Below are positions 1 through 64,000 of a stretch of DNA of 64,000 bases, piece after piece. The translations under genes and the position numbers were made by a program. The notes under the pieces are model-generated. The model ran no database searches and was not told the DNA's origin. It was given only the letters and a program-made list of their open reading frames with translations. Source of the DNA: a virus. The stretch is from IMG/VR virus record IMGVR_UViG_3300044844_000854, positions 1 to 64,000 of that record. One strand, 5' to 3'. Positions within the stretch are counted from its first letter, which is position 1. The number at the start of each line of letters is the position of its first letter.

Positions 1-19
1 ATATAATAAATAATCCATA

Positions 20-55
20 ATCTAAACTTGATCTAAACTTGATCTAAACTTGATC
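20..55 (+). repeat. Tandem 11-bp repeat ATCTAAACTTG x3
   Basis: Exact copies at 20-30, 31-41 and 42-52, plus partial ATC; a related ATTAAACTTG lies at 101-110. Confidence 0.9.
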
Positions 56-162
56 ATTTAAATCACTATCCAACATTCTTTAGATTAAAAAACATTTATG
101 ATTAAACTTGACAATTTGCACTTAGTATTTAATTTATCTTTTCAATGTTGATACAAAGAAAT

Positions 163-191
163 TTGACTTTTTCACTTAGAAATGATATAAT
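163..191 (+). promoter_or_regulatory. Sigma70-type promoter with extended -10
   Basis: TTGACT (163-168), 17-bp spacer, TG at 183-184, TATAAT (186-191), upstream of ORF 253. Confidence 0.8.
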
Positions 192-252
192 GTGTCTTGT
201 CAATGAATGACAATGACTTTTTTTCTTTATCCTGCAACTAAGGGGTACAGCT

Positions 253-1689
253 ATGACAGTTCAAATGTTCGGCTTATTTACTGCACCACAGTATGATTGT
301 GATGCAACTCGGTGGAATACAATGTGTGATCGAGTATCACAATTCACCTACAAGATCATTCGCAAATTACAAGACAATGATGTTCACTTTAGAGTGACTG
401 CTGAGTTCGATGTCGATGATGCTACAGGCTCAATGCAACATTTAGGTTGCAAAATCACTGCTTACAGACCACAATCCAAGATTGACATCGTTGACAACAA
501 GCCAACCATCAATGGTGAAACATTAGCTTTAAACCTTGAAATTAAGCTAAATTCTGCAAATCATGAAGAGATCACAATTCGCTTAGGTGAATATAGCTAC
601 TCAATGCTACATGATATGGCTACACTCGATGATCGTATGGCACTTGCTATTGAATGGCTACAAATGAAATTCATGCCAAGTCGCACCATGCTTGCAGAGA
701 TTGCAGACGATGTTGAATGTCATCGAGTTGCTACTCAACAAAACATCAAGTTTTACACTGAAATGCTTGCAGACTTGCTTGCCAAACAAGAAGCACTCAA
801 CAAGACTCGCATCGGCAAAAATTATGATGACTCTCAAGACATTTATTACAATGGTGTTCTTTTGATGCAACCAGCTATTGATGATGCTAAAGCTCAAATT
901 GATTACTATAACAAGCGACTTCTCTCTTACAGTGTCAAACTTGAACGATATGACTTTCCCCTGTATCATAGTCCAAAAAACTATTACAGGAGCATTGTTA
1001 ATCTTCCTAAAGGTTTTGTTCAGAAGCACAAATACTTCATTGAGGATGCCGTTGAATGCCTAGCTAACATTGGCAAATTATCCAATCGCGAGATCAATGT
1101 TGTAAGTCAAAAAATCTTCAACAAAACAGCATCTGCAAGCACCAAATTCCTACATTACAAGCACTTGTTCCAAAATGATCCAATCATCAAGGAATTGCTT
1201 GATCTTGCAATAGATGCAAAATACATTGATCCTAAGGACATTCCCATTGTCCCTAGCAAACGTCGTCTAGCTGAAATCAAAAAGACTTTACTTGAATTTA
1301 AGCGACAAAATGATACAACACAGAAAACTATCTATGAACAGGTCAATAACATAGACACTGAACGGGATCGTCCTGTTGTTACTCAGCTCATTAAAGATAA
1401 AAACGGCAAAATCCGAAAACGTGGGACAATGCAAATCGTAACTAGTTTTGATGACGGCGATACCTTTGAACAACGAGTTGAACTTAGAGAACTTGCGATT
1501 GATTGCTTAGTAACAATGAATATGTGCAGAGATAGCATCGTCCACCCCAAACCAGGCACACCTGAATATGAAGACCCACACAATGAAAAATACAGCCTAA
1601 AAAACATTGTTAAGTCAAATGAACAAAAACAACAGCCTGAAAAACCTGTGATCGTACCAACATTCTCTTGGGGACAATGGGGTAAATAA
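253..1689 (+). CDS. Hypothetical phage protein (478 aa) with a central coiled coil
   Basis: Long ORF with AAGGGG RBS behind a strong promoter; no family recognised. Confidence 0.75.
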   Translation: MTVQMFGLFTAPQYDCDATRWNTMCDRVSQFTYKIIRKLQDNDVHFRVTAEFDVDDATGSMQHLGCKITAYRPQSKIDIVDNKPTINGETLALNLEIKLNSANHEEITIRLGEYSYSMLHDMATLDDRMALAIEWLQMKFMPSRTMLAEIADDVECHRVATQQNIKFYTEMLADLLAKQEALNKTRIGKNYDDSQDIYYNGVLLMQPAIDDAKAQIDYYNKRLLSYSVKLERYDFPLYHSPKNYYRSIVNLPKGFVQKHKYFIEDAVECLANIGKLSNREINVVSQKIFNKTASASTKFLHYKHLFQNDPIIKELLDLAIDAKYIDPKDIPIVPSKRRLAEIKKTLLEFKRQNDTTQKTIYEQVNNIDTERDRPVVTQLIKDKNGKIRKRGTMQIVTSFDDGDTFEQRVELRELAIDCLVTMNMCRDSIVHPKPGTPEYEDPHNEKYSLKNIVKSNEQKQQPEKPVIVPTFSWGQWGK

Positions 1690-1769
1690 CTAGACCACTA
1701 TGGCTATATGCCTAAAAAAACGGAACATTAAAACCACACTTTAACTAAAAACACTTAACAAGATTACCT

Positions 1770-1797
1770 GCCTGATCTATATGGTTAGGCTTTTTTT
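1770..1797 (+). terminator. Rho-independent terminator
   Basis: GCCTGATC-TATAT-GGTTAGGC stem with G-U pairs, followed by T7. Confidence 0.65.
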
Positions 1798-1821
1798 ATC
1801 ACTATTTAGAATAGGATAGTT

Positions 1822-2166
1822 ATGCAATTCATCAACATAACCCCACATAGTATTGATCTACTTTTAGATAATAAAAAGATTAGTATCCCCCCAACAGGTG
1901 TAGTCGCACGATGCTCTGTTGACAGTGAACAATTACCTACTATTTCAGCTACATTTGATGGTATGGAATTTGAAATCCCAATGTCTCAAACAAGATTAGG
2001 TGAAATCGTAGGATTACCACCACAAATGCAAGATACCTATTATATCACTAGCATTGTTGTAGCACAAAAAGCATCTCAACTTGGTAGAGTAGATGTGATT
2101 GTTCCTGATGTAATTAGAGATAGTAAAGGCAACATTGTAGGATGTAAAGGTTTCTATCGTCCTTAA
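1822..2166 (+). CDS. Conserved uncharacterised phage protein (N-x-TPH ... GLP ... RD-x-x-G-x-I-x-GC family)
   Basis: NITPH, IPPTGVVAR, GLPPQ..DTYYITS and IRDSKGNIVGCKGF match a widespread phage family I recognise; AGGA RBS. Confidence 0.75.
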   Translation: MQFINITPHSIDLLLDNKKISIPPTGVVARCSVDSEQLPTISATFDGMEFEIPMSQTRLGEIVGLPPQMQDTYYITSIVVAQKASQLGRVDVIVPDVIRDSKGNIVGCKGFYRP

Positions 2167-2248
2167 TATCCCTAGCATTGTTTAGAACTATTGCTAAAAC
2201 ACTCTACCTTTAACTCAATCGTAGCATTTATAATTATATTATGAGTGA

Positions 2249-2277
2249 TTTACGACTAACATTAAGATTGCTATTCT
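2249..2277 (+). promoter_or_regulatory. Early-type promoter TTTACG-17-TG.TATTCT
   Basis: Same architecture as the promoters at 4282 and 6319. Confidence 0.6.
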
Positions 2278-2345
2278 TATTGTATCACTTGATTGATTTT
2301 TAAAAAATTGATCACAACAACAACCAAAAAACAAGGAAAATACAA

Positions 2346-3266
2346 GTGACACAGACACTTAAAGACCTTACCAAGATCGTTGCAGAATTAGCAAAAATTG
2401 CAGAAATTTATAGCGATGATCAAGACCGTATGCACAAAATCGTTTTAGCTCAGTTACCAATCTATGCACAAAGAGTATTGCTTTCTATGTGTGATGTTGA
2501 TGATAATGGTAGATATAATCTCAAACTTGATCTTAGAGCAGCAATCACTCAAATTGAAGATAAGGCTGAGGGATTTTACACTGATGTGCTTGATGGTGAA
2601 ACTCATAAATTGCTAGATGATATTTTTATGCAAATCGTAGATGCACTCATTGATAATAGCAATAGCGATCATCGTTTCACAAGCATTTCACTTATTGTAA
2701 ATAAAGCACAAAATGCACTAGATGCTCTCAAAAAATATTCTACTGAAGAATTTGATTGGCACTATTTTGCAATGGAAACTTGTGAAGATGATATTGAAGA
2801 AGCTAATTCTGAATTACCATCTATCCTAGAAGATGTTCAATCACAACTAGAAGATGCTCTTACACACACAGCTAATGATGCATTTGATCGCTTTAGATAT
2901 GATGTAAAACAACTCATTGCTGATACAGACAATATCATTGGTCAACTTGAAGGTGCATATAGCGATTATTGCGAAGCAATCCAAGCAAAAACACTTGAAG
3001 GCTATTTTGATGATGCTTGTCATGAGATTAGTGAATTGCTATTTGCATTTGTCTTGTTTCTTAGACCACTATGTGTCGTAGAATTTGAAGAACAAAAACA
3101 AAAGACTGCTCAAAACATGATTGCTAAACTAGATCGTGTTGAATTGTTAGAAAGACAAAATTCTGAATTACAACAACAATTAGATGTCGTAAATAAGGCA
3201 AACAAGGATTTAGAAGATTTGGTCAAAGGTTTTGCTGAAATCCTAGAGATCATGAAACAGAGTTAA
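2346..3266 (+). CDS. Acidic helical hypothetical protein (306 aa), probable paralog of 3453-4208
   Basis: GTG start with AAGGA RBS; D/E rich; C-terminal coiled coil. Confidence 0.75.
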   Translation: MTQTLKDLTKIVAELAKIAEIYSDDQDRMHKIVLAQLPIYAQRVLLSMCDVDDNGRYNLKLDLRAAITQIEDKAEGFYTDVLDGETHKLLDDIFMQIVDALIDNSNSDHRFTSISLIVNKAQNALDALKKYSTEEFDWHYFAMETCEDDIEEANSELPSILEDVQSQLEDALTHTANDAFDRFRYDVKQLIADTDNIIGQLEGAYSDYCEAIQAKTLEGYFDDACHEISELLFAFVLFLRPLCVVEFEEQKQKTAQNMIAKLDRVELLERQNSELQQQLDVVNKANKDLEDLVKGFAEILEIMKQS

Positions 3267-3452
3267 TATTTCAAAAAAACGGAATGTTCAAAAACAGTCA
3301 AATATAAACAATAAATTAAGAATGTGTTCAAAAACAGCAACATTTGAACAATAACAATCAAGGGCATCTAAGTATCATATATTTTAGAATACCCCACACA
3401 CTAGCATACTCATGATATGAGTATATTTTTCGTCCACAACAAAGGAAACAAA

Positions 3453-4208
3453 ATGGATGACACTTTAGATACATTGCAATTGATTAAAGACAATCTTGAG
3501 CAAAACAAAATTACAACTAGCACTGCTAAATCTCAATTACTAGATGCAATTCGTGATGGTATTGTGTTTGAGGCAATCTATGACTTAGAGAGATTGGATT
3601 GCACTACATCTTATCTTAGAGATAATGGTCAAGGCGATCAACATTTAACTAACTTGTTTCGTGATTTCTTAGATGAACATCATGAGTCATATTTTGGTAT
3701 TGCTAGAGCAAGATTTACTCAACTCTATAAAACAATCAAGATTGAACTCAAACACTATGCAGAACATGAATATGACTTTAACAATCAAGCAATAGAAGAA
3801 ATTGAATGCACAGAAGATGTTGAAACATCACTTGCAAATATCAAGCATGAATTACAAGAACTTCTACATATTTGTGATGATTTTAGCGATATTGATCAAA
3901 GAATGGAACAGGATATTGCAGTCATGTATAACAATATCAAACTTATCCAAGATCGTTTTTGTGCTAATCACAACACTAGACTAAAGCACCATAAAGAAGA
4001 TATTATTGCTATCTTTCATGATAAACAAGCTTCGTGCCTTGATTATTTAGATTTGGCTATGTTTATTGTTGATGCTATCTATGATAAAGAAAAAACAAGT
4101 GAAATTGTCGTTGAATTTGGATTTTCAGGTGCTGATCAAAAGATGGTTGAATTTATGACTAACATTAAACAAATGGTTGAAGATTTCAATAATAGTCGTA
4201 AGGCATAA
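3453..4208 (+). CDS. Acidic helical hypothetical protein
   Basis: ORF 3417-4208; AAAGGA RBS favours the ATG at 3453. Confidence 0.75.
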   Translation: MDDTLDTLQLIKDNLEQNKITTSTAKSQLLDAIRDGIVFEAIYDLERLDCTTSYLRDNGQGDQHLTNLFRDFLDEHHESYFGIARARFTQLYKTIKIELKHYAEHEYDFNNQAIEEIECTEDVETSLANIKHELQELLHICDDFSDIDQRMEQDIAVMYNNIKLIQDRFCANHNTRLKHHKEDIIAIFHDKQASCLDYLDLAMFIVDAIYDKEKTSEIVVEFGFSGADQKMVEFMTNIKQMVEDFNNSRKA

Positions 4209-4281
4209 TTTACTTAAAAAAACGGAATGTTAAAAAACCATCATATACACAATAGTAATCAATAGAATGATATTCTAGAAA

Positions 4282-4310
4282 TTTACTACTATCACTAAGG
4301 TTGATATACT
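4282..4310 (+). promoter_or_regulatory. Early-type promoter TTTACT-17-TG.TATACT
   Basis: -35 at 4282-4287, -10 at 4305-4310 with extended TG. Confidence 0.65.
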
Positions 4311-4374
4311 TAACCTATCTTAAATGATTGAATGATCAATCAACACAACAACACACACACAAGGACAACATGAA

Positions 4375-4629
4375 ATGAAAGCCTTACTATACCCATACGA
4401 TAGCGACCCTCAAGTAATCACAATCCAAGCATTTACAGATGCACAAGAATGTGTCGGTGGCATTGTAGAAATCCAATACAAAGGTGATGCAGAATTATTT
4501 GTATTCAATGAAGAAGGAAGAATTATGGAACTTCCACAAAATAAACACTATCAACAGTTTGTTGGCAATGTTTTGGTTGTCAACAGAAAAAAATTCGATA
4601 ATCTACCATTTGGCATACAAGGAGTTTAA
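4375..4629 (+). CDS. DUF3846-like small phage protein
   Basis: QECVGGIVEI...FVFNEEGRIMELPQN...FVGNVLV pattern is typical of DUF3846. Confidence 0.7.
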   Translation: MKALLYPYDSDPQVITIQAFTDAQECVGGIVEIQYKGDAELFVFNEEGRIMELPQNKHYQQFVGNVLVVNRKKFDNLPFGIQGV

Positions 4630-5457
4630 ATGCTAAACTATTTCGATTTAGATGCAGGCGATCATAAAAATGTAAGTTATGGTCAGCAATTCTACTCACA
4701 CCTTCAGCAAAATGCTCATATCTTTACTTATAGGATTGACAAGCTAACTAAAACCAACAGTGCTGAATGGGAACAAGAACGATCTCAATGGAAACTTGAA
4801 GCTGATTTGATTTGCACAGCCGTTCGTGATGTAAAAGCTGATATTAGTGATTTCACACCACAATATGTAAATGGTATCAAATTGATTGATCATGCTCTAG
4901 TGATGTTCACAGATAAACACAATGATCATGCAACATTTTATACTGTATCTAGACATGGTGCACCTAATGGTCAGCACATTGTTGTTCAATCACATTTGTT
5001 TGATAGTTACTACAAAACATTGCGATATTGGTCACAACAGAATGTAATCCGTCAGCCTGATCAAGCACTTCATGTTCTTTCTATTCTAGATTATTTCTAT
5101 AGAAAATCTGATGGTGAATTTTACTATGGTGAATTTTACTATGGTGATTGGTACACTTATGACACTCTTGGTTATCATTATGACTTTGATACTGTCAATG
5201 TACCTAGCACTAGAGAACTTGTACAACAATTGGGAAAAGGTGTACCACTTGCTACATCTCTAGAACTTGACAAAAAGGAACTAACACCTACTAAACCATT
5301 GTATTACAAAGATACAAACACTCTTATTGAGAACTACAAAGAGAAACAACGATACTTTGAAATGGTCAGAGATCTTCAACTTTGTCATGATGATGAAGAT
5401 ATGGAAGAATTTGATTTCAATGCAAGTGATTTGTTTGATGATGATGACTCTTTCTAG
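4630..5457 (+). CDS. Hypothetical protein with an acidic C-terminal tail
   Basis: GGAG RBS; internal duplication GEFYYGEFYYG; ends DLFDDDDSF. Confidence 0.75.
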   Translation: MLNYFDLDAGDHKNVSYGQQFYSHLQQNAHIFTYRIDKLTKTNSAEWEQERSQWKLEADLICTAVRDVKADISDFTPQYVNGIKLIDHALVMFTDKHNDHATFYTVSRHGAPNGQHIVVQSHLFDSYYKTLRYWSQQNVIRQPDQALHVLSILDYFYRKSDGEFYYGEFYYGDWYTYDTLGYHYDFDTVNVPSTRELVQQLGKGVPLATSLELDKKELTPTKPLYYKDTNTLIENYKEKQRYFEMVRDLQLCHDDEDMEEFDFNASDLFDDDDSF

Positions 5458-5604
5458 ACATACTTTAAAAAAAACGGAATTGTAAAAAAGATACCCCACC
5501 TATAAGCATTACAATCTTTTAATAAAAGAGAACTAATGAAATCCCCCTTTAGCTTTAATGACATTAGAGCTAATACAACAACCACTCTCTCAAGGAAAAT
5601 ACAA

Positions 5605-5979
5605 ATGGCAGAATATACACCTGTCTTTCTTAGAAGAATGAAAACAGCTAAATCATCTAAAGAGCAATACCTTAGAATTTACGATGATATTAAGCTAGAA
5701 CTTGCTAAATCGTTTGTCGTAAAAGAAACAGGATTTGTAAGTCAATATCCACCAATGGAAAGCGATCACACAGAGTCAATCTCTTTTTCTCTTTCTCTCA
5801 ATGGTTTGGTGTTCTATCTATCTGTTGATTATGATGGCAGATTATCTGTATATCTTGCAGGTCAATCTACAAGAAATGTTGCTCAAGTCGTAGTACCTTA
5901 TGATGTTGCACTTATTTGTGTATGGTTTAGATCACAGATCAATTATCTCTCTCACTTTGCAGAAAAAACGGAAGGTTAG
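5605..5979 (+). CDS. Hypothetical protein
   Basis: ORF 5536-5979; AAGGA RBS favours the ATG at 5605. Confidence 0.65.
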   Translation: MAEYTPVFLRRMKTAKSSKEQYLRIYDDIKLELAKSFVVKETGFVSQYPPMESDHTESISFSLSLNGLVFYLSVDYDGRLSVYLAGQSTRNVAQVVVPYDVALICVWFRSQINYLSHFAEKTEG

Positions 5980-5982
5980 AAA

Positions 5983-6177
5983 ATGAAATTATATGCCATT
6001 TATAAGAGTAGAAGATGTAGAGAAACAGGTGAAACAAGACCCGCTCGACTAATCTCTAAGGGACACACACTTGAATATGTTAGAGAAATCTGCAATAGCC
6101 CAGAGTCAAGTAGTGATCACAATTACAATCCTAGAGCAAAATATGATTGGTTTTTATTCTATGCAAGTATGAATTAA
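5983..6177 (+). CDS. Small conserved early phage protein
   Basis: KGHTLEYVREICNSPESSS...WF resembles a common phage family (GLTLEEAQAHC.DPETSS..WF); GAAGG RBS lies inside a motif copy. Confidence 0.65.
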   Translation: MKLYAIYKSRRCRETGETRPARLISKGHTLEYVREICNSPESSSDHNYNPRAKYDWFLFYASMN

Positions 6178-6318
6178 ATCATAAAGATAAAAATGCTCTC
6201 AGATGTGTCTAAAACCTATCTAAAAACGATTTTAAAGTGTTTGGGCTACCTACATATCATTTTGATACTTAAGTGCCTTAAAATGCTTAAAAACGACTAA
6301 TGATTAAATTGATGGATA

Positions 6319-6347
6319 TTTACCATAATCACTTAGATTGTTATACT
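6319..6347 (+). promoter_or_regulatory. Early-type promoter TTTACC-17-TG.TATACT
   Basis: -35 at 6319-6324, -10 at 6342-6347 with extended TG. Confidence 0.65.
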
Positions 6348-6450
6348 TATATCATAAATTTGTTGTGCTGATTAAATCACTACATACAAAAAATTCCCTA
6401 GCTATTCATCAAATGAGTAGCACACCTTCCACAAAAAAGGAAAACACAAA

Positions 6451-7164
6451 ATGTCAGATATTGACTTTGAAAACACCACTAGAAAAACAACTTCGTATTT
6501 CTTAACAAATCCATTTGGCACAGCAGACATGATCTTTATCAGAAAAACAATCTTGCTTGAAGAAACTGATGCATTTGAAGAAAATTGCGATAACGATGAT
6601 ATTCCTTATGTTATGGCAGAAGCTATTGTTGTTCACAATGTAAATTCTTTAGTGCTAGAACACATCTGTGAAAAAACAAACTTTGATAGATCAGAGATTT
6701 TGGTTGAACTTGAAGGTCGAATTTTCGATGGTGTCAACAACTATTATGAAGCAGCTGAACCTGTAAGATCATTGTTAATGAGTCATTCTTTCTCTATGTT
6801 CAATCAAACAGAAGAAGACAGTGATGATAAATTCTTTAGTATCAATTTCACTCACTTCGGTACTTCACCACACCAAAATGGTAAAATGCATGAAGTGATT
6901 AGAAACAATGGCTTTCTCATTGAACAAATGGTCGAACTCTATAATAGAGTGTATTATGGTTGTACACATCAGGTTGTCATTGACATGATCACTAGAATTA
7001 AAAGACAACGATATGTTGATGATCTTGAAGGCTTTTTTGAAAAACGACTATATGCTAAAGAGTTGGCAGATGATATTAGCGAAAACACTAAATTCTATCA
7101 AGAGTATTTCAACCTATACGGCGAGGAACACCCTGATCTTATTGGTGATATTCGCAAGTTTTAA
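6451..7164 (+). CDS. Acidic hypothetical protein (237 aa)
   Basis: AAGGA RBS; codon usage like its neighbours. Confidence 0.75.
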   Translation: MSDIDFENTTRKTTSYFLTNPFGTADMIFIRKTILLEETDAFEENCDNDDIPYVMAEAIVVHNVNSLVLEHICEKTNFDRSEILVELEGRIFDGVNNYYEAAEPVRSLLMSHSFSMFNQTEEDSDDKFFSINFTHFGTSPHQNGKMHEVIRNNGFLIEQMVELYNRVYYGCTHQVVIDMITRIKRQRYVDDLEGFFEKRLYAKELADDISENTKFYQEYFNLYGEEHPDLIGDIRKF

Positions 7165-7380
7165 AATACCATTGCTATTATCGTGTGATTAGTAGTTTGT
7201 ATATATTCAAGATTATGTTGATTTTTATATAAGACTAATGTAAAAGATTTTGACAAGCCAAAACAAACCTATGATATAGGTTAAAAAAACGGCACATTAA
7301 AAAACAATCATATTTTAGATATGACAAAATGTTAGCTAATAAACTAACAGACACAACCAAAAAAAACGGAGCATTAAAAA

Positions 7381-7662
7381 ATGCAATACTTAAAGCACTT
7401 ATCATATTTAGATATGAATACGAATTGGCTAACAGAGCAATTTATCATCATAGGCAAAAACTCATACTTGATGAAAAAAAACGGGCAGTTAAAAAGTGGA
7501 TTATTTAAAACAGAGAATATCAAGGTATCTAAACAAAAAGACAACACCTATGATCTATTTGTAACAGTAAGACACTCACAAGGGAATGATATTGTAGCTG
7601 AATATGGCTTACCTGATGATGAATTAAGAGTGATGGTAGAATTATACTCTAGACACCAATAG
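7381..7662 (+). CDS. Hypothetical protein (93 aa)
   Basis: CGGAG RBS within a motif copy at 7367. Confidence 0.65.
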   Translation: MQYLKHLSYLDMNTNWLTEQFIIIGKNSYLMKKNGQLKSGLFKTENIKVSKQKDNTYDLFVTVRHSQGNDIVAEYGLPDDELRVMVELYSRHQ

Positions 7663-8237
7663 AGAACAGCACCACAGCACCACATGAAAAAACGGAACAT
7701 CAAAAAACGGAATATTAAAACACTTTTTTAGATACCCCCCTATATACAATATAAGAATAACACACTAAAAAAACGGAACTTTACAAAACCCCCCTTAATA
7801 ATTAGATTACCCCTCATATATGTATATCTATAGTAATATTAGCATAGACACAATAAAGAAATTATTCTAATTTTACACTAAATCCACAACTTTAGATCAA
7901 ATTTCAAATATTCTCTACTAGAGTAAATCATAAAGCCAATCCAATAAATTCTAAGAAATGCCCTATTTATCGGGGTTTGCGACTGCTTTCGTCCCTTCCG
8001 TTTCTTTAAAAGTATGGTTTTCTAGGGGGTAAAATATAAGAGGTTGTATTCATTTTCAATCAGGTTTTACATGATTTTTTATTTGCCTTATAGAAAAGAT
8101 TTATTTATATGTGTTTTTGTCGTGGTTTTTTCGCCCTATCTTGTCTTTTAGAAAGTGATGATCAAAAGATAGTAAATCATGACCGTTTTTTTTCCCCTTT
8201 TTCCCCTTTACTCTTCTTTTATAGTAGGTAAAAAATC

Positions 8238-9131
8238 ATGACCGTTAAAAAGTCAATTAAAAATCAAGCTGTTCAAGTGCCTGTTGTTGCCACTGTTCAA
8301 GCTGTTGAAACTTCTAAAGCTGTTGATTTTGTTCAAGCTGTTGTTTCCCCTGTTGAAAATGCCGTTGCTGTTGGTGGTACGGTTGCCGTTTCTTCCCCTG
8401 TCGCTGTGGTAAAGTCTATTTCTTTAGATATTATCAGCCTTATCAATGCCCCAAAAACTAAAACTATCAAGGTTGATCAGCCTAAGAAAGAAAAATCAGC
8501 ATTTAAGAATTTGAATGATCAGTATCATGACTATATCAAATTTTCTTTGTCTGTTTTTGGTTATGTGGCAAGTTTAAATGATGTTAAATCTTTGTGCCGT
8601 CTATCATCAGATTTTGACGATGCTTTTTCTAAGTCTGTGCTAAAAAATGGGCTTGGTTCTGTTGATCATGATGATAACTATTCTGGTAAAATCCTGTTTT
8701 CTGGTTGCCCTGTTGTGTCATTGGTTGATCATCAATTCTTTTGCTATTCTAAAGCTTATAATGATGACTTGAAAGATAAAAATCATGCTGGTTTATATAG
8801 CTGGCAAGTCGCAAAGTTTCTCAAAGCTTTATTGATTGCTCAAGCTGTGAAAAATCAAAAGTCTTTAGAGATTGCCCCCCCTTCAAGTTGTCCTTTTGTT
8901 TCGTTATCTTGGGCAAGCTATTGTTCAGCATTCAAATTGCTAGGCTGTGAAAAGATGAGCATTCAAAAGATTGACCATCTCAAAACAAAATTTGACGGTG
9001 CTTTAATTGACAGTATAAGCGAAGATTTACTTGATATAGATATTCAAGGGCTGTTTAATGCTGTTTTAAATTTTGCCCCTGTTGTTGCTGTCCCTGTTGC
9101 TGTCCCTGTTGCCCCTGTTGATAACAAGTAA
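8238..9131 (+). CDS. Hypothetical protein with Val/Ala/Pro low-complexity ends
   Basis: 297-aa ORF with AGGT RBS; its ends are built from GCTGTT/CCTGTT repeats. Confidence 0.7.
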   Translation: MTVKKSIKNQAVQVPVVATVQAVETSKAVDFVQAVVSPVENAVAVGGTVAVSSPVAVVKSISLDIISLINAPKTKTIKVDQPKKEKSAFKNLNDQYHDYIKFSLSVFGYVASLNDVKSLCRLSSDFDDAFSKSVLKNGLGSVDHDDNYSGKILFSGCPVVSLVDHQFFCYSKAYNDDLKDKNHAGLYSWQVAKFLKALLIAQAVKNQKSLEIAPPSSCPFVSLSWASYCSAFKLLGCEKMSIQKIDHLKTKFDGALIDSISEDLLDIDIQGLFNAVLNFAPVVAVPVAVPVAPVDNK

Positions 9132-9177
9132 AAAATCAGCCTGTTCTTCCACTCATAACAAAAGAAAGTTTAATCTA

Positions 9178-9393
9178 TTGTCAATAACTTATAAGTTTGT
9201 TGATAGCTTAGAAGAAATTACAAAAGTTAAAAATTCAGTTTATCAGATTTCAAAAGATAGCTTTGTCATCAATGAAAATATGATGGTTTTTAGCTGTCTA
9301 GCTAGTCTTGAATACGAGCTAAAAGAAACTAAAAAAATTGAATTGGTTTTAACCTGTAAAAATAGAAATTTTACTTGTACCATAAAAAAGTAA
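9178..9393 (+). CDS. Possible small hypothetical protein (start uncertain, TTG at 9178)
   Basis: 3' part of ORF 9073-9393 fills the gap after 9131; the 5' part is repeat-derived overlap. Confidence 0.4.
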   Translation: MSITYKFVDSLEEITKVKNSVYQISKDSFVINENMMVFSCLASLEYELKETKKIELVLTCKNRNFTCTIKK

Positions 9394-9520
9394 AAAGTTT
9401 CTAGGCTGTCCCCTGTTGCCCCTGTCCCCTGTTGGCTGTCCCTGTTGGCTGTCAATGATAACTCAAAACACTAAACACTAAACACTAAAAAAAAGAAAAG
9501 AAAACAGTTTTAAAAATGGT

Positions 9521-9545
9521 AGCCGTCTAGAATGACGGTTTTTTT
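9521..9545 (+). terminator. Rho-independent terminator
   Basis: AGCCGTC-TAGAAT-GACGGTT followed by a T run. Confidence 0.7.
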
Positions 9546-9599
9546 ATTGCCTGTTTTCTTCCCCTGTTTCCCCTGTTTTCAATAAGGTAAAAAAACACG

Positions 9600-10283
9600 A
9601 TGAAAACTACTTTTAAAGATAATGTTCATATGACTTTTAAGGCTGTATATTGCTTAAATGAATTAGTCAATGGATCATCATTTTTACTTAGTCCCTTGAA
9701 TGATACTAGCAATATCGTTGCAATGGTAAATGATACAGTTATCAATTTTCATTCTTGTAAAGCTGTTCATTTTGATGAAAAACTTTATTATAAAAATGAG
9801 AATGGATTTAAAAAACTCTGTCAATCAGTTATTTTTAAATGTAAAAATGATTTGAATGCTTCTCTGTTGGTTCAAGTATTTTTTGATCAATATCATTACA
9901 ATATCAATGAACATACAAGTTTTGAATTTAATAGAATGTATGATATTTCTTTAGAATGGGCTGTTGAAGGTCAATCAGAAGATTTCATCTATTCTTCATT
10001 TATTCATCATAAAAAGAATTTACTTGTTTTTTATCCAGCTTTAAGCCGTCAAGCTTTCTTATTTGGCTATGAAATTGAATTAAGTTTAATCGAGTTAAGA
10101 AAAGACAGATTAGTCAATGAACTAGCTATTAAAAATCTTGAAAATAAACAAGATAAAATTCTTTTAAAGTTTCTTGTTCAAAACTTGATCCACACTCAAA
10201 AAGAAATTTATTCAAGATATAATAATGATCAAGTGATTGAAATTGAGCATCACTATTTAAACAAAGTTTTAAGAAAAATTTAA
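9600..10283 (+). CDS. Hypothetical protein (227 aa)
   Basis: TAAGGT RBS; leader resembles that of ORF 8238. Confidence 0.7.
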   Translation: MKTTFKDNVHMTFKAVYCLNELVNGSSFLLSPLNDTSNIVAMVNDTVINFHSCKAVHFDEKLYYKNENGFKKLCQSVIFKCKNDLNASLLVQVFFDQYHYNINEHTSFEFNRMYDISLEWAVEGQSEDFIYSSFIHHKKNLLVFYPALSRQAFLFGYEIELSLIELRKDRLVNELAIKNLENKQDKILLKFLVQNLIHTQKEIYSRYNNDQVIEIEHHYLNKVLRKI

Positions 10284-10373
10284 GGCTGTTCACTCACTAG
10301 CAAATAAAAAAACTGTCATCTATCCTATATAAATTCTTCTGTTGCTGTTGCTAGTGTACCATAATAAAAAATC

Positions 10374-10520
10374 CTGTTGGCTGTCGCTGTTGCTGTTGGC
10401 TGTCGCTGTTGCTGTCGCTGTCGCTGTTGCTGTTGCTGTTGGCTGTCGCTGTTGCTGTTGGCTGTCGCTGTCGCTGTCGCTGTTGCCTGTCGCTGTTGCC
10501 TGTTGCTGTTGCCTGTTGCC
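10374..10520 (+). repeat. Tandem array of about 23 CTGT(T/C)G units (6-7 bp)
   Basis: Counted directly; two more units at 10339-10350. Confidence 0.95.
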
Positions 10521-10529
10521 TATCCACAT

Positions 10530-10607
10530 GAAAACAGCATGACAGCATAAGACAGCATGAAAACAGCATGAAAACAGCATAAAAACAATACAACATGAAA
10601 ACAGCAG
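10530..10607 (-). repeat. Inverted array of six ACAGC cores (GCTGT on -), mostly 8-11 bp apart
   Basis: ACAGC at 10534, 10542, 10552, 10563, 10574 and 10601; the first five read ACAGCAT. Confidence 0.85.
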
Positions 10608-11082
10608 AAAACACATAAAAAGACAATTTAAAACATTCATTTTAAGATAGTTTTAGATCTAAATTTTAAAACCTATAAAAAATTCAAGTAGGTAGTTATA
10701 GGTTTATATATGCTCAAAAGTGATAAATCCCAATGCTCAAAAATTCAATTTAAGCCACCTTTTAGCTCGTTTTTGTGGTGATAAATGCATACATTCTTAT
10801 TATAGTATCAATCATAATCTATTGTTTAAAGAATGCTTTAAAATGCTTGCTATATGATAAGAATGCATGACTTGAACTGATAGATGATATAAGGTGACTT
10901 GTCAATAATGAATATTTAAAAAGTATGTTCTAAGTATATCACAAGTAAAAATGATAGAGTGATAACATAAAAATGATAGTAGTGATAAATGCTAAAAGGT
11001 ATTAAATCAATATAAACAAGAGAAAGAGATATAAAAGTAGATTGAAACTGATGGTAAGAATAAAGGTATAAATTTTTAAGGG

Positions 11083-11106
11083 GGTGTATATATGCACCGT
11101 TTTTTT
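11083..11106 (+). terminator. Near-palindrome plus T tract (terminator-like), overlapping a minus-strand motif copy
   Basis: GGTGTATA/TATGCACC followed by GTTTTTTT. Confidence 0.4.
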
Positions 11107-12454
11107 GGTAGTGTTTAGGTATAAAATGAACAAGTTGACCATATGAAAAATGAGAAAGGCTGAACACGACTCGCAGTAAAATATAAACTTTTTAGTGAAC
11201 ATGATACTGAACATGAGCCCAAAACAAATGATAATAGAAAAAGATACCCCCCCCCATGAGAAAAAAAATTAAAAGAAAAGAACACAATCGTATGCCTGCA
11301 GGTACTCAAGGCACAAATGGTAAAAAATGGCTATGGTAAAAAACGGAAGGGAATAAAACCAAACTACTTCTAGCTATATAATAATATGTGATACATTATA
11401 ACAATGAATAGTCAATCAAGTTACAATGATGGTATAAACTAAAGGCACAACAAACATAATCAAGAAAACAATAAACATAATCAAGTGATGGGTAAAGAGA
11501 TAGCTAAAGAATGGTAATAAAATGGTCAACCAATAGCACATGATCAAGTAACATACTAAAAAACTGAATGGTAAAAATCCAAACAATAATTCTCTAGCTA
11601 TATAAGTAAAGTATAGTGATAAGTAATAGCTAAAGAGTAGACAATCAAGGCAGTATAATGGTTAAGCATAAAAGTAAATAGTCAATCCAAAGAATAGTCA
11701 ATCTATGGTATGGTTATGGTTATGGCAATGGCTCAAGTGTTATGGCTCAAGTGTGATATACTAAAGGTTGGTTATCGACCAAAAAAGATGAAGTAGTGTG
11801 AGTGGCAAGCACCTACTCTTTACACTAGAGTGCCTGTAAGAATACTAAGGTAAAAAAATGTGATGATAAAAAACTAAGGTAAAAAAAGTTATATGCATAA
11901 AATTGTGAAGAGAATATGCAGAAAGATTGGAAAAAGTGTAGAAAGAAAAAATGTGAATGTGATAAATGCTCAAATTTCTAGCAAATATGGATAAAAATGG
12001 ATAATAAAAAATGGTGGTGTAAAAATGTGGATAAACTACAGGCACAATGATTGAATGTTCTAGCTATATAAATTGCTAAAAATGGAATGTGAATAAAATG
12101 GATATGAAAAAAATGGGAAATAAATAAAGGTAAATAAAGAGAATGACATAAACAAACTAAGATAAATAAAGAATGGTATAAAAAGAACAAGGGCTCAAAT
12201 TGTCTTTAGCAATGGTAACTGTAAAAATGTATAGAAGAGAAAATATAGAAAGTGATAATGAAATGTTAAGTGATAAATGCCTATTTAGGTAAATAAAAGG
12301 TTCGATAAGGAAAATGAGAGTGGCAGAAAATCGCCCCCAGTGAGCTTTACACTAAAGGGTATAAAAAAAAGTTGAATAAAGTGGAAAAAATGATAAAGTA
12401 GGTATGTCATTCAATAACAATAGAGAAAAAATGGAATGACAGAAAGAGAAAAGA

Positions 12455-12892
12455 ATGTATAGAAGTTCAAAAACGATAGGCAATTTACCATGTGCCCACA
12501 GGAGATGGCGACACAACGGTCATTGTAAGTGGGTGCATGGGTACTCTAGGTCATTTGAATTTTGGTTTGAGTCTGATAATCTAGATGAGATGGGATTTGT
12601 TGTTGATTTTGGTGGATTAAAATGGTTACAAGAGTGGCTATTGTCTAAATATGATCATACATTACTGATAGATGAGAGTGATCCGTTGTTACCAATGTTT
12701 TTAGAATTGGAAGAAAAAGAAGGTTGCAAATTAACTGTCTATGAAAATGTAGGAATGGAAGGAAGTGCAGAGTATGTTGGTAGCTATGTAAAAGAAAAGC
12801 TAGAAGAATTATATGGTAACAGAGTAAGGCTAATCAGTGTAGAGTGTCGTGAGAATGACAAGAATAGTGGGGGGATATGGTATTCAAAGTAA
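12455..12892 (+). CDS. queD: 6-carboxy-5,6,7,8-tetrahydropterin synthase (QueD / 6-PTPS family)
   Basis: CAHR...HCKWVHGY Zn ligands and catalytic Cys, GFVVDFGGLK, YDHTLL, C-terminal E-N-x-x-N-S. Confidence 0.9.
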   Translation: MYRSSKTIGNLPCAHRRWRHNGHCKWVHGYSRSFEFWFESDNLDEMGFVVDFGGLKWLQEWLLSKYDHTLLIDESDPLLPMFLELEEKEGCKLTVYENVGMEGSAEYVGSYVKEKLEELYGNRVRLISVECRENDKNSGGIWYSK

Positions 12893-13278
12893 GAAAAAAG
12901 CGATTTACAGATAGTGGTCGTACAGGTAAGCAGGCGGTAGGTTACTTACAGGTATATAGTTTAGATACTGTAGATGGTGTAAAGTGGTTTAAGAAAAGGT
13001 TAGAGGCACTAAGGGTATGTGATGAGATGAATTTAGAGTATGTGAATTGTTACACGATAAAGAATGAGAAACCTGCTTATGTATTTCTAAATATGTTGAA
13101 TGGAAATTACACTATAGAGAAGATACCAATGAAGAGGACACAGAATTACAATAGGTCTAGGTGGGCATACCAAAGAGAAGTGTTGGTAAATAAGATGGGG
13201 GTACTTGGGTTTAATGTACAAGAGATGAGTACAGAAGAAATTAAAAAGTTAGTAGAGGAAAGAACAAATGAGAGTTGA
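12877..13278 (+). CDS. Hypothetical basic protein
   Basis: Overlaps both neighbours in an operon-like arrangement. Confidence 0.65.
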   Translation: MVFKVRKKRFTDSGRTGKQAVGYLQVYSLDTVDGVKWFKKRLEALRVCDEMNLEYVNCYTIKNEKPAYVFLNMLNGNYTIEKIPMKRTQNYNRSRWAYQREVLVNKMGVLGFNVQEMSTEEIKKLVEERTNES

Positions 13279-13771
13279 TTATGTGACTGTTCTAGGCTAC
13301 CCACAACCAAAAGAGAGAAGTGGTGTAGGAGCATATGGTAATTTATATAAGAAGAAAAAAACTCGTGATTATGAGCAAAGAGTAATGGAAGAATTTGCTA
13401 AATTACTTGGAGCATCTATCTATAAAGGTTTAATCTATGTAGATATTATTTGTATATTTAAGAGAACAAAAGAACTATCAAAACGGTATAAAAACGGAAC
13501 ATACAAATATGGAACTAAAAGAATAGCACATTTAATAAAACCTGATCATGACAATATAAGAAAGAGTGTCTTAGATGGATTTCAATGTTTTATGGATGGT
13601 GGTGATTGTAGAGTAATTGGTGGGCTCACAATGAAGTATTATGCAAACATAGTGAATGAAATTGAAGAAGAAGAGAGAGTGGTAATTAGAGTGGTAAGTG
13701 AATGTGATCTAGAACAATTACATGTCTATATGCTAGAGCCAAATAATCTAATAGAGTTACTAAACAAATAA
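13268..13771 (+). CDS. rusA: RusA-family Holliday junction resolvase
   Basis: GYPQPKER N-terminus, KPDHDNIRKSVLDG catalytic motif, D-x-x-V downstream. Confidence 0.85.
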   Translation: MRVDYVTVLGYPQPKERSGVGAYGNLYKKKKTRDYEQRVMEEFAKLLGASIYKGLIYVDIICIFKRTKELSKRYKNGTYKYGTKRIAHLIKPDHDNIRKSVLDGFQCFMDGGDCRVIGGLTMKYYANIVNEIEEEERVVIRVVSECDLEQLHVYMLEPNNLIELLNK

Positions 13772-13846
13772 TTCTAGCAATTTTAAACATAAAGAGTATA
13801 TAATAGGGATTAAATAATGGAAATATAACAACATAGTAGGTATATC

Positions 13847-15628
13847 ATGAGTGATAAGACAACAAAAGAAATTGTGGAAGAAAACAAACCAATAAGAACA
13901 ACTAGTCAAAATAAGGTTAAGGTGAACAATCCTAAGAAAGATACGGGGATTGTGCTGACAAAACAAGAGATAATGGATTTAGCAGAGAAATGTTACTTGT
14001 TTTGTGAAAAGGGTAGTGGTGTAGAACTATACCCATACCAAAAGGAATTTGGGCTTAGAATAATCCAATCATTGTTACTAGAAGATAATGCTGAAATCAC
14101 TGCATTGTTTAGTAGACAAAGTGGTAAGACAGAAACGGTATCAACAATCGTACCAGGATTATGTGTGATATTACCAATATTAGCTAACATACCTGACATA
14201 GGTGTTGACCGTAGAATAGGTAAATTTAAGCATGGGTTTTGGGTAGGTATCTTTGCCCCAAACTATGAACTTGCAGGCATCATGCATACTCGTATGAGTA
14301 AGAGAATAACATCTCAAGAGATGGAAGAGATACTAAAAGACCCTGAAATCAATATCAATTTAGATCATGGTAGGAAGGTGTTAAGGTTGCCAAATGGTAG
14401 CTATGTAGATTCAAATAGTGCAGGTCCACAGACAAGTATAGAAGGTAAAACCTATCATTTGATTATATGTGAAGAAACACAGGATATTAGTGATTATAAG
14501 ATTAGAAAATCAATACACCCAATGGCAGCAGCGACAGGGGGGACTATTATTAAGATTGGAACACCTGCCCCTAGAAAGTGTGAATTTTATGAGGCATGTG
14601 AGAGAAATAGAAAGAAACAATTAAATCAATCTAATAGTGAACTAAAATGTCATTTTGAATTTGATTATACTGTAGCAAGTAATTACAATCCTAGATATGC
14701 AAGTTATATAGAAATGGAAATTGAACGACTTGGGTTTGATAGTGATGACTTTAGAATGTCCTACAGGTTGCATTGGATTTTGGAAAGAGGTACATTTATA
14801 TCACCTGAACAATTAGCAGAATGTGGAATTAAGAAAAGGGATAAACTAACATCTCATGGTGTTAAAGGTGAGAAATTGGAATTCCACAGGTATGATTATA
14901 TTGTGAGTGGTGATAAACTAACGGATAATTTGGTAGCAGGTATAGATATTGGTAGATCATCTGATAGCACGATTGTGACTGTAGGAAAAGTATGGTGGGA
15001 AAATCCTGTATATCGTAGTGGTGAAGATAGGTATTATTGTCATGTCATGGATTGGTTGGAATTACAAGGTGATGATCATGAAAAACAATACCCACAGATT
15101 GTTGAATTTCTTTCTAGGTTTAATATAGGCTCAATTGTGATAGATGCAACAGGTAGAGGTGATCCTATTTATGATCGTTTAAATGCAGACTATTCAGAGA
15201 AAGACATAGCAGTATACCCATTTATATTTACAAATAAAAGCAAACATGAAGGCTACACCATTCTATACCAAGAACTTGTAGAAGGTAGACTTACATATCC
15301 TAGTGGTGAACATTGTGCTAAGCTAACTAAATGGCGAAGATTTATAAACCAATTCAATGACTTAGAGAAGAATTGGAAAGGTAAATATATGGCAATTGAA
15401 GCCCCTACAACTAAAAATCATAGAGTAATTGACAAGCCACATGATGACTATCCTGATAGTTTAATGTTATTATGTTGGCTTGTGCATAGAAAGAACTACA
15501 GTGTAGAAACATCTGACAGATCAATCTTTGCTTTAGGTGACGACACATATTCACGAATGAGAAATAATCGTGGTGGTATAACTAGAAGAAATACAAGTAA
15601 GGGTAGAGATCGTTGGGGTATTGAATAA
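13847..15628 (+). CDS. terL: Terminase large subunit
   Basis: LYPYQ, Walker A SRQSGKTET, Walker B LIICEETQD, GTP coupling motif, nuclease GIDIGRSSDST, DATGRGD, HDDYPDS. Confidence 0.95.
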   Translation: MSDKTTKEIVEENKPIRTTSQNKVKVNNPKKDTGIVLTKQEIMDLAEKCYLFCEKGSGVELYPYQKEFGLRIIQSLLLEDNAEITALFSRQSGKTETVSTIVPGLCVILPILANIPDIGVDRRIGKFKHGFWVGIFAPNYELAGIMHTRMSKRITSQEMEEILKDPEININLDHGRKVLRLPNGSYVDSNSAGPQTSIEGKTYHLIICEETQDISDYKIRKSIHPMAAATGGTIIKIGTPAPRKCEFYEACERNRKKQLNQSNSELKCHFEFDYTVASNYNPRYASYIEMEIERLGFDSDDFRMSYRLHWILERGTFISPEQLAECGIKKRDKLTSHGVKGEKLEFHRYDYIVSGDKLTDNLVAGIDIGRSSDSTIVTVGKVWWENPVYRSGEDRYYCHVMDWLELQGDDHEKQYPQIVEFLSRFNIGSIVIDATGRGDPIYDRLNADYSEKDIAVYPFIFTNKSKHEGYTILYQELVEGRLTYPSGEHCAKLTKWRRFINQFNDLEKNWKGKYMAIEAPTTKNHRVIDKPHDDYPDSLMLLCWLVHRKNYSVETSDRSIFALGDDTYSRMRNNRGGITRRNTSKGRDRWGIE

Positions 15629-15741
15629 TTACTATAATATACTAGATAACTATAGAAATTATATAGGAAATAGTATATAAATATGTATAGATTACTAAGA
15701 AAACATTGCATAATATGTATGAAAAAACGGAGATTAAAGAA

Positions 15742-16080
15742 ATGACTATCTACAACCCATCTAGGTTAGTATCACTAGAAGAAATAAGCTCTATGACAGG
15801 GATAGATGCAACAATCATTAAAAAACATCTAAGAAGTGGTAGATTGATAGACCAAACAGAAGAAAATGTAAGAGATTATGTTGTCATGTTAGAAATGTCT
15901 AAAGATCGTTATAGTTCTAAAGACAGATATAACCATAGAGATGTAAAACGACACCATAAGTGGAAAACAGAAGATGAAATTGCTCTTAGTAAATTAAAAG
16001 CAGAAGAATATATTGAATTTGTAGGTAAAAAAGATGAAGATAAAGAAACACAAACAAATGAACAAAAAAACGGAGAATAA
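15742..16080 (+). CDS. Putative helix-turn-helix DNA-binding protein
   Basis: VSLEEISSMTGIDATIIKKHLRSGRL is HTH-like; CGGAG RBS favours the ATG at 15742. Confidence 0.55.
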   Translation: MTIYNPSRLVSLEEISSMTGIDATIIKKHLRSGRLIDQTEENVRDYVVMLEMSKDRYSSKDRYNHRDVKRHHKWKTEDEIALSKLKAEEYIEFVGKKDEDKETQTNEQKNGE

Positions 16081-16083
16081 CAA

Positions 16084-16476
16084 ATGGCAAATTATCCTAA
16101 AGAATGGTTTGTACCACCACAAGCAGTAAGAAACAATGCAATAGATGGACTAGAAAGACGGAAGGAAAAAGGTGGTGGTGGACTTACACCTAAACAATCA
16201 AGTACAGCAGGTGCAGGTGGTGGCTCTATAGGTAGTGGTGTACAAAGAGCAAGTGATTTAAAGAATGCAAATGCAATGAGCCCAGCTACTATGAAACGAA
16301 TGAAAGCATTTTTTGATAGACATTCTGCATTCAAAGAACACCATGATGATAAAATGAGTAAGGCTTATATCTCTTGGCAGCTTTGGGGTGGTGATGCAGG
16401 TAGGCAATGGGCAACAAGTGTTGTCAATAAAATGAATGAATTTGATGAGAAGGCTAAGGAAGATAAAAAAGGTTAA
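16084..16476 (+). CDS. Conserved head-module protein with a W-x-LWGGDAG motif
   Basis: PPQAVRNNA..GL, GVQRA..L, T.KRMKAFF.RH, ISWQLWGGDAGRQWA. Confidence 0.75.
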   Translation: MANYPKEWFVPPQAVRNNAIDGLERRKEKGGGGLTPKQSSTAGAGGGSIGSGVQRASDLKNANAMSPATMKRMKAFFDRHSAFKEHHDDKMSKAYISWQLWGGDAGRQWATSVVNKMNEFDEKAKEDKKG

Positions 16477-16862
16477 TTACCACCATTCTGCATTAAATAA
16501 GGTGGATATGTATTAGGTGTATTATATAGCTTTACATTGATTGCTCTTATGTCATTACGAGTTTCTTGTAATAGATTATTTTGTTGTGTAAGTACAGATG
16601 TTAAACTCTCTAGCTTTGTTGAATTATTTTCCATAATCTTTGTAAGATGTAGCACATTTTCTTCAATCGCTTTAATTCTACTAAGAGATTGATTTTCTAG
16701 TGATGTAATCTTATCTTCTAGCATCTTAATCTTTACTTCTTGATTAGATGTAGTTGAGTTAATAGAACTAATCCACATAATTGCAGGGATTACTGTAAAT
16801 GATGCGATTTTAACAAACCAATCGGTATAATCCTTTAGGTCATTAAAAGTGATTGCAGACAT
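16473..16862 (-). CDS. Single-TM membrane protein with a coiled coil (holin/accessory-like)
   Basis: Hydrophobic FVKIASFTVIPAIMWIS followed by heptads; GAGAGA RBS; the only credible minus-strand gene. Confidence 0.7.
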   Translation of the reverse strand: MSAITFNDLKDYTDWFVKIASFTVIPAIMWISSINSTTSNQEVKIKMLEDKITSLENQSLSRIKAIEENVLHLTKIMENNSTKLESLTSVLTQQNNLLQETRNDIRAINVKLYNTPNTYPPYLMQNGGN

Positions 16863-17014
16863 GATGTTCTCTCTTTCGTTTTACTATTCCGTTTTTTTGA
16901 GTATTATTCTGTGTTTTCTAGTGATTGACTAAATTCACATAGATGACTAAAATGTATATGTCTTAAATGACAAAACACTAAAAACCAATCTATGCTACTT
17001 GTTAGGAGATTAAC

Positions 17015-17491
17015 ATGATAGATAATAAAAATCAATGCATTGCTAAGGTAAATGATGCAATTAACAATGACTTTAAGAAGAGTCAAACACCTGTGTTATC
17101 AGCAGCAATTTTTGTAGCTCAATATGATGAAGATACAGATGAATATGCACTCACAATGTCTGTTTTAAGGTCTTGGATTAAAGATGAATTTGGTAAGAAA
17201 CAATTGATCAATTTTGATAACTATATCTTAGCTAAAGGTCATAAACTTGAACGAGTACACCAAAAACCACAAGATACAACTACACAAATTGAAGATACAA
17301 ATACACAAAAAACGGAAATTGAAAAACCTTTAGAAATCATTCCATTAGAAGAAATTGTTGCAGATGATGAAAGATTTCTATATGAGAATGTTGTTGTAGA
17401 TACACCTAAACAAGCACAATCACAACCTACATATCAAGCTAAGATACAACCTAAAGCTAGATCAAACAAACCACAACCAAAGAAGAGATAA
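17015..17491 (+). CDS. Hypothetical protein
   Basis: AGGAG RBS; basic, disordered C-terminus. Confidence 0.7.
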   Translation: MIDNKNQCIAKVNDAINNDFKKSQTPVLSAAIFVAQYDEDTDEYALTMSVLRSWIKDEFGKKQLINFDNYILAKGHKLERVHQKPQDTTTQIEDTNTQKTEIEKPLEIIPLEEIVADDERFLYENVVVDTPKQAQSQPTYQAKIQPKARSNKPQPKKR

Positions 17492-17492
17492 T

Positions 17493-17837
17493 ATGGATTT
17501 TAAGACATACCAAAAATTCACTAACACAACAGCTAAATACCCACAAGATCAAGCATTCCCATACCTTGCTTTAGGTTTAAATGGTGAGAGTGGTGAAGTA
17601 GCAGAAATCATTAAAAAAATCGTGAGAAAACAAATGTCATTCGATATTTTAAAAGATCAAACAATCCTAGAGCCTGATAGCTTACGACAACAAATTAAAG
17701 CAGAGCTTGGTGATGTATTATGGTATGTTGCACAAATCTGTGAGCAAGCTAATTTTGACCTTGAAGAAGTTGCACAAGCTAATGTTGACAAACTCACACA
17801 AAGAACAAAAGAAAATAATATCCAAAAATTAGATTAA
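17493..17837 (+). CDS. mazG: MazG-like nucleotide pyrophosphohydrolase
   Basis: LGLNGESGEVAEIIKK...ELGDVLWYVAQ...NVDKL. Confidence 0.9.
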   Translation: MDFKTYQKFTNTTAKYPQDQAFPYLALGLNGESGEVAEIIKKIVRKQMSFDILKDQTILEPDSLRQQIKAELGDVLWYVAQICEQANFDLEEVAQANVDKLTQRTKENNIQKLD

Positions 17838-17909
17838 GTTTATCTTCTCTTTAGATTGTTGTATATACTTATTATACAATTTACCTTTAGCAATAATCTA
17901 AGGAGAAAC

Positions 17910-19574
17910 ATGATTATTAGATCAACACCATTTGGTAAAGTAGACTCTCGTGTCTACTCTCTTATTCAAGGCATTGAAACAGAACATAATTGGCGACTTA
18001 AAAGATATGATCAATTTTGGAATTTTTATAGGGGTAATCAATGGGGGTGGACTAGATCACCAGACGACTCATTTGTGACTATTAACTATTGTCAAAGAAT
18101 TGTAGATACACATGTAGATTTCCTTATGAAAGGTGGTTTTTCTGTCACTATTCCTGATGATCCTGAAACTGAAGAATATGAGCCTTTTGAACTAGAGTTT
18201 ATTTCCAATGCACTTGAGAAAGTATGGAAAGTAAATCGTAGAGATCATATGGCTCTTGAAATGGGACAAATGGGTAGTATTACAGGTGATGTATTTATTA
18301 AGGTATCTGTTCGTGATGATTTTCTTTTAGGTAAGAAAGTGCCAAACATTGAAATTATCCCTAGTCAATTTGTATTTCCTACCTTCTCTGGACCATATGG
18401 ACCTGCAAAGAAGATTGAGAGTGTATTGATTGCATATCCTAAATATTCTGATCAAGTGATTATGCAAGGTGTGTATGGTGAAGAAAAACGAAATATTGAA
18501 TGGCATGCAGAACGATGGACTTCCGATAGTGTTACATATTATAGAGAAGATGGTAGTGATGTTACAGAACAGAATGTATTAGGTATAATCCCTGTTGTAC
18601 ATATCCCTAACTATCCTGTTGTAGGTGATTTCTTTGGTAGATCAGATTTGTTTTCTGTTCTATCTCTACAAAGAGAACTAAATGAGAAAGCTACAGATAT
18701 TTCAGATGTAATCAATTATCATGGTAGCCCAATCACTATTGTCAAAGGTGCAAAAATCGGAAACTTAGAAAAAGGTGCAAATCGTACATGGTCAATCCCT
18801 TCTGATGCTAGCATTGAAAACTTAATGTTAAAAGGTGAACTAGAAGCAAGCATAGGTTTTTATAATAAAATTCGATCTGCTATGTTTGAAATTGCAGGTA
18901 TTCCTGAACAGGTTGTAGCACCTACACACCAATACCAATCAGGATCAGCACAAGCATTATCTTATGGACCACTTTTAAATGCAAGAAAAGCTAAAATCCA
19001 AACATATTCTTATGGTATCAAGGAAGTAAATGTCTTAATCCTTAGAATGCTTGAATTGATTGATGGTGATTTTGCAGAGAAATTTAAAGAAATCCCTAGA
19101 ACTGCAAAATACAATACAGAAGTTGTATTCCCACCTGCATTACCTAGAAATGAAGTACAAGAATTACAAATGTCTGAAGGTAGATTACGACTTGGATTAA
19201 GTAGTAAAAAAATGGAAATGGAAAAACTTGGTATGACAAGAGGTGAAATCCGTAGAGTTATCCAAGAACAATATGAAGAAAATCGTGTAAATGCAGAAAT
19301 CCAATACAATTTAGGTCAAATCAATTTAGATCACCTAAAGGAATACCAAGACTTCTCTGATTACATTGATAGCTTTGAGAGTGATAATATTAGAGATGAT
19401 GATGGTGATCCACCACAATCACAAGTAGGTAAAGGTGTAATGAAATTTGATAATCAAGGTGGCATTCAATTTAAACAAAATCGTGGAAATCCAAATCCCA
19501 CAAGACCAATGCCTGATAGTCAAGGTGAACGATTATCACTTAAACGAGAAAATACTGATAGTGGTGGTGAATAA
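17910..19574 (+). CDS. Portal protein (SPP1 gp6-like)
   Basis: AGGAG RBS before ATG 17910; INYCQRIVD, G.ITGDVFIKV, IPVVHIPN..GRSDL; lies downstream of terL. Confidence 0.9.
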   Translation: MIIRSTPFGKVDSRVYSLIQGIETEHNWRLKRYDQFWNFYRGNQWGWTRSPDDSFVTINYCQRIVDTHVDFLMKGGFSVTIPDDPETEEYEPFELEFISNALEKVWKVNRRDHMALEMGQMGSITGDVFIKVSVRDDFLLGKKVPNIEIIPSQFVFPTFSGPYGPAKKIESVLIAYPKYSDQVIMQGVYGEEKRNIEWHAERWTSDSVTYYREDGSDVTEQNVLGIIPVVHIPNYPVVGDFFGRSDLFSVLSLQRELNEKATDISDVINYHGSPITIVKGAKIGNLEKGANRTWSIPSDASIENLMLKGELEASIGFYNKIRSAMFEIAGIPEQVVAPTHQYQSGSAQALSYGPLLNARKAKIQTYSYGIKEVNVLILRMLELIDGDFAEKFKEIPRTAKYNTEVVFPPALPRNEVQELQMSEGRLRLGLSSKKMEMEKLGMTRGEIRRVIQEQYEENRVNAEIQYNLGQINLDHLKEYQDFSDYIDSFESDNIRDDDGDPPQSQVGKGVMKFDNQGGIQFKQNRGNPNPTRPMPDSQGERLSLKRENTDSGGE

Positions 19575-19660
19575 AACAATAAAATAATTATGTATCTTTA
19601 GGTGATAAATGCTATATCCTTATAGGTGTAATAGAAACATCAAATTAAGGAAAAACGATT

Positions 19661-22600
19661 ATGGCATCAAACTTTATACCATTTGATAAATTAGATTATG
19701 TATCTCAATTATACATTAAAAACAATCCTTTAGGTTATATTGAAGAACTTAAACAAAAGGGAATAAAGGTAGATACTTCTGACTTTTTAGCTACATATTC
19801 GGATAATATAGATAAAACAAAAATCCCTTCTGTTAAACGACTAATAGAGAAAGAGAGCAAACCTGTTGTTGACTATGATAAGATTAAGGATTTACTAAAA
19901 AACAATATCTCTAGTGAAATTAGAAAACAAATCGAACAGGATGTAAGATCAAAACTTGATAATTTAGATGATCTTAAAGCAAGGCTTGAAACTGAACGAT
20001 CTGATTTTGCTAGACGAGATTTACAAGAACAAATCACCTTAGGTACTAAATTAAGAGTATGGGAAATACAACAAAAATACATTCAGGATATGCTGGATAT
20101 TAAACTTAAAGCAAGACTAACATTCCTTGAAAAATCAGGTGCACTAGATACAATTGCAAAATTGATAGAGATTGAACAGGTAAAACAACCAGCACTTACA
20201 GAGAAACAAATCGTAAATCAAGCAATTACAGATAAGATTAAAAACACTATTCAAATTGTAGATGATGAACAATTACAAAAAGATACTAAAGATACAATCA
20301 AGGATAATACAAAGGCTATCAACTTAATAGATAAAGCAATACAAAACTTACAATATGATATACAACAAGCAAAACTTGGTAGGGGTATACCTAGAGCATA
20401 TTCATCTAGTGTAGGTTCATATATCACATTTTTAGAAACTAAAATATCAATCGAAGAACAGGGTAAAATTAGAATACAGGAAAGATTAGATCAAAACACT
20501 AAACTACTTAATCAGGTAAATGAAAGATTAAAAAATACAAAACCTGAGAGTTTAAAATTACCTAAGACTGTAGAAGAGCCTAAAGAAGATATAAAACAAG
20601 AGCCAATTGTAGATAAAAAAACGGAAAAGGAACAAAAGAGATTAGAACAATTAAAAGAGAAAGAAAGAAAAGCACAAGAGAAAATAGATAAAGAGAATAT
20701 CAAAAAACAAGAACTCTTAGATAAACAAGAAAAAGCTAAACTAGAAGAACAAGAACGACAAAAGAAATTACAAGATGCTGAACTAGAAAAACAAAGACTA
20801 AAAGAACAAAAAGATAAAGAACGACAACAAAAAAAACTAGAAAAAGAAAAACAAATTGAACTCAACAAACAAAGAAAAGAACAATTTGCTTTAGAACGAG
20901 AACAAAAACTATTTGGTAATCTTACATCTAAGCAGAAGATGGATTTTGATGGTGCAAATAGAGCTTATGCAGGGGCTATATCTCAAACACCTAAATATGA
21001 TAAGGATAAAAATTATAAACTTGTAGATGTTTTTGACCCTTCCGAATTTCCTAGCGATTTTGATACAAAGAAATTCGCTAAACAATCATCTTGGGTACAA
21101 ATACCACAAGGATATGCAAGGGTATATGATGGTAAGATTATTGCTATCTTTGGTGAAAACTTACCTACTAAAGAGAGTGCAATTGCATTTAAAGATTTAT
21201 TTAAGGTAGATATTCTTACACAATATGAAAAGAATAAACAACAATATGAAATTGAACAAAAACAAGCTAGAAGAGATGCACAGGATAAATGGCTACTTGA
21301 ACGAAAGAAAGAAAAACTAATTGAAAAGGGTATCACAGAAGTTAATGGTGTACCTGTTAAAGAGATAGATGATAAAACACAATTACCTGTTGTGCCATAT
21401 GATAGAGCAAATGAAGATCAAACATCTAAGGATAGACGACACTCAAAAATCATAGAAGTAAATGGTGTTGATGTAAAACTCTATTTAGATACAAAGAAAA
21501 ACCAATATACACTAATTGACCCTAGCGAATATAAAACGGATACAAAAAAACATAAAGTAGGCACAGAAAGACTTGCATTTGCAATTAAGGATAAATTGAG
21601 TGCATATAGGGGTAAATTAGATCAAGATGGTAATCAAATCTCTAAGGGTAGATTTAATGCAATCAAATACACTATTAAGAATAAAGAGAATAAACCTGTT
21701 GACCTTGATCTTAAAGTAAAATTGGAAGTATATAAACCTGAAGTCAAATCATACCAAAAACTAGAAGATTACAATAGACCCATAGACCTTGATGAGAAAT
21801 CAAAGATACAACTGATTAACAAACTTAAACTAGATAATGAAAAGGAATTTACAAGGGCTGTAGATAACCTATACACTGAAACAGGTGATAGTGAAGAACT
21901 AAAAAAAGCGGAAATTACAAAAAAACTAAACAATGAAATCCTAGCAACAGAAAAACATTTAGCAGATACTGTAAAACCTGCATTTAGAAAAGATATTAAA
22001 GATAGAAATCCATCACTAGATAATGATGCAATAGAACAACTTGTAGATAGTGAATTTGCTAAATTTATGCGATCTGCAATTACAAATGGTAAATTTATAG
22101 AGAGTGTCACTAAAAATACAGAACAATTACAATTATCTCATATAGAAGATGTAAAGACTAAGAATAAGAGCCATAAAAATCATGCTTATGAACAAGAACT
22201 TAAAGATACACTTAAAAACCTACCTTATGATGTAAAGCTATATAAAGGTATTGTTGTTGCAATTGTCTTAGATAAACCTGTTGATCCTGATGTTAAGAGA
22301 AAGCTACTCATAGACACACAATTGATTGTAAATAAACAATACCAATTGATGAGAGAAACTGATCCTACAAAGAGAGAAGAAATCATCAATTCAAATAAAC
22401 AGATCAATGATAACAATTATAAGGCTGAAATCTCTAGATCAATCAATGAATTTTACTTAAATAGACCTATCATTACACCTGAGATGAGAGCTACATTTGG
22501 TGAGAGAAAACAATCTCGTATCAACAAGCGATTAGATAGAAATCAAAATAGATCAATACCATTTTCTGAAACAGAAAAACAAAACTACATTGACTATTTA

Positions 22601-25600
22601 CTAGAACAACAAGCAATCAAAGAAGAAAATAGAGCATTTGCATTACAATATGAACAGGAACAACAAGATCGTATTCGTGAAAAGATAGCTGAATATGATG
22701 CAAGAATGAGAATGGAAAAGGAAGTAGAAGATAGTAAGAAACGAATTGCTACACGACTTGCGGATAAACTAAATGATAACATAGATAAACTTAAGGATAA
22801 TCTTAAAAACTCTAGTGATTTACTTGCTGAATTATCTAAGGTAGACCCACAAGACCCTAAAGCACTTAAACTAAATAATAAGGTGGTAGAGTATAAGGTA
22901 GAGAATATTACAAAACAATTAGAGAACACTATCCTTAAACGAACGATTGATAAATATGTAGATGTTGTTTCTAGCGATGGTTACTCAAATGAAATTATGC
23001 AAGAGTACTATAAATTTGATAGAGCAAGAAAGGTATTACAAAAAAACGGAATTAAAACAGATAGTATAAACAAAGACTTTGAAAATAGACTAAAAGAATT
23101 TCAAGAGATAGAGAAAGCACTATACCAAAAACCTGAAGATAGATCACCTGATCAAATCTACAATAGTATCAACAAGGGCGATACTACAATAGAAGATATG
23201 GATAAATTAAAGGGTACAAAATATGGATTAGCTTACCAACTATCTGCAATGAAGTACTCGCACAATTTCCAAGTAAATTCAGATATTGTTATACCTAAAT
23301 ATGAACTTGTTAATGCAAAAACTGAAATAGTCAAAGATAAAGATGGTAAAATTGTATATGACACTATACAGCTATTTGATATATTTGATAGACCTGAGAG
23401 AACACCTGATGGTGATTTTGTTTATAACTATGTGCCTAAAACTAGAACAATAAATGTGATAGAACAGGTGTGGCAAACAAATGATAAATCTACTGTAAAA
23501 TACGGCTCTAAAGAATACTATGATCTTAAACAGATATTTGTAAGAGATTTGATGTATGTAGATGCTAAAATCCAAGAAAATATAGCTAAAAACAAAGAGC
23601 CAGGTGAATACCTTACAAGAAAAAAAGAAGAACTGATGTCTAGCATTGCTAACATGACACCTACACAATCACCTTTTGAGATCAAGCAATTGGATAAAAA
23701 GGTAAATCAATTGATGGAGAACTACAATAAACTTAAATCCGAACTTGATAAGGTAGATGATAATCTTTCTGTAGAAGATGCACAGAAAATCTATGATGAA
23801 CTTAAAGATAAAACATATAAAACTAAGAATGGTAACTACTCTCTAGCTAAATTCTCAAGCTCTTCCGAAATTAGATCGGAATTGGTAACACAACAACATA
23901 CATTTGATACTATGGTAGACCTTGTAAGACGATCTATGGGTAAAAATGATTACAATGCAACCTATGATGATTTACTTGTTAAGAAATCTATGGAAGAAAA
24001 TAAAGAACTATTACGAATTTACAATGAAGATTTACCTAAAGCTAGAAAGCTAATTGCAAATACACTATCTTCTAGTGAAATCAATGATAGACTAATACAA
24101 CTTGATAGGGCAATGAATGATTTAGATGATATTCTACTTAATGCATATTCTGAAGGATCACTAGATGATGATGGTTTTATTACAGATAGATACCTAAGAC
24201 AAGATTATGATACCGTTCTTAAACGATTACTGACAGATGCACAAAAAACGGAAATAGATAAAAACCCCAACAAATTCTATGATGAAACCTTTAGACAACA
24301 AATACTCAAAGATGCAGATAAAAGAAGAGAAGAATATAGAGATAAACTAGAAGTAACTAAAGACGAGTATAAAAAAGGCTCTTATGATTTAGAATTAAGT
24401 GCAGCAAGACAACTTGTTAAGGAATATGGTAAATACATATCCGTTGAACACCTACTAATCAATGAAGATGCAACACTAAGAGAACAATTAAGAGATAGAA
24501 GAGCAACAGAAGAACGATTTGTAAAACAATACACACAAGACTATGAAAAGATACTATTTACAGAGAAAACCGTAAATGAACGACAAAAAAGAATAGATGA
24601 ACTAGAAGATCGCATCATTAAAAAGACTACTGAACAATTACAAGCAAAACTAAATGATGAACTTAAAGATTTAAACCAACGAAAACAAGAACTAGAGAAT
24701 AATAAGACTGAACTGATTGCAAAACAAGATACAAAATCAAACACAGATAATCTTAAAGATAAAGCAAGACAAATTGGTGTAAATAGTAGAGTAAGCATGT
24801 CTGCATCTCTAAAGGCACATATTACACCTGCACTTATCTTAGAAACAATACGAGCTACTGCTGGTGATAATTCTAAAGGTGGGGGTTTGATTGTGCTTAA
24901 AGATGATACAAAACCAATTCGCTTTAGATCAAGTGGTGAGGCAGGTAAGGGTAAATCATCTGAACAATTTAGAGCTGATTTTACAAGAGAACTACTTACA
25001 AAATTACTAGATAAAAACTTCCCTACAGATAGTAGACAAATTGCAATCCTACAAACACTACATGGACTTAAATCTGATGCAAAAGATATAGAGAAAGTGA
25101 TGTCTAAGGTTAAAGAACAAATCATAAACCAAATGATGCTTGCAGAAGAAACACTTGCTACTAGTAAAAAATCGAAAGATCAAAAACAAGGCTCACTAAA
25201 AGATGCAAGTTATACAAGTATGTTCACAAATGCATTTTATGAAACAATCCACAAAGAAATAGATGATAAATATAAAAAACTAAAAGCAGACAACAAACTA
25301 CAACACCTTAGTGATAAAGAAATTGCAGATAGCCAAAATCAAGAATTTGCAGAAAAACTAGCTGAACAAATGCAAAAACATATCACAGAGAATTTAAGAC
25401 CAATCTTAGATAGTGATAGCTCTACTATATCTAGAGTAATGGTAGATACTACTATGACTACAGGTATTACTAAACAAACAGGATTAGATGAACAACTTGT
25501 AAGAGATACACTTGCTGTAATTGGCACTGTTAAGAATGAAAAATTTGACGAATTTGTTAGGAATGTACTTGATAATGACATAGATAACATTGATCTTAAA

Positions 25601-28141
25601 AATGAACTAGGTGAGAGTGTTAAGAAACTTGATGAACAAATCAAACAATTAGGCGATACAATCAAAGATGCTACAAGAAAACACCAAGAAAATGTAGACA
25701 CTTTAGTCAATTCAAAAACATCTAAAAAAGCGGAAATGTTAAGAAAGAAGGCACTAGAAGATTTTAAAGAATTTGTTAAATCAAATAATCCAATCTCTTC
25801 TAAGCCTGCAATGTCATTCTCAGAGGCTATTTATAATGTAGGTGTACAGAAAGTAAATGAATACAATCTTAATGATAGAGCAAAGATTAATTCTGCACTT
25901 GAAAAAGGTAGACACCAAGCAAATATGCAAGCTAACTTTGATACATATAATGAAATAAGAGAAAATGAACTATCTCAAGAATTTGATACCTTAGCTAAAA
26001 TCATTTTTGATGATGGTAAAGTGTACCTAAACCCCACAATCAATACAGAGTCAATTAGTCAACTTAGGAAACATGATCTAAAGGGTAGATTTGGTATCAA
26101 TCAAAAAATGGAAATGTATAGTGAATTACTAAAACAAGCAACTAAAGCACTATATGTACCAGGAAAACCAGGTAGACCTAAAAAAGGTACACTACCTGAT
26201 GCAAAGATTACTGAACTTGATCAAATGAGATCAATCATAGAAAAAATGGGGGATTATATACAGACTAATATATCACCTGCAATGATCTCTAGCTATGATA
26301 ATCAGCTTAAACTTATGAATGATAATTATGGTGGTATTATTGGATTATTACAATTATATGGTGATGGTAGTGGTAGAATGCCATATGTAGATGAAGAACG
26401 ACTTTTACTTGCAAACAAGAAACTACAACAGGTAAATAAACTTGTATATGATAAAATCTTTAGCAAAATCCTTGCAACATTTATGGCAGTACCTAATCTT
26501 ACGGATACAGAAGCAATGAACTTAGCTAATATCTCTGCCCAAAAACTAATATCACAGATGCTAGATAGTGATCCTGGTAAATTATACAATGCAACAGATA
26601 CACAAATTAAAGATATGACATCATCTATCTTTGTAACACTAGAAAATCTTGCAAGCTATAAAGATGAAAATCAAGCTAAAGCAGTAAAAGATACACTTAG
26701 AAAGATAAGAGAGTCAAAAACTGATATACAGGCTCTATTCTTACAAAATGATGCACTTTCTTTAGAAATATCAGATACAATCAATCAATTATGGGACGAT
26801 AAATTTGATTATGATCAAAGAGAAAACCCAATGGTTATGGATAGCATTGAATTTAAACGACTATTAAGATCATACCATAGCTTATCTATTGAACATGATT
26901 TTACAAAGAGAGAAACAATCAAATTCTTTGATAAAGCTAAAGATGAATATGTTAGATTTATGACATCTTATATAGATGATAGTGTTTTACAAGATATGTA
27001 TAATCCTAAGAATGCAAATGATCCCAACGACTCAAGATTGATTAAAGATTTGGTACAAAGAGATGGTAATTTAATATTCAATTATCAAGGTGAAGAAATC
27101 ATACTTGGCGACTCTACAGGTGGATATATAGACGATAGAGATATAAGACAAACTTATTCAGCAGACACACTACTTACATATGCAGATAAAAAACAGAACT
27201 ATACAATTATGCAAAATACAAAGAATATGACTGATTTAGCTAATACAATCTACACTGTATTTGATACAGGTGCTTTATCCTTTACTTCTTTAGGTGTAGA
27301 AGAAAGTCAACTTAAAAAAACTAGAGAACTTATGACAAATGCAATCACTAGATTTGCAAGTGAATTTGTAAATAACATTCTTTCTAGTAATGAAGATATA
27401 ATTAGAGCAACTACAATCTATGCACTAGAAAAAAGCGGAAAGAAATACACCAAAGAACAAGTAGATGAACTTGTAAATACTCAAGTGTTAGATATGATGG
27501 GTAGATATCAAAGTGATCTTATGGATAACATGAAAGATTTTATGGGTAACTTAAACTCTTGGGTAAATAATCGCATTGAAACTATAGCTCAACTTAACAA
27601 TTATAATGATGATGATAGAAGAAGAGTTATTGCAAGTGATAAAACAAACTTCCTTAGAACATTCCTTTTAGGTGAAGATCCAAAAATGCCTGGATTACTT
27701 GATCTTATGACAGGTAATAAATTTAAGACTAAAGACTTAAACACAATTATCAACCTACAACAATCTCAAATTGTAAGAGAAACAATGGTCAATATGTATA
27801 AAGCTACAGATGTAAGGGTAGTGCAATGGCGACTTGACCCATCTCACAAATGGGAAGGTGGTAAGGAAATCTGTGAAATCTACTCTTTAGGCAACAATCT
27901 TACACCTGAAGATAAACTACTACTATCTCAAAGTGGTTACCCTACAGCAGGTTTATATAGTGTATCTCTCATTCCTAAAAGGACACATGCAAACTGTAGG
28001 TGTTATACATATCCTATTGTAGATGGCACAACAATGAATAATTTAGAACAAGCATTTACTAATTATCGTACTCAAGATCAATATTTACTATCTATGGCTA
28101 ACATTATTGTAGCTGAGGATAGTGGTGAAGTGCCATTTTAA
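19661..28141 (+). CDS. Giant (2826 aa) coiled-coil protein with a C-terminal MuF/SPP1-gp7-like head morphogenesis domain
   Basis: C-terminal VVQWRL..H....ICE...GLY...IPKRTHANCRCYTYP resembles the MuF HPNCRC motif; sits in the canonical MuF position after the portal. Confidence 0.75.
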   Translation: MASNFIPFDKLDYVSQLYIKNNPLGYIEELKQKGIKVDTSDFLATYSDNIDKTKIPSVKRLIEKESKPVVDYDKIKDLLKNNISSEIRKQIEQDVRSKLDNLDDLKARLETERSDFARRDLQEQITLGTKLRVWEIQQKYIQDMLDIKLKARLTFLEKSGALDTIAKLIEIEQVKQPALTEKQIVNQAITDKIKNTIQIVDDEQLQKDTKDTIKDNTKAINLIDKAIQNLQYDIQQAKLGRGIPRAYSSSVGSYITFLETKISIEEQGKIRIQERLDQNTKLLNQVNERLKNTKPESLKLPKTVEEPKEDIKQEPIVDKKTEKEQKRLEQLKEKERKAQEKIDKENIKKQELLDKQEKAKLEEQERQKKLQDAELEKQRLKEQKDKERQQKKLEKEKQIELNKQRKEQFALEREQKLFGNLTSKQKMDFDGANRAYAGAISQTPKYDKDKNYKLVDVFDPSEFPSDFDTKKFAKQSSWVQIPQGYARVYDGKIIAIFGENLPTKESAIAFKDLFKVDILTQYEKNKQQYEIEQKQARRDAQDKWLLERKKEKLIEKGITEVNGVPVKEIDDKTQLPVVPYDRANEDQTSKDRRHSKIIEVNGVDVKLYLDTKKNQYTLIDPSEYKTDTKKHKVGTERLAFAIKDKLSAYRGKLDQDGNQISKGRFNAIKYTIKNKENKPVDLDLKVKLEVYKPEVKSYQKLEDYNRPIDLDEKSKIQLINKLKLDNEKEFTRAVDNLYTETGDSEELKKAEITKKLNNEILATEKHLADTVKPAFRKDIKDRNPSLDNDAIEQLVDSEFAKFMRSAITNGKFIESVTKNTEQLQLSHIEDVKTKNKSHKNHAYEQELKDTLKNLPYDVKLYKGIVVAIVLDKPVDPDVKRKLLIDTQLIVNKQYQLMRETDPTKREEIINSNKQINDNNYKAEISRSINEFYLNRPIITPEMRATFGERKQSRINKRLDRNQNRSIPFSETEKQNYIDYLLEQQAIKEENRAFALQYEQEQQDRIREKIAEYDARMRMEKEVEDSKKRIATRLADKLNDNIDKLKDNLKNSSDLLAELSKVDPQDPKALKLNNKVVEYKVENITKQLENTILKRTIDKYVDVVSSDGYSNEIMQEYYKFDRARKVLQKNGIKTDSINKDFENRLKEFQEIEKALYQKPEDRSPDQIYNSINKGDTTIEDMDKLKGTKYGLAYQLSAMKYSHNFQVNSDIVIPKYELVNAKTEIVKDKDGKIVYDTIQLFDIFDRPERTPDGDFVYNYVPKTRTINVIEQVWQTNDKSTVKYGSKEYYDLKQIFVRDLMYVDAKIQENIAKNKEPGEYLTRKKEELMSSIANMTPTQSPFEIKQLDKKVNQLMENYNKLKSELDKVDDNLSVEDAQKIYDELKDKTYKTKNGNYSLAKFSSSSEIRSELVTQQHTFDTMVDLVRRSMGKNDYNATYDDLLVKKSMEENKELLRIYNEDLPKARKLIANTLSSSEINDRLIQLDRAMNDLDDILLNAYSEGSLDDDGFITDRYLRQDYDTVLKRLLTDAQKTEIDKNPNKFYDETFRQQILKDADKRREEYRDKLEVTKDEYKKGSYDLELSAARQLVKEYGKYISVEHLLINEDATLREQLRDRRATEERFVKQYTQDYEKILFTEKTVNERQKRIDELEDRIIKKTTEQLQAKLNDELKDLNQRKQELENNKTELIAKQDTKSNTDNLKDKARQIGVNSRVSMSASLKAHITPALILETIRATAGDNSKGGGLIVLKDDTKPIRFRSSGEAGKGKSSEQFRADFTRELLTKLLDKNFPTDSRQIAILQTLHGLKSDAKDIEKVMSKVKEQIINQMMLAEETLATSKKSKDQKQGSLKDASYTSMFTNAFYETIHKEIDDKYKKLKADNKLQHLSDKEIADSQNQEFAEKLAEQMQKHITENLRPILDSDSSTISRVMVDTTMTTGITKQTGLDEQLVRDTLAVIGTVKNEKFDEFVRNVLDNDIDNIDLKNELGESVKKLDEQIKQLGDTIKDATRKHQENVDTLVNSKTSKKAEMLRKKALEDFKEFVKSNNPISSKPAMSFSEAIYNVGVQKVNEYNLNDRAKINSALEKGRHQANMQANFDTYNEIRENELSQEFDTLAKIIFDDGKVYLNPTINTESISQLRKHDLKGRFGINQKMEMYSELLKQATKALYVPGKPGRPKKGTLPDAKITELDQMRSIIEKMGDYIQTNISPAMISSYDNQLKLMNDNYGGIIGLLQLYGDGSGRMPYVDEERLLLANKKLQQVNKLVYDKIFSKILATFMAVPNLTDTEAMNLANISAQKLISQMLDSDPGKLYNATDTQIKDMTSSIFVTLENLASYKDENQAKAVKDTLRKIRESKTDIQALFLQNDALSLEISDTINQLWDDKFDYDQRENPMVMDSIEFKRLLRSYHSLSIEHDFTKRETIKFFDKAKDEYVRFMTSYIDDSVLQDMYNPKNANDPNDSRLIKDLVQRDGNLIFNYQGEEIILGDSTGGYIDDRDIRQTYSADTLLTYADKKQNYTIMQNTKNMTDLANTIYTVFDTGALSFTSLGVEESQLKKTRELMTNAITRFASEFVNNILSSNEDIIRATTIYALEKSGKKYTKEQVDELVNTQVLDMMGRYQSDLMDNMKDFMGNLNSWVNNRIETIAQLNNYNDDDRRRVIASDKTNFLRTFLLGEDPKMPGLLDLMTGNKFKTKDLNTIINLQQSQIVRETMVNMYKATDVRVVQWRLDPSHKWEGGKEICEIYSLGNNLTPEDKLLLSQSGYPTAGLYSVSLIPKRTHANCRCYTYPIVDGTTMNNLEQAFTNYRTQDQYLLSMANIIVAEDSGEVPF

Positions 28142-28222
28142 GTAAAATAATTGATAAAATGATAGACATCGTTATATAATCAAAGTATAAAAACATAGAC
28201 TTAAAAAAACGGAGATTAAAAA

Positions 28223-28693
28223 ATGGCTATCGAATATTCCCAAGTAGCAAATCCTACTATTAACAAATCCTTTAGAGGTCAAGACATCAACTTTAAGATC
28301 AATGATGCTAAATTACCTTCTAGGAATAAATCTCAAATCCAAATGCAAGTAGTAAAAGCACCTAATCAAGCAGCACTACAATCAAGAACTATGGAAAAAA
28401 AACCACAAATGAGAAATATGTTAGATCATAAACTCAAATATGAAGAAGAATGTTGTTGTGAAGATGGATCAATAGATAACATTACCTATAGAAATCCTAG
28501 AACACAATCTGATAAATCTAATAAGGCTACTATTGATACTCTTAAAGATGTTATGCTAAACAAAGGTATTGCAAAGCTAAACTACCAAACACCAATTGCA
28601 TTAGCTAAAATTAAAGAATATGAAGATTTAGAAGCAAAATACTCTAATGACTACTCTATGGAAGATGATACTTCTATGAGTGAAGATGATTAA
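28223..28693 (+). CDS. Head-module hypothetical protein (RGQD-x-NF motif)
   Basis: CGGAG RBS; shares its N-terminal motif with 28857-29078. Confidence 0.7.
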   Translation: MAIEYSQVANPTINKSFRGQDINFKINDAKLPSRNKSQIQMQVVKAPNQAALQSRTMEKKPQMRNMLDHKLKYEEECCCEDGSIDNITYRNPRTQSDKSNKATIDTLKDVMLNKGIAKLNYQTPIALAKIKEYEDLEAKYSNDYSMEDDTSMSEDD

Positions 28694-28727
28694 GATATAA
28701 AAAAACGGGACTTTTAAAAAAAGATTA

Positions 28728-28756
28728 TTGACTACTTATTTAAAGATGTATATAAA
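28728..28756 (+). promoter_or_regulatory. Sigma70-like promoter upstream of the scaffold/capsid genes
   Basis: TTGACT-17-TATAAA. Confidence 0.6.
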
Positions 28757-28856
28757 CAATAAAAGATACTAAATAGATACAATACATATTAGATATAGCA
28801 ATTATAAGACACTTTAGGTTACTTTCTATTAAACTCAAAAAATCGGAGCTTACAAA

Positions 28857-29078
28857 ATGCTACAACAAGCACAAAAAGTAAATGCACCTGCACCAAGTGC
28901 TATGATGAACCAACCATCAGCAATGTCTACTGATCTTCGTGGTCAAGATACAAATTTCTCTGTTCCTTCTATTCCTAGCTCAAGAGTACAAGCTCAAGTT
29001 AATGAATCAATCGAACGATTTGAGAATGTACCTGGTCCACATGCTCGTATGATGAAACAAAGTCAGGTACTTCGCTAA
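28857..29078 (+). CDS. Small head-module protein (RGQD-x-NF motif)
   Basis: CGGAG RBS; 73 aa. Confidence 0.7.
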   Translation: MLQQAQKVNAPAPSAMMNQPSAMSTDLRGQDTNFSVPSIPSSRVQAQVNESIERFENVPGPHARMMKQSQVLR

Positions 29079-29125
29079 TAACCATACGATCTAGCTATAA
29101 TAACAAGAGATACTAAGGAAACAAA

Positions 29126-29854
29126 ATGCCTGTAACGACAGAAAATACCCAAATGACACAGAATGATGACAAGACACAAGACAATTCTCTTAATCAAGTA
29201 AATTCTTCTCTAGCTAATCCATCTTCTTCCAATGTCCAAGATACACTTGATGCTATCGAAAAGGCTAGGAAACAAGAAAAGGATAAGCTATATCAAAAAA
29301 TGAAGGAACTTGAAGATAAGAATAAACAGTTTGAGGACTTTTTAAATAAAGAAAAGCAAAAAGCTGAAGAATATGCAAACCAACTTCTAAAACAAAAAGA
29401 ACAACAAATGTCTGAAGAAGAAAAGATCAAGCAAACCGTAGACAAACTTGTGCAACAAAATGACTACCTTTCAAAACAACTTGAAGAAGTAGCAAGAAAT
29501 GCTCAAGAAAGATTACGAGAGAGTGAACTTAAAGCATATAAAGCACAAGCACTTGCTAAAAATAATGTTCTCATTCCTGAGTTAGTCAGTGGCAATTCTG
29601 TTGATGAAATTGATAATGCAATTAAACTAGCTAAGGAAAAAGAACAATTATTACTCAAACAAGCTGAAGAAAGAGTAAGAGCAGAAGTTGTGTCTACACT
29701 ACCTAAGCCATCTCAATCAGCATCTATTCCTAATAGTCCATCAAATTTGATTGATCCTAGAAAGAAATATGAGATTGCAAACTTGAGCCCTAGTGATTTC
29801 GCTAAATATAAAGCGGATGCCTTGCAAAAAGCTAGAACAGGTTTTACAAGATAA
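29126..29854 (+). CDS. Capsid scaffolding protein
   Basis: EKARKQEKDKLY coiled coil, IPELVSGNS.DEID..I..AK, C-terminal ISPSDFAKYK-type helix; immediately before the MCP. Confidence 0.8.
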   Translation: MPVTTENTQMTQNDDKTQDNSLNQVNSSLANPSSSNVQDTLDAIEKARKQEKDKLYQKMKELEDKNKQFEDFLNKEKQKAEEYANQLLKQKEQQMSEEEKIKQTVDKLVQQNDYLSKQLEEVARNAQERLRESELKAYKAQALAKNNVLIPELVSGNSVDEIDNAIKLAKEKEQLLLKQAEERVRAEVVSTLPKPSQSASIPNSPSNLIDPRKKYEIANLSPSDFAKYKADALQKARTGFTR

Positions 29855-29910
29855 CTCTTTTCCTTAATCCGTAAAAAAACGGAATTTAAATAATCCTTAG
29901 GAGATTAAAA

Positions 29911-30903
29911 ATGGCAATGAATACCATTACAAGTTCAAATGGAGTAGCAGGCTCTATTTATGAAAGTGTTACAGCTATCCAATCAGGTGGCGATCTTTTC
30001 CCATTATTAGATGTATATAGCCTTGAAGTACTTCACAAAGCTCGTGGAGTAATGATGTATGAACAATTCGCAATGAGAAAAACCGAATTGTCAGCTGGTC
30101 CAGGTCAAACCATTAAGTTCGTTACTTATAATGATGTTTCTCGTGGTGGTCAATTAACTGAAAGCACTGCTCTTAGCACCTATGCAATGAGCCAATCTGT
30201 TAAGTCCATTTCTGTTACTGAATGGGGTAATGCGATTGCAGTTTCTGAAAAACTTTTACAACTTAGCTTTGATGATCTTATGACTGAAGCAGCTATCCTT
30301 TTGGGTAGAGATTATGCGGTTGTTCGTGATTTAAGCCTTCGTGATGTTCTTGTTTCAGGTATCAGCCAAGTTATTTTTGCAGGTAGCTCAAATGCAGCAG
30401 TTGGCGATGTAGCAAGCACAGATATTCTTACCATTAGCGAAATCCGTAAGGCTGTAGAAGTATTACAAACTGCTAATGTTCCTAAGTTTAACAATGATTA
30501 TTATGTTTGCTTTATTCACCCACATCAAGCATTCTCTTTAAGACGCGATAGTGATTGGATTTCTGCTAATAACTATGCTCAGACTAGAAATGTGTTCAAT
30601 GGTGAACTTGGTCGTTGGGAAGATGTAATTTTTGTATCTACCACACATCAAGGCAATGGTGCTTGTGCATCTACTGATCCAGGTTATGAATTAGCTTTAG
30701 ATGGTACAGGTTCAGGTAGTGCTGATTTGTATCGTGCTACTTTGTTTGGTGATCAATGCTTTGCAGTAGCAGATGCTCTTCCTGTTGAATTAAGAGATAA
30801 TGGTGTTGAAGATTTTGGTCGTAAGCACTCTCTCGCATGGTATGCAATTTGGGGTGTAGGTGTTTTGCAAGCTGATTATGGTGTACATATCATTTCTGCA
30901 TAA
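29911..30903 (+). CDS. Major capsid protein (N4-gp56 family, HK97 fold)
   Basis: KTELSAGPGQTIKF, EWGNAIAVSEKL, YVCFIHPHQ, GELGRWEDVIF, DFGRKHSLAWYAIWG. Confidence 0.92.
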   Translation: MAMNTITSSNGVAGSIYESVTAIQSGGDLFPLLDVYSLEVLHKARGVMMYEQFAMRKTELSAGPGQTIKFVTYNDVSRGGQLTESTALSTYAMSQSVKSISVTEWGNAIAVSEKLLQLSFDDLMTEAAILLGRDYAVVRDLSLRDVLVSGISQVIFAGSSNAAVGDVASTDILTISEIRKAVEVLQTANVPKFNNDYYVCFIHPHQAFSLRRDSDWISANNYAQTRNVFNGELGRWEDVIFVSTTHQGNGACASTDPGYELALDGTGSGSADLYRATLFGDQCFAVADALPVELRDNGVEDFGRKHSLAWYAIWGVGVLQADYGVHIISA

Positions 30904-30938
30904 TTCCTAGCCTAAACTAAACATGAAAGGGATTTGCT

Positions 30939-31361
30939 ATGGCAGTTCGTAGACCACGAAATCCTGTTGCCACAAGTGAGCCTGTTTCTGTTTTATCATC
31001 AACACAAGATGTAAGTAAGATCGTTCAAGATACATTTGGTTTAAATACAGATGCTATCAAGAACGATCTTTCCATTTCTAGCGATGTAAAAACGGAAGTT
31101 AAAAAAACTGATCTACCTAAGATCAATCGCTCACCTTATGGAAATAGGGAAAATGAAAAGAAAGAACCTAAAGAACAAATTGTCTATAAACCTGAAGGTC
31201 ATAAATCAACCTATGGTGGTGACAGTAAAGTTAAGGTAATTGGATTAAAAGATGTAAGAACACTCTATGGTAATCACAAGCTACTTGTAGAAAAGGGCAA
31301 GGTTTATCATGTTGATCCTGTGTTTGCAGAATTTCTTATGAAAATTGAGGCAGTAAAATAA
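30939..31361 (+). CDS. Hypothetical virion or head-associated protein
   Basis: Follows the MCP; small C-terminal beta domain (GKVYHVD..FAEFL). Confidence 0.65.
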   Translation: MAVRRPRNPVATSEPVSVLSSTQDVSKIVQDTFGLNTDAIKNDLSISSDVKTEVKKTDLPKINRSPYGNRENEKKEPKEQIVYKPEGHKSTYGGDSKVKVIGLKDVRTLYGNHKLLVEKGKVYHVDPVFAEFLMKIEAVK

Positions 31362-31438
31362 TAGGAATATAATGCTTTAATATTTAGGTGCTTTTTACTA
31401 TACTCTTAATATCTTAGAAAAAAACGGAGTATTAAAAA

Positions 31439-32227
31439 ATGATAGCAAGCACACTAATCAATAAAATTAGAAGAAGAGTACATGACACTCTTGCACTTGA
31501 AGGGGAAACACAACCTAAATATACAGATGAATTTTACAATGATTGTATAGATAGAGGTATTGCTGTTCTTAACTATGATATAGCTAAATCATACACTTTA
31601 GGTACAATTCCTACACGACTTGAATATATGTTAGAACTTAGGGCAACACTTGAAATGTGTATGATTAGAGGAGCAGAAGGTGCTACATCAAACATTGTTA
31701 GTGATTTACCTGAGTTACCTGTACAAACACTTGCATTACCTAATGGATTTAGCAAAACAAATCACTTTCTTGGACTTGAAGGACCTAAATATTGGGTAAA
31801 TTTGGCAAAAACACTAGAAGATCAATATAAAAAACTACTTAATGCAGAGTTATTGCTAAATGATGATAGTACATCTCAAGTACAGGTAGGTTATTTATAT
31901 CGTAAATCACTAAGAACAGGTAGACATTCTCATTATGTAATGGATAAACCACTTACACCACCTGATATTAGCTATGAATTGATAGGTAACAATGTTAGAT
32001 TTGAATGGGAAGTTATCCATTCCGATTTTTTAAGCTATTATGCGATTGATAGAGCAGATAATCCTTTGTTTGATAACTTTGTGCAGGAATGGATTACTTA
32101 TGATAATCAAGTACATAAATATATCTCTAAAAATCTACCTTTAGGCACATACTACTTTAGATTAAGACTAATCAATACAAATGATTTAGAAAGCTATACA
32201 CCTACAATGGAGATTGAAATTGTCTAA
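31439..32227 (+). CDS. Putative head-tail adaptor with a C-terminal FN3-like domain
   Basis: LINKIRRRVHD N-terminus and position; C-terminal W...Y...LPLGTYYFRLRLIN. Confidence 0.6.
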   Translation: MIASTLINKIRRRVHDTLALEGETQPKYTDEFYNDCIDRGIAVLNYDIAKSYTLGTIPTRLEYMLELRATLEMCMIRGAEGATSNIVSDLPELPVQTLALPNGFSKTNHFLGLEGPKYWVNLAKTLEDQYKKLLNAELLLNDDSTSQVQVGYLYRKSLRTGRHSHYVMDKPLTPPDISYELIGNNVRFEWEVIHSDFLSYYAIDRADNPLFDNFVQEWITYDNQVHKYISKNLPLGTYYFRLRLINTNDLESYTPTMEIEIV

Positions 32228-32681
32228 GTATTTTGGAACAAACCTAAAAGAAACAAACAAATTCATAGATGAGTTTGGCTCTATGATACAATATGTAAGA
32301 TACAATAATACATCTAAACGAGCAGACTCACCATATCTTAGTGGTAGGAAAAACTACTTACCACCTGTTGATATTAAGGCACTTGTTGTAGCAGATAGAC
32401 AATATTGGAAGGAAAATGTAAGCAAGATTGGTGAAGAGAGTAGAAGAACAATCATTGTCATGTTGTCACAGTCACAAGTGATACAATACTTAATTCCTGA
32501 AGCAGAAGATGATCCACGATTACTAAATGACATTGACTTTAGTGATAAAATTCGTATGCAAGATAAATTTATCTATCAAGGTATTGAATACAAGATTGAT
32601 ACAATTAGACCTAATGCAGATGATGGTAGTGGTGCAATCTTATTTGAATTCCAATGTAGAAGTGAGATAGGCAACAAATGA
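32214..32681 (+). CDS. Putative head-closure protein
   Basis: Position; DKFIYQGIEYKI beta pattern. Confidence 0.55.
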   Translation: MKLSKYFGTNLKETNKFIDEFGSMIQYVRYNNTSKRADSPYLSGRKNYLPPVDIKALVVADRQYWKENVSKIGEESRRTIIVMLSQSQVIQYLIPEAEDDPRLLNDIDFSDKIRMQDKFIYQGIEYKIDTIRPNADDGSGAILFEFQCRSEIGNK

Positions 32682-33058
32682 ATGATACTACAAAACAACA
32701 ACTTTTAGATATTTTTGATGGTATAAAAACTGATATTGTAGATGGTGTTGATAGAGCAGTACAAAAAACAATCCCATCTTTAGGTAGACGATATAATGGA
32801 ACTAATGATTATATTAAGATCATTATGGATAATGGTATAGGTATTCGTAAAACTAAAAATACAATACAATACTTTGCAAATGGTAGTATGGATTTAAATA
32901 CACTTGAACAAACATACCCTAGCTTACCAAGTGATGTAGATCAATCTATTCATGCTGTTGCAGATAGGCTATACCAAAATATACATGATCAATTTAAAAA
33001 TAAAAGACCAAGACAAGCAAAACCAATAGTGCAACCACCACCATTCATTAAACCTTGA
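32678..33058 (+). CDS. Putative neck / tail completion protein
   Basis: Position in the neck module only. Confidence 0.45.
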   Translation: MNDTTKQQLLDIFDGIKTDIVDGVDRAVQKTIPSLGRRYNGTNDYIKIIMDNGIGIRKTKNTIQYFANGSMDLNTLEQTYPSLPSDVDQSIHAVADRLYQNIHDQFKNKRPRQAKPIVQPPPFIKP

Positions 33059-33082
33059 TAGAAAAAAACGGAGATTACAAAA

Positions 33083-33775
33083 ATGGCTAAACAATTAAAA
33101 GAAATAGAAAAAGCAATCTATGACATATATAAAGATATAAAGCTAACATCTCTACTAGATAATGATAACACTCTTACAGATGTTACTGTATTTTTGGCAT
33201 ATCCTGAAACAGAGATACAACAAGATACAATCTATCCTGCAATTTCTATCAATCTTAGTGAAATGGAAATTGATTTTAAAATGGAACATGCATTACCTAG
33301 AACAGATATAGAAGTAGATTATACAACTACACCACCCACATATAGAACTAGAGAAACATCTCATTGGTATCGTTTAAGGTATTTGATAGAAACCTATGCA
33401 CTTACACCACAAGAAGATAGAGAACTTATTCGTAAGGTAGAGAATAGACTAAATATTCGTGATAGCTTAATTGTAGGTGATGAAGATTATTGGATTTTTC
33501 GCCTATCCTTTAGCACTCAAGACATAGAAGATACTGATCGTATTATCTACCATAAAATCTTTACATATGAAGTACTTGCAGATATTGATAATGAAGATAC
33601 TGACATCATTGAAAAAGGTGTTACAGAAATGCAATATACTTTTAAACAAGCTAAGACAATCGCAAACCAACCTGTTGATACACTAAATAGACCAACTACT
33701 GTAGAGAATGCAGTCAAATATACTGATAGAACTATGGCATTTAATGAAACTCAAATTTGGTTTCCTAGCAATTAA
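33083..33775 (+). CDS. Putative tail terminator (Pvc16/Afp16-like)
   Basis: YPAISI...YRLRYLIETYA pattern directly before the sheath. Confidence 0.55.
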   Translation: MAKQLKEIEKAIYDIYKDIKLTSLLDNDNTLTDVTVFLAYPETEIQQDTIYPAISINLSEMEIDFKMEHALPRTDIEVDYTTTPPTYRTRETSHWYRLRYLIETYALTPQEDRELIRKVENRLNIRDSLIVGDEDYWIFRLSFSTQDIEDTDRIIYHKIFTYEVLADIDNEDTDIIEKGVTEMQYTFKQAKTIANQPVDTLNRPTTVENAVKYTDRTMAFNETQIWFPSN

Positions 33776-33965
33776 CATAAATTTGACTAGACAATCACTT
33801 TTAAAACCTATATAACATAGATCATAAGCATACATATTAAATATATACTCTTAGACATCATAGCTACATTTTACTTGCTAAAATAGAATATATCTCACAA
33901 CAGTATTGATATATTTTACCATAATAGATAAGATTACTTATAAACCTAAAAATGGAGAATAACAA

Positions 33966-35798
33966 ATGGCAACAGTTTATGGCACTCCTGGAGTGTATAT
34001 TAAAGAAAGCAATCCTACAACTACCCCTATCATTACTGTGGGTACAGGTGTAACTGCTTTCTTTGGCTTTACAAAAAAAGGACCTGTACAAAAACCCGTA
34101 GCAGTAGCATCATATAAAGATTACCTAAAAGTATTTGGTGGTTGCTATAAGACAGAAAACCTTGATCTTTGTGTAAAAGCATTCTTTGATAACGGTGGCT
34201 CTAAAGCTTATATCGTTAGATTAACTGCAATCAATGGTGACTCACTTGTAGGTAGCCCATCTTCTGCTACTATTGGTGATTTTACTTTCAAAGCAGGTTA
34301 CAAAGGATTTCAAGCATTTGGTGAAGAAGGGGATAAATTAAAGGTATCTCTTAAACTTAACTCAAAATATGTAGCTAATGCAAATGGTGACCTAAAGGCA
34401 AATGCATCTATTGGTGCTTTGTTTATCTTGATGAAACAAGTAATTGGTATCTCTGCAGGTACTATCCTTAAAATTGCTGAAGGTGGCACTACTGAATATT
34501 TAGAAGTCACTAAGGTAGAAACTACTGTTGTTGCTGGTGCAGTACAAAATAAGGTATTCCTTGCATCTGCTCTTGACTCAGCATTTACTACAGCTTGCAC
34601 AATTAACTCTTTACACTATGATCTTAAAGTAAAAGATAATGCGGATAATGTACTTGAAACATTTAAGCAAGTATCTCTTAATCCATTTGCTAGCGATTAC
34701 ATTGGATTGGTTATCAATGATGATGTTGCAGGCTCTTCTTTCATTATGGTAGATGATGCTCAATTCGATTACTCTTTAGATGCACCTGAATTTGTAGGTG
34801 TTACTTCTCTTGCTGAAACTGTACAAGCATTTATCTTTGGTCAATCAGAAAAATTATCCTTTGACTCAGATAGCTTTATTGGTAATTCTACTATGGGATT
34901 TGGCTTACATGCTCTTGATAATGTCAATGACTTTAGCTTAATTGTAGCTCCACAATCTACAGATAATTCAGATGGACTTATTCGTGCAAATGAAATTTTC
35001 CATAGTGCATTATTAAGCTATGCTGAAACTCGTGGTAAATTTGCTATTTTAGATGCACCTAAAGGACTTACACCTTCTGAAATTGATAGCTATCGTAAAG
35101 CAACATTAGGTGTTGATAGCTATTGGGGTGCTTTATATTACCCACACATTAAGGTACAAGACCCTGCTCGTCCAGGTCAATCTGCTACCATTACTATCCC
35201 ACCTTGTGGACATATTGCAGGTTTATTTGCTAAGGTTGATGGTATTCCTGCCCCTGAAGGTGGTGTATCAAGTGCAGCCGCAGGCTTAAATAAATTTGGT
35301 CAATTGTCAGGACTTGTAGCACTTGAAAGAGTCGTATCTGATGCTGAACAAGAATTTTTAAATCCTGCAGGTGTAAATTGCATTCGCTTGCTTGATTTAG
35401 CAACAGGTGGTAAGGGTATTTTTGTATTTGGTGCTAGAACATTATCATCATTACCACAATATCTCTATATTCCCCTTAGAAGAACAATGAATTTTATTCA
35501 AGAAACAGTAAGACTTTCTACTAAACAATATCTGTTTCAAAAGAATAATCCTGCATTATGGTCAATTCTTAGCAATAACATTTCTGCATTCCTTACAGGT
35601 ATGTGGAATAATGGTCAACTTGCAGGCTCAAATGTTAAAGATGCATTCTTTGTAAAGATTGATGCAAGCACAAATTCACAAGAAGATATTAATCAAGGTA
35701 TCCTAAGTGGTGAAATTGGTGTTGCATTCCAAAGACCTGCAGAATTTATTGTCTTTACTTTCACACAAACACAATCAGGTGGTAGCATTCAAGAGTAA
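33966..35798 (+). CDS. Contractile tail sheath protein
   Basis: TPGVYIKE, TAFFGFTKKGP, FAILDAP, ALYYPHI, PPCGHIAG, LNPAGVNCIR, VFGARTL, RPAEFIVF. Confidence 0.95.
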   Translation: MATVYGTPGVYIKESNPTTTPIITVGTGVTAFFGFTKKGPVQKPVAVASYKDYLKVFGGCYKTENLDLCVKAFFDNGGSKAYIVRLTAINGDSLVGSPSSATIGDFTFKAGYKGFQAFGEEGDKLKVSLKLNSKYVANANGDLKANASIGALFILMKQVIGISAGTILKIAEGGTTEYLEVTKVETTVVAGAVQNKVFLASALDSAFTTACTINSLHYDLKVKDNADNVLETFKQVSLNPFASDYIGLVINDDVAGSSFIMVDDAQFDYSLDAPEFVGVTSLAETVQAFIFGQSEKLSFDSDSFIGNSTMGFGLHALDNVNDFSLIVAPQSTDNSDGLIRANEIFHSALLSYAETRGKFAILDAPKGLTPSEIDSYRKATLGVDSYWGALYYPHIKVQDPARPGQSATITIPPCGHIAGLFAKVDGIPAPEGGVSSAAAGLNKFGQLSGLVALERVVSDAEQEFLNPAGVNCIRLLDLATGGKGIFVFGARTLSSLPQYLYIPLRRTMNFIQETVRLSTKQYLFQKNNPALWSILSNNISAFLTGMWNNGQLAGSNVKDAFFVKIDASTNSQEDINQGILSGEIGVAFQRPAEFIVFTFTQTQSGGSIQE

Positions 35799-35838
35799 TA
35801 TCTTAGCTACATAAACACTAGATAAAGGAAAAACAAAA

Positions 35839-36327
35839 ATGGCAGATTTATTGATGAGAAACTTTAAGTTTGAAGTTGGTATTGCTGGTATTTCAACTAG
35901 TATTCAATTTCAATCTGTAACAGGTTTAGAAAAAACAATTGAAGAAATTGAATATCGTGAAGGTAGCGATAAATTAGTGGTTAGAAAATATCCTGGTCAA
36001 GCAAGCATTTCCAATGTTACTTTTGAACGTGGATTTTCAAGTGATAGTGATTTGATTGATTGGATCAATGCAAGCTATAATCCTGATATTGCAGCTAATG
36101 CACCAGCAGTACAAAATGCACCATCACCAATGAGAGATGTCAATATCAAGATTAAAGATCGTAACAATATCATTCAAAGAGAAATTGTACTTAAAGATTG
36201 TTTTGTTGTTAGTAGACAAATCGGTGATCTTGATGCAACAGGTAATGATATTCTTTTAGAAACACTAGAAGTTGCTTGTTCTGATATGATTGAAAGAAAA
36301 TATAGTGCTGAGGGCAGTACTAGATAA
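35839..36327 (+). CDS. Tail tube protein (T4 gp19 / Afp1-like)
   Basis: NFKFEV, FQSVTGLE...IEYREG....RKYPG....NVTFERG, DLDATGNDILLETLE. Confidence 0.92.
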   Translation: MADLLMRNFKFEVGIAGISTSIQFQSVTGLEKTIEEIEYREGSDKLVVRKYPGQASISNVTFERGFSSDSDLIDWINASYNPDIAANAPAVQNAPSPMRDVNIKIKDRNNIIQREIVLKDCFVVSRQIGDLDATGNDILLETLEVACSDMIERKYSAEGSTR

Positions 36328-36348
36328 TCTCTTTAGCTTATACAATTA

Positions 36349-36377
36349 TTGACAATCACTAATATAATTTATATAAA
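36349..36377 (+). promoter_or_regulatory. Sigma70-like promoter
   Basis: TTGACA-17-TATAAA, with a motif copy just downstream at 36394. Confidence 0.65.
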
Positions 36378-36435
36378 CATAGCATAGAAAAAACGGAAAG
36401 TTAAAAAAACCATATCACAATGATAGGATAAAGCT

Positions 36436-37248
36436 ATGCTTACAATATCTAATGAAGTTGTATTACCTGTTGGTATTCGTATTGACGGTAAAGTATATAG
36501 AGAAATTACAATTGATGCAATGAATGGCTATGATGAAGAAAACATGTCATCTAAAGCAATCAAAAACAATGGTGCAAAAGCATTGACCATTTTACTAAGA
36601 AGATCAATTCAAGAAATCAAGGGCTTAATTCCTAAGAAAAGAAACTCTGCTGAATTGATTGATGAGAAGATTGTAAGAGAAATGTTTTCTTATGATAGAG
36701 ATTTCCTATTCTTTTGTATTCGTGCTTTAGGTGATACAGAGAAACTTGATTTAAGCAAGGTTGTATGCCCTGAATGTGATAGCGATAATGAATATGAAAT
36801 CGACATTACAGAGTTAGATGTATATGATTGGGCAGATACAGAAAATACACAACTTGACATTGAATTTTCCAAAGGATTTATGGAAAACGGTCAAAGACAT
36901 AAACTTGCTACATGGTCATTCCTTACAGGTAAGCAACAAGAACACTTGGCAACACTTGAAGGCTCACAAGTACTTACATCTTCACTTGCTTTAGGTTTAA
37001 AATCCGTTGTAGGACTTGATCATGTTCCTAGCGATGAACAAATTAGAAGAATGTCTAGTGATGAAAGAATGCATGCATTTAAACAAATTGCAGAACAAGC
37101 ACCTGGATTACAAACTGATATTGAATTAGAGTGTCAATCATGTGGTCATCGTCATAGATTTGGTATTGATGTAACAAGTTTTTTCAATTCAAAGGCGAAA
37201 GCAGTGACCAAAACTACTCAAAATGGCAAGAGAGTGCTGAGAAAATAA
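36436..37248 (+). CDS. Tail assembly chaperone (T4 gp26-like; two CxxC motifs)
   Basis: LPVG, DRDFL, CPEC and CQSCG; lies between tube and tape measure. Confidence 0.8.
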   Translation: MLTISNEVVLPVGIRIDGKVYREITIDAMNGYDEENMSSKAIKNNGAKALTILLRRSIQEIKGLIPKKRNSAELIDEKIVREMFSYDRDFLFFCIRALGDTEKLDLSKVVCPECDSDNEYEIDITELDVYDWADTENTQLDIEFSKGFMENGQRHKLATWSFLTGKQQEHLATLEGSQVLTSSLALGLKSVVGLDHVPSDEQIRRMSSDERMHAFKQIAEQAPGLQTDIELECQSCGHRHRFGIDVTSFFNSKAKAVTKTTQNGKRVLRK

Positions 37249-37403
37249 GGCAAAATCTTACAAATACTGTGGTTGCTTTTGCTGAAAGATGGCATTGGTC
37301 GGAAACAGATACATTATCATTGCCTATTTATCGTAGAAATCGCTATGTAGAAGAACTACGACAAATTATACAAAAAGAACAACAAGCAATGAAAAAGAAA
37401 TAA
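37179..37403 (+). CDS. -1 frameshift extension of the tail chaperone (gpGT-like)
   Basis: Slippery T TTT TTC at 37179-37185; the -1 frame is open to TAA 37401-37403 and encodes FAERWHWSETDTLSLPIYRRNRYVEEL; absent from the ORF track. Confidence 0.8.
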   Translation, partial: FFQFKGESSDQNYSKWQESAEKIRQNLTNTVVAFAERWHWSETDTLSLPIYRRNRYVEELRQIIQKEQQAMKKK

Positions 37404-37472
37404 TAAATCTCTAGTTTATATGCTATAAAATCATGTTAGATAATATACACTAAAAAAACGGAGATTTACAAA

Positions 37473-40400
37473 ATGGCAAATTATAACATAGCAATCAGTG
37501 TAGATACTGCAGGGGCAATACAATCACTAAATGCACTAAAAACATCACTAGATAATACACAAAAAGCACTAGACAATACTGAAAACGGTGCAAAAGATAC
37601 TGCTAAATCTATGGGTAATGCATTTGGTGATGTTGCTCAACAATTACAGAACTTTGATCAAGGTATTACAAGAATTGTTGAAAACTTTCTTAAACTTAAA
37701 GGTGTTGCAGATGAATTACTTAATAAATCCCTAGAACAATTTAAGAAAAATGAACAAGAAAGACTATCTTTAGATGTTGTGCTTAATACTCAAGGTGCAT
37801 TTGGTGATATGCAGAAATTTAAAGATAAAATATTGCCTACAATGAGCTTAAATATCTCTAATGATCTTGCTAAGGCTAAGGCTCTTGCAAATTCAGATCC
37901 CAAATATATGAAGGATTTTGATAGCTTAATTAAATCTATGCTATTTATAGGTGCTAAACAAGCAGATGTAGAGAACTTTAAAATTGAATATGCTAGTAAA
38001 ACAGGTACTGATTTAAACAATTTTATCAATGAAACATTAAGTAATGCACAACAATCTAGAATTGATATGGCTAAAAAAGCAGATACAGAAATTCAAAGAT
38101 TATACCAAACGACTAAATTCTCTCAAGGTCAAATTACAGCGATGTTCACTGATATGATCTCTAAGGGTATTGATCCAGGTGTACTTACAGAAAAGAATGT
38201 AAAAACTAAAGATGGTAATGTTAGTATGCTTGATAAAATCGTACAATTAGGTGCTACATTTACAGATGAACTTGGTGGAGCAGATACTGCATTACTTGAG
38301 GCAGGCAAACTTGTTCACCAAGTATTAAATGTAGCAAGTCCAGGTTACCAAACTGATTTTGCAGAAAATACACAACATTTAGGCACTTACCTTGATCAAA
38401 TGATTACTGCATTTAATAAGACACCTCTTACAATTAAGAATGTAGGCGATGTGTTGGTTAGAAATATGGGATTAAATCAAAAATTCTATGCGACTACATT
38501 CCCTGAATTTCTAGCGATGTCAGGTAAATTACTAAATGCAAAATCAGGTGCTGAAACAGGTGAATATTTACATGCATTCCAAAGAGGTTTTATCTTAATG
38601 CAACAAAATATTGATAGGCAAATTGAAGAAAAACAAGTTGAATTACAAACACAAGGTAAGCAAGGATTAACACTTCAACCTAAAGTTAGAAAAACTGCAA
38701 AAGCATTATCCACTGCAAATCTACAAAATGATGAGATTTTAAAACTTACAAATGCATCAGGATTTAAGCAATTACTAAATCAAATCATGTTAGATGAGAA
38801 TACTACCACTCAATTAAGTCAACTTGCAGGTACAGGTCAATTTAATCAAATACCAGCACTAATTGAAACATTTGCTAAAGGTAAAGGGATTACACTTGAA
38901 CAAGGCACAATGAACTCTATGTCACAGGTTATGCTTGGACTTAAAGGTGAAATGGATAGTTTAAGCAAAGGTCTACAATCACTTACACCTGAATTAGCAG
39001 CAGAACTTGTTCAATCAAATGTATTAAAAGATTTAGGTAATGGTGTATATGAACTAATTAGGGGTATAGGTGAAAACTCTAAGATTGTTGAAGAAAATGG
39101 TAAGAAATTCTATTCAGGTAAATCTATTGCTAATCAAGGTACTCAATATAAAATTGGCGAGCAAATGCCTATTATTGCTAAAGGTGTTTCAGGCAATTAT
39201 TCGTATGCTGATTTTGCAGGTAATCAAGAACTATTTATACAGAAACAATTAGATGAATTAGGTGCTCAATCATTTGCATACAATTTATTTGGTAATGATT
39301 TACTACTATCCTTCTTTAACTTGGTTACTTTAGGTGGTAATTTCCAAGAAATCTTATCAGGTATACAATCAGGTGTATTTACATTAGATGAGTCATATAA
39401 ACAATTTGAACAGACACTATCCAATGCAATACAAATTAATGAAGGTCTTATGGATGGTATGTTTAGAGCATTCTCAAACAATGTAGGTTTTGTAAATCTA
39501 TCTTTTGAGAAGCTAAAAACTACCTTAATGTCATCTTACTTAAATATAGATAAGGAAACTCGTTTAATGTCAGATGGTGCAACATCAAATGTTCTCTTAA
39601 TCTTATCAACAATAGGTAAGGTAGGTGCAATAATTGGTAGTGCATTAGCTTTATCTGCAAGTTATTCCTTGATTGTGCCTTATCTCACTATGAATGCTTT
39701 AGGTGAAAAAGTAGGTATGCTTGCTAATCTAAAAACTAGATTTATTGAGATGATACCATTCTTAAAATACCTTAGCATAGGTGCACTTGTTGTTGTAGGT
39801 CTTGCATTTGCATTCCAAAAACTATTTGCAAACGGCACTGATTTAGGTAAAAAATTCCAAGATATAGGCGGAATATTCAATAACTATATCATACCTGCAT
39901 TTGTAACAGGTAAAAAGAAAACTGATGGTGCATCTAAAGCAGTTATTGTTCTACAAGATGCAGCAATATCTATTAGAAGTGTATTGATAGGATTTATGGA
40001 CGGATTTTCTGATGCATTACTTGTAGCTGTTAAAGGTGTTACATTCTTCTGTATGCTTATTGGTTCTCTTATTGGATTGCTTTTTGGTGCATCTATGGGA
40101 CATGAAGAAGTATCAAAATATATTGGATATGTAGGCTATGCTTTAGGTATTTTACTACCACTCATCTTTTTATATAACAAGCTAACGGCTATAACTGCAT
40201 TCATCACTACATTCGCTACTAAGAGAGTATTTATATTTTTTGCAATTATTGGTGGACTTATCGCCATATTCTCACTTCTTCAAGAGTATGGCTTAGTTGT
40301 TGTAGGTATTGTTGGATTACTTGCTCTTGGATTTGGATTTTTTGGTAAAGCTACTTGGGGAGCAATGATACCTTTACTCAAATTTATTGGTATTGTTCTT

Positions 40401-40835
40401 GTAATGGTTGCAGGTATTGATCTTCTCATACAATTATTTTTAAAACTAGCAGAAGTAGCAGGTATCAAAACTGTAGCAGCATTTGGTGATGCTTATAATA
40501 AACAAAAAGAAAATCTTATGGCAAAAGGTAAAGAAATTATGAACTCTGTATCTACTGTTCCTGATATGGGTATGGGAAATATGGAATTACCTAAAGAATT
40601 GAATATATCACCTGATCAATTATCATCAAAATCCTTAGAAGTGCCAAGTGGTGCAGATATGATTGATTTTAAAGGATTGCCACAATTACAGTCATCTTCA
40701 CCTGTCACTGTAAATATTACACTTAAAGAAGCTATTATAGAGCCTACAAGTGATGTATTCTTAAAGAAAGTAGCTAATACACTTGTACCACATATTCAAG
40801 ATGCACTTAATAGAAACAATACATCTATTGGATAA
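37473..40835 (+). CDS. Tape measure protein
   Basis: 1120 aa, helical, with several hydrophobic segments in the C-terminal third; follows the chaperone. Confidence 0.85.
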   Translation: MANYNIAISVDTAGAIQSLNALKTSLDNTQKALDNTENGAKDTAKSMGNAFGDVAQQLQNFDQGITRIVENFLKLKGVADELLNKSLEQFKKNEQERLSLDVVLNTQGAFGDMQKFKDKILPTMSLNISNDLAKAKALANSDPKYMKDFDSLIKSMLFIGAKQADVENFKIEYASKTGTDLNNFINETLSNAQQSRIDMAKKADTEIQRLYQTTKFSQGQITAMFTDMISKGIDPGVLTEKNVKTKDGNVSMLDKIVQLGATFTDELGGADTALLEAGKLVHQVLNVASPGYQTDFAENTQHLGTYLDQMITAFNKTPLTIKNVGDVLVRNMGLNQKFYATTFPEFLAMSGKLLNAKSGAETGEYLHAFQRGFILMQQNIDRQIEEKQVELQTQGKQGLTLQPKVRKTAKALSTANLQNDEILKLTNASGFKQLLNQIMLDENTTTQLSQLAGTGQFNQIPALIETFAKGKGITLEQGTMNSMSQVMLGLKGEMDSLSKGLQSLTPELAAELVQSNVLKDLGNGVYELIRGIGENSKIVEENGKKFYSGKSIANQGTQYKIGEQMPIIAKGVSGNYSYADFAGNQELFIQKQLDELGAQSFAYNLFGNDLLLSFFNLVTLGGNFQEILSGIQSGVFTLDESYKQFEQTLSNAIQINEGLMDGMFRAFSNNVGFVNLSFEKLKTTLMSSYLNIDKETRLMSDGATSNVLLILSTIGKVGAIIGSALALSASYSLIVPYLTMNALGEKVGMLANLKTRFIEMIPFLKYLSIGALVVVGLAFAFQKLFANGTDLGKKFQDIGGIFNNYIIPAFVTGKKKTDGASKAVIVLQDAAISIRSVLIGFMDGFSDALLVAVKGVTFFCMLIGSLIGLLFGASMGHEEVSKYIGYVGYALGILLPLIFLYNKLTAITAFITTFATKRVFIFFAIIGGLIAIFSLLQEYGLVVVGIVGLLALGFGFFGKATWGAMIPLLKFIGIVLVMVAGIDLLIQLFLKLAEVAGIKTVAAFGDAYNKQKENLMAKGKEIMNSVSTVPDMGMGNMELPKELNISPDQLSSKSLEVPSGADMIDFKGLPQLQSSSPVTVNITLKEAIIEPTSDVFLKKVANTLVPHIQDALNRNNTSIG

Positions 40836-40925
40836 TGTATAAAAAACGGAATGTATAAAAAAAGGAATATAAAATCTCTTTAGTATGATATATTATGAAA
40901 ACAAAAATACTAAGGAGAATAAACA

Positions 40926-41540
40926 ATGGCAGACAATTTAGGTAGTAAGAATAGTTGGTTTAAAACTACACTCGAAAAAGGTAGTATAGAAGTATATGAT
41001 CCTTCACAAAGACAGATTAGAGATGAGATTGGGTTTCAATTTATCCCTAGAGATGTTGTGGTAAAATACAATCCAAACTATGAATTTTTATCTGCACCAC
41101 AAGGTTTAAGGAATTTTGCTCAATTTGGTAGCACTAAACCAAGAGTAATTTCATTTGAACTTATGTATATTGGATCTACTCAAGATAATGATCTTAAAGA
41201 GATAGATACTATACAAAAAAAATTAAAATCTTTAGTTACACCTACAAGCATAGATAATACTAAATTAAAAACAGATATTGTTACTTTCCAAAACATAAGA
41301 TTAGCACCACCACTTGTTAGATTAAAAATGGGTAATCTTGTTCAGGACACTACAGATAAATTGCCTATTGGTGTAATCTCTTCTCTTACAATTAAGGGAT
41401 TAAGTGTATCACCTAATGGACTTAAACTAAATCGCTTTAGTGCTGATATAGAATTTACAGAAAGCACAACAGATTATGGTTTAAACTTTGAAAATCAAGT
41501 CATATACCAAGAAATGAAGGCTAAAGGAATAATAAAATGA
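40926..41540 (+). CDS. CIS-tube-like / tail tube initiator protein
   Basis: FQFIP, QFGSTKPRVISFEL, APPLVRLKMG, GVISSLTI. Confidence 0.7.
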   Translation: MADNLGSKNSWFKTTLEKGSIEVYDPSQRQIRDEIGFQFIPRDVVVKYNPNYEFLSAPQGLRNFAQFGSTKPRVISFELMYIGSTQDNDLKEIDTIQKKLKSLVTPTSIDNTKLKTDIVTFQNIRLAPPLVRLKMGNLVQDTTDKLPIGVISSLTIKGLSVSPNGLKLNRFSADIEFTESTTDYGLNFENQVIYQEMKAKGIIK

Positions 41541-41842
41541 GATATGATACTTCTAGAATTAACTATACGAATTATGATCTTGATGATAGTAGTAAGAACA
41601 CTATTGATGTAGTAATACCTACTAGATATACTAATCCCTTTTTTAACTATTCCGTTTTTTCTATGGGATTATACACTACTCAATTTAGCGATACTTACCA
41701 ATCTATTGCACAGAAACTTTACAATAATCAATTGTCTTGGCATACCATTGCAGATTTAAATCCTGAGTATGATGCACTTGAATATTGTGATGGATTACCT
41801 GATAACATTACAATTAAGGTGATCATTACAGAAAGCAAATAA
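41537..41842 (+). CDS. LysM / tail-X-like baseplate protein
   Basis: DTYQSIAQKLYNNQLSWHTIADLNP. Confidence 0.75.
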   Translation: MRYDTSRINYTNYDLDDSSKNTIDVVIPTRYTNPFFNYSVFSMGLYTTQFSDTYQSIAQKLYNNQLSWHTIADLNPEYDALEYCDGLPDNITIKVIITESK

Positions 41843-41867
41843 CATAGAAAAAAACGGACATTAAAAA

Positions 41868-43496
41868 ATGGGAACAATAAAAAAAACACAAAAACTACCT
41901 AACCTACCAATAGATGCTAAATCAATCTACTCTATCGACTTAATGACAGAGTATATTCCATATTTCTTAGTATATGTAAAACATACAGAAGATACAGAAT
42001 ATAGACCTATTGGTGATAAATTAATGGCAAGACTCACTGATTTAGAAATACAACTTACAGATAGGAAATCACCTCTTATAGAGATCACAATTGCACTTGA
42101 GAGTATGTTTATTTCTAGCAATGTCTTTGCTTATGACTCACAAGCACTTATAGGAACTTATTATAACTTAGACAATGCACCCAAATCAAATAAAGCTTTA
42201 CCTATTACAGATGATTTACTAAGAGATGAATTTGTTAGCTCTATTGATGGTATCACTAAATTCTTTGATTTAGGTAAAAAGGTAAAACTTGATTATGGAT
42301 ACAATGGATTTTACTCTACAATAGAGAACTATGATATTACTGACTTTAAACTACAGTTAAAGAATGGTGGTGTTGTTGCTACAATCATTGCTCAAAAATT
42401 GGGAAGAAGAAAAGACATCATATATCCTGCAATCGTATATACTAAAGGCACTGTTATAGATATTCTTAGAGATTTGGTATATCGCACAGGTATTGAACTT
42501 GATCCAAATATTATAGAAGATACACAAAAAGAACTTAAAGCATTAGAAAGTCAAATCTATGACGAAGAATTATCTTTAGATTTTCTTATCCAACAAGAAA
42601 GTGAACTTTACACTCAATACATAAATGAACTAGCTAAATCACCTATTAGTAGTAGCGATATTGAGGCTCAAATACCTACATCAAATGTAGATGATATAAA
42701 TGGTAGAGATATAGTTAAGGTAGATGCAACTGTATTTATCTTACTTTCCGATAAATTCTTAGAGATTATCCAATTAAGAAAAGATATTCTCACACAAAGA
42801 GAAACAATTGCAGAGATTAAAGCTACTGCTAAAAACACATCTGCATTCTCAGATACATTTAAACTTTATGAATATACAAGTGATGAACCATTTGTTGTAG
42901 AAAGTGCAACAATAAGAAAAACACTTTTGGATTTACTTAAAACACTAAACATTACACTAGAAGGCTCTCAGGATAAACTATCACTAACAAGAGAGAATGA
43001 CTATAAACTATCTTATGGTAAGCCTAATAGTGAAATTAAATCCATCACATTTAAAACAGAAGATTTACAAGAAAAAGCTAGATATTCAGGCAAACCTATA
43101 ATTACTAGAAATACTGTAAATCAAGGTACTGAAAAGATAAATTTAAATACATCTACAAGCCCAGCAGGTACTCAAAAGATAGATTTAAATCCATTGCCTA
43201 CTATCTCACAAAGAGGTGCTACTGCAAAAACAAGAAGTTCATATGAACAAGCTAAGATCAATCGTAATGCAAGAAATGTTTTGACTGCAAGTGTTGAAAT
43301 GCTTACAGGTTATCCTGCATTTTACCCTTTAGATAAAATTGAACTTGATTTAGGTAATTCATTTTACTCAGGTGTTTATGTTATAGATCATGTGATACAT
43401 GAATTTTCTGATAGTGGATTTAAGACAAAAATGGAATTAAACAAAGAAGCATCTAAAAAACTTAAACCTAAAGCTAAAGAAGGCACTCTTAGATAA
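41868..43496 (+). CDS. Baseplate hub (gpD / gp27-like)
   Basis: GKKVKLDYGY; C-terminal GYPAF...IEL.LG..YSGVYVIDHVIHEFSDSGFKT. Confidence 0.75.
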   Translation: MGTIKKTQKLPNLPIDAKSIYSIDLMTEYIPYFLVYVKHTEDTEYRPIGDKLMARLTDLEIQLTDRKSPLIEITIALESMFISSNVFAYDSQALIGTYYNLDNAPKSNKALPITDDLLRDEFVSSIDGITKFFDLGKKVKLDYGYNGFYSTIENYDITDFKLQLKNGGVVATIIAQKLGRRKDIIYPAIVYTKGTVIDILRDLVYRTGIELDPNIIEDTQKELKALESQIYDEELSLDFLIQQESELYTQYINELAKSPISSSDIEAQIPTSNVDDINGRDIVKVDATVFILLSDKFLEIIQLRKDILTQRETIAEIKATAKNTSAFSDTFKLYEYTSDEPFVVESATIRKTLLDLLKTLNITLEGSQDKLSLTRENDYKLSYGKPNSEIKSITFKTEDLQEKARYSGKPIITRNTVNQGTEKINLNTSTSPAGTQKIDLNPLPTISQRGATAKTRSSYEQAKINRNARNVLTASVEMLTGYPAFYPLDKIELDLGNSFYSGVYVIDHVIHEFSDSGFKTKMELNKEASKKLKPKAKEGTLR

Positions 43497-43505
43497 GGAA
43501 TAGTC

Positions 43506-44921
43506 ATGGCAAGATTTACTAAAGGTTTAATGACCTACAAACAAGAAGAATATGAAACAAAACAATATGGTATATTTGCAGGTGTTGTTAAAGATACAAA
43601 TGATCCCCTTAAATTTGGTAGAGTAAAGGTATTTTGCCCATCTATCTATGCAGATCAACTTTCGCCCTGGTGTACACCATGCTTTCCAGGTGGTATGGGT
43701 ATGGAAAGTGGATTTGTAATTATACCAAGATTAGAAACTTATGTATGGGTAACATTTGAGGCAGGTGATGTATCTGCACCAATTTACTTAGGTGGATTTG
43801 CAGTAGAAACCCCTATAGGTAGAAATAGTGATAATTCAATTGTAGAGAATGATATTAAACACCAAGCAAATTCATCACCATTACCTACACATTCACAAGC
43901 AATCCCACAGGGTAGTGATGTATCTAGTATTCATACAACAGGTGCTACATTGCCACCTTCATTCAATTCTAGCTATGGTAGTAATATTGTATTTAAAACA
44001 CCTAGTGGCAACATGATTGAATTAGATGATACAGATGGTTATGAACGAATATCACTAAAGCATAATACAGATAGCTTAATGGAAATTAGAAATGATGGCA
44101 CAATCAATACTGTATCTACAGGTAACCAATACCAATATGTCGCAGGTGTGCTTAATCAAAAGATAGAAAAAGATAAAATTGTAGACACCAATATGTCTTT
44201 ATTTGAAACTGTTAATGGTAATGTTGTTAAGAATTACTTATCTAATTATTCACTAAATATAGGTGAAGATTTTTCACTTTCCGTTTTTTCAGGTGATGAG
44301 AATAAGGTTTGTAACTCACTTACTCATACTGTAAATGGTAGCTCTATCACATCTACATTAGGTGATCTTGAATTTTCTTCAGGCGGTAGCTTTAATCTTG
44401 CAGGTGCAAATAGCTTAAATCTATTCTCTATTGCAAATACTACAATCTTCTCTAGCAATTCACTAGATATTACAGGTTTAACTAAATCCATATCCATAAA
44501 GGGTAGCAATGGTGTTGCTGAATTAAATGCAAGTGATAGAACTAATCTTATATCCTATGGTGTAGAATGTATTGCTAATCCACAAACACTTACACAACAG
44601 GTATTTTTAGGTAATACTACTTTACCAAGTGCATCTCGTGTAGGTCCTACTACAATCCCTTTACTTAAAGAAGGTGTTGTTATGGGGACACAATTACAGA
44701 TTATGCTTACTGCTGTTATTCAAGCTATCTCTACCTATGCTAAACTACTATCTGCAGGTGGGAATGCACCAGGTCTTGGATTACCTGATCCCACACTAGC
44801 AGCAGCAAATATTGCACTTACTGTAGCACTAGATACAATTACTGCATTATACTTGACACCTATACCACCAAGTGGTAATCCTTTATTTGCTAGTGATAGT
44901 GTATTTGTATCTAAGAAATAA
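43506..44921 (+). CDS. Baseplate spike (gp5/VgrG/gpV OB-fold)
   Basis: GVVKDTNDPLKFGRVKV, IPRLETYVWVTFEAGD..PIYLG, TPSGNMIELDDTDG.ERI. Confidence 0.9.
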   Translation: MARFTKGLMTYKQEEYETKQYGIFAGVVKDTNDPLKFGRVKVFCPSIYADQLSPWCTPCFPGGMGMESGFVIIPRLETYVWVTFEAGDVSAPIYLGGFAVETPIGRNSDNSIVENDIKHQANSSPLPTHSQAIPQGSDVSSIHTTGATLPPSFNSSYGSNIVFKTPSGNMIELDDTDGYERISLKHNTDSLMEIRNDGTINTVSTGNQYQYVAGVLNQKIEKDKIVDTNMSLFETVNGNVVKNYLSNYSLNIGEDFSLSVFSGDENKVCNSLTHTVNGSSITSTLGDLEFSSGGSFNLAGANSLNLFSIANTTIFSSNSLDITGLTKSISIKGSNGVAELNASDRTNLISYGVECIANPQTLTQQVFLGNTTLPSASRVGPTTIPLLKEGVVMGTQLQIMLTAVIQAISTYAKLLSAGGNAPGLGLPDPTLAAANIALTVALDTITALYLTPIPPSGNPLFASDSVFVSKK

Positions 44922-44960
44922 CAATAACAATAACAATGATAAAAAACGGAATAGTAAAAA

Positions 44961-45155
44961 ATGACTAAACAAGAACTAATCGACTTACTAAACCAAGCAG
45001 ATAAAGATGCAATTGGATTTGATGTAGGTGCAGAAGGCGATAAGAAGATCAATGATAAAAACACTGCTTTAGCTGAAAACCTAATCAAATTTATGACAGA
45101 AAGCCTTGTGATAGATGTAGGTGGTATTACTTATCCTATAAAGGTGATACAATAA
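44961..45155 (+). CDS. Small baseplate-region protein
   Basis: 64 aa, coupled to its neighbours, motif copy upstream. Confidence 0.55.
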   Translation: MTKQELIDLLNQADKDAIGFDVGAEGDKKINDKNTALAENLIKFMTESLVIDVGGITYPIKVIQ

Positions 45156-45619
45156 TGAATGAGAAATTCCCCTTTACTGAATATATGGATAACCCTTTAG
45201 AATATATAAACAATTTACCTAGAAACCAATCAAATGCACTACAAGATCAAATCAAAACACTTGTAGATGAAATTGAAACTAAAAACAAACCATTTTGGGA
45301 AGAACAAGGCATTACAGAAGAGCAAGCATTACAACCAATTCTTGAAAGAACACTTGCAATGACTGAAATGATTAAAGGCACTGATAAAGGTAAGGAACTG
45401 CTAAAAAACGGAGATGTAAAAAAACAATTAAATCAAACACTCTTAGATATGAAAAATATGATAAATCTAGTAGGATATATTCAAAAGTCTAATGAAATAT
45501 CAAACCTAAAGCAAACTATGACAGGTCTTGCTAATGAGGTTGAAAGGAGTAAACATGAAATCCTACAAAGATTACCAATCCAACCAAACACCAATAGAAA
45601 AATCGGAACTACAAAATAG
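45155..45619 (+). CDS. Hypothetical helical protein
   Basis: TAATG stop/start coupling. Confidence 0.6.
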   Translation: MNEKFPFTEYMDNPLEYINNLPRNQSNALQDQIKTLVDEIETKNKPFWEEQGITEEQALQPILERTLAMTEMIKGTDKGKELLKNGDVKKQLNQTLLDMKNMINLVGYIQKSNEISNLKQTMTGLANEVERSKHEILQRLPIQPNTNRKIGTTK

Positions 45620-47045
45620 TGTAAAAACGGAACAGATCAAAAAAGCCTTAGAAAACTCTTCTATTATTACAGGCACACCATCTGTAAACTACACAAAGGA
45701 ACAACCTTTAGGACAACAGGTATCTAATACATTATCCGACTATGCTAAAAACCAAATAGGGAAACAAATAGCAGATGGATTTACTAGTGATGTATATAAA
45801 GATAGTGCATTTAATCAAAGCTATAATGGTGTAGAAGATTTTGCCAACAATTTTGGTAATAAACTAGGAATGTCTTGGCAAAAAACCTCACCATTTGACT
45901 TCTTAGGACTTACGGATAATTTACAAGATGCAATCGACCCTGTTAAAGGTGGTATTGACACTATTAAGGGTATTATTGATCTTGTTGTAGCCGTTATTGA
46001 TTTTGTAGCTAATCTCTTAATACTTACTGCAAATCTAGTGCAAGCTATTTTGACTGCATTCATTAAACTACTAGAAGCAGTTAGAGATTTACTTGTGAAT
46101 ACTAATATGTTTGTCTTAAATGCAAGTGAAAAAGCACTTACAGATAGAAGTGTTTATAATCAACTAATGGAAAAGGCTGTTCCTAGCTTAAAAACAAATC
46201 AAGATATTATACCTGATTTACTTACAAGCAGATACTTTACACCTAGCGAAACCATAAGAAGAATTTCCCTTAGCTATGATGATGAATTTGATAAAAATAG
46301 ACCTATAGGTGTTACAGGTGGTGATATTCATTTGGTTGTTATGCCATATCTTTTAGCACCAAATATAGGTAACATTATCCAACTCTATACACAATTCTTA
46401 GCATTACTAGATAAAAAAGCATTTAAAGATATACTTGATAGAATAAATAATATGGCAAATCCCGATTATGTAAATAAATTAAAGGATAGACAATATCCCT
46501 ACTACCTTTATAAAGATGGTCAAGGTCAATCACCTAATTGGACTAAAAAAGGATTAAGTGACATTACAGGTGTAGATGCTATTGTTAATTCACTAAACAA
46601 ATTGATTGCTACACTAAAGGTTGCAAATAGTGCCGTAGAATTATTTAAACAAGCAGTACGACTATTCCAACAAAGAGTAAAACAAATTCAAGCAATTATA
46701 GATCGTATTCTTACTGCTATACAAGATTTAATTCAATTGACTACAATCCCTATAGGTGCTCTTACTATGTTTGGTACAGGTAGCATAGATACTGTTCAAC
46801 AAGCATTCTTAGACTCACTAAATCACCCTACATCACCACTACAAGAAAAAGATGATGAAGGAAATTTACTAATACAATCTCAAGCAAATGTATCTATGTT
46901 AGCTTATGTGATACACTTACAATTGGGTACAGGTAGTGCAATTGAATTTCTTAAAGCTCTATTCTCTGTTAGAGATGCAGCAGTTAATGTATATTCAGGT
47001 GCTACAAATACTTCAAACATTCAAGTTAGCTACGATAATATATAA
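45555..47045 (+). CDS. Hypothetical baseplate-region protein with amphipathic helices
   Basis: AGGAG RBS favours ATG 45555; two similar helical blocks (W...SPFDFLG and W...GLSDITG). Confidence 0.7.
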   Translation: MKSYKDYQSNQTPIEKSELQNSVKTEQIKKALENSSIITGTPSVNYTKEQPLGQQVSNTLSDYAKNQIGKQIADGFTSDVYKDSAFNQSYNGVEDFANNFGNKLGMSWQKTSPFDFLGLTDNLQDAIDPVKGGIDTIKGIIDLVVAVIDFVANLLILTANLVQAILTAFIKLLEAVRDLLVNTNMFVLNASEKALTDRSVYNQLMEKAVPSLKTNQDIIPDLLTSRYFTPSETIRRISLSYDDEFDKNRPIGVTGGDIHLVVMPYLLAPNIGNIIQLYTQFLALLDKKAFKDILDRINNMANPDYVNKLKDRQYPYYLYKDGQGQSPNWTKKGLSDITGVDAIVNSLNKLIATLKVANSAVELFKQAVRLFQQRVKQIQAIIDRILTAIQDLIQLTTIPIGALTMFGTGSIDTVQQAFLDSLNHPTSPLQEKDDEGNLLIQSQANVSMLAYVIHLQLGTGSAIEFLKALFSVRDAAVNVYSGATNTSNIQVSYDNI

Positions 47046-47056
47046 GGATAAACAAA

Positions 47057-47437
47057 ATGAACATTACACAGATTAAGGGATTATCATTTCCCTTTAGATT
47101 TAATGCAAATGGTAGTACGGATACACAAACATCACTAGATAAGATTGGTGCAAATCTCAAAATGATTGCAATCACTACATTAGGTGAACGAATTTATAGA
47201 CCTACATTTGGTAATGAAATCACTAAATACCAATTTAGAAACATTGATTTACTAGATATTCCTGCAATCAAACAAGATTTAAAACTTGCATTTAATCGTT
47301 TTGAGCCTAGAGCAATCATTACAAACATTGAAATTACCAAACAAGGTAATCAAGGCACTGTATATGTAGATGTATCTTATGGTGTTACTCAAAATGGCTT
47401 ACAATTACAAGTAAGTAATATTACTTTTTCCCTTTAG
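47057..47437 (+). CDS. Baseplate wedge gp25/gpW-like protein
   Basis: GLSFPFRF, TTLGERIYRPTFG, FEPRA. Confidence 0.92.
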   Translation: MNITQIKGLSFPFRFNANGSTDTQTSLDKIGANLKMIAITTLGERIYRPTFGNEITKYQFRNIDLLDIPAIKQDLKLAFNRFEPRAIITNIEITKQGNQGTVYVDVSYGVTQNGLQLQVSNITFSL

Positions 47438-47486
47438 TAAATATATGATGTATAGTGAAAAAACGGAAAATAACAAAGGATAAAAC

Positions 47487-49385
47487 ATGAGAACACTAAA
47501 GACAAAATCACTAGGTAACTTACCAATACAACTAGAGCCTACATCTAAAGAATTTCTATCCATTAGACAATCTATGCTAGATACGATTGATCAAATTGCA
47601 CCTGAATGGACGGATAGATATGCAGGTGATTTAGGTATTGTGCTTGTAGAACTTATGGCATATATGGGGGATATTCTTTCATATAACATAGATAAAGCAC
47701 AAAATGAAAGCTACCTTGCTACTGCTCAAGAACGAAAAAATATCATCAAACTTTTAGAACTAATTGGCTATAATTTAAAATCAGGTAGTCCTGCACAAGT
47801 ACCTATGGCAATCATTACTACTCAAGACCTTGTTACTATCCCTAAAGGTACTATTGTAGAGAGTAATGTAGGTGGTTATAGGTTTGAGTCACTTGAAAAC
47901 ATTGTGCTACAGGAGGCTGGTGTATATTGCCAAGCTGAATATGCAAGCCAATTATCACTTGCTTTAGGTGTAGAAGTAAATGCAATTAACAATGCTATTT
48001 TCTCTAGTGGTATTACTAAAACTGCATTACTTGGTAAATCAAATGGAAAAGCTAATCAAACTTTTATCCTTAGCGATATTGGTATTGTTATTGGTAGTAA
48101 TAGCGACTTATCATTACAAATCAATGGTGCTACATGGACTGCACAAGAGTCATTTCTTGACACCGAGTCGGATAGTTTGGTTTATACTTATCGACTAAAT
48201 GATGATGATACGGTTACAATTACATTTGGTAATGATTTAAATGGGGCAATTCCTGCAATTAACCAAAATATCAACATTACTTATCGTGCAGGTGTTGGGC
48301 AAAAATACAATGCAATTGGTATAGGTGCAATTAGCAATCTAAAGAGTTCAATTCAAGGCATTGCTACAATTTACAATGTTGCACAACCAAGTGGTGGTAG
48401 TGATAGTGAGTCAAATGATAGTGCTAAAAGAAATGGACCATTATCACTTAAAGCACTTGATAGGGCAATCACACTACAAGACTTTGAAACATTAGCAATT
48501 AAAACACCAAATGCAGGTATCAAATCTGCTAGAGCTGTTGCAGGTGAAGGTGCTTATGATGTAGAAGTATATGTTGCTTGTGAAGGACAAAATCCAATCC
48601 CTAGTGGTAGGTGGTATCGTGATTTCAACACAGGCACAGGTATAGTAGGTATGGTAGGTAGGTATCTTTTTGATCGTAAGCCTATCCCTACACGATTACT
48701 TGTAGCACCTTGTAGAGCGGTACAAATTAAACTAAATGCTAAGATTGGTGCATTATCTAACTACTTAAATGCAGAAGTAAAACTAAATGTGCTAAACTCT
48801 ATTAGAACTGAATTGCTTAGATTATCTGATAGCTTTGGTAGATCATTGCCATTATCAAGGGTAATTCAAATCATTGAAAATAGTAGAGGTGTGGATTATT
48901 GTGATATTATTACACTACATAGGAAACCTGTGCTTGTATTTAAGAATGGTAGCAATCAAAATGCAATTGATTTAGCTACACTTGATTTTGACTATGCATC
49001 TATCAGTGAAACTACTGTAGAAGATACTTATTATATAGAGTGGCAATCTACATTATCCTTTTTTATCAAGTCCGAAAAAAACGGGTATATCAAAAATGAT
49101 AATACTAAGCTATTTGTAATGAATACACAGAGTAAAACATTCACAATATACACTTTACCTATAGTAGATACAGAAGATACACCTGAGAGATATAAGCAAT
49201 TTACATTTACTCTTACTTTAGGTAATTCACTACCTACACAAGATGATATTTGGGAATTAAAGGTATCTCGAAAGATTGATACAATTACACTATCACCTAA
49301 TGAGATCATTGTGCCTAGATTACTTGGTAACAATCTCTTACTTGATGAGAATGATATTAAAATCAATGTTGTTGGAGGTAAATGA
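47487..49385 (+). CDS. Baseplate J-like wedge protein
   Basis: PEWTD...DLGIVLVELMAYMGDILSY..D, FG....GAIP, GGSDSES, RAITLQDFE. Confidence 0.92.
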   Translation: MRTLKTKSLGNLPIQLEPTSKEFLSIRQSMLDTIDQIAPEWTDRYAGDLGIVLVELMAYMGDILSYNIDKAQNESYLATAQERKNIIKLLELIGYNLKSGSPAQVPMAIITTQDLVTIPKGTIVESNVGGYRFESLENIVLQEAGVYCQAEYASQLSLALGVEVNAINNAIFSSGITKTALLGKSNGKANQTFILSDIGIVIGSNSDLSLQINGATWTAQESFLDTESDSLVYTYRLNDDDTVTITFGNDLNGAIPAINQNINITYRAGVGQKYNAIGIGAISNLKSSIQGIATIYNVAQPSGGSDSESNDSAKRNGPLSLKALDRAITLQDFETLAIKTPNAGIKSARAVAGEGAYDVEVYVACEGQNPIPSGRWYRDFNTGTGIVGMVGRYLFDRKPIPTRLLVAPCRAVQIKLNAKIGALSNYLNAEVKLNVLNSIRTELLRLSDSFGRSLPLSRVIQIIENSRGVDYCDIITLHRKPVLVFKNGSNQNAIDLATLDFDYASISETTVEDTYYIEWQSTLSFFIKSEKNGYIKNDNTKLFVMNTQSKTFTIYTLPIVDTEDTPERYKQFTFTLTLGNSLPTQDDIWELKVSRKIDTITLSPNEIIVPRLLGNNLLLDENDIKINVVGGK

Positions 49386-50917
49386 TGAGAAAAATCTTAC
49401 AAGGTTGGCAATTCTCTAAGGTAAGAACTACTGAAATTGCAGATATTGTAGAAATAGGCAATCAAATCCCCCTACTAATCGAAGAAACTAATCTTCCTTT
49501 AGGTACAACTATTCATAGGGTAGTAGTAAGACAATCAATCATAAATGTAGGTGGTCAAATATCTTATGTACTTTCTAAAGCAATTGAAGATAGTCCACAA
49601 ATCACTACTGATTGTTTAATTGTTAAGGTTGGTATCCCTTTAGATACAGCTCAATTCACATTTACAGGTGATATTGCTATCCTATCTTCTGAAATTGAAT
49701 ACCCTAGAGCATATGATTTAAATAGATATAAGCTAGAATTTGAAGGATATGTAAATTCATACTCTACATATCGAGATGAATATATCACACAAATCATTTT
49801 ACCTAGCACAAGTGGTATTGTTAAATATATAACACTACTTTATAAGGTAAATTTGGTAGGTGTACAAAGTGATCCATTCTATATCTACTCTCAAGTAAAT
49901 TGCCTTAATAGTGGTGTTGCAAATAAACTCTACAATCCTTTAGAAAGTAAATTAGGTTTAAAGCTATTCAATCGCTTACCTGCATACCTTAAAAAAGAAG
50001 ATGAAAAAAACGGAAATGCAACAAAAAAACTACTTAATATATTAGGTAGAACACTTGATGATGTAGAAACTAAAGTAAATCAAATCAAAAATACATATGA
50101 TGTAGATAATGTAAATGCAGATAAAATACCATACATAGATAATCTTTTAGGTTGGGAAACAAATTTTGAACTAAATGAACAGATTAGAAGATTTGAAACA
50201 AAAACTGCTATAGATGTATATAAGACTAAATCAACAACTAGAAGTATTGAACTTATCCTACAAGAGATACTTGGTTGGAATGTAGAAATTCAAGAGGGCT
50301 ACCCTTATGTCTTTAGCTTAAATCAAAAACCTTATGAATTACTAGCTAAGCCTGATGATTGGAATGATACTACAGATGGTGATTGGGATCAATTGTTAGC
50401 AAACTCACCTTTATCTGTTACATATAATACAGATATGGGTATTGTTGATATAGGCTCTACATTCTCACCTATTGCAATCTTACCATCATTTTCAGATAAA
50501 AAAGATAACACAAGCAACAATTTTCAAAATCTAAATGGTGTACTTATTAAGCTATACCCACTACCTAATCGTAGGGTAAAATTAGGAAGAGATTTACTAG
50601 ATAAGCTAAATGTATTACTACCACAACTATTGGTACATTATGCAGACTATTTTATCTCTGTTCAAGATGTATTTGATGAAACTATTAGACTTGGTATTGC
50701 TGATGACTATGATGATTTCTTAGGTTATGTCAATGGTGAAACACTTGGGCTCAAATCTAAGAGTGGTACAAAAACACCATCACTTGTATTGTTTGAAACT
50801 TGGGGTGAAGATCGTGATTATGATAGCTTACTAAATGATGATTTTTATAGGCTATTCCATAATGCTATGGGTATTGCAGGTAGCAATGTGGACGGTGGTT
50901 ATACACCAAACGAATAA
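49382..50917 (+). CDS. Baseplate wedge / P2 gpI-like tail protein
   Basis: LFNRLPAYL..ED, IPYIDNLLGW, AIDVYKTKSTTRSIE. Confidence 0.75.
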   Translation: MMRKILQGWQFSKVRTTEIADIVEIGNQIPLLIEETNLPLGTTIHRVVVRQSIINVGGQISYVLSKAIEDSPQITTDCLIVKVGIPLDTAQFTFTGDIAILSSEIEYPRAYDLNRYKLEFEGYVNSYSTYRDEYITQIILPSTSGIVKYITLLYKVNLVGVQSDPFYIYSQVNCLNSGVANKLYNPLESKLGLKLFNRLPAYLKKEDEKNGNATKKLLNILGRTLDDVETKVNQIKNTYDVDNVNADKIPYIDNLLGWETNFELNEQIRRFETKTAIDVYKTKSTTRSIELILQEILGWNVEIQEGYPYVFSLNQKPYELLAKPDDWNDTTDGDWDQLLANSPLSVTYNTDMGIVDIGSTFSPIAILPSFSDKKDNTSNNFQNLNGVLIKLYPLPNRRVKLGRDLLDKLNVLLPQLLVHYADYFISVQDVFDETIRLGIADDYDDFLGYVNGETLGLKSKSGTKTPSLVLFETWGEDRDYDSLLNDDFYRLFHNAMGIAGSNVDGGYTPNE

Positions 50918-51029
50918 CATTAAAATAGAATGATGAAAAAAAACGGAACATAAAAAAAAGATTATGCTATACACTACACCTTAGATATTATATAAAGAGA
51001 TACAAAGACATACACTAAAGGAATACAAT

Positions 51030-51584
51030 ATGAACAAAATTGCCTTAACAATTGTGGGTAAATACCAAGACACCTTGATTGATAAAAACGGAAATGTAAA
51101 AAAACATGAGATCAAAAACAATCAAGTACAACTAACTGCTCTAAAGCTAATATCTTCACTATTTAAAAACCAAGCAAATACAATTGGTATTCAATACATT
51201 GCTTTAGGTAGTGGAGATGCTACTTGGGATTTACTAACAAATAACAAACCTAGCCCAATGCTTAATAGCAACACTACACTTACAACAGAGATATTTAGAA
51301 AAGCTATCCCTATTACAGATATTGTATTTGTAGACCCTACGGCTGCTTTTGGTCAAGGTGCAATTTCTCAAACTGCCACTACAAGATTAAGAATTACTAC
51401 TCAAATTGAAGCTAGTGAAGCTAATGATTCTCTTAGAGAATTTGCTCTTTTTGGTGGTACTGCAACAGGTATGCAAAATAGTGGATTTATGATCAATTGG
51501 GTAGCACACCCCTTGATTGAAAAGACAGAAGATGTTGTTCTTAATCGTATGATTGAACTAGACTTTGTTCTAGTAAATAACTAA
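51030..51584 (+). CDS. Tail collar / fibre attachment protein
   Basis: YIALGSGD..W, LTTEIFRK, EANDSLREFALFGG, I.KT. Confidence 0.7.
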   Translation: MNKIALTIVGKYQDTLIDKNGNVKKHEIKNNQVQLTALKLISSLFKNQANTIGIQYIALGSGDATWDLLTNNKPSPMLNSNTTLTTEIFRKAIPITDIVFVDPTAAFGQGAISQTATTRLRITTQIEASEANDSLREFALFGGTATGMQNSGFMINWVAHPLIEKTEDVVLNRMIELDFVLVNN

Positions 51585-51634
51585 ACTAAACACACACTCT
51601 TAGAAAAAAACGGAAATTACAAAAAGGAAATAAT

Positions 51635-54600
51635 ATGACAGCTACACACAATACTAGCAAACAAAACAGTCATAAGCCTTATAAGAACTATACACAAGTA
51701 GCTTTCCAACAAGGCAAACCTGTATTAGATTATGAACTTAATGATGCACAATCAGTAGTTTTACAACAAATTACAAGTCACCTACAAACACTTGAACAAT
51801 TTTGTGGTATAGAAACATCACCTAGTGAATTTGCTATTGTTCCATTATCCTTTGCAGATCGTGGTAAGAATGATAGAAATATTTCAAACTTTGGTATCAC
51901 TCTTGGTAGATTACCTACTAAATTTGGTGTGATTGATACTACTCACCTAAAGGAAGTTGGTAAAGGTAATACTATTGCTTTTGACTACCATAGGTTAGAA
52001 TTAAATAACATTCATACAACAGAAGATCATGTTTATGAAAACTACCTACTTAAAGGTAAAATTACAGGATATGATAGTGCAACAAGAGTAATTACAGATG
52101 AACATAAGGACTTTTCTAAGACTCACCTTGATTTAGTTCAAACTACTAAGCAATACACTTTATCACATTCAGATACAGATAGTGTTACACTAAATGTAAT
52201 CTCTAATGGTGCAGATATTGTATTTACTAGTTGTGCAAATTCAGGTTTAAATGGAACTAGAAGATCAATCTTATCTATCCCTACAAGTAATTCTATCTAT
52301 ATTGGACTTCCAATTGGTCTTACAGTAGGCGATGAATATGTAATTATCCCCAAGAACAACTTTAGTGCAATTAAAAAATCATTTGATGATGAAACAACAT
52401 TTACAAACACAATTTCAGGTCAAGAGGCTAATCCCATTGTAATCACTTATGTTCAATCATTCATTGAAGATATTGCAAGTGAAGAAGATGAAGAAATTAA
52501 ATTAAGTGCAATTGGTATGGAAACTACTCACCGTAAACAACTTAGATGGTGTGTTAGAACTTCTAGAGCATTTTTAAGCTCAACTGATTTAGCAAAACTT
52601 GTATTACAAGAAAACAATGTAAATGTAGGTGTATATTCTAAATATTCAAGAGAATTACTTGGTGCATATACACCATTTGAACAACCTGTAGACACATTCT
52701 TAGACACATTCTTAAACACACAATCTGAACTACAAGAAAACGGGGATTTAAAAACACCTTTAGCAACACAGGTAATGCCTATATCATTAAAACTAGGCAA
52801 TTTAGAAGCACCTGAATTATCTCAAAGCTATAACAATGTATACCAAAGCAAAGGTATCTCTAGTCAATCCTTCTTTGTTAAGAATAGAGCAAGTGTATTA
52901 TCTATCAAAACACTAAAGGCAGTTCTATTACAGGTATTACAAGGCAACACATCACTTAATACAGAAGATGCTTTAGGTAGTGAATTTGACATCTCTATTC
53001 TACAGGTACATACTGCATCATCTAAAAGAGAAGGAAATAGCATAGTACGAAATGATACTCTTTCACCTTATTTGTATGCAGGTTTTGTGTATGAAACACC
53101 TACTGTAGCTAATACACCTATGGCTATCCCAATGTTTAACCCATTTAAACAAGGTGTACCTGAAGGTTTTCCTGTAATTGTAGATGGTTACTTCTACCAA
53201 CCACCTAGAATTTTTCAATCACAATCAGAAATCTCTACAGAATTATTGCAAGCTAAATCAATGACTTATTCTTTAGGTTATATGCCTGAAAGTGATGATT
53301 TGATTACTTCACTTATGCCATTTAGTGAAAACACAGTATTCCAACCATTCACATTTAGATCAATTGTTCAAAGACAAAATAGTGATCTACAAATTACACC
53401 TATTGCATTTGAAACACTTGGTCAAAAATTAGCATTTAATGATATTTCTGCCATTGCTATGCTAGGTATTGGTAGTGCTTTCTCTATCAGTAATAACACC
53501 ATATTTGACGGATTTACTACTATACCAACTATTTCTGCAACAGGCTTTGATGGAATTGATGTAGGTTTTTCTGGTCAATTATCCACAACACAAAATACTA
53601 TCTTAGGGCTAAACGAATATAGTAAGAATGTATTTGGTGGTATTGTTTTCTCAAATCCAATTCTTGCAGGTGATATTCCTAGCATTGCAACTCAAATCAA
53701 TCACAAAGATAGCACTGATCAAACTTTGGTAGGTTATTATCTTCCTAAGGCAGTTGAAGATCAAGATGGTAATCAAACTCACTTTGTTAGCTATAATGAT
53801 AAAAAACTAGGTTATTCTCTCTATAAAGATGAACAAACTTTAAGAATGAGAGAATTTGAAAATGGTATTTTACAAGCATCTGTTTTTGCAAATACATTCA
53901 ATTTAAGAAAATTAGCAATCAAAACACAAGCATCACTAGAAGCAGATTTATTTACTCTTGATGTTCCACATGCTTTAGATATTTTTAGATCAGGATCAAT
54001 TCAATCTGCTATTTCTCAAGCACAGTATGACAATGCAAATACTCTTTTAGACACTAATCCTGAATATAGTTCTATTGTATATAATGCTATTCAGTTATCT
54101 GCATTCTCTGAAATTGCATTATCTTATGGATCTTCAATATCTGCTTATTTTGGTGTATCTCAATTCCCTGCAATTAGATCATTTCTATCTAATTCAAAGA
54201 TTATGGGTAACTTTTCATCAAGTGCTAATCCACTTAGTAATCTATTTAGTAGCAATATCAATGCATTACCTAGTTTACCATTCACTTTTTGGGGTAATAC
54301 TAACACACTAATCTCATCAAGTAATATTGGCAATTTATCTACTACTACTGTTGATTTAGGTACTGGTACATTTGATGTTGAATCTGTAAATTATCAATCA
54401 GGCAGTGTTTCTTTACAGTCTACTTATCGTGCATTTGATAGATCATACATTCAAAGTAATGATGACTTAGATCAATTACATGATACTCTTTTAGATCATG
54501 AATTAGGTGCTTGGGCAGTAAAGCGAATTTCATTTGATCAATTCCATACAAACACTTCTTTAGATGCATTACAATCTACATCTACATTTAGCAATAGAAA

Positions 54601-57600
54601 TACATCTGCATCGCTAAGATACCATGTAGGCGATTTCTATCCAGGTGAAGTAGATGCAAGGGGTATTCCTAGAAATCTTTTGGTAGATACTCTTAATCTC
54701 TATGTTAAATTAGAGCCACTACCTTTAGTGCATTGGTATACTATGCCTAAACACCAACATTCTGTTCTTGAGGGTAGCTTAGATGTAAGTGAGGCTATTG
54801 CAACATTGCTTGATATTTCTCATTCAAGAGGTATTCCTGATCACTTATTTAATTTGGGTAAGCAATTTACAACTAAACATATTGATAGTCAAAACACAAT
54901 TGTAGATAAAGCAGCACTTAATGTTGACTATTTCTTAAATAAAGCAAACACAGATAATCTAAACCTTGCATCAGGTTTTGATCAAGCTAATGATAAGACA
55001 AGTGGATTTATCTCTTTTGAATTTTCAGGAACTAATAATTCTCAGAATGGATATAGTGTTGTTAAAAACATTATCCCATCTTGGTTAGGTAGTAATTTTG
55101 CAAGCACACTACCTGGATTTGGATTATCTGCAAGAACAACACTTAATGAATCAGAAAAACAAGACCTTAGAAATAGTACTGCATCTAATAGTTTACTTAG
55201 CTATGCAAACACTAATTTAAATGTAGGTGATATTGATCCTATGGGTATCTCATTACCTAATCAAGCACAACCATTTATTCATTGGTATCACCCAAATATG
55301 GATAATATTAAATCTAAGAGTGCTACGATCTATACAAGTCCTTCATTTACTATTCCTGAAATGCAGATGTATGCAAAATGGGGTAGAAGATCATTGGTTA
55401 TTCCTGCATTAGTGCCTATGTCAACTAGTAATGATATTGCACAAGCATCTTTTCAAGGTTTATTTCAATCTGTAGGTGGTGGATATTCTACAAATATTCC
55501 TGCTGATGGTGATAATGATGGTATTCTTATCAATAATGCAGGTATACCTACTACTGATGTATTCGATTTTACTTCTAGCATTGGTGGATTAAATGTAATT
55601 ACCAAGTTCGACGGTGTTGAGCTTAGAACTATTGACGATCCACAATTATTAGCAGATGGTTACAATGCATCTATATATGCTGATACTTATACACATCATT
55701 CTAGTGGTTTAAATGGTAAATTTATTTTATCAGATAGACAACCTGATGGCACAAATACAGATATTGCACAAAATCAGGACTACTACAATAAATTCCCAAT
55801 GACACTAAACACCACTAGATTAAAGGTACAACAATCATTAGATTATACACCAAGTCAGGTTAGTGGTTTCATTAAACAAATTACACAAAGATCAGGTAAT
55901 CCAAGACCTGTATATTTACCTGCAAGTGCATATTTTTATAATAATGCTGTTACAAATACGGATAATGCAGGCACACTAACTGTAGATGAAACAATTACTA
56001 ATGGATCTGCAATATCTTCTCGCGTAGATGCAATGCAAACAGGCATGGGATTTCACCCTGCAATCAATTGGATTGGTAAATCATTTGCTGATATTAGACA
56101 AACAATCGCTACATCAGTAGGATTTGATGCATATAACAAAAAAGAATTTGATTTTAGATCATTCCCAACAGATGAAGATCAATTAATTTTTGAGCCTGCA
56201 ATTAGAAATGCAAATCAAACAATTCATACTGGTATTGCATCATTCAAAGGTATGCTTGGCACAGAAGAAGCATGGTCTACACCTGCAATGAGAGCTTGCT
56301 TATCTACTGAAACTGTAGCTTACTTGAACTTTATGACTAAGACATACACATTTATTCCAGGTCATGATAGTATTCACCCTTATGATGATGTTAGCTATTT
56401 TGCTGACTCTAAGGCAACACCTGTATGGCTTACAACATTAAAATCAGGTCTTGATAAAGTACCAGGTAAAGGTGTTGCTAAGGATACTGATACTGCTTAT
56501 GCAGGTAGTATGGGTACAAATATGCATACAACAGGTGCATCATTATTTATTGATGATTTGGTCTTTGGTGTAAATCGTGGCACATATCGTGATGCAAATG
56601 GTAATCCTGCTAGTGATTTATTTGAACTTGCATCTAAGAAAATTATTGAAGGACTTGCAAGTGGCATACAATCTTTTCAAGCTAAAGCTATTAAATATAC
56701 ACCAATTATCAATGCATTCTCTAAGGGTAGTATGCAGACCAAATTGCTATATAATTGTTCTTTAAGAGTATTACACTCTAGACCAAATAGCTCTAAGGTA
56801 GGACAATCTACTGCACCTAGATCACTTACAGAGATGTTTTTATGTGTTGATGGTGAAAATAATAGATTGATTGCATTACCTAGATCAACTATGGATAAAG
56901 CAGAATACAAGCCATATATTCATGTTCAAGGTATCTCTAAGGCTCTCAATCATGATTATGTAGCAACTAGTGAAGATCACCCAAATCACAAGTATATGCA
57001 ACATTTAGATAGCATGATTAGTGATACACTTGGTATTGGTCAATCATTTGATAATGCTACACCATTTATCTCTGAGCAACCATTGGCATATAAGAATGCA
57101 ATTCCTTTAGCTAGTTTTGTTGAAACTGATCCTTGTAGTTGTGAAGGTGAACCATTAAGACAGGTAACATCACAAGATTATACTACTGCTAGAAATGGTG
57201 ATACATTCAATGCAGATCCATTTGATTTTGCATATGATAGATCAACTAAAGTAACACTAGATGAGACAAATTTAAGTGGCATCAATCCAATGATTTCTGC
57301 AAGTTCAAGCAATAGTGGTGTTGAATATGAATTGCTATCATCTCTTAGTGCTTTACACCAACAAGCTAGTGATATTGGATTGACTGCAAATATTGGTAAG
57401 AGTACTCATGCAAACTCATACACACTACAGGATTTAATTCCTACTGCAAATGAGATGACATTGCCAGGTGATCATGAGATTACATTTGTTCTCTACACAG
57501 GTAAGCATGGTCAAATGTATGTAGAAGATATGTTAGAGTCATTTAATCCCAATGTTGCAGGATGTCATATTAAGGCAACTATTGAGATCAACAGACCAAC

Positions 57601-57733
57601 ACAATACATTTCATCTACTGCACAAGAGAATGTACACTATGGTAAGACACTTGATGGACAACCAATTGAAACATACAAGATTGCAGGTGGTACACCACAA
57701 ATTCTTACAGATATGACTGTAGTTACTCTTTGA
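51635..57733 (+). CDS. Large tail/baseplate appendage with a DUF6519-like N-terminus (2032 aa)
   Basis: KNYTQVAFQQGKPVLDYELND and EDEEIKLSAIGMETTHRKQLRWCVR resemble DUF6519 motifs. Confidence 0.65.
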   Translation: MTATHNTSKQNSHKPYKNYTQVAFQQGKPVLDYELNDAQSVVLQQITSHLQTLEQFCGIETSPSEFAIVPLSFADRGKNDRNISNFGITLGRLPTKFGVIDTTHLKEVGKGNTIAFDYHRLELNNIHTTEDHVYENYLLKGKITGYDSATRVITDEHKDFSKTHLDLVQTTKQYTLSHSDTDSVTLNVISNGADIVFTSCANSGLNGTRRSILSIPTSNSIYIGLPIGLTVGDEYVIIPKNNFSAIKKSFDDETTFTNTISGQEANPIVITYVQSFIEDIASEEDEEIKLSAIGMETTHRKQLRWCVRTSRAFLSSTDLAKLVLQENNVNVGVYSKYSRELLGAYTPFEQPVDTFLDTFLNTQSELQENGDLKTPLATQVMPISLKLGNLEAPELSQSYNNVYQSKGISSQSFFVKNRASVLSIKTLKAVLLQVLQGNTSLNTEDALGSEFDISILQVHTASSKREGNSIVRNDTLSPYLYAGFVYETPTVANTPMAIPMFNPFKQGVPEGFPVIVDGYFYQPPRIFQSQSEISTELLQAKSMTYSLGYMPESDDLITSLMPFSENTVFQPFTFRSIVQRQNSDLQITPIAFETLGQKLAFNDISAIAMLGIGSAFSISNNTIFDGFTTIPTISATGFDGIDVGFSGQLSTTQNTILGLNEYSKNVFGGIVFSNPILAGDIPSIATQINHKDSTDQTLVGYYLPKAVEDQDGNQTHFVSYNDKKLGYSLYKDEQTLRMREFENGILQASVFANTFNLRKLAIKTQASLEADLFTLDVPHALDIFRSGSIQSAISQAQYDNANTLLDTNPEYSSIVYNAIQLSAFSEIALSYGSSISAYFGVSQFPAIRSFLSNSKIMGNFSSSANPLSNLFSSNINALPSLPFTFWGNTNTLISSSNIGNLSTTTVDLGTGTFDVESVNYQSGSVSLQSTYRAFDRSYIQSNDDLDQLHDTLLDHELGAWAVKRISFDQFHTNTSLDALQSTSTFSNRNTSASLRYHVGDFYPGEVDARGIPRNLLVDTLNLYVKLEPLPLVHWYTMPKHQHSVLEGSLDVSEAIATLLDISHSRGIPDHLFNLGKQFTTKHIDSQNTIVDKAALNVDYFLNKANTDNLNLASGFDQANDKTSGFISFEFSGTNNSQNGYSVVKNIIPSWLGSNFASTLPGFGLSARTTLNESEKQDLRNSTASNSLLSYANTNLNVGDIDPMGISLPNQAQPFIHWYHPNMDNIKSKSATIYTSPSFTIPEMQMYAKWGRRSLVIPALVPMSTSNDIAQASFQGLFQSVGGGYSTNIPADGDNDGILINNAGIPTTDVFDFTSSIGGLNVITKFDGVELRTIDDPQLLADGYNASIYADTYTHHSSGLNGKFILSDRQPDGTNTDIAQNQDYYNKFPMTLNTTRLKVQQSLDYTPSQVSGFIKQITQRSGNPRPVYLPASAYFYNNAVTNTDNAGTLTVDETITNGSAISSRVDAMQTGMGFHPAINWIGKSFADIRQTIATSVGFDAYNKKEFDFRSFPTDEDQLIFEPAIRNANQTIHTGIASFKGMLGTEEAWSTPAMRACLSTETVAYLNFMTKTYTFIPGHDSIHPYDDVSYFADSKATPVWLTTLKSGLDKVPGKGVAKDTDTAYAGSMGTNMHTTGASLFIDDLVFGVNRGTYRDANGNPASDLFELASKKIIEGLASGIQSFQAKAIKYTPIINAFSKGSMQTKLLYNCSLRVLHSRPNSSKVGQSTAPRSLTEMFLCVDGENNRLIALPRSTMDKAEYKPYIHVQGISKALNHDYVATSEDHPNHKYMQHLDSMISDTLGIGQSFDNATPFISEQPLAYKNAIPLASFVETDPCSCEGEPLRQVTSQDYTTARNGDTFNADPFDFAYDRSTKVTLDETNLSGINPMISASSSNSGVEYELLSSLSALHQQASDIGLTANIGKSTHANSYTLQDLIPTANEMTLPGDHEITFVLYTGKHGQMYVEDMLESFNPNVAGCHIKATIEINRPTQYISSTAQENVHYGKTLDGQPIETYKIAGGTPQILTDMTVVTL

Positions 57734-57822
57734 TAAATAAGCTAAAATAAGAATATTGATTGAATTTCTTTTAGATAAGGTATAATATCTCTGTATCACA
57801 TTAAAAAACGGAGATAGAAAAA

Positions 57823-58197
57823 ATGGCAGCAATTCCTTACGATAGTCCATATAAGGCTACAACTAAAGAAATTACATGGGATACAACAAATCCATTAAAC
57901 TTAACAACAGATGCAAAATTAGATGGCACAAGAGCATTTAGATTAGCCGTATCATCTTTGCCTGCAGGAGCAACAATCTCTTTACAAGGTGCATTGATTG
58001 AAACACCATCTTTAGATGCACATTGGTCAACCATTTCTAGCTTGACTTCAAGTGGATTTATTACTGATTTTGATAATCACTATAAGATTATGCCACATAA
58101 GGTTAGATTAAAACAAACTGCAGGTGCTACTACATCAAATGCTACTAAAGTGCTTGTTGTATCTAAGCATATTCCACCTGAATTAACTAAGCCTTAA
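57823..58197 (+). CDS. Hypothetical, probably virion beta-sandwich protein
   Basis: CGGAG RBS; tail-distal position. Confidence 0.6.
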   Translation: MAAIPYDSPYKATTKEITWDTTNPLNLTTDAKLDGTRAFRLAVSSLPAGATISLQGALIETPSLDAHWSTISSLTSSGFITDFDNHYKIMPHKVRLKQTAGATTSNATKVLVVSKHIPPELTKP

Positions 58198-58227
58198 TAG
58201 ATAGCATAAAAAAACGGAGATTACAAA

Positions 58228-58824
58228 ATGGAAAAGATTTTAGAATTCTTAGCTAAACAATACTTAAAGACTAATAACATTGCACCTACTACAAGTGATT
58301 TGATTTCATTGTTAGAAATCTGTCAACAAGAAAGCACATACTCTCAAGCAGTGCAAGCAAAGATTTTGGATATTCAAAAACCTGTATCTGTTATTCAGCA
58401 AGTAGGTAGTAATGCGATTGCTAAATTTAAAACAATCATTGTAAATGGCAAGAAAGTACAAGTACCTGTTCAAGGTGGCACAACTACTACTGCTACTACT
58501 AAGGTTGTTGATAAGAGTAGCCCAAATGGTGCTATTGCATTGATTGATATTATTAAAGGTGCTACAGGTGATACACTAATCAATAGTGATGTATCTAAAT
58601 GGCTTGTGGATAGTCCAAAAACTATGGAACTTCCCTTTAGTGATTTTGTTCTTACTAGTGATATTGTTGTATTTACTCAAGGTAATACTACTTGTTTTGG
58701 TATTACTACTAAGCCTATTACAAGTGAATTACTAGAAGTATTTGTATGGATTTCTAAGCCACAAGTTTTATCCATTCCGTTTTCTTCTGTATCTAAAGTA
58801 TATCGTTTATTACAAGAACCATAA
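58228..58824 (+). CDS. Hypothetical protein
   Basis: CGGAG RBS. Confidence 0.65.
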   Translation: MEKILEFLAKQYLKTNNIAPTTSDLISLLEICQQESTYSQAVQAKILDIQKPVSVIQQVGSNAIAKFKTIIVNGKKVQVPVQGGTTTTATTKVVDKSSPNGAIALIDIIKGATGDTLINSDVSKWLVDSPKTMELPFSDFVLTSDIVVFTQGNTTCFGITTKPITSELLEVFVWISKPQVLSIPFSSVSKVYRLLQEP

Positions 58825-58848
58825 GCATAAAAAACGGAGAATAACAAA

Positions 58849-59217
58849 ATGACTATGACTACAATATTAGAACAATTACTACCTATTATGGGTACTGTTG
58901 TAAGTGCAATTGTTTCTTATGTACTCACTCTTCTAGCTAAGAGATACCAACTACAATTAAGCAATGAACAAGAAACTCAATTAAGACTTACTGTTCGTTC
59001 TGCTATTGCAGGTGCTGAAGAATGGGGTGCAAGAAAAATGAATGTTGAAAAACTTGATTATGTTAGTGGTAAGGAAAAGGCAGATTATGCTTTAGCTATC
59101 ATTAAGAGTTTATACCCAAAAGCAGAACAAGAAGATATGTTAAAGCTGATTGACTGTGAAATTGCTACTATGCAAGACTTGGGTGCAACTAAAAGAAAAA
59201 TCGACATTGAAATCTAA
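58849..59217 (+). CDS. Holin, LL-H family
   Basis: N-terminal TM, then VRSAIAGAEEW...SGKEKADYAL...LIDCEIATM. Confidence 0.75.
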   Translation: MTMTTILEQLLPIMGTVVSAIVSYVLTLLAKRYQLQLSNEQETQLRLTVRSAIAGAEEWGARKMNVEKLDYVSGKEKADYALAIIKSLYPKAEQEDMLKLIDCEIATMQDLGATKRKIDIEI

Positions 59218-59227
59218 GGTATAATAA

Positions 59228-59359
59228 ATGATAACAAGCATTGTCACTATCTTAGCTACTGCACTTACACCTGTTATTGTTAAGGCTATTGAAAAAGCAC
59301 TTGATTTAGATAAGCCTACTACCAAAAAACCTACTAAAAAGAAAAAAACGGAAGGTTAA
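59228..59359 (+). CDS. 43-aa hydrophobic/basic peptide (not in the ORF track)
   Basis: MITSIVTILATALTPVIVKAIEKALDLDKPTTKKPTKKKKTEG; AAGGT RBS; fills the gap between flanking genes. Confidence 0.6.
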   Translation: MITSIVTILATALTPVIVKAIEKALDLDKPTTKKPTKKKKTEG

Positions 59360-59361
59360 AA

Positions 59362-59706
59362 ATGGCAGGATTACATAACATAGAAATCATACAAGGATCA
59401 ACATTTACACTAGAGATACAATGGAAAGATGCAGATGATACACCTATCTCTTTAGATGGATTTCAAATTCATATGCAAATTAGAAAATCTTTTGAAGATA
59501 ACTCTACACCACTTGTTGATTTATCTCTAGGTAATGGTATAACTCTTACAGGTGAAATTGGTGGACTTAAAATCACAATTCCACATACTGTTACTAGAAA
59601 TATTACACAATCCACAGCAAAGTATGATATAGAAATTACTACACCTGATGAAGTAATCAATCTTCTTCGTGGCAATGTAAATATCATAGGAGAAATTACA
59701 AGATGA
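59362..59706 (+). CDS. Tail-fibre adaptor-like virion protein (BppU-N-like)
   Basis: IIQGSTF...W.D....PISLDG....MQIR...YDIEI....LLRG.V.I..EITR. Confidence 0.7.
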   Translation: MAGLHNIEIIQGSTFTLEIQWKDADDTPISLDGFQIHMQIRKSFEDNSTPLVDLSLGNGITLTGEIGGLKITIPHTVTRNITQSTAKYDIEITTPDEVINLLRGNVNIIGEITR

Positions 59707-60041
59707 GTATCGTAACAAATCCATCTAAAGGTATTGTTGTTATTAAAGAACGAGGATTAAGAGGTGCTACAGGTCCATCTTCTGTATCTTCCGAACGGAT
59801 TGAGATTACGGTTTCAAATCCTATTCCACAACCATACACTTATGTTTTTCCTAAGAATATTAGTACAGATGCTAATATGTCACCCCTTGTTCAGGTAGAA
59901 TTGAATGGATTATCTGCTGTTCTTACAGATGATTTTACAGTCGATTTAAATACTAGAACATTTACTTGGACTTCACCTATTACACTTATCGCAAATGATA
60001 AGCTAGTTATTAGGTATGTTCCATCATCTATCCCTGTTTAA
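59703..60041 (+). CDS. Short fibre-associated protein
   Basis: GLRGATG collagen-like triplets; VELNG...D..VIRY domain. Confidence 0.6.
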   Translation: MSIVTNPSKGIVVIKERGLRGATGPSSVSSERIEITVSNPIPQPYTYVFPKNISTDANMSPLVQVELNGLSAVLTDDFTVDLNTRTFTWTSPITLIANDKLVIRYVPSSIPV

Positions 60042-60074
60042 AAGACAAACCCTTAAAAAAACGGAGCTTATAAA

Positions 60075-61436
60075 ATGGCACAAATTAGACCAGAGCAAAT
60101 TAAATTAACAGAGAATACACTCTTAGTTGGTGTACTTGAAAACGGTGCAGAAGTAGCTAAAGCATTACCATTAAATACAGACGGTAATGTATCTTTCTCT
60201 ATTGTAGATGGTGCTTTAAAATTATCTGTAGATGCAGGTGGTATTACTGCTACTGAAATTGCAGATGGTACAATCACATCAGAGAAATTCGCACAAGGTG
60301 CAATTACTACAGATGCTATTGATGATTATAGCATTTTACCTGTAAAGCTAACTGCTGATCCTGATGAAACATTTGTATTTCAAACATCAAATCAAGATTG
60401 GAATGATAAAGCAGTTCTTCAAGTTTATGGTATTCCTGTTTCTGATGAAGATGTTGTTAATAAAGCATATGTAGATAGTGTTGCAACAGGTCTTGATTTT
60501 AAAGAAAGTGTTATCCTTGCTTTAGATTATGATGTAGATGCATTAAATGGTCTTTTTGCAAATCCTGATCAATCCTTAATTACAAGTGCAGGTGCTGAAT
60601 ATCGTTTATTGCTTTTAGGTCAAAATAATCCTATTGAAAACGGTATCTATCAAGTACAAACATGGACTAACGGTGGTAATGATATTGCTATTATCAGAGC
60701 CCAAGATGCAGATTCATCTTCTGAATTAAATACAGGTGCATTTGTATATGTTGAAGCAGGAGAATATCAAGGTGCAGGCTATGTCTTACAAGCTAATCAA
60801 GACGGTACTTCACCACAAGTAGGTGTAGATGCAATTAACTTTGTTCAATTTAACGGTGCTACATCTCTTACTGCAGGTGAAGGTATCACTAAGCCAGCTG
60901 CAAATACAATTGCAGTAAAGATTGATGCAAATTCAAGTGCATTACAATTCTTAAATGATAACTCTTTAGCTTTAAGCATCAATTCAAATGCATTAAGTAT
61001 TGATCAAAATGGATTATCTATTATTTGTACTACAGGATCAGGTATTCAAGTAGGTGGTAATGGATTAGAACTTATCATTGATGAAAATTCTGTTATTGTA
61101 AATCAAGCTAATGAATTACAAGCAGCTATTATGCATTCATCTACACTTTCAGGTGCATTCCAATCAGGCACAGGTGTAACAGGTTATTCTGTATCTCGTG
61201 ATCCTATTAGCGATGGTAAATTCTTATTGCTTGTAAATGGTATTGCACAAAGACTTGGTGATGGCACTTCTGTTGGTTGTGATGCATTCTTCTGTGTAGG
61301 TGTAGGCAACCAATCACCACTCAATCTATCTCAAGTTCTTGCAGGTCATGCTCTTTATTGGAATACAAGTGTTGCAGGTTTTGCTCTTGAAGGTACTGAT
61401 TATATTGACTTAATCTATCAAACAAATGACTACTAA
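60075..61436 (+). CDS. Fibre-like virion structural protein
   Basis: IADGTIT repeats, DVVNKAYVD..ATGLDFKESV, RLLL.GQ....ENGIY, RAQDAD, GAFVYVEAG. Confidence 0.75.
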   Translation: MAQIRPEQIKLTENTLLVGVLENGAEVAKALPLNTDGNVSFSIVDGALKLSVDAGGITATEIADGTITSEKFAQGAITTDAIDDYSILPVKLTADPDETFVFQTSNQDWNDKAVLQVYGIPVSDEDVVNKAYVDSVATGLDFKESVILALDYDVDALNGLFANPDQSLITSAGAEYRLLLLGQNNPIENGIYQVQTWTNGGNDIAIIRAQDADSSSELNTGAFVYVEAGEYQGAGYVLQANQDGTSPQVGVDAINFVQFNGATSLTAGEGITKPAANTIAVKIDANSSALQFLNDNSLALSINSNALSIDQNGLSIICTTGSGIQVGGNGLELIIDENSVIVNQANELQAAIMHSSTLSGAFQSGTGVTGYSVSRDPISDGKFLLLVNGIAQRLGDGTSVGCDAFFCVGVGNQSPLNLSQVLAGHALYWNTSVAGFALEGTDYIDLIYQTNDY

Positions 61437-61542
61437 TATTTAAGATAGATAGATTTAATAGCATAAAAACACAATATCATTTATAATCCCTTAGAAATAA
61501 TGCTATATATAAGACATTCTAAAAACAAACTAAGGAGATTAT

Positions 61543-62052
61543 ATGGCTATCGTCCCTGCAAAACAGATTGCACCATTTACAATGAAAACGGCATCATTTA
61601 CTACTAATCTATTGGATTTAAATAATTACTCACAGAGATCACATACACAAGTTCTTACACTTACTAATGTTCCTAGAGCATTTATTAGAACAATTAGATT
61701 AAGTAGAACACCTGCATCATTTAATACAGGAACTTATGGTGATTATACAGGTCAAAGTGGTTATAATATTGCAGTAAAACTATATGATTTCGTTACCATT
61801 TCTACTAATTACTCAGATATTTACTACACTAAAGATAGCTCTACATTAAGTTCAAATACAGGGTATGACGCATCTACATCAGGTATTGTATTAGATTTTA
61901 ATATGGATACATGGTATTCTAATCAAGCTATTGGAACAAATAATATCTACTTACCTATTGTCATTCAAGATAATACTGCTATTAGTGGTGGTCATGGCAC
62001 AAGTGTTAAGTATGATGTTGTTGTTTATTATGATAGTGTTAATGCTGTTTAA
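61543..62052 (+). CDS. Hypothetical virion protein
   Basis: AGGAG RBS; S/T/Y-rich beta-type composition. Confidence 0.65.
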   Translation: MAIVPAKQIAPFTMKTASFTTNLLDLNNYSQRSHTQVLTLTNVPRAFIRTIRLSRTPASFNTGTYGDYTGQSGYNIAVKLYDFVTISTNYSDIYYTKDSSTLSSNTGYDASTSGIVLDFNMDTWYSNQAIGTNNIYLPIVIQDNTAISGGHGTSVKYDVVVYYDSVNAV

Positions 62053-62067
62053 ACTAAGGAGATTATT

Positions 62068-62328
62068 ATGTTTGGCATTTTTTATAAGCCCGAAAAAATC
62101 AATAATGTGGAAACACTTATAGGCTACCCTGCTTGTATGATTTCTACAGAAAAAAAAGGAAATGAAAATAACTTGGGAACAAACTATTGTAAAGTTCTCA
62201 CAGGTATTGCAACTGATGATATTAAACCTATCTCTAGGGTAATTACTAATCCTACAGATAAATGTAGTCATGCTTTCCTTTGGTTACCATTAACAATTAC
62301 ACCACAAGATTTAGGCATTCAAATCTAA
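62068..62328 (+). CDS. Hypothetical protein
   Basis: AGGAG RBS. Confidence 0.6.
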   Translation: MFGIFYKPEKINNVETLIGYPACMISTEKKGNENNLGTNYCKVLTGIATDDIKPISRVITNPTDKCSHAFLWLPLTITPQDLGIQI

Positions 62329-62339
62329 AGGATTAAACA

Positions 62340-62735
62340 ATGAAACAGAAAATGACACCATTTACTACTCATAGCAAACAAGGATTTACATCTAGGGATT
62401 TACCATATATTACAGGTAATAAAATCCTTGTAAGTGAATACTTTGTCAAACGACTTGGTGGTAAAGGATTTGTATATACAGGTGGCGAAACACTTGATTT
62501 CTCTCAAGGATTAAAAGAACCTACCACTGATACACCTAGCTATCTTGATTTGGATATGGTGCTAAAAACACTATTTGATGAGGTAGAACAACTTAAATTA
62601 CAAAATGCTTTACTTGCTGAATGTTTAGCTATTCGTGGGATTGAAATCGTAGCAAATAAAGCAATCTATCACCCTATTGGGAAAACAGAAAATACATTAC
62701 CTGCATTCTCTAGGTATGTTAAATCTGAAAAATAA
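62340..62735 (+). CDS. Hypothetical protein with a short coiled coil
   Basis: AAGGA RBS. Confidence 0.6.
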   Translation: MKQKMTPFTTHSKQGFTSRDLPYITGNKILVSEYFVKRLGGKGFVYTGGETLDFSQGLKEPTTDTPSYLDLDMVLKTLFDEVEQLKLQNALLAECLAIRGIEIVANKAIYHPIGKTENTLPAFSRYVKSEK

Positions 62736-62749
62736 TTAAGCTATATACA

Positions 62750-62778
62750 TTGACAAATACAGACAATATTACTACATT
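62750..62778 (+). promoter_or_regulatory. Sigma70-like promoter for the folE-containing unit
   Basis: TTGACA-17-TACATT. Confidence 0.55.
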
Positions 62779-62815
62779 GATCTAAAAGCTAAAGACACTC
62801 TCAGGACATGATAAG

Positions 62816-63109
62816 ATGTTTGAAACAATATACACAGTACAGATTAAGACATTATTATTTGAAATTAGTATTGTATGTTCACAATTACTAGATAATGATG
62901 AGCCTATTGCATTTGATTTATCCACAGAATTAAACCAATGGTGGATTGATGATAAAGATTATAAAACAACACCAAATGCAATCACTTTAGGTGTATGGCT
63001 TAAAACTATGGAATTACTTAAACAAGATAAATTATATTCAAGTAGAAATCTTACTTGTAAATCTGTGTTATTTGAGAGCCCATCTAAGATTGTTAGATTT
63101 ACACCATAA
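62816..63109 (+). CDS. Possible degenerate QueD/T-fold-like protein
   Basis: Weak resemblance to the C-terminal half of QueD; no Zn-binding His. Confidence 0.35.
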   Translation: MFETIYTVQIKTLLFEISIVCSQLLDNDEPIAFDLSTELNQWWIDDKDYKTTPNAITLGVWLKTMELLKQDKLYSSRNLTCKSVLFESPSKIVRFTP

Positions 63110-63160
63110 AAAACGGAATATTAAAAAACCAAACTACAAAAACACCATAGGAGATATACT

Positions 63161-63580
63161 ATGTCACAAGAAACACAAGAACAACAAGTAGAACAAGAAC
63201 AACCACAATCTACTACACAAGAAACACAAGAACAAGCTCAACAACAATCTCAAAATCCAAATGATGCTTTAGGTTTAACACCTGATGATGAGATTGAAAC
63301 TGCGGTATTACTTGTTATGACTAAGAAGGATAAGGCTATTTTGCCTGTTGTAAATATTGGTAGCTTAAAAACTGATAGAATTGCATCACCTAGAGAAGTA
63401 TATCGTATGTGCCTTGATGTTGCAGATCAAATCTCTTCTGTATCTCTTTTAGGTGAACTTACCAATGTACAGGTAGCATTACTTAAAGAAAGCAATCAAC
63501 AGGTATCAAACCTTACTGCTCAAAAGATTGCAATGGCATTAAATCGTGCAGTAGATGGTAGCAATAAACAAAATGGCTAA
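63161..63580 (+). CDS. Hypothetical protein with a Q/E-rich N-terminus
   Basis: AGGAG RBS; overlaps the folE start. Confidence 0.7.
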
Positions 63581-64000
63581 AATCAATGAAGATAATTTAG
63601 AAGTCATTCGTGATTTAATCTCTATCATTGGAGATAATCCATTTAGAGAAGGCTTGATTGATACACCTAAAAGAGTGCTTAAATCTTATGATGAAATCTT
63701 TGCAGGATATTCACAGAATGCTAGAGAAATCCTATCTACTACATTTGAAGAAGATATAAGCTATAACCAAATCATTCTTTCTAGGGATATTCCATTCTCA
63801 TCATTTTGTGAGCATCATATGTTACCATTTACAGGTAAGGCTCATGTTGCCTATTTACCTAATAAAAAGGTTGTAGGATTATCCAAACTTGCAAGAGTAG
63901 TGGATATGTTTGCAAAGAGATTACAAATTCAAGAGAAAATGACTGATCAAATTGCAGATGCTATCTTTGATGTATTACAACCTAAAGGTGTAGGTGTTAT
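63573..64000 (+). CDS. folE: GTP cyclohydrolase I, truncated by the window end (not in the ORF track)
   Basis: My translation: MAKINED...[11 protein letters not shown]...[49 protein letters not shown]. Confidence 0.95.

What the first reader, a model, noticed from the sequence alone, without database searches (positions are those of the whole stretch)
1714..63128. Genome-wide A-tract/CGGA/A-tract motif (about 50 copies) in gaps, RBSs and ORFs: candidate undescribed phage DNA-site system
Seen: A(5-8)CGG(A), usually followed about 10-11 bp after the C by a second A tract (e.g. AAAAAAACGGAATGTTAAAAAA). C positions on +: 1721, 3280, 4223, 5475, 5969, 7290, 7367, 7482, 7693, 7708, 7774, 11344, 13495, 15728, 16071, 17313, 20622, 23047, 24249, 28210, 28706, 29880, 31093, 31425, 33069, 36394, 37459, 40847, 41855, 44947, 45409, 45628, 47464, 49082, 50011, 50944, 51089, 51611, 57809, 58215, 58835, 59349, 60062, 63114. 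Minus-strand copies lie near 16889, 41652 and 44281 (complete, with the second A tract) and 8183 and 11097. GCGGA/TCGGA variants occur at 21909, 25731, 27436, 28844 and 45604. CG is otherwise scarce here, so chance looks unlikely. Many copies double as the Shine-Dalgarno sequence (CGGAG...ATG), others sit just after stop codons, and more than a dozen lie inside ORFs, forcing KTE or KNG peptides and rare ACG/AAC-GG codons. The copy in front of the only minus-strand gene is on the minus strand. Established analogues are mycobacteriophage L5/Bxb1 stoperators and cluster K start-associated sequences. Inference: a protein-binding site used genome-wide (transcriptional roadblock or activator, genome organisation, packaging or self-marking). 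Intragenic and antisense copies argue against a pure RBS or promoter role.
Basis: partly seen in the sequence, partly recalled or inferred. Interest (0 to 1): 0.88.

Follow-up and report, generated by a model that had tools for sequence, protein, structure and literature searches.

The report
Oriented gene-junction motif in a freshwater phage
A 21-base signal (A-run, CGG, A-run) is written about 90 times, almost always in the direction of the genes, at the boundaries between genes of an uncultivated freshwater phage; it is real, strongly conserved and not a promoter, but which molecule reads it is still unknown.

Summary
AAAAACGG occurs 50 times in the window against 0.96 expected, and 90 times in the 104.6-kb genome (83 +, 7 -). 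The consensus is A6-7 CGG A R NN T W A5-6. Overlapping windows of this genome were noted for the same motif earlier in this scan.

About a third of the copies are fused to a ribosome-binding site: ATG sits 13-14 nt after the C, and the core is usually CGGAG. The other copies lie just after stop codons, upstream of a separate Shine-Dalgarno sequence, or inside ORFs. Intragenic copies number 25, against 4.3 in codon-preserving shuffles.

In a relative with 81% nucleotide identity, all nine junction copies are kept. The motif core is 98% identical, against 80% for other intergenic DNA. The giant gene carries its own non-orthologous copies in each lineage. More distant relatives and bacterial genomes lack the motif.

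I found no RNA polymerase or sigma factor. There is no fixed -10 element. Separate sigma-70-like promoters exist, and RNA contigs run across one copy, so a promoter role is unlikely.

Best reading: a lineage-specific, orientation-dependent cistron-junction element read by a sequence-specific factor. An mRNA-level role like start-associated sequences is slightly favoured (about 0.35). A stoperator-like DNA roadblock is nearly as likely (about 0.30). This is a new variant of a known kind, and its mechanism is unproven.

The parts
1397..1418 (+). weak copy inside ORF 253-1689 (no second A-run)
1714..1735 (+). copy 32 nt after stop; hairpin terminator 1770-1790 lies between it and start 1822
3273..3294 (+). 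copy 14 nt after stop; terminator 3406-3424 before next start
4216..4237 (+). copy 15 nt after stop, next start +152
5468..5489 (+). copy 18 nt after stop
5962..5983 (+). RBS-fused copy, ATG at +14; upstream stop codon lies inside the motif
7283..7304 (+). copy in mid-spacer
7360..7381 (+). RBS-fused copy (CGGAG, ATG +14)
7475..7496 (+). copy inside ORF 7381-7662
7686..7722 (+). two overlapping tandem copies (C at 7693 and 7708, 15-nt period) in a 576-nt non-coding stretch
7767..7788 (+). third copy in the same non-coding stretch
8171..8192 (-). partial minus-strand match (no second A-run); probably incidental, lost in the sister strain
11085..11106 (-). partial minus-strand match (12.6 bits)
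11337..11358 (+). copy in a non-coding region
13488..13509 (+). copy inside RusA-like ORF 13268-13771
15721..15742 (+). RBS-fused copy at the 3' edge of a 114-nt spacer
16064..16085 (+). RBS-fused copy; upstream stop TAA lies inside the motif
16877..16898 (-). full minus-strand copy 29 nt before the ATG of minus gene 16473-16862
17306..17327 (+). copy inside ORF 17015-17491
20615..20636 (+). copy inside giant ORF 19661-28141
21902..21923 (+). GCGG variant inside the giant ORF (18.5 bits)
23040..23061 (+). copy inside the giant ORF
24242..24263 (+). copy inside the giant ORF
28203..28224 (+). RBS-fused copy; conserved in L040
28699..28720 (+). copy 13 nt after stop, followed by TTGACT-17-TATAAA; the whole spacer is conserved in L040
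28837..28858 (+). TCGG variant fused to the RBS of ORF 28857; conserved as TCGG in L040; RNA contigs start at 28812 and 28837
29873..29894 (+). copy upstream of the separate SD of the capsid gene; core kept in L040 while the flanks diverge; bridged by RNA contigs
31086..31107 (+). copy inside ORF 30939-31361; not conserved in L040
31418..31439 (+). RBS-fused copy; conserved in L040
33062..33083 (+). RBS-fused copy; conserved in L040
33946..33968 (+). sheath-gene RBS: TGG here, canonical CGG in L040 (C/T turnover)
36387..36408 (+). copy upstream of a separate SD; conserved in L040
37452..37473 (+). RBS-fused copy at the 3' edge of a 225-nt spacer; conserved in L040
40840..40861 (+). copy 12 nt after stop
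41640..41661 (-). full antisense copy inside ORF 41537-41842 (22.7 bits)
41848..41869 (+). RBS-fused copy
44269..44290 (-). full antisense copy inside ORF 43506-44921 (24.0 bits)
44940..44961 (+). RBS-fused copy
45402..45423 (+). copy in a spacer or at the start of ORF 45528-47045
45621..45642 (+). copy inside ORF 45555-47045
47457..47478 (+). copy abutting a separate SD (AGGA), start +23
49075..49096 (+). copy inside baseplate ORF 47487-49385
50004..50025 (+). copy inside ORF 49382-50917
50937..50958 (+). copy 27 nt after stop
51082..51103 (+). copy inside ORF 51030-51584
51604..51625 (+). copy abutting a separate SD, start +24
57802..57823 (+). RBS-fused copy; TATAAT-like -10 lies upstream at about 57781
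58208..58229 (+). RBS-fused copy
58828..58849 (+). RBS-fused copy
59342..59363 (+). RBS-fused copy
60055..60076 (+). RBS-fused copy
63107..63128 (+). copy 5 nt after stop, separate SD, start +47

Best explanation
The motif is a lineage-specific, orientation-dependent cis-element placed at cistron boundaries of the phage's long, co-directional operons. A sequence-specific trans-acting factor reads it.

Mechanism I commit to: the motif works on the transcript. It is an extended translation-initiation and junction site. Two unstructured A-runs flank a CGG(A/G) core, and a phage-encoded (less likely host) RNA-binding factor, possibly an endoribonuclease, recognises that core.

Where a gene follows directly, the site is merged with the ribosome-binding site: the core becomes CGGAG, which supplies the Shine-Dalgarno, and ATG sits 13-14 nt after the C. 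The factor therefore sits on the initiation region and sets translation of that cistron. Copies just after stop codons, upstream of a separate SD, or inside long ORFs are the same binding site used away from a start codon. There it could hold the factor on the mRNA, segment the transcript, or stabilise it.

Shown here: the over-representation, the orientation, the junction placement, the RBS fusion, purifying selection on the core, lineage specificity, and the lack of promoter features.

For: Real and selected: 50 copies against 0.96 expected in the window. The PWM gives 86/6 hits against 0.25/0. Against the 81%-identical relative L040, all 9 junction copies are at orthologous places and the core is 97/99 identical. 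Other intergenic DNA is 80% identical and codon position 2 is 89%.

Tied to gene starts: 28 of 83 + copies have ATG at +13/+14 (chance about 5%). Of these, 23 are called gene starts. G at +4, making GGAG, is seen in 14/28 of these against 4/55 of the others (p=2e-5).

In nine spacers of 82-373 nt, with room to sit anywhere, the copy is still fused to the start codon. Positions within long spacers are bimodal, at either edge.

The spacing between CGG and the second A-run (+8 to +12), and single-base insertions between the first A-run and CGG, are tolerated. This fits reading of a single strand better than a rigid duplex site.

The motif is transcribed. RNA contigs of two studies begin at 28812 and 28837 and run across the copy at 28844. 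Contigs of three runs bridge the copy at 29880.

Not a promoter: there is no -10 at a fixed distance on either side. I found no sigma factor or RNA polymerase. Separate TTGACA-17-TATAAT-like and TTAGAT/TATA-type promoters exist.

Only this lineage is motif-rich in IMG/VR. Relatives with 48-64% identical terminase or 50-60% identical capsid lack the motif. A scan of bacterial genomes gave only single hits.
Against: Two thirds of the copies are not at a start codon.

Five or six full antisense copies (41654, 44283, 93592, 104118; 58779 is weaker) are far above chance, and an mRNA-level role does not explain them unless antisense RNA is made.

Intragenic copies are enriched about 6-fold. They are maintained independently in the giant gene of two lineages at non-orthologous places. 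That looks like a density-type requirement rather than translation control.

No RNA-binding protein or nuclease candidate was identified. Searches for CsrA, RegA and RegB families found nothing, but the controls for the last two did not ring.

The conserved C does not pair with the anti-SD (inference from the standard 16S 3' end). The sheath gene works with TGG, so the C is not needed for ribosome binding itself.

The RNA evidence consists of assembled contigs, which cannot show true ends.
Confidence: 0.35

Rival explanations
1. Stoperator-like DNA site. A phage DNA-binding protein binds the asymmetric duplex site at about 90 places and blocks or modulates elongating host RNA polymerase in an orientation-dependent way. 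This would give global silencing or temporal control. Overlap with the RBS would be economy or history. Candidate binders are the MerR-type winged-HTH protein at genome 81141-81839 and the ParB_N+HTH protein at 83892-84854.
For: The site is asymmetric, has many copies, and is co-oriented with genes. It lies in short intergenic spaces and overlaps start and stop codons in all modules. This is how L5-type stoperators are described (PMC9283540).

This reading accounts for after-stop copies, which sit in the slot where a terminator would be, ahead of the next promoter. It also accounts for intragenic copies and for antisense copies above chance.

A-runs flanking a CG core suit shape readout plus base readout on duplex DNA (inference).

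The phage has only one clear HTH regulator. Its AF2 model (pLDDT 86.5) has a MerR/RacA/GlnR-like wHTH. A ParB-type HTH protein is also present.
Against: No integrase, no ParA and no recognisable immunity repressor were found. The phage looks virulent and is transcribed in lakes.

This reading does not explain why the copy is fused to the start codon in nine long spacers with free room, or why +4 becomes G there.

The spacing of the second A-run varies by up to 4 bp.

MerR-type and ParB-type proteins usually bind palindromes, and this site is not one. The MerR-like family (about 490 representatives) extends beyond the motif-bearing lineage.
Confidence: 0.3
2. Polar DNA-metabolism motif. The site would be read during replication, recombination, modification or packaging rather than expression. 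Examples: a Chi-like signal for host RecBCD/AddAB; a primase start on the lagging-strand template; a nicking site as in T5; or a loading or target site of the DpdA/ParB-like 7-deazaguanine system. It would sit in junctions because that is the cheapest place.
For: Nearly all genes are on one strand, so the 86:6 bias could follow the genome axis rather than the genes. Only one copy (16891) discriminates in favour of genes, and one (93592) against.

Density is about 1 per 1.2 kb. Intragenic copies turn over but their number is kept in two lineages.

The genome encodes DpdA/TGT-like, QueC/D/E, glycosyltransferases, a methyltransferase, a ParB-like protein, RecA, a Cas4-like nuclease, a primase and DnaB.

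CGG is otherwise avoided: 106 observed against 181 in synonymous shuffles.
Against: The motif is enriched 8-fold in intergenic DNA. ATG lies exactly at +13/14, and the motif is fused to the RBS even where space is free. None of these models predicts that.

Spacing is not regular, and intragenic copies do not fill gaps (CV 0.83; p 0.06-0.14).

Known Chi, primase and nick sites are 3-8 nt long, not 21 (own knowledge).
Confidence: 0.13
3. Phage-specific promoter. The site would be a compact, self-contained promoter for host RNA polymerase redirected by an unrecognised phage factor, or for an unrecognised phage polymerase. Transcription would start in or just after the motif.
For: The motif is contiguous, about 21 nt long, and lies ahead of most genes of all modules. 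It precedes the solitary minus-strand gene, which needs its own promoter. Internal and antisense copies are common for phage promoters.
Against: No polymerase or sigma factor was found. The giant ORFs have no Pfam match.

With ATG at +13/14 and a functional GGAG, the start would have to lie upstream of a motif that has no conserved upstream part.

RNA contigs begin upstream of the copy at 28844 and run across it. The sheath transcript contig begins at 33850, behind a TATA-type element with no motif.

Other promoter families are present.
Confidence: 0.08
4. Loading site for an elongation factor. The sequence would be read in the non-template strand or the nascent RNA by a factor that rides on RNA polymerase, in the manner of ops/RfaH or nut. 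This would keep transcription processive and coupled to translation along 50-kb operons.
For: The motif is strictly on the sense strand, lies at junctions, and recurs inside very long genes. The structural module has no + strand intrinsic terminators, while the early regions have several, some placed after a copy.
Against: Known systems need one or a few sites per operon, not one per gene (own knowledge). No NusG/RfaH-like or N/Q-like protein was looked for or found. Antisense copies are not explained.
Confidence: 0.06
5. Nothing but an optimal ribosome-binding region. The motif would have been homogenised by concerted evolution, with no dedicated reader.
For: The motif has an A-rich unstructured context, a GGAG core and optimal spacing in 28 copies. 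Genes without the motif use AAGGA(G/A) in similar A-rich leaders.
Against: The C, a CpG in a CpG-depleted genome, is the best conserved base yet weakens pairing with the anti-SD. 55 of 83 + copies have no start codon at the right distance. Intragenic and antisense copies are enriched.
Confidence: 0.05

Closest known systems
Start-associated sequences (SAS) of Cluster K mycobacteriophages (5'-GGGATAGGAGCCC; PMC3203893)
   Same: Both are short asymmetric repeats present in one orientation, with a rare reversed copy. Both lie a few bases upstream of ATG starts and contain the SD core plus conserved positions that cannot pair with 16S rRNA. The upstream stop codon is sometimes inside the repeat. 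Both are specific to one phage lineage and absent from bacterial genomes.
   Different: The sequence is unrelated. SAS number about 10-19 per genome and are restricted to the non-structural arm. Here about 90 copies lie in all modules. Two thirds of the copies are not at a start: they lie after stops, upstream of a separate SD, inside ORFs, or antisense. There is no ESAS-like inverted repeat.
Stoperators of Cluster A mycobacteriophages (L5, Bxb1; 13-mer bound by a monomeric two-domain repressor; PMC9283540)
   Same: Both are asymmetric sites repeated more than 20 times across the genome, in short intergenic spaces. In both, orientation correlates with the direction of transcription. Both are lineage-specific.
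   Different: Stoperators belong to temperate phages with an immunity repressor. Here I found no integrase and no recognisable repressor, and binding is untested. The site is 21 nt with A-runs, is often fused to the RBS at a fixed distance from ATG, and is enriched inside ORFs.
T4 RegB endoribonuclease targets (GGAG in Shine-Dalgarno regions with an A-rich 3' context; own knowledge)
   Same: Both have a GGA(G) core in an A-rich single-stranded context, lie at ribosome-binding sites and in intergenic RNA, and have many targets per genome.
   Different: Only 19 of about 90 copies are GGAG. The conserved C and the upstream A-run have no RegB counterpart. RegB acts on early mRNAs only, whereas this motif marks all gene classes. 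No RegB homologue was detected, but the control did not ring.
Intergenic RNase III processing sites of T7 (own knowledge)
   Same: Both are cis signals between cistrons of long polycistronic phage transcripts.
   Different: The T7 sites are hairpins and number about ten. This motif is unstructured, and no processing has been shown.

Membership tests
Stoperator system (Cluster A mycobacteriophages) | Asymmetric short site repeated more than 20 times across the genome | tested here: met
   90 AAAAACGG copies; non-palindromic PWM
Stoperator system (Cluster A mycobacteriophages) | Orientation follows the direction of transcription | tested here: met
   86 + against 6 - PWM hits. The minus-strand gene 16473-16862 has a minus-strand copy. 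One intergenic exception lies at 93592.
Stoperator system (Cluster A mycobacteriophages) | Bound by a phage immunity repressor (monomer with an HTH plus a second DNA-binding domain) | not testable with these tools
   Only candidates exist: a MerR-type wHTH protein (81141-81839) and a ParB-like protein. No DNA-binding prediction or assay is available.
Stoperator system (Cluster A mycobacteriophages) | Temperate phage (integrase or parABS) | tested here: not met
   No Phage_integrase and no AAA_31 ParA. There is only a ParB_N/HTH_ParB protein.
Stoperator system (Cluster A mycobacteriophages) | Blocks transcription elongation in one orientation | not testable with these tools
   Needs reporter assays or RNA-seq with and without the binder.
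Start-associated sequences (Cluster K) | Repeat lies a few bases upstream of the start codon, usually ATG | tested here: inconclusive
   True for 28 of 83 + copies (ATG at +13/14). The other 55 are elsewhere.
Start-associated sequences (Cluster K) | Contains the SD core plus conserved non-pairing positions | tested here: met
   CGGAG in 14 of 28 RBS-fused copies. The C and the A-runs are conserved but do not pair with the anti-SD.
Start-associated sequences (Cluster K) | Restricted to non-structural genes; consensus GGGATAGGAGCCC | tested here: not met
   Copies are present in structural, modification and replication modules, and the sequence is unrelated.
Phage-specific promoter (T7-like or T4-late-like) | Cognate phage RNA polymerase or sigma/adaptor encoded | tested here: not met
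   No Sigma70_r2. No polymerase family found among about 80 proteins scanned with Pfam/PHROGs. Divergent factors cannot be excluded.
Phage-specific promoter (T7-like or T4-late-like) | Transcripts start at a fixed place in or after the motif | tested here: inconclusive
   RNA contigs start upstream of the copy at 28844 and run across it, and they bridge the copy at 29880. Contigs cannot show true 5' ends.
RegB-type cleavage sites | GGAG core and a RegB homologue | tested here: inconclusive
   CGGAG in 19 copies only. PF10715 was not found, but nothing rang in the controls.
Chi-like or other polar DNA motif | Strand-biased and over-represented without regard to gene boundaries | tested here: not met
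   The motif is strand-biased and over-represented, but enriched 8-fold in intergenic DNA and positioned relative to start and stop codons.

The most novel reading that the evidence does not exclude
The phage carries its own expression code. A dedicated phage factor would recognise A-run/CGG/A-run on phage transcripts, or on the sense strand in the transcription bubble, at almost every cistron junction and inside very long genes. It would channel ribosomes and/or polymerase to phage messages. That would be a genome-wide, sequence-addressed take-over of gene expression with no described counterpart in phages. The conserved CpG could in addition be the target of the phage's expanded 7-deazaguanine modification system, which would link DNA marking to expression.
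Probability: 0.12. Interest if true: 0.85.

Novelty: new variant of a known kind. Interest (0 to 1): 0.6.

Why it matters
Genome-wide oriented motifs are known from very few phage groups. Only one kind, the stoperators, has a proven mechanism; start-associated sequences have stayed unexplained since 2011.

This case is unusually dense and clean. There are about 90 copies, the core is 98% conserved between lineages that differ at 20% of intergenic bases, and copies are independently renewed inside a fast-evolving giant gene. The phage is abundant and transcribed in many lakes.

The copies fall into classes that make different predictions: RBS-fused, after-stop, intragenic and antisense. That makes this a good system for finding out how a phage addresses all its cistrons with one short word.

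The motif is also a ready lineage marker for recognising related contigs in freshwater metagenomes.

Tried and rejected
1. Conservation against the sister strain (G001/G002, 96-98% identical). 63 of 66 CGG cores are kept, but divergence is too low to be informative.

2. Analogous motifs in distant relatives (L002-L009, L041-L076). None was found. The frequent 8-mers there are coding repeats.

3. A sigma-70 -10 at a fixed distance upstream or downstream. There is no enrichment.

4. The motif as a -35, UP element or activator site of the TTAGAT/TATA promoters. Distances of 19-83 nt show no phasing.

5. Regular spacing or gap-filling by intragenic copies. Not supported.

6. A consistent order of motif and terminator. 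About ten + strand terminators lie in only two regions, sometimes after and sometimes before a copy.

7. Hidden small ORFs behind after-stop copies. There are none, except a 19-codon ORF at 88591.

8. Rfam families in the genome: none. tRNAs: none.

9. Literature search for the word AAAAACGG: only unrelated primers.

10. RNA contigs. No RNA contig covers 28706-28811 in four runs, and the capsid-operon contigs stop at about 31020-31057, just before the copy at 31093. Parts without cover and contig ends prove nothing.

11. First fold of the MerR-like protein with 5 sequences: pLDDT 55, unusable.

As a result, conservation of intragenic copies in the helicase could only be judged from peptides. 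KNGM/L and EKTEFKI are kept in the 76% lineage; KKRNRK is not.

13. CsrA, RegA, RegB, integrase and ParA families in the genome: none found.

Full report
**What the window is.** The window is the first 64 kb of a 104,574-bp IMG/VR virus record, estimated 100% complete. The record encodes large terminase, portal, tail sheath, baseplate and tail lysozyme, so it is a myovirus. It also encodes PolA, DnaB, primase, RecA, ThyX, class II RNR, ClpP and a 7-deazaguanine gene set. GC is 32% and CpG o/e is 0.32. About 120 of 139 called ORFs are on the + strand. The phage occurs in at least 14 DNA runs from about ten freshwater studies, and parts of it occur in six metatranscriptomes. No cultured phage is close; the best terminase match is Bacillus phage BCD7 at 40%.

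AAAAACGG occurs 50 times in the window against 0.96 expected (largest 4), and 83 + / 7 - times in the genome. Aligned copies show conservation only from -7 to +14 relative to the C, as A6-7 CGG A R N N T W A5-6, with nothing conserved further out. A PWM scan gives 86 + and 6 - hits at >=14 bits, against 0.25 and 0 in Markov shuffles. The antisense copies are therefore non-random too.

**Where the copies lie.** 54 of 101 AAAACGG words lie in the 12% of the genome that is intergenic. Among spacers of at least 15 nt between + genes, 47 of 76 carry a copy. The 50 window copies fall into four placements:
- 15 are fused to a ribosome-binding site.
- 5 lie 23-47 nt before a start, with a separate SD.
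- 13 lie after stops or in spacers.
- 12 lie inside ORFs, and 5 are on the minus strand.

Genome-wide, 28 of 83 + copies have ATG at +13/+14 (chance about 5%). In those, +4 is G, which makes GGAG, in 14 of 28, against 4 of 55 elsewhere (p=2e-5). In long spacers the copy sits at one edge or the other. It lies 12-40 nt after the stop in 13 cases, or is fused to the start in 9 cases although 80-370 nt were free. The spacing of the second A-run (+8 to +12) and the ATG distance (13 or 14) vary between copies and between lineages.

**Intragenic copies.** Codon-preserving shuffles give 4.3 AAAAACGG (maximum 12 of 500) against 25 observed. For AAAAACGGA they give 1.3 against 18. CGG as such is avoided: 106 observed against 181. 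The copies occur in all three frames and at about 0.2-0.4 per kb whatever the gene length. They do not fill gaps.

**Comparative evidence.** A sister strain (96-98% identical) keeps 63 of 66 cores, but that is too close to be informative.

A metagenome contig (L040; capsid 89% aa; same GC and CpG depletion) aligns at 81% nt over 9.7 kb. All nine junction copies are at orthologous places. The core (-6..+4) is 97/99 identical. Other intergenic DNA is 80% identical, and codon positions 1, 2 and 3 are 85%, 89% and 72%.

The sheath RBS is TGG in this genome and canonical CGG in L040, so the C turns over without loss of the RBS. The intragenic copy at 31093 is not conserved.

The giant gene is only 30% identical in protein between the two lineages. 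It carries 3-6 copies in each, at non-orthologous places, and each set is significant under synonymous shuffles.

In the helicase, two of three motif-encoded peptides are kept in a 76%-identical homologue. The DNA of that lineage could not be fetched.

More distant relatives (terminase 48-64%, capsid 50-60%) lack the motif and have no analogous one. A pattern scan of IMG/VR finds only this lineage motif-rich.

**Not a promoter.**
- No sigma factor or RNA polymerase was found among about 80 proteins scanned, and the giant ORFs have no Pfam match.
- There is no -10-like element at a fixed distance on either side.
- With ATG at +13/14 and a used GGAG, a start site would have to lie upstream of a motif that has no conserved upstream part.
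- The genome has other promoter-like families. TTGACA-17-TATAAT-like promoters lie at 28728-28756 and before RecA and gene 93157. A TTAGAT...TATAnT / TGnTATACT family lies in long spacers, at variable distance (19-83 nt) from the motif.
- RNA contigs from two studies start at 28812 and 28837 and run across the copy at 28844. Contigs of three runs bridge the copy at 29880. A sheath contig starts at 33850, behind a TATA-type element without a motif. These are contigs, so they give only weak evidence.

**What it most likely is.** Three things are safe to say. The motif is a selected, lineage-specific, orientation-dependent element of cistron junctions. It is read by something other than the ribosome's anti-SD, because the best conserved base, the C of a CpG in a CpG-poor genome, does not pair with the anti-SD. 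It is also dispensable for an RBS, as the sheath gene shows.

The level at which it is read is open.

For the transcript: the motif is fused to start codons even where space is free, +4 switches to G there, the spacing is flexible, and the motif is transcribed.

For duplex DNA: the full antisense copies are unexplained on RNA, the after-stop copies lie ahead of the next promoter in the slot a terminator would occupy, and intragenic copies are maintained like a density requirement. This distribution matches stoperators, as described in PMC9283540. The RBS-fused class matches Cluster K start-associated sequences, whose reader is likewise unknown (PMC3203893).

I rank the readings as follows:
- mRNA-level junction and initiation element: 0.35
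- stoperator-like DNA roadblock: 0.30
- polar DNA-metabolism motif: 0.13
- promoter: 0.08
- ops/nut-like loading site: 0.06
- plain RBS: 0.05

**Candidate readers, all unproven.** The only clear HTH regulator is a 232-aa protein at genome 81141-81839. It has a basic helical hairpin plus a MerR-type winged HTH. The AF2 model has pLDDT 86.5, and the nearest folds are MerR regulators, RacA and GlnR/TnrA. Close homologues (68-100%) occur in the motif-bearing lineages, but the family has about 490 representatives beyond them. A ParB_N+HTH_ParB protein (83892-84854) and a SpoVS/Alba-like protein (88273-88560) are further candidates. No integrase or ParA was found, so the phage looks virulent.

**Verdict.** This is a real and striking feature. 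It is a new variant of the small class of genome-wide oriented phage motifs, and its mechanism is unresolved. The 'DNA-site system' interpretation is only one of two nearly equal readings.

Noticed in passing
window 17851, 28789, 37436, 57771; genome 93518, 100664: A second repeated intergenic family, TTAGAT followed after 0-8 nt by TATAnT or TGnTATACT. It looks like the phage's own promoter class, possibly late. An RNA contig starts at 28812, about 7 nt after the TATAAG of the 28789 copy.
   Followed up: partly
window 28728-28756; genome about 82150-82185 and about 93100-93135: Canonical TTGACA/TTGACT-17-TATAAT-like promoters. Together with AAGGA(G/A) Shine-Dalgarno sequences, they suggest a host with E. 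coli-type sigma-70 and SD usage, so not Bacteroidota.
   Followed up: no
window 8174-8187 and 8233-8246: The first 14 bases around the start of gene 8238 (AAATCATGACCGTT) are duplicated 59 nt upstream. There they open a 15-codon F/P/L-rich mini-ORF. This could be a leader peptide or a duplication scar.
   Followed up: no
window 7662-8238: A 576-nt non-coding stretch holds three + copies of the motif (two overlapping at a 15-nt period), C6 runs, and a GC-richer segment at 7940-8130 that may be structured. There is no Rfam match.
   Followed up: partly
window 12455-12892, 63161-64000; genome 64186-69415, 83892-85562, 88718-89422: An expanded 7-deazaguanine set is present: QueD/PTPS, HAD phosphatase, GT1 glycosyltransferase, methyltransferase, QueC, a TGT/DpdA-like protein and a radical-SAM QueE-like protein. 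Elsewhere lie a ParB_N+HTH_ParB protein next to a GT2 glycosyltransferase and a Cas4-like exonuclease. ParB-like DpdB helps DpdA in the bacterial Dpd system (own knowledge).
   Followed up: partly
window 19661-28141 and 51635-57733: ORFs of 2826 and 2032 aa have no Pfam match. The first is only 30% identical to its counterpart in a relative whose capsid is 89% identical, so it evolves very fast.
   Followed up: partly
genome 88591-88660: An after-stop copy of the motif is followed by ATG at +13 and a 19-codon ORF (MAKTQMPTKDKGTTKPKKC). It is either a micro-gene or the remnant of a lost gene. Lost genes could explain how after-stop copies arise.
   Followed up: no
genome 1-60 and 104500-104574: Both ends share ATATAATAAATAATCCATAATCTAAA followed by tandem CTAAA(C/A)TTGAT units. 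The record is probably a circular or terminally redundant assembly. The repeats may be a packaging or replication site.
   Followed up: no
window 1770-1790, 3406-3424, 9523-9538; genome 74319-74348, 76434-76453, 77017-77035: Intrinsic terminators on the + strand are confined to 0-10 kb and 73-77 kb. The 50-kb structural module has none. Several lie directly in front of an SD, as attenuators would.
   Followed up: partly
genome 88273-88560: A SpoVS-family (Alba-like fold) protein of 95 aa, with a Pfam E-value of 7e-27. Its own RBS is a copy of the motif.
   Followed up: no
L002 9937-9990 and 13392-13440: A distant relative has TTTTAGAAAACTATRGAG directly before two start codons. This is a possible small motif family of its own.
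   Followed up: no

Follow-up and report, generated by a model that had tools for sequence, protein, structure and literature searches.

A giant post-portal gene of an uncultured freshwater phage carries a C-terminal MuF-like module and may encode portal-anchored, ejected cargo

Analyzing a 64,000-nt window (positions 1 to 64,000 of IMG/VR record IMGVR_UViG_3300044844_000854) from an uncultured 104-kb freshwater phage, we found that the gene following the portal gene encodes a protein of 2,826 aa in which residues 2547–2787 are the genome's sole MuF/SPP1-gp7-like module. The 2,546-aa extension that precedes this module is conserved, under selection, soluble, nearly Cys-free and, in a low-confidence model, mostly helical, with no recognisable domain. 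Reasoning by analogy with better-known head proteins, we infer that the product is probably a very large minor head protein that is anchored at the portal, internal to the capsid and ejected as cargo. The genes of this locus, all on one strand, are as follows.

13847..15628, + strand: large terminase subunit (TerL; phrog_2, 1.3e-24; 40–49% identity to the TerL of relatives L007, L008 and L011)
17856..19574, + strand: portal gene (PF05133 (SPP1_portal), 1.2e-19; phrog_64, 1.5e-30)
19661..28141, + strand: giant ORF (2,826 aa, ~325 kDa, 8.1% of the 104,574-bp genome)
28223..28693, + strand: 156-aa ORF just 3' of the giant ORF, with an acidic C-terminus and a CCC triplet
29126..29854, + strand: 242-aa scaffold-like ORF, so named from its position before the capsid gene and its conservation only
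29911..30903, + strand: major capsid protein (MCP; phrog_1357, 1e-52)

The giant ORF is a real gene. It begins with an ATG preceded by an AAGGA ~10 nt upstream, and a chance origin of a 2,826-codon open frame is impossible because, at 32% GC, ~8% of random codons would be expected to be stops (an estimate from base composition). The gene is unbroken in two further IMG/VR contigs (96% identical at the aa level), against which dN/dS is 0.22 overall and 0.05–0.37 per 400 codons; it is under purifying selection, and its product is colinear with giant proteins at 98%, 78% and ~30% identity. The original prediction, made from the sequence alone, had described an 8.5-kb ORF between portal and scaffold, rich in K, E, D and Q and lacking Cys until its C-terminal domain, and each of these points was borne out: the portal gene lies directly upstream (an 86-nt gap) and the scaffold-like ORF downstream, the composition is 11.9% K, 9.0% D, 8.1% E, 6.5% N and 6.0% Q, and Cys occurs solely at residues 2738 (in KEICEIY), 2779 and 2781. 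Scanning viral contigs for the giant locus returned the two 96% relatives (L005 and L006) and no others, while metagenome and genome contigs returned nothing, megablast and tblastn against 50,697 phage records gave no match, nor did P0006 searched against phages, and the phage's own genome holds no paralogue.

To place the gene in its genomic context, we compared the locus with those of related phages. The gene order TerL, portal, MuF-like gene, scaffold-like gene, MCP and sheath is common to L007, L008 and L011, with identities of 40–49% for TerL, 34–40% for the portal and 38–57% for the MCP, and in these three the slot after the portal is taken by a stand-alone MuF-like gene of 237–311 aa. 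Such small-MuF relatives have projected genomes of ~100–116 kb, and the post-portal slot is empty in three cultured relatives, BCD7 (94 kb), BRock (112 kb) and BS162P1. The MCP is 53–57% identical to those of L007 and L008 and 44% to that of Bacillus phage BCD7, and the scaffold-like ORF, which matched no Pfam or PHROGs family, is 27–33% identical to the same-position ORF in L007 and L008; the 156-aa ORF matched no family, and the small-MuF relatives lack a counterpart of it. The giant ORF itself sits directly 3' of the portal gene, the gene context by which MuF3 and MuF4 are defined in Jamet et al. 2017 (PMC5576092).

The C-terminal region was assessed by profile, predicted fold and motif, and comprises the following features.

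27299..28021, + strand: MuF-like (SPP1 gp7-like) module, aa 2547–2787, with a helical bundle leading into a small alpha/beta core
27827..27877, + strand: motif W-x5-H-x4-G-x-E-x-C-E (W2723, H2729, G2734, E2736, C2738, E2739)
27986..28003, + strand: HANCRC, aa 2776–2781 (H2776, C2779, C2781), the invariant H-x2-C-x-C

An HMM built from 35 relatives of ~300 aa has a single match in the giant ORF, at the module (117 bits, E 7e-38). The AlphaFold2 (AF2) model of this module (pLDDT 74, pTM 0.66) gave 12 Foldseek matches in BFVD at E<=1e-3, the best non-self match having E 5.6e-6 and TM 0.51/0.62, and nearly all of the top 50 are named minor capsid, head morphogenesis or MuF-like proteins, with portal-annotated proteins also in the list; the fold comparison suggested alongside the original prediction came out in favor of MuF, matching almost only MuF-like and minor capsid viral proteins. 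Foldseek against the PDB and a wide VIA-align search returned only generic helical bundles (Z<=10), a PDB sequence search with the clade profile returned nothing, and the PDB searches turned up no solved MuF structure for comparison. The W-x5-H-x4-G-x-E-x-C-E motif is invariant in 36 of the 36 aligned family members, and HANCRC, found exactly where the original prediction had placed it, contains a C-R-C that corresponds to the C-R-C of canonical MuF. Its H2776, C2779 and C2781, together with H2729 and C2738, could plausibly form a zinc site. The CxC motif leaves only ~45 poorly conserved residues before the end of the giant ORF; in the ~70 relatives of the module, mostly 230–400 aa long, the motif lies ~10 residues from the C-terminus.

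Among the 36 relatives, 12 match phrog_1657 ‘head morphogenesis’ (best 9e-13), 6 match phrog_4728 and 3 match phrog_115, and the last 226 aa of the giant ORF itself match phrog_1657 at E 0.005 (17 bits; E 0.0018 in the genome search). PF04233, PF06152 and the NCBIfam/TIGRFAM SPP1 gp7 models gave no match at E<=1 to the whole protein, its C-terminal pieces or the six-frame genome, the 36 relatives matched neither PF04233 nor PF06152, and NCBIfam searches with the C-terminal part and with nine small relatives found nothing relevant. Aligning the clade with an SPP1 gp7 family alignment (all PF04233) by hhalign gave a weak match (E 0.0015, probability 17%) with 113 columns in register, and core-only alignments were likewise weak (E 0.006–0.016) with all four motif blocks in register, so that the HMM-HMM range was E 0.0015–0.016 at probability 3–17%; HMM-versus-sequence cross searches were insignificant and hhalign with a single sequence was uninformative. 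Because the curated models miss the module while the SPP1 gp7 profile match is weak but in register, we interpret it as a divergent MuF-like clade, an identity based on predicted fold, gene context and the order of the motifs. Taken literally, the match to MuF profiles on which the original prediction had staked its assignment was not found with PF04233, PF06152 or NCBIfam, whereas gene position, predicted fold, motif order and the PHROG assignments of relatives all point to MuF.

Conservation along the remaining 2,546 residues is uneven, and three regions were distinguished.

19661..20944, + strand: N-terminal variable region, aa 1–428, the most divergent part (50–64% identity to the 78% relative; dN/dS 0.37)
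20945..23134, + strand: conserved block 1, aa 429–1158 (34% identity to the 3,042-aa giant P0004; mostly 83–89% to P0003)
23732..27298, + strand: conserved block 2, aa 1358–2546 (colinear with P0004 at ~26% identity)

The variable region had no BLAST match in the distant giant P0004, and aa 301–420 (nt 20561–20920), a K/E-rich stretch with 32 K+R and 29 D+E per 100 residues, probably forms an extended charged helix or serves as a spacer. Block 1 mixes helices with small beta islands, while conservation in block 2 peaks at aa ~2201–2275 (GIIGLLQLYGD...). A low-confidence AF2 model of aa 420–1619 (pLDDT 48, four-sequence alignment) contains ~57% helix and 10% strand, so the description of the extension as largely helical holds roughly, tempered by the strand content and the beta islands. 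That model matched only itself in BFVD by Foldseek and only coiled-coil-like structures by VIA-align (Z<8). Pfam and PHROGs searches with the whole protein and with nine overlapping 400-aa pieces gave noise only, and nothing was returned by Pfam for the 78% relative and the distant giant or by a PDB sequence search with a four-giant profile; the ESM Atlas held no usable match to aa 420–1160 or aa 2150–2546, a word-based search found no shorter protein sharing aa 420–1160, and the partial genomes of the small-MuF relatives contain no stand-alone homologue of the extension. We found no internal repeats and no membrane segment (maximum 19-residue Kyte-Doolittle mean 0.9), and the protein lacks the cargo-leader motif ‘(W/F)xE..H.RD..GRF’.

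Seeing a portal-adjacent MuF-like module joined to a long conserved extension, we considered how such a protein might act, building on SPP1 gp7, which binds the portal and enters the procapsid in few copies (PMC6316719, PMC5576092). If it behaves like SPP1 gp7 and MuF fusions, the C-terminal module would dock on the inside of the portal ring during procapsid assembly, such that a few copies (at most ~12) would be enclosed in the procapsid and the DNA would be packaged around them. At infection the protein would pass, partly unfolded, out via the portal and tail channel, as is needed for the exit of large helical cargo proteins (PMC10172136), and the extension would serve as accessory cargo active at or just after genome entry; delivery with the DNA has been proposed for MuF fusions and polyvalent proteins (PMC5512222). 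This preferred reading agrees with the original inference of a portal-anchored internal protein that is ejected with the DNA, but nothing in the analysis specifically favored the conduit, shield or polyvalent-effector variants named there. Four clade members of ~1,200 aa join the module to a C-terminal SNF2 helicase and so provide a precedent for cargo within the clade itself. Known cargo fusions, in this clade as elsewhere, place the cargo C-terminal to MuF; the ~2,500-aa load of the giant lies N-terminal.

A second reading is that of a cryptic polyvalent effector, in which the extension would contain several diverged domains, enzymatic or anti-defence in nature and beyond the reach of current profiles and shallow-alignment models, that enter the host by injection and either subvert it or neutralise its defences. 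The SNF2 fusions of the clade are in keeping with this, as are the typical placement of such proteins among virion late genes, often with MuF (PMC5512222), and the persistence of two long blocks down to ~26–34% identity. Yet no domain emerged from Pfam, PHROGs (whole protein or 400-aa pieces), the PDB profile, the Atlas or Foldseek/VIA, the composition is charged and helical, and the giant ORF holds no conserved P-loop, DxDxD, HExxH, HD or K-x7-YG type motif, with no more than three invariant His along its 2,826 aa; we therefore regard this reading as unlikely. The sole GxxxxGK[ST] match (aa 1759) and the sole DxDxD match (aa 1971) are not conserved in the distant giant. The original statement that no catalytic motif is recognisable thus holds after many motif, profile and fold searches, and for the preferred reading, portal-anchored cargo, a structural or binding function, whether to hold or protect the DNA end or to engage a host or defence component, seems more likely than an enzymatic one. 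A more speculative proposal, to which we give a low probability, is that the extension represents a capsid-borne machine of undescribed folds and single origin, kept in at least two deeply diverged ~104-kb freshwater phage lineages; it might, for instance, be tethered to the portal and leave the capsid before or together with the genome, acting as a DNA-end chaperone or shield or, in this contractile-tailed phage, as an envelope bridge.

Alternatively, the protein could remain in the head without ever being delivered, forming a core or inner body or else organising DNA spooling or capsid assembly in the manner of a scaffold. Its length, helical and charged character, lack of Cys outside the MuF module and lack of an enzyme domain would suit such a role, as would its portal-proximal anchor and its proximity to the scaffold-like and capsid genes. 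Against this, relatives with orthologous capsid genes and genomes of similar size (~94–116 kb) have a ~300-aa version or an empty slot, a separate scaffold-like gene exists, and SPP1 gp7 is not needed for assembly (PMC6316719). A capsid-building role is unlikely because relatives of the same size have a small MuF-like gene or none, and we consider a resident head structure as a whole rather improbable. Very improbable indeed is that the His/Cys domain is an unrelated small zinc module after the portal, in a protein that is no head component, since the failure of PF04233, PF06152 and NCBIfam, the weak hhalign to SPP1 gp7, and a W-to-H spacing and extra Cys unlike canonical MuF are set against a Foldseek list specific to MuF-like and minor capsid proteins, relatives in PHROG head-morphogenesis families, a post-portal position kept across diverged phages, and four motif blocks aligned in SPP1 gp7 order.

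Among the ways in which tailed phages bring extra proteins into the capsid, loading by MuF-type proteins has the best support, and almost all of the loads described are recognisable toxins or enzymes attached C-terminally. Unusual here are a MuF-like clade missed by curated models, a load that is N-terminal, and ~290 kDa of conserved sequence with no known fold or function, on which 8% of the genome is spent. If the giant protein is present in virions, it would widen the rules for what a MuF anchor may carry and would offer a defined starting point for work on a class of internal virion proteins that is still uncharacterised. For annotation, pipelines based on PF04233 and PF06152 under-call MuF-like genes.

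Compared with other very large phage proteins, the giant ORF resembles N4 vRNAP (~3,500 aa, PMC13434306), crAss001 cargo (PMC10172136) and the Microbacterium cluster EK giants (>4,400 aa, PMC7302621), all mostly helical and borne in the capsid; the N4 and crAss proteins are expelled partly unfolded, and the EK giants likewise have few informative domains. It shares with them no sequence similarity, RNA polymerase motifs or membrane segments, and neither the membrane segment nor the catalytic motif that would mark podovirus ejection proteins and vRNAPs (T7 gp14–16, N4 gp50, crAss cargo) was found; N4, crAss and EK are podoviruses with other loading modes, whereas here a MuF-type anchor occurs in a sheath-bearing myovirus. 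Polyvalent proteins (Iyer et al. 2017, PMC5512222) are similarly huge, encoded among late virion genes and equipped with a MuF-type module, but possess 2–15 identifiable effector domains (metallopeptidase, ArdC, ART, SNF2, methylase and others), while the 2,546-aa extension yielded none of the recognisable effector or enzymatic domains, at least two per polypeptide, that characterise that class. MuF toxins and effector fusions (Jamet 2017; the EFV toxin; VIP2-MuF of Microbacterium phages, PMC7302621) also combine a MuF-type anchor with a large extra polypeptide, encoded within the gene module for the head, yet there MuF is N-terminal and a recognisable toxin or enzyme C-terminal, often with a downstream immunity gene and mostly in temperate phages. 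The giant departs from that layout, its module lying at aa 2547–2787 of 2,826 and its extra part being N-terminal, ten times larger and without a recognisable domain. The order is thus reversed, as originally proposed, relative to MuF toxins and to the clade's own SNF2 fusions, although MuF is C-terminal elsewhere too, in portal-MuF fusions (PMC7302621). Like the giant, SPP1 gp7 and Mu gpF (PF04233; MuF1–4, Jamet et al. 2017, PMC5576092) directly follow the portal; they span ~250–300 aa of helices and then a small core ending in C-x-C as the giant's module does, and present the same motif order (R..E..R, W...H..G, P, CxC), with annotated MuF-like proteins matching the module's predicted fold. 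From these the giant's clade is set apart by a distinct signature (W-x5-H-x4-G-x-E-x-C-E ... H-x2-C-x-C, in which a third Cys is invariant), and the giant itself, relative to the ~300 aa of SPP1 gp7 in total, by the 2,546 extra residues placed before the module.

Evaluating the surroundings of the giant ORF, we found the following order of head and tail genes:

13847-15628: large terminase
Between terminase and portal: small ORFs, including a MazG-like gene
17856-19574: portal (PF05133, 1.2e-19; phrog_64, 1.5e-30)
19661-28141, + strand: giant ORF, 2,826 residues
28223-28693: 156-aa ORF, after the giant ORF
After the 156-aa ORF: scaffold-like ORF, 242 aa, named by position only
29911-30903: major capsid protein (phrog_1357, 1e-52)
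Between major capsid protein and tail sheath: additional head and tail genes
33966-35798: tail sheath

The source phage is contractile-tailed. Genes for a QueD-like 6-pyruvoyl-tetrahydropterin synthase (phrog_2389, 1e-32) and a RusA-like resolvase lie just 5' of the terminase gene (12455-12892, 13268-13771), and the MazG-like pyrophosphatase (phrog_229, 9e-35) occupies 17493-17837, such that metabolic/modification genes are interspersed in the packaging module. The tail region holds a 1,120-aa ORF at the tape measure's expected place (37473-40835, +) and a 2,032-aa ORF (51635-57733, +) that may encode a baseplate or fibre protein. Outside the window, well away from the head genes, the source genome has a match to a ClpP-like protease (PF00574, 9e-26; G000:C1:100200-100598 of the whole source genome) that contains one TAA.

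The source genome (104,574 bp) is rated complete by CheckV, and the giant ORF starts at an ATG with an AAGGA ribosome-binding site ~10 nt upstream. Base composition (32% GC) gives an estimated ~8% stop codons per random codon, so this frame is not open by chance. Two other IMG/VR contigs carry the gene intact at 96% amino-acid identity, and comparison with these copies revealed a dN/dS of 0.22 overall and 0.05-0.37 per 400-codon slice; the gene is real and selected over its whole length. Colinear, almost gap-free database proteins were found at 98% (UFOVP755_63, uncultured Caudovirales phage) and 78% identity (P0003), and an exhaustive HMMER search revealed a distant 3,042-aa giant, P0004 (aa 429-1158 at 34%, aa 1358-2786 at 26% identity). 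With a P0004 cluster member encoded on a 104,176-bp contig and P0003 on a 207,014-bp ENA contig (~2x 103.5 kb), the P0004 alignment and these genome sizes indicate that the giant architecture is old and kept in at least 2 diverged lineages of ~104-kb phages. The 207,014-bp contig may represent not a jumbo phage but an assembled concatemer.

The protein has K 11.9, D 9.0, E 8.1, N 6.5 and Q 6.0%. We found neither internal repeats nor a second, paralogous gene in the genome, and hydropathy averaged over 19 residues peaks at 0.9, so that membrane-like segments are absent. As the original prediction had proposed, cysteines are confined to the C-terminal domain (only C2738, C2779 and C2781 in 2,826 residues), and its HANCRC string does lie at nt 27986-28003.

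Searching Pfam and PHROGs with the whole protein returned no match; the last 226 residues weakly matched phrog_1657 'head morphogenesis' (E 0.005). The last 326 residues matched 72 proteins in an exhaustive phmmer search, 2 of them without the motif and apparently spurious, and most of the remainder are 230-400 aa long, align at their own C-termini, usually have exactly three cysteines and carry H-x2-C-x-C ~10 residues before the end. A profile of 35 relatives, built with the giant protein omitted, matched the latter once (aa 2547-2787, 117 bits, E 7e-38). Clade-invariant residues are W2723, H2729, G2734, E2736, C2738, E2739, G2764, P2772, H2776, C2779 and C2781, and this His/Cys cluster suggests a candidate zinc site. 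Among 36 aligned members, PHROG matches were to phrog_1657 (12/36, best 9e-13) and phrog_4728 (6/36), likewise 'head morphogenesis', and to phrog_115 (3/36, 'minor head protein'). Modelled with AlphaFold2 (pLDDT 74, pTM 0.66), the same 326-residue segment matched, self aside, almost only viral minor capsid, head or capsid morphogenesis and MuF-like minor capsid proteins, the best being a Listeria phage LP-018 capsid morphogenesis protein (E 5.6e-6, TM 0.51/0.62); the matches include already known fusion types (portal-MuF, zeta toxin, ADP-ribosyltransferase). Within the clade, four proteins of ~1,200 aa (P0014, P0025, P0036, P0071) have the module N-terminal and an SNF2-family helicase C-terminal (SNF2-rel_dom, Helicase_C, ResIII), a putative head-anchor and DNA-motor fusion, and no Pfam family matched the C-terminal extensions of P0046 (1,074 aa) and P0011 (618 aa).

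The C-terminus had been predicted to be a MuF domain, and this stood in context, fold and motif order and not in the curated profiles. PF04233 and PF06152 matched neither the giant protein, the six-frame genome nor any of 36 relatives, and NCBIfam returned nothing for the C-terminus and small relatives. Against an SPP1 gp7 family alignment in which every member has PF04233, hhalign gave a weak, in-register match for the clade (E 0.0015, probability 17%, 113 columns), and core-only alignments recovered four blocks (R..E..R, W...H..G, a conserved Pro, CxC) in the same order at E of only 0.006-0.016, with a ~20-residue insertion in the clade relative to SPP1 gp7. No solved MuF protein structure was found in the PDB for comparison. 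Given the unmatched curated models and weak hhalign result, we label the module MuF-like rather than a curated MuF member; by context, fold and motif order, the criteria behind MuF3 and MuF4 (PMC5576092), it forms a separate clade outside the curated models.

Synteny provides the strongest evidence. IMG/VR contigs found through a small clade member (a ~300-aa stand-alone relative) share one gene order: TerL, at 40-49% identity to its counterpart in the window, then portal (34-40%), a MuF-like gene of 237-311 aa (32-37% across the core), scaffold-like gene (27-33%), capsid (38-57%), two conserved ORFs and sheath. This makes the giant gene the positional orthologue of the ~300-aa gene. CheckV puts these contigs, 35-50 kb long, at 33-43% completeness, implying genomes of ~100-116 kb. 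Judged by the capsid protein, the closest phages in culture are Bacillus phage BCD7 (94 kb, 44% identity), the 112-kb Streptomyces phage BRock and Bacteroides phage BS162P1; in these the order is portal, scaffold-like, capsid, and a MuF gene is absent. Across these relatives, which have a small module or none at roughly similar genome sizes, the MuF slot is accessory and the extension independent of genome or capsid size, which speaks against its being a scaffold, core or size ruler. The product of the 156-aa ORF contains a CCC triplet (EEECCCEDG) and is strongly acidic at its C-terminus; it has no family match and no homologue in the small-MuF relatives, and may partner the giant protein. TerL is 907-932 aa in two of these contigs and BS162P1 (L007:1326-4124, L008:1237-4029, L014:6428-9151) versus 593 aa in the window, whose TerL aligns to their residues ~30-100 and ~427-879; the gap indicates a ~330-aa insertion in the relatives, perhaps an intein or inserted domain.

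The extension (aa 1-2546) matched nothing in Pfam or PHROGs (whole protein and 400-aa pieces) or, by sequence profile, in the PDB, and nothing beyond its own close relatives came from the ESM Atlas, from homologue and locus scans or from a fold search with an AF2 model of aa 420-1619. The segment-wise fold prediction and search proposed originally placed the C-terminal model among MuF-like/minor capsid proteins and left the aa 420-1619 model without such a match. The predicted largely helical character agrees only roughly with this model (~57% helix, 10% strand), itself of low confidence (pLDDT 48). The extension is close to neutral in net charge, and residues 301-420, an extreme K/E-rich stretch, probably form a long charged helix. 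That no catalytic motif is recognisable held up across family, profile and fold searches: one P-loop-like and one DxDxD string occur, neither of them kept in the distant giant, and only three histidines are invariant across four giants.

The giant protein is under selection, carries one C-terminal MuF-like module and occupies a portal-adjacent slot that is optional in its lineage. MuF fusions and polyvalent proteins have been proposed to travel with DNA (PMC5512222). We infer that the module would dock the protein on the portal's inner face during procapsid assembly, that few copies would be enclosed (each ~325 kDa and estimated to take up the space of a few hundred base pairs), and that it would exit via portal and tail in a partly unfolded state, a behaviour suggested for the helical crAss001 cargo proteins (PMC10172136). 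Cys confined to the zinc-like core, the helical character and an absence of membrane segments would be compatible with a protein that has to unfold and refold. At genome entry, we would assign the extension, with low confidence, a binding or structural rather than catalytic role.

By analogy, the closest functional match to the giant protein seems to be capsid cargo with a MuF anchor. Unlike MuF toxins, its load is N-terminal, 10x larger and unrecognisable; unlike polyvalent proteins, it has no identifiable effector domain; and unlike N4 and crAss cargo, it lacks RNA polymerase motifs, uses another anchor and comes from a myovirus. Precedents exist both for giant virion-associated proteins poor in domains (>4,400 aa in Microbacterium cluster EK phages) and for C-terminal MuF, in portal-MuF fusions (PMC7302621). 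The main value here lies in a previously unrecognised MuF-like clade bearing a large, conserved load of unrecognised fold.
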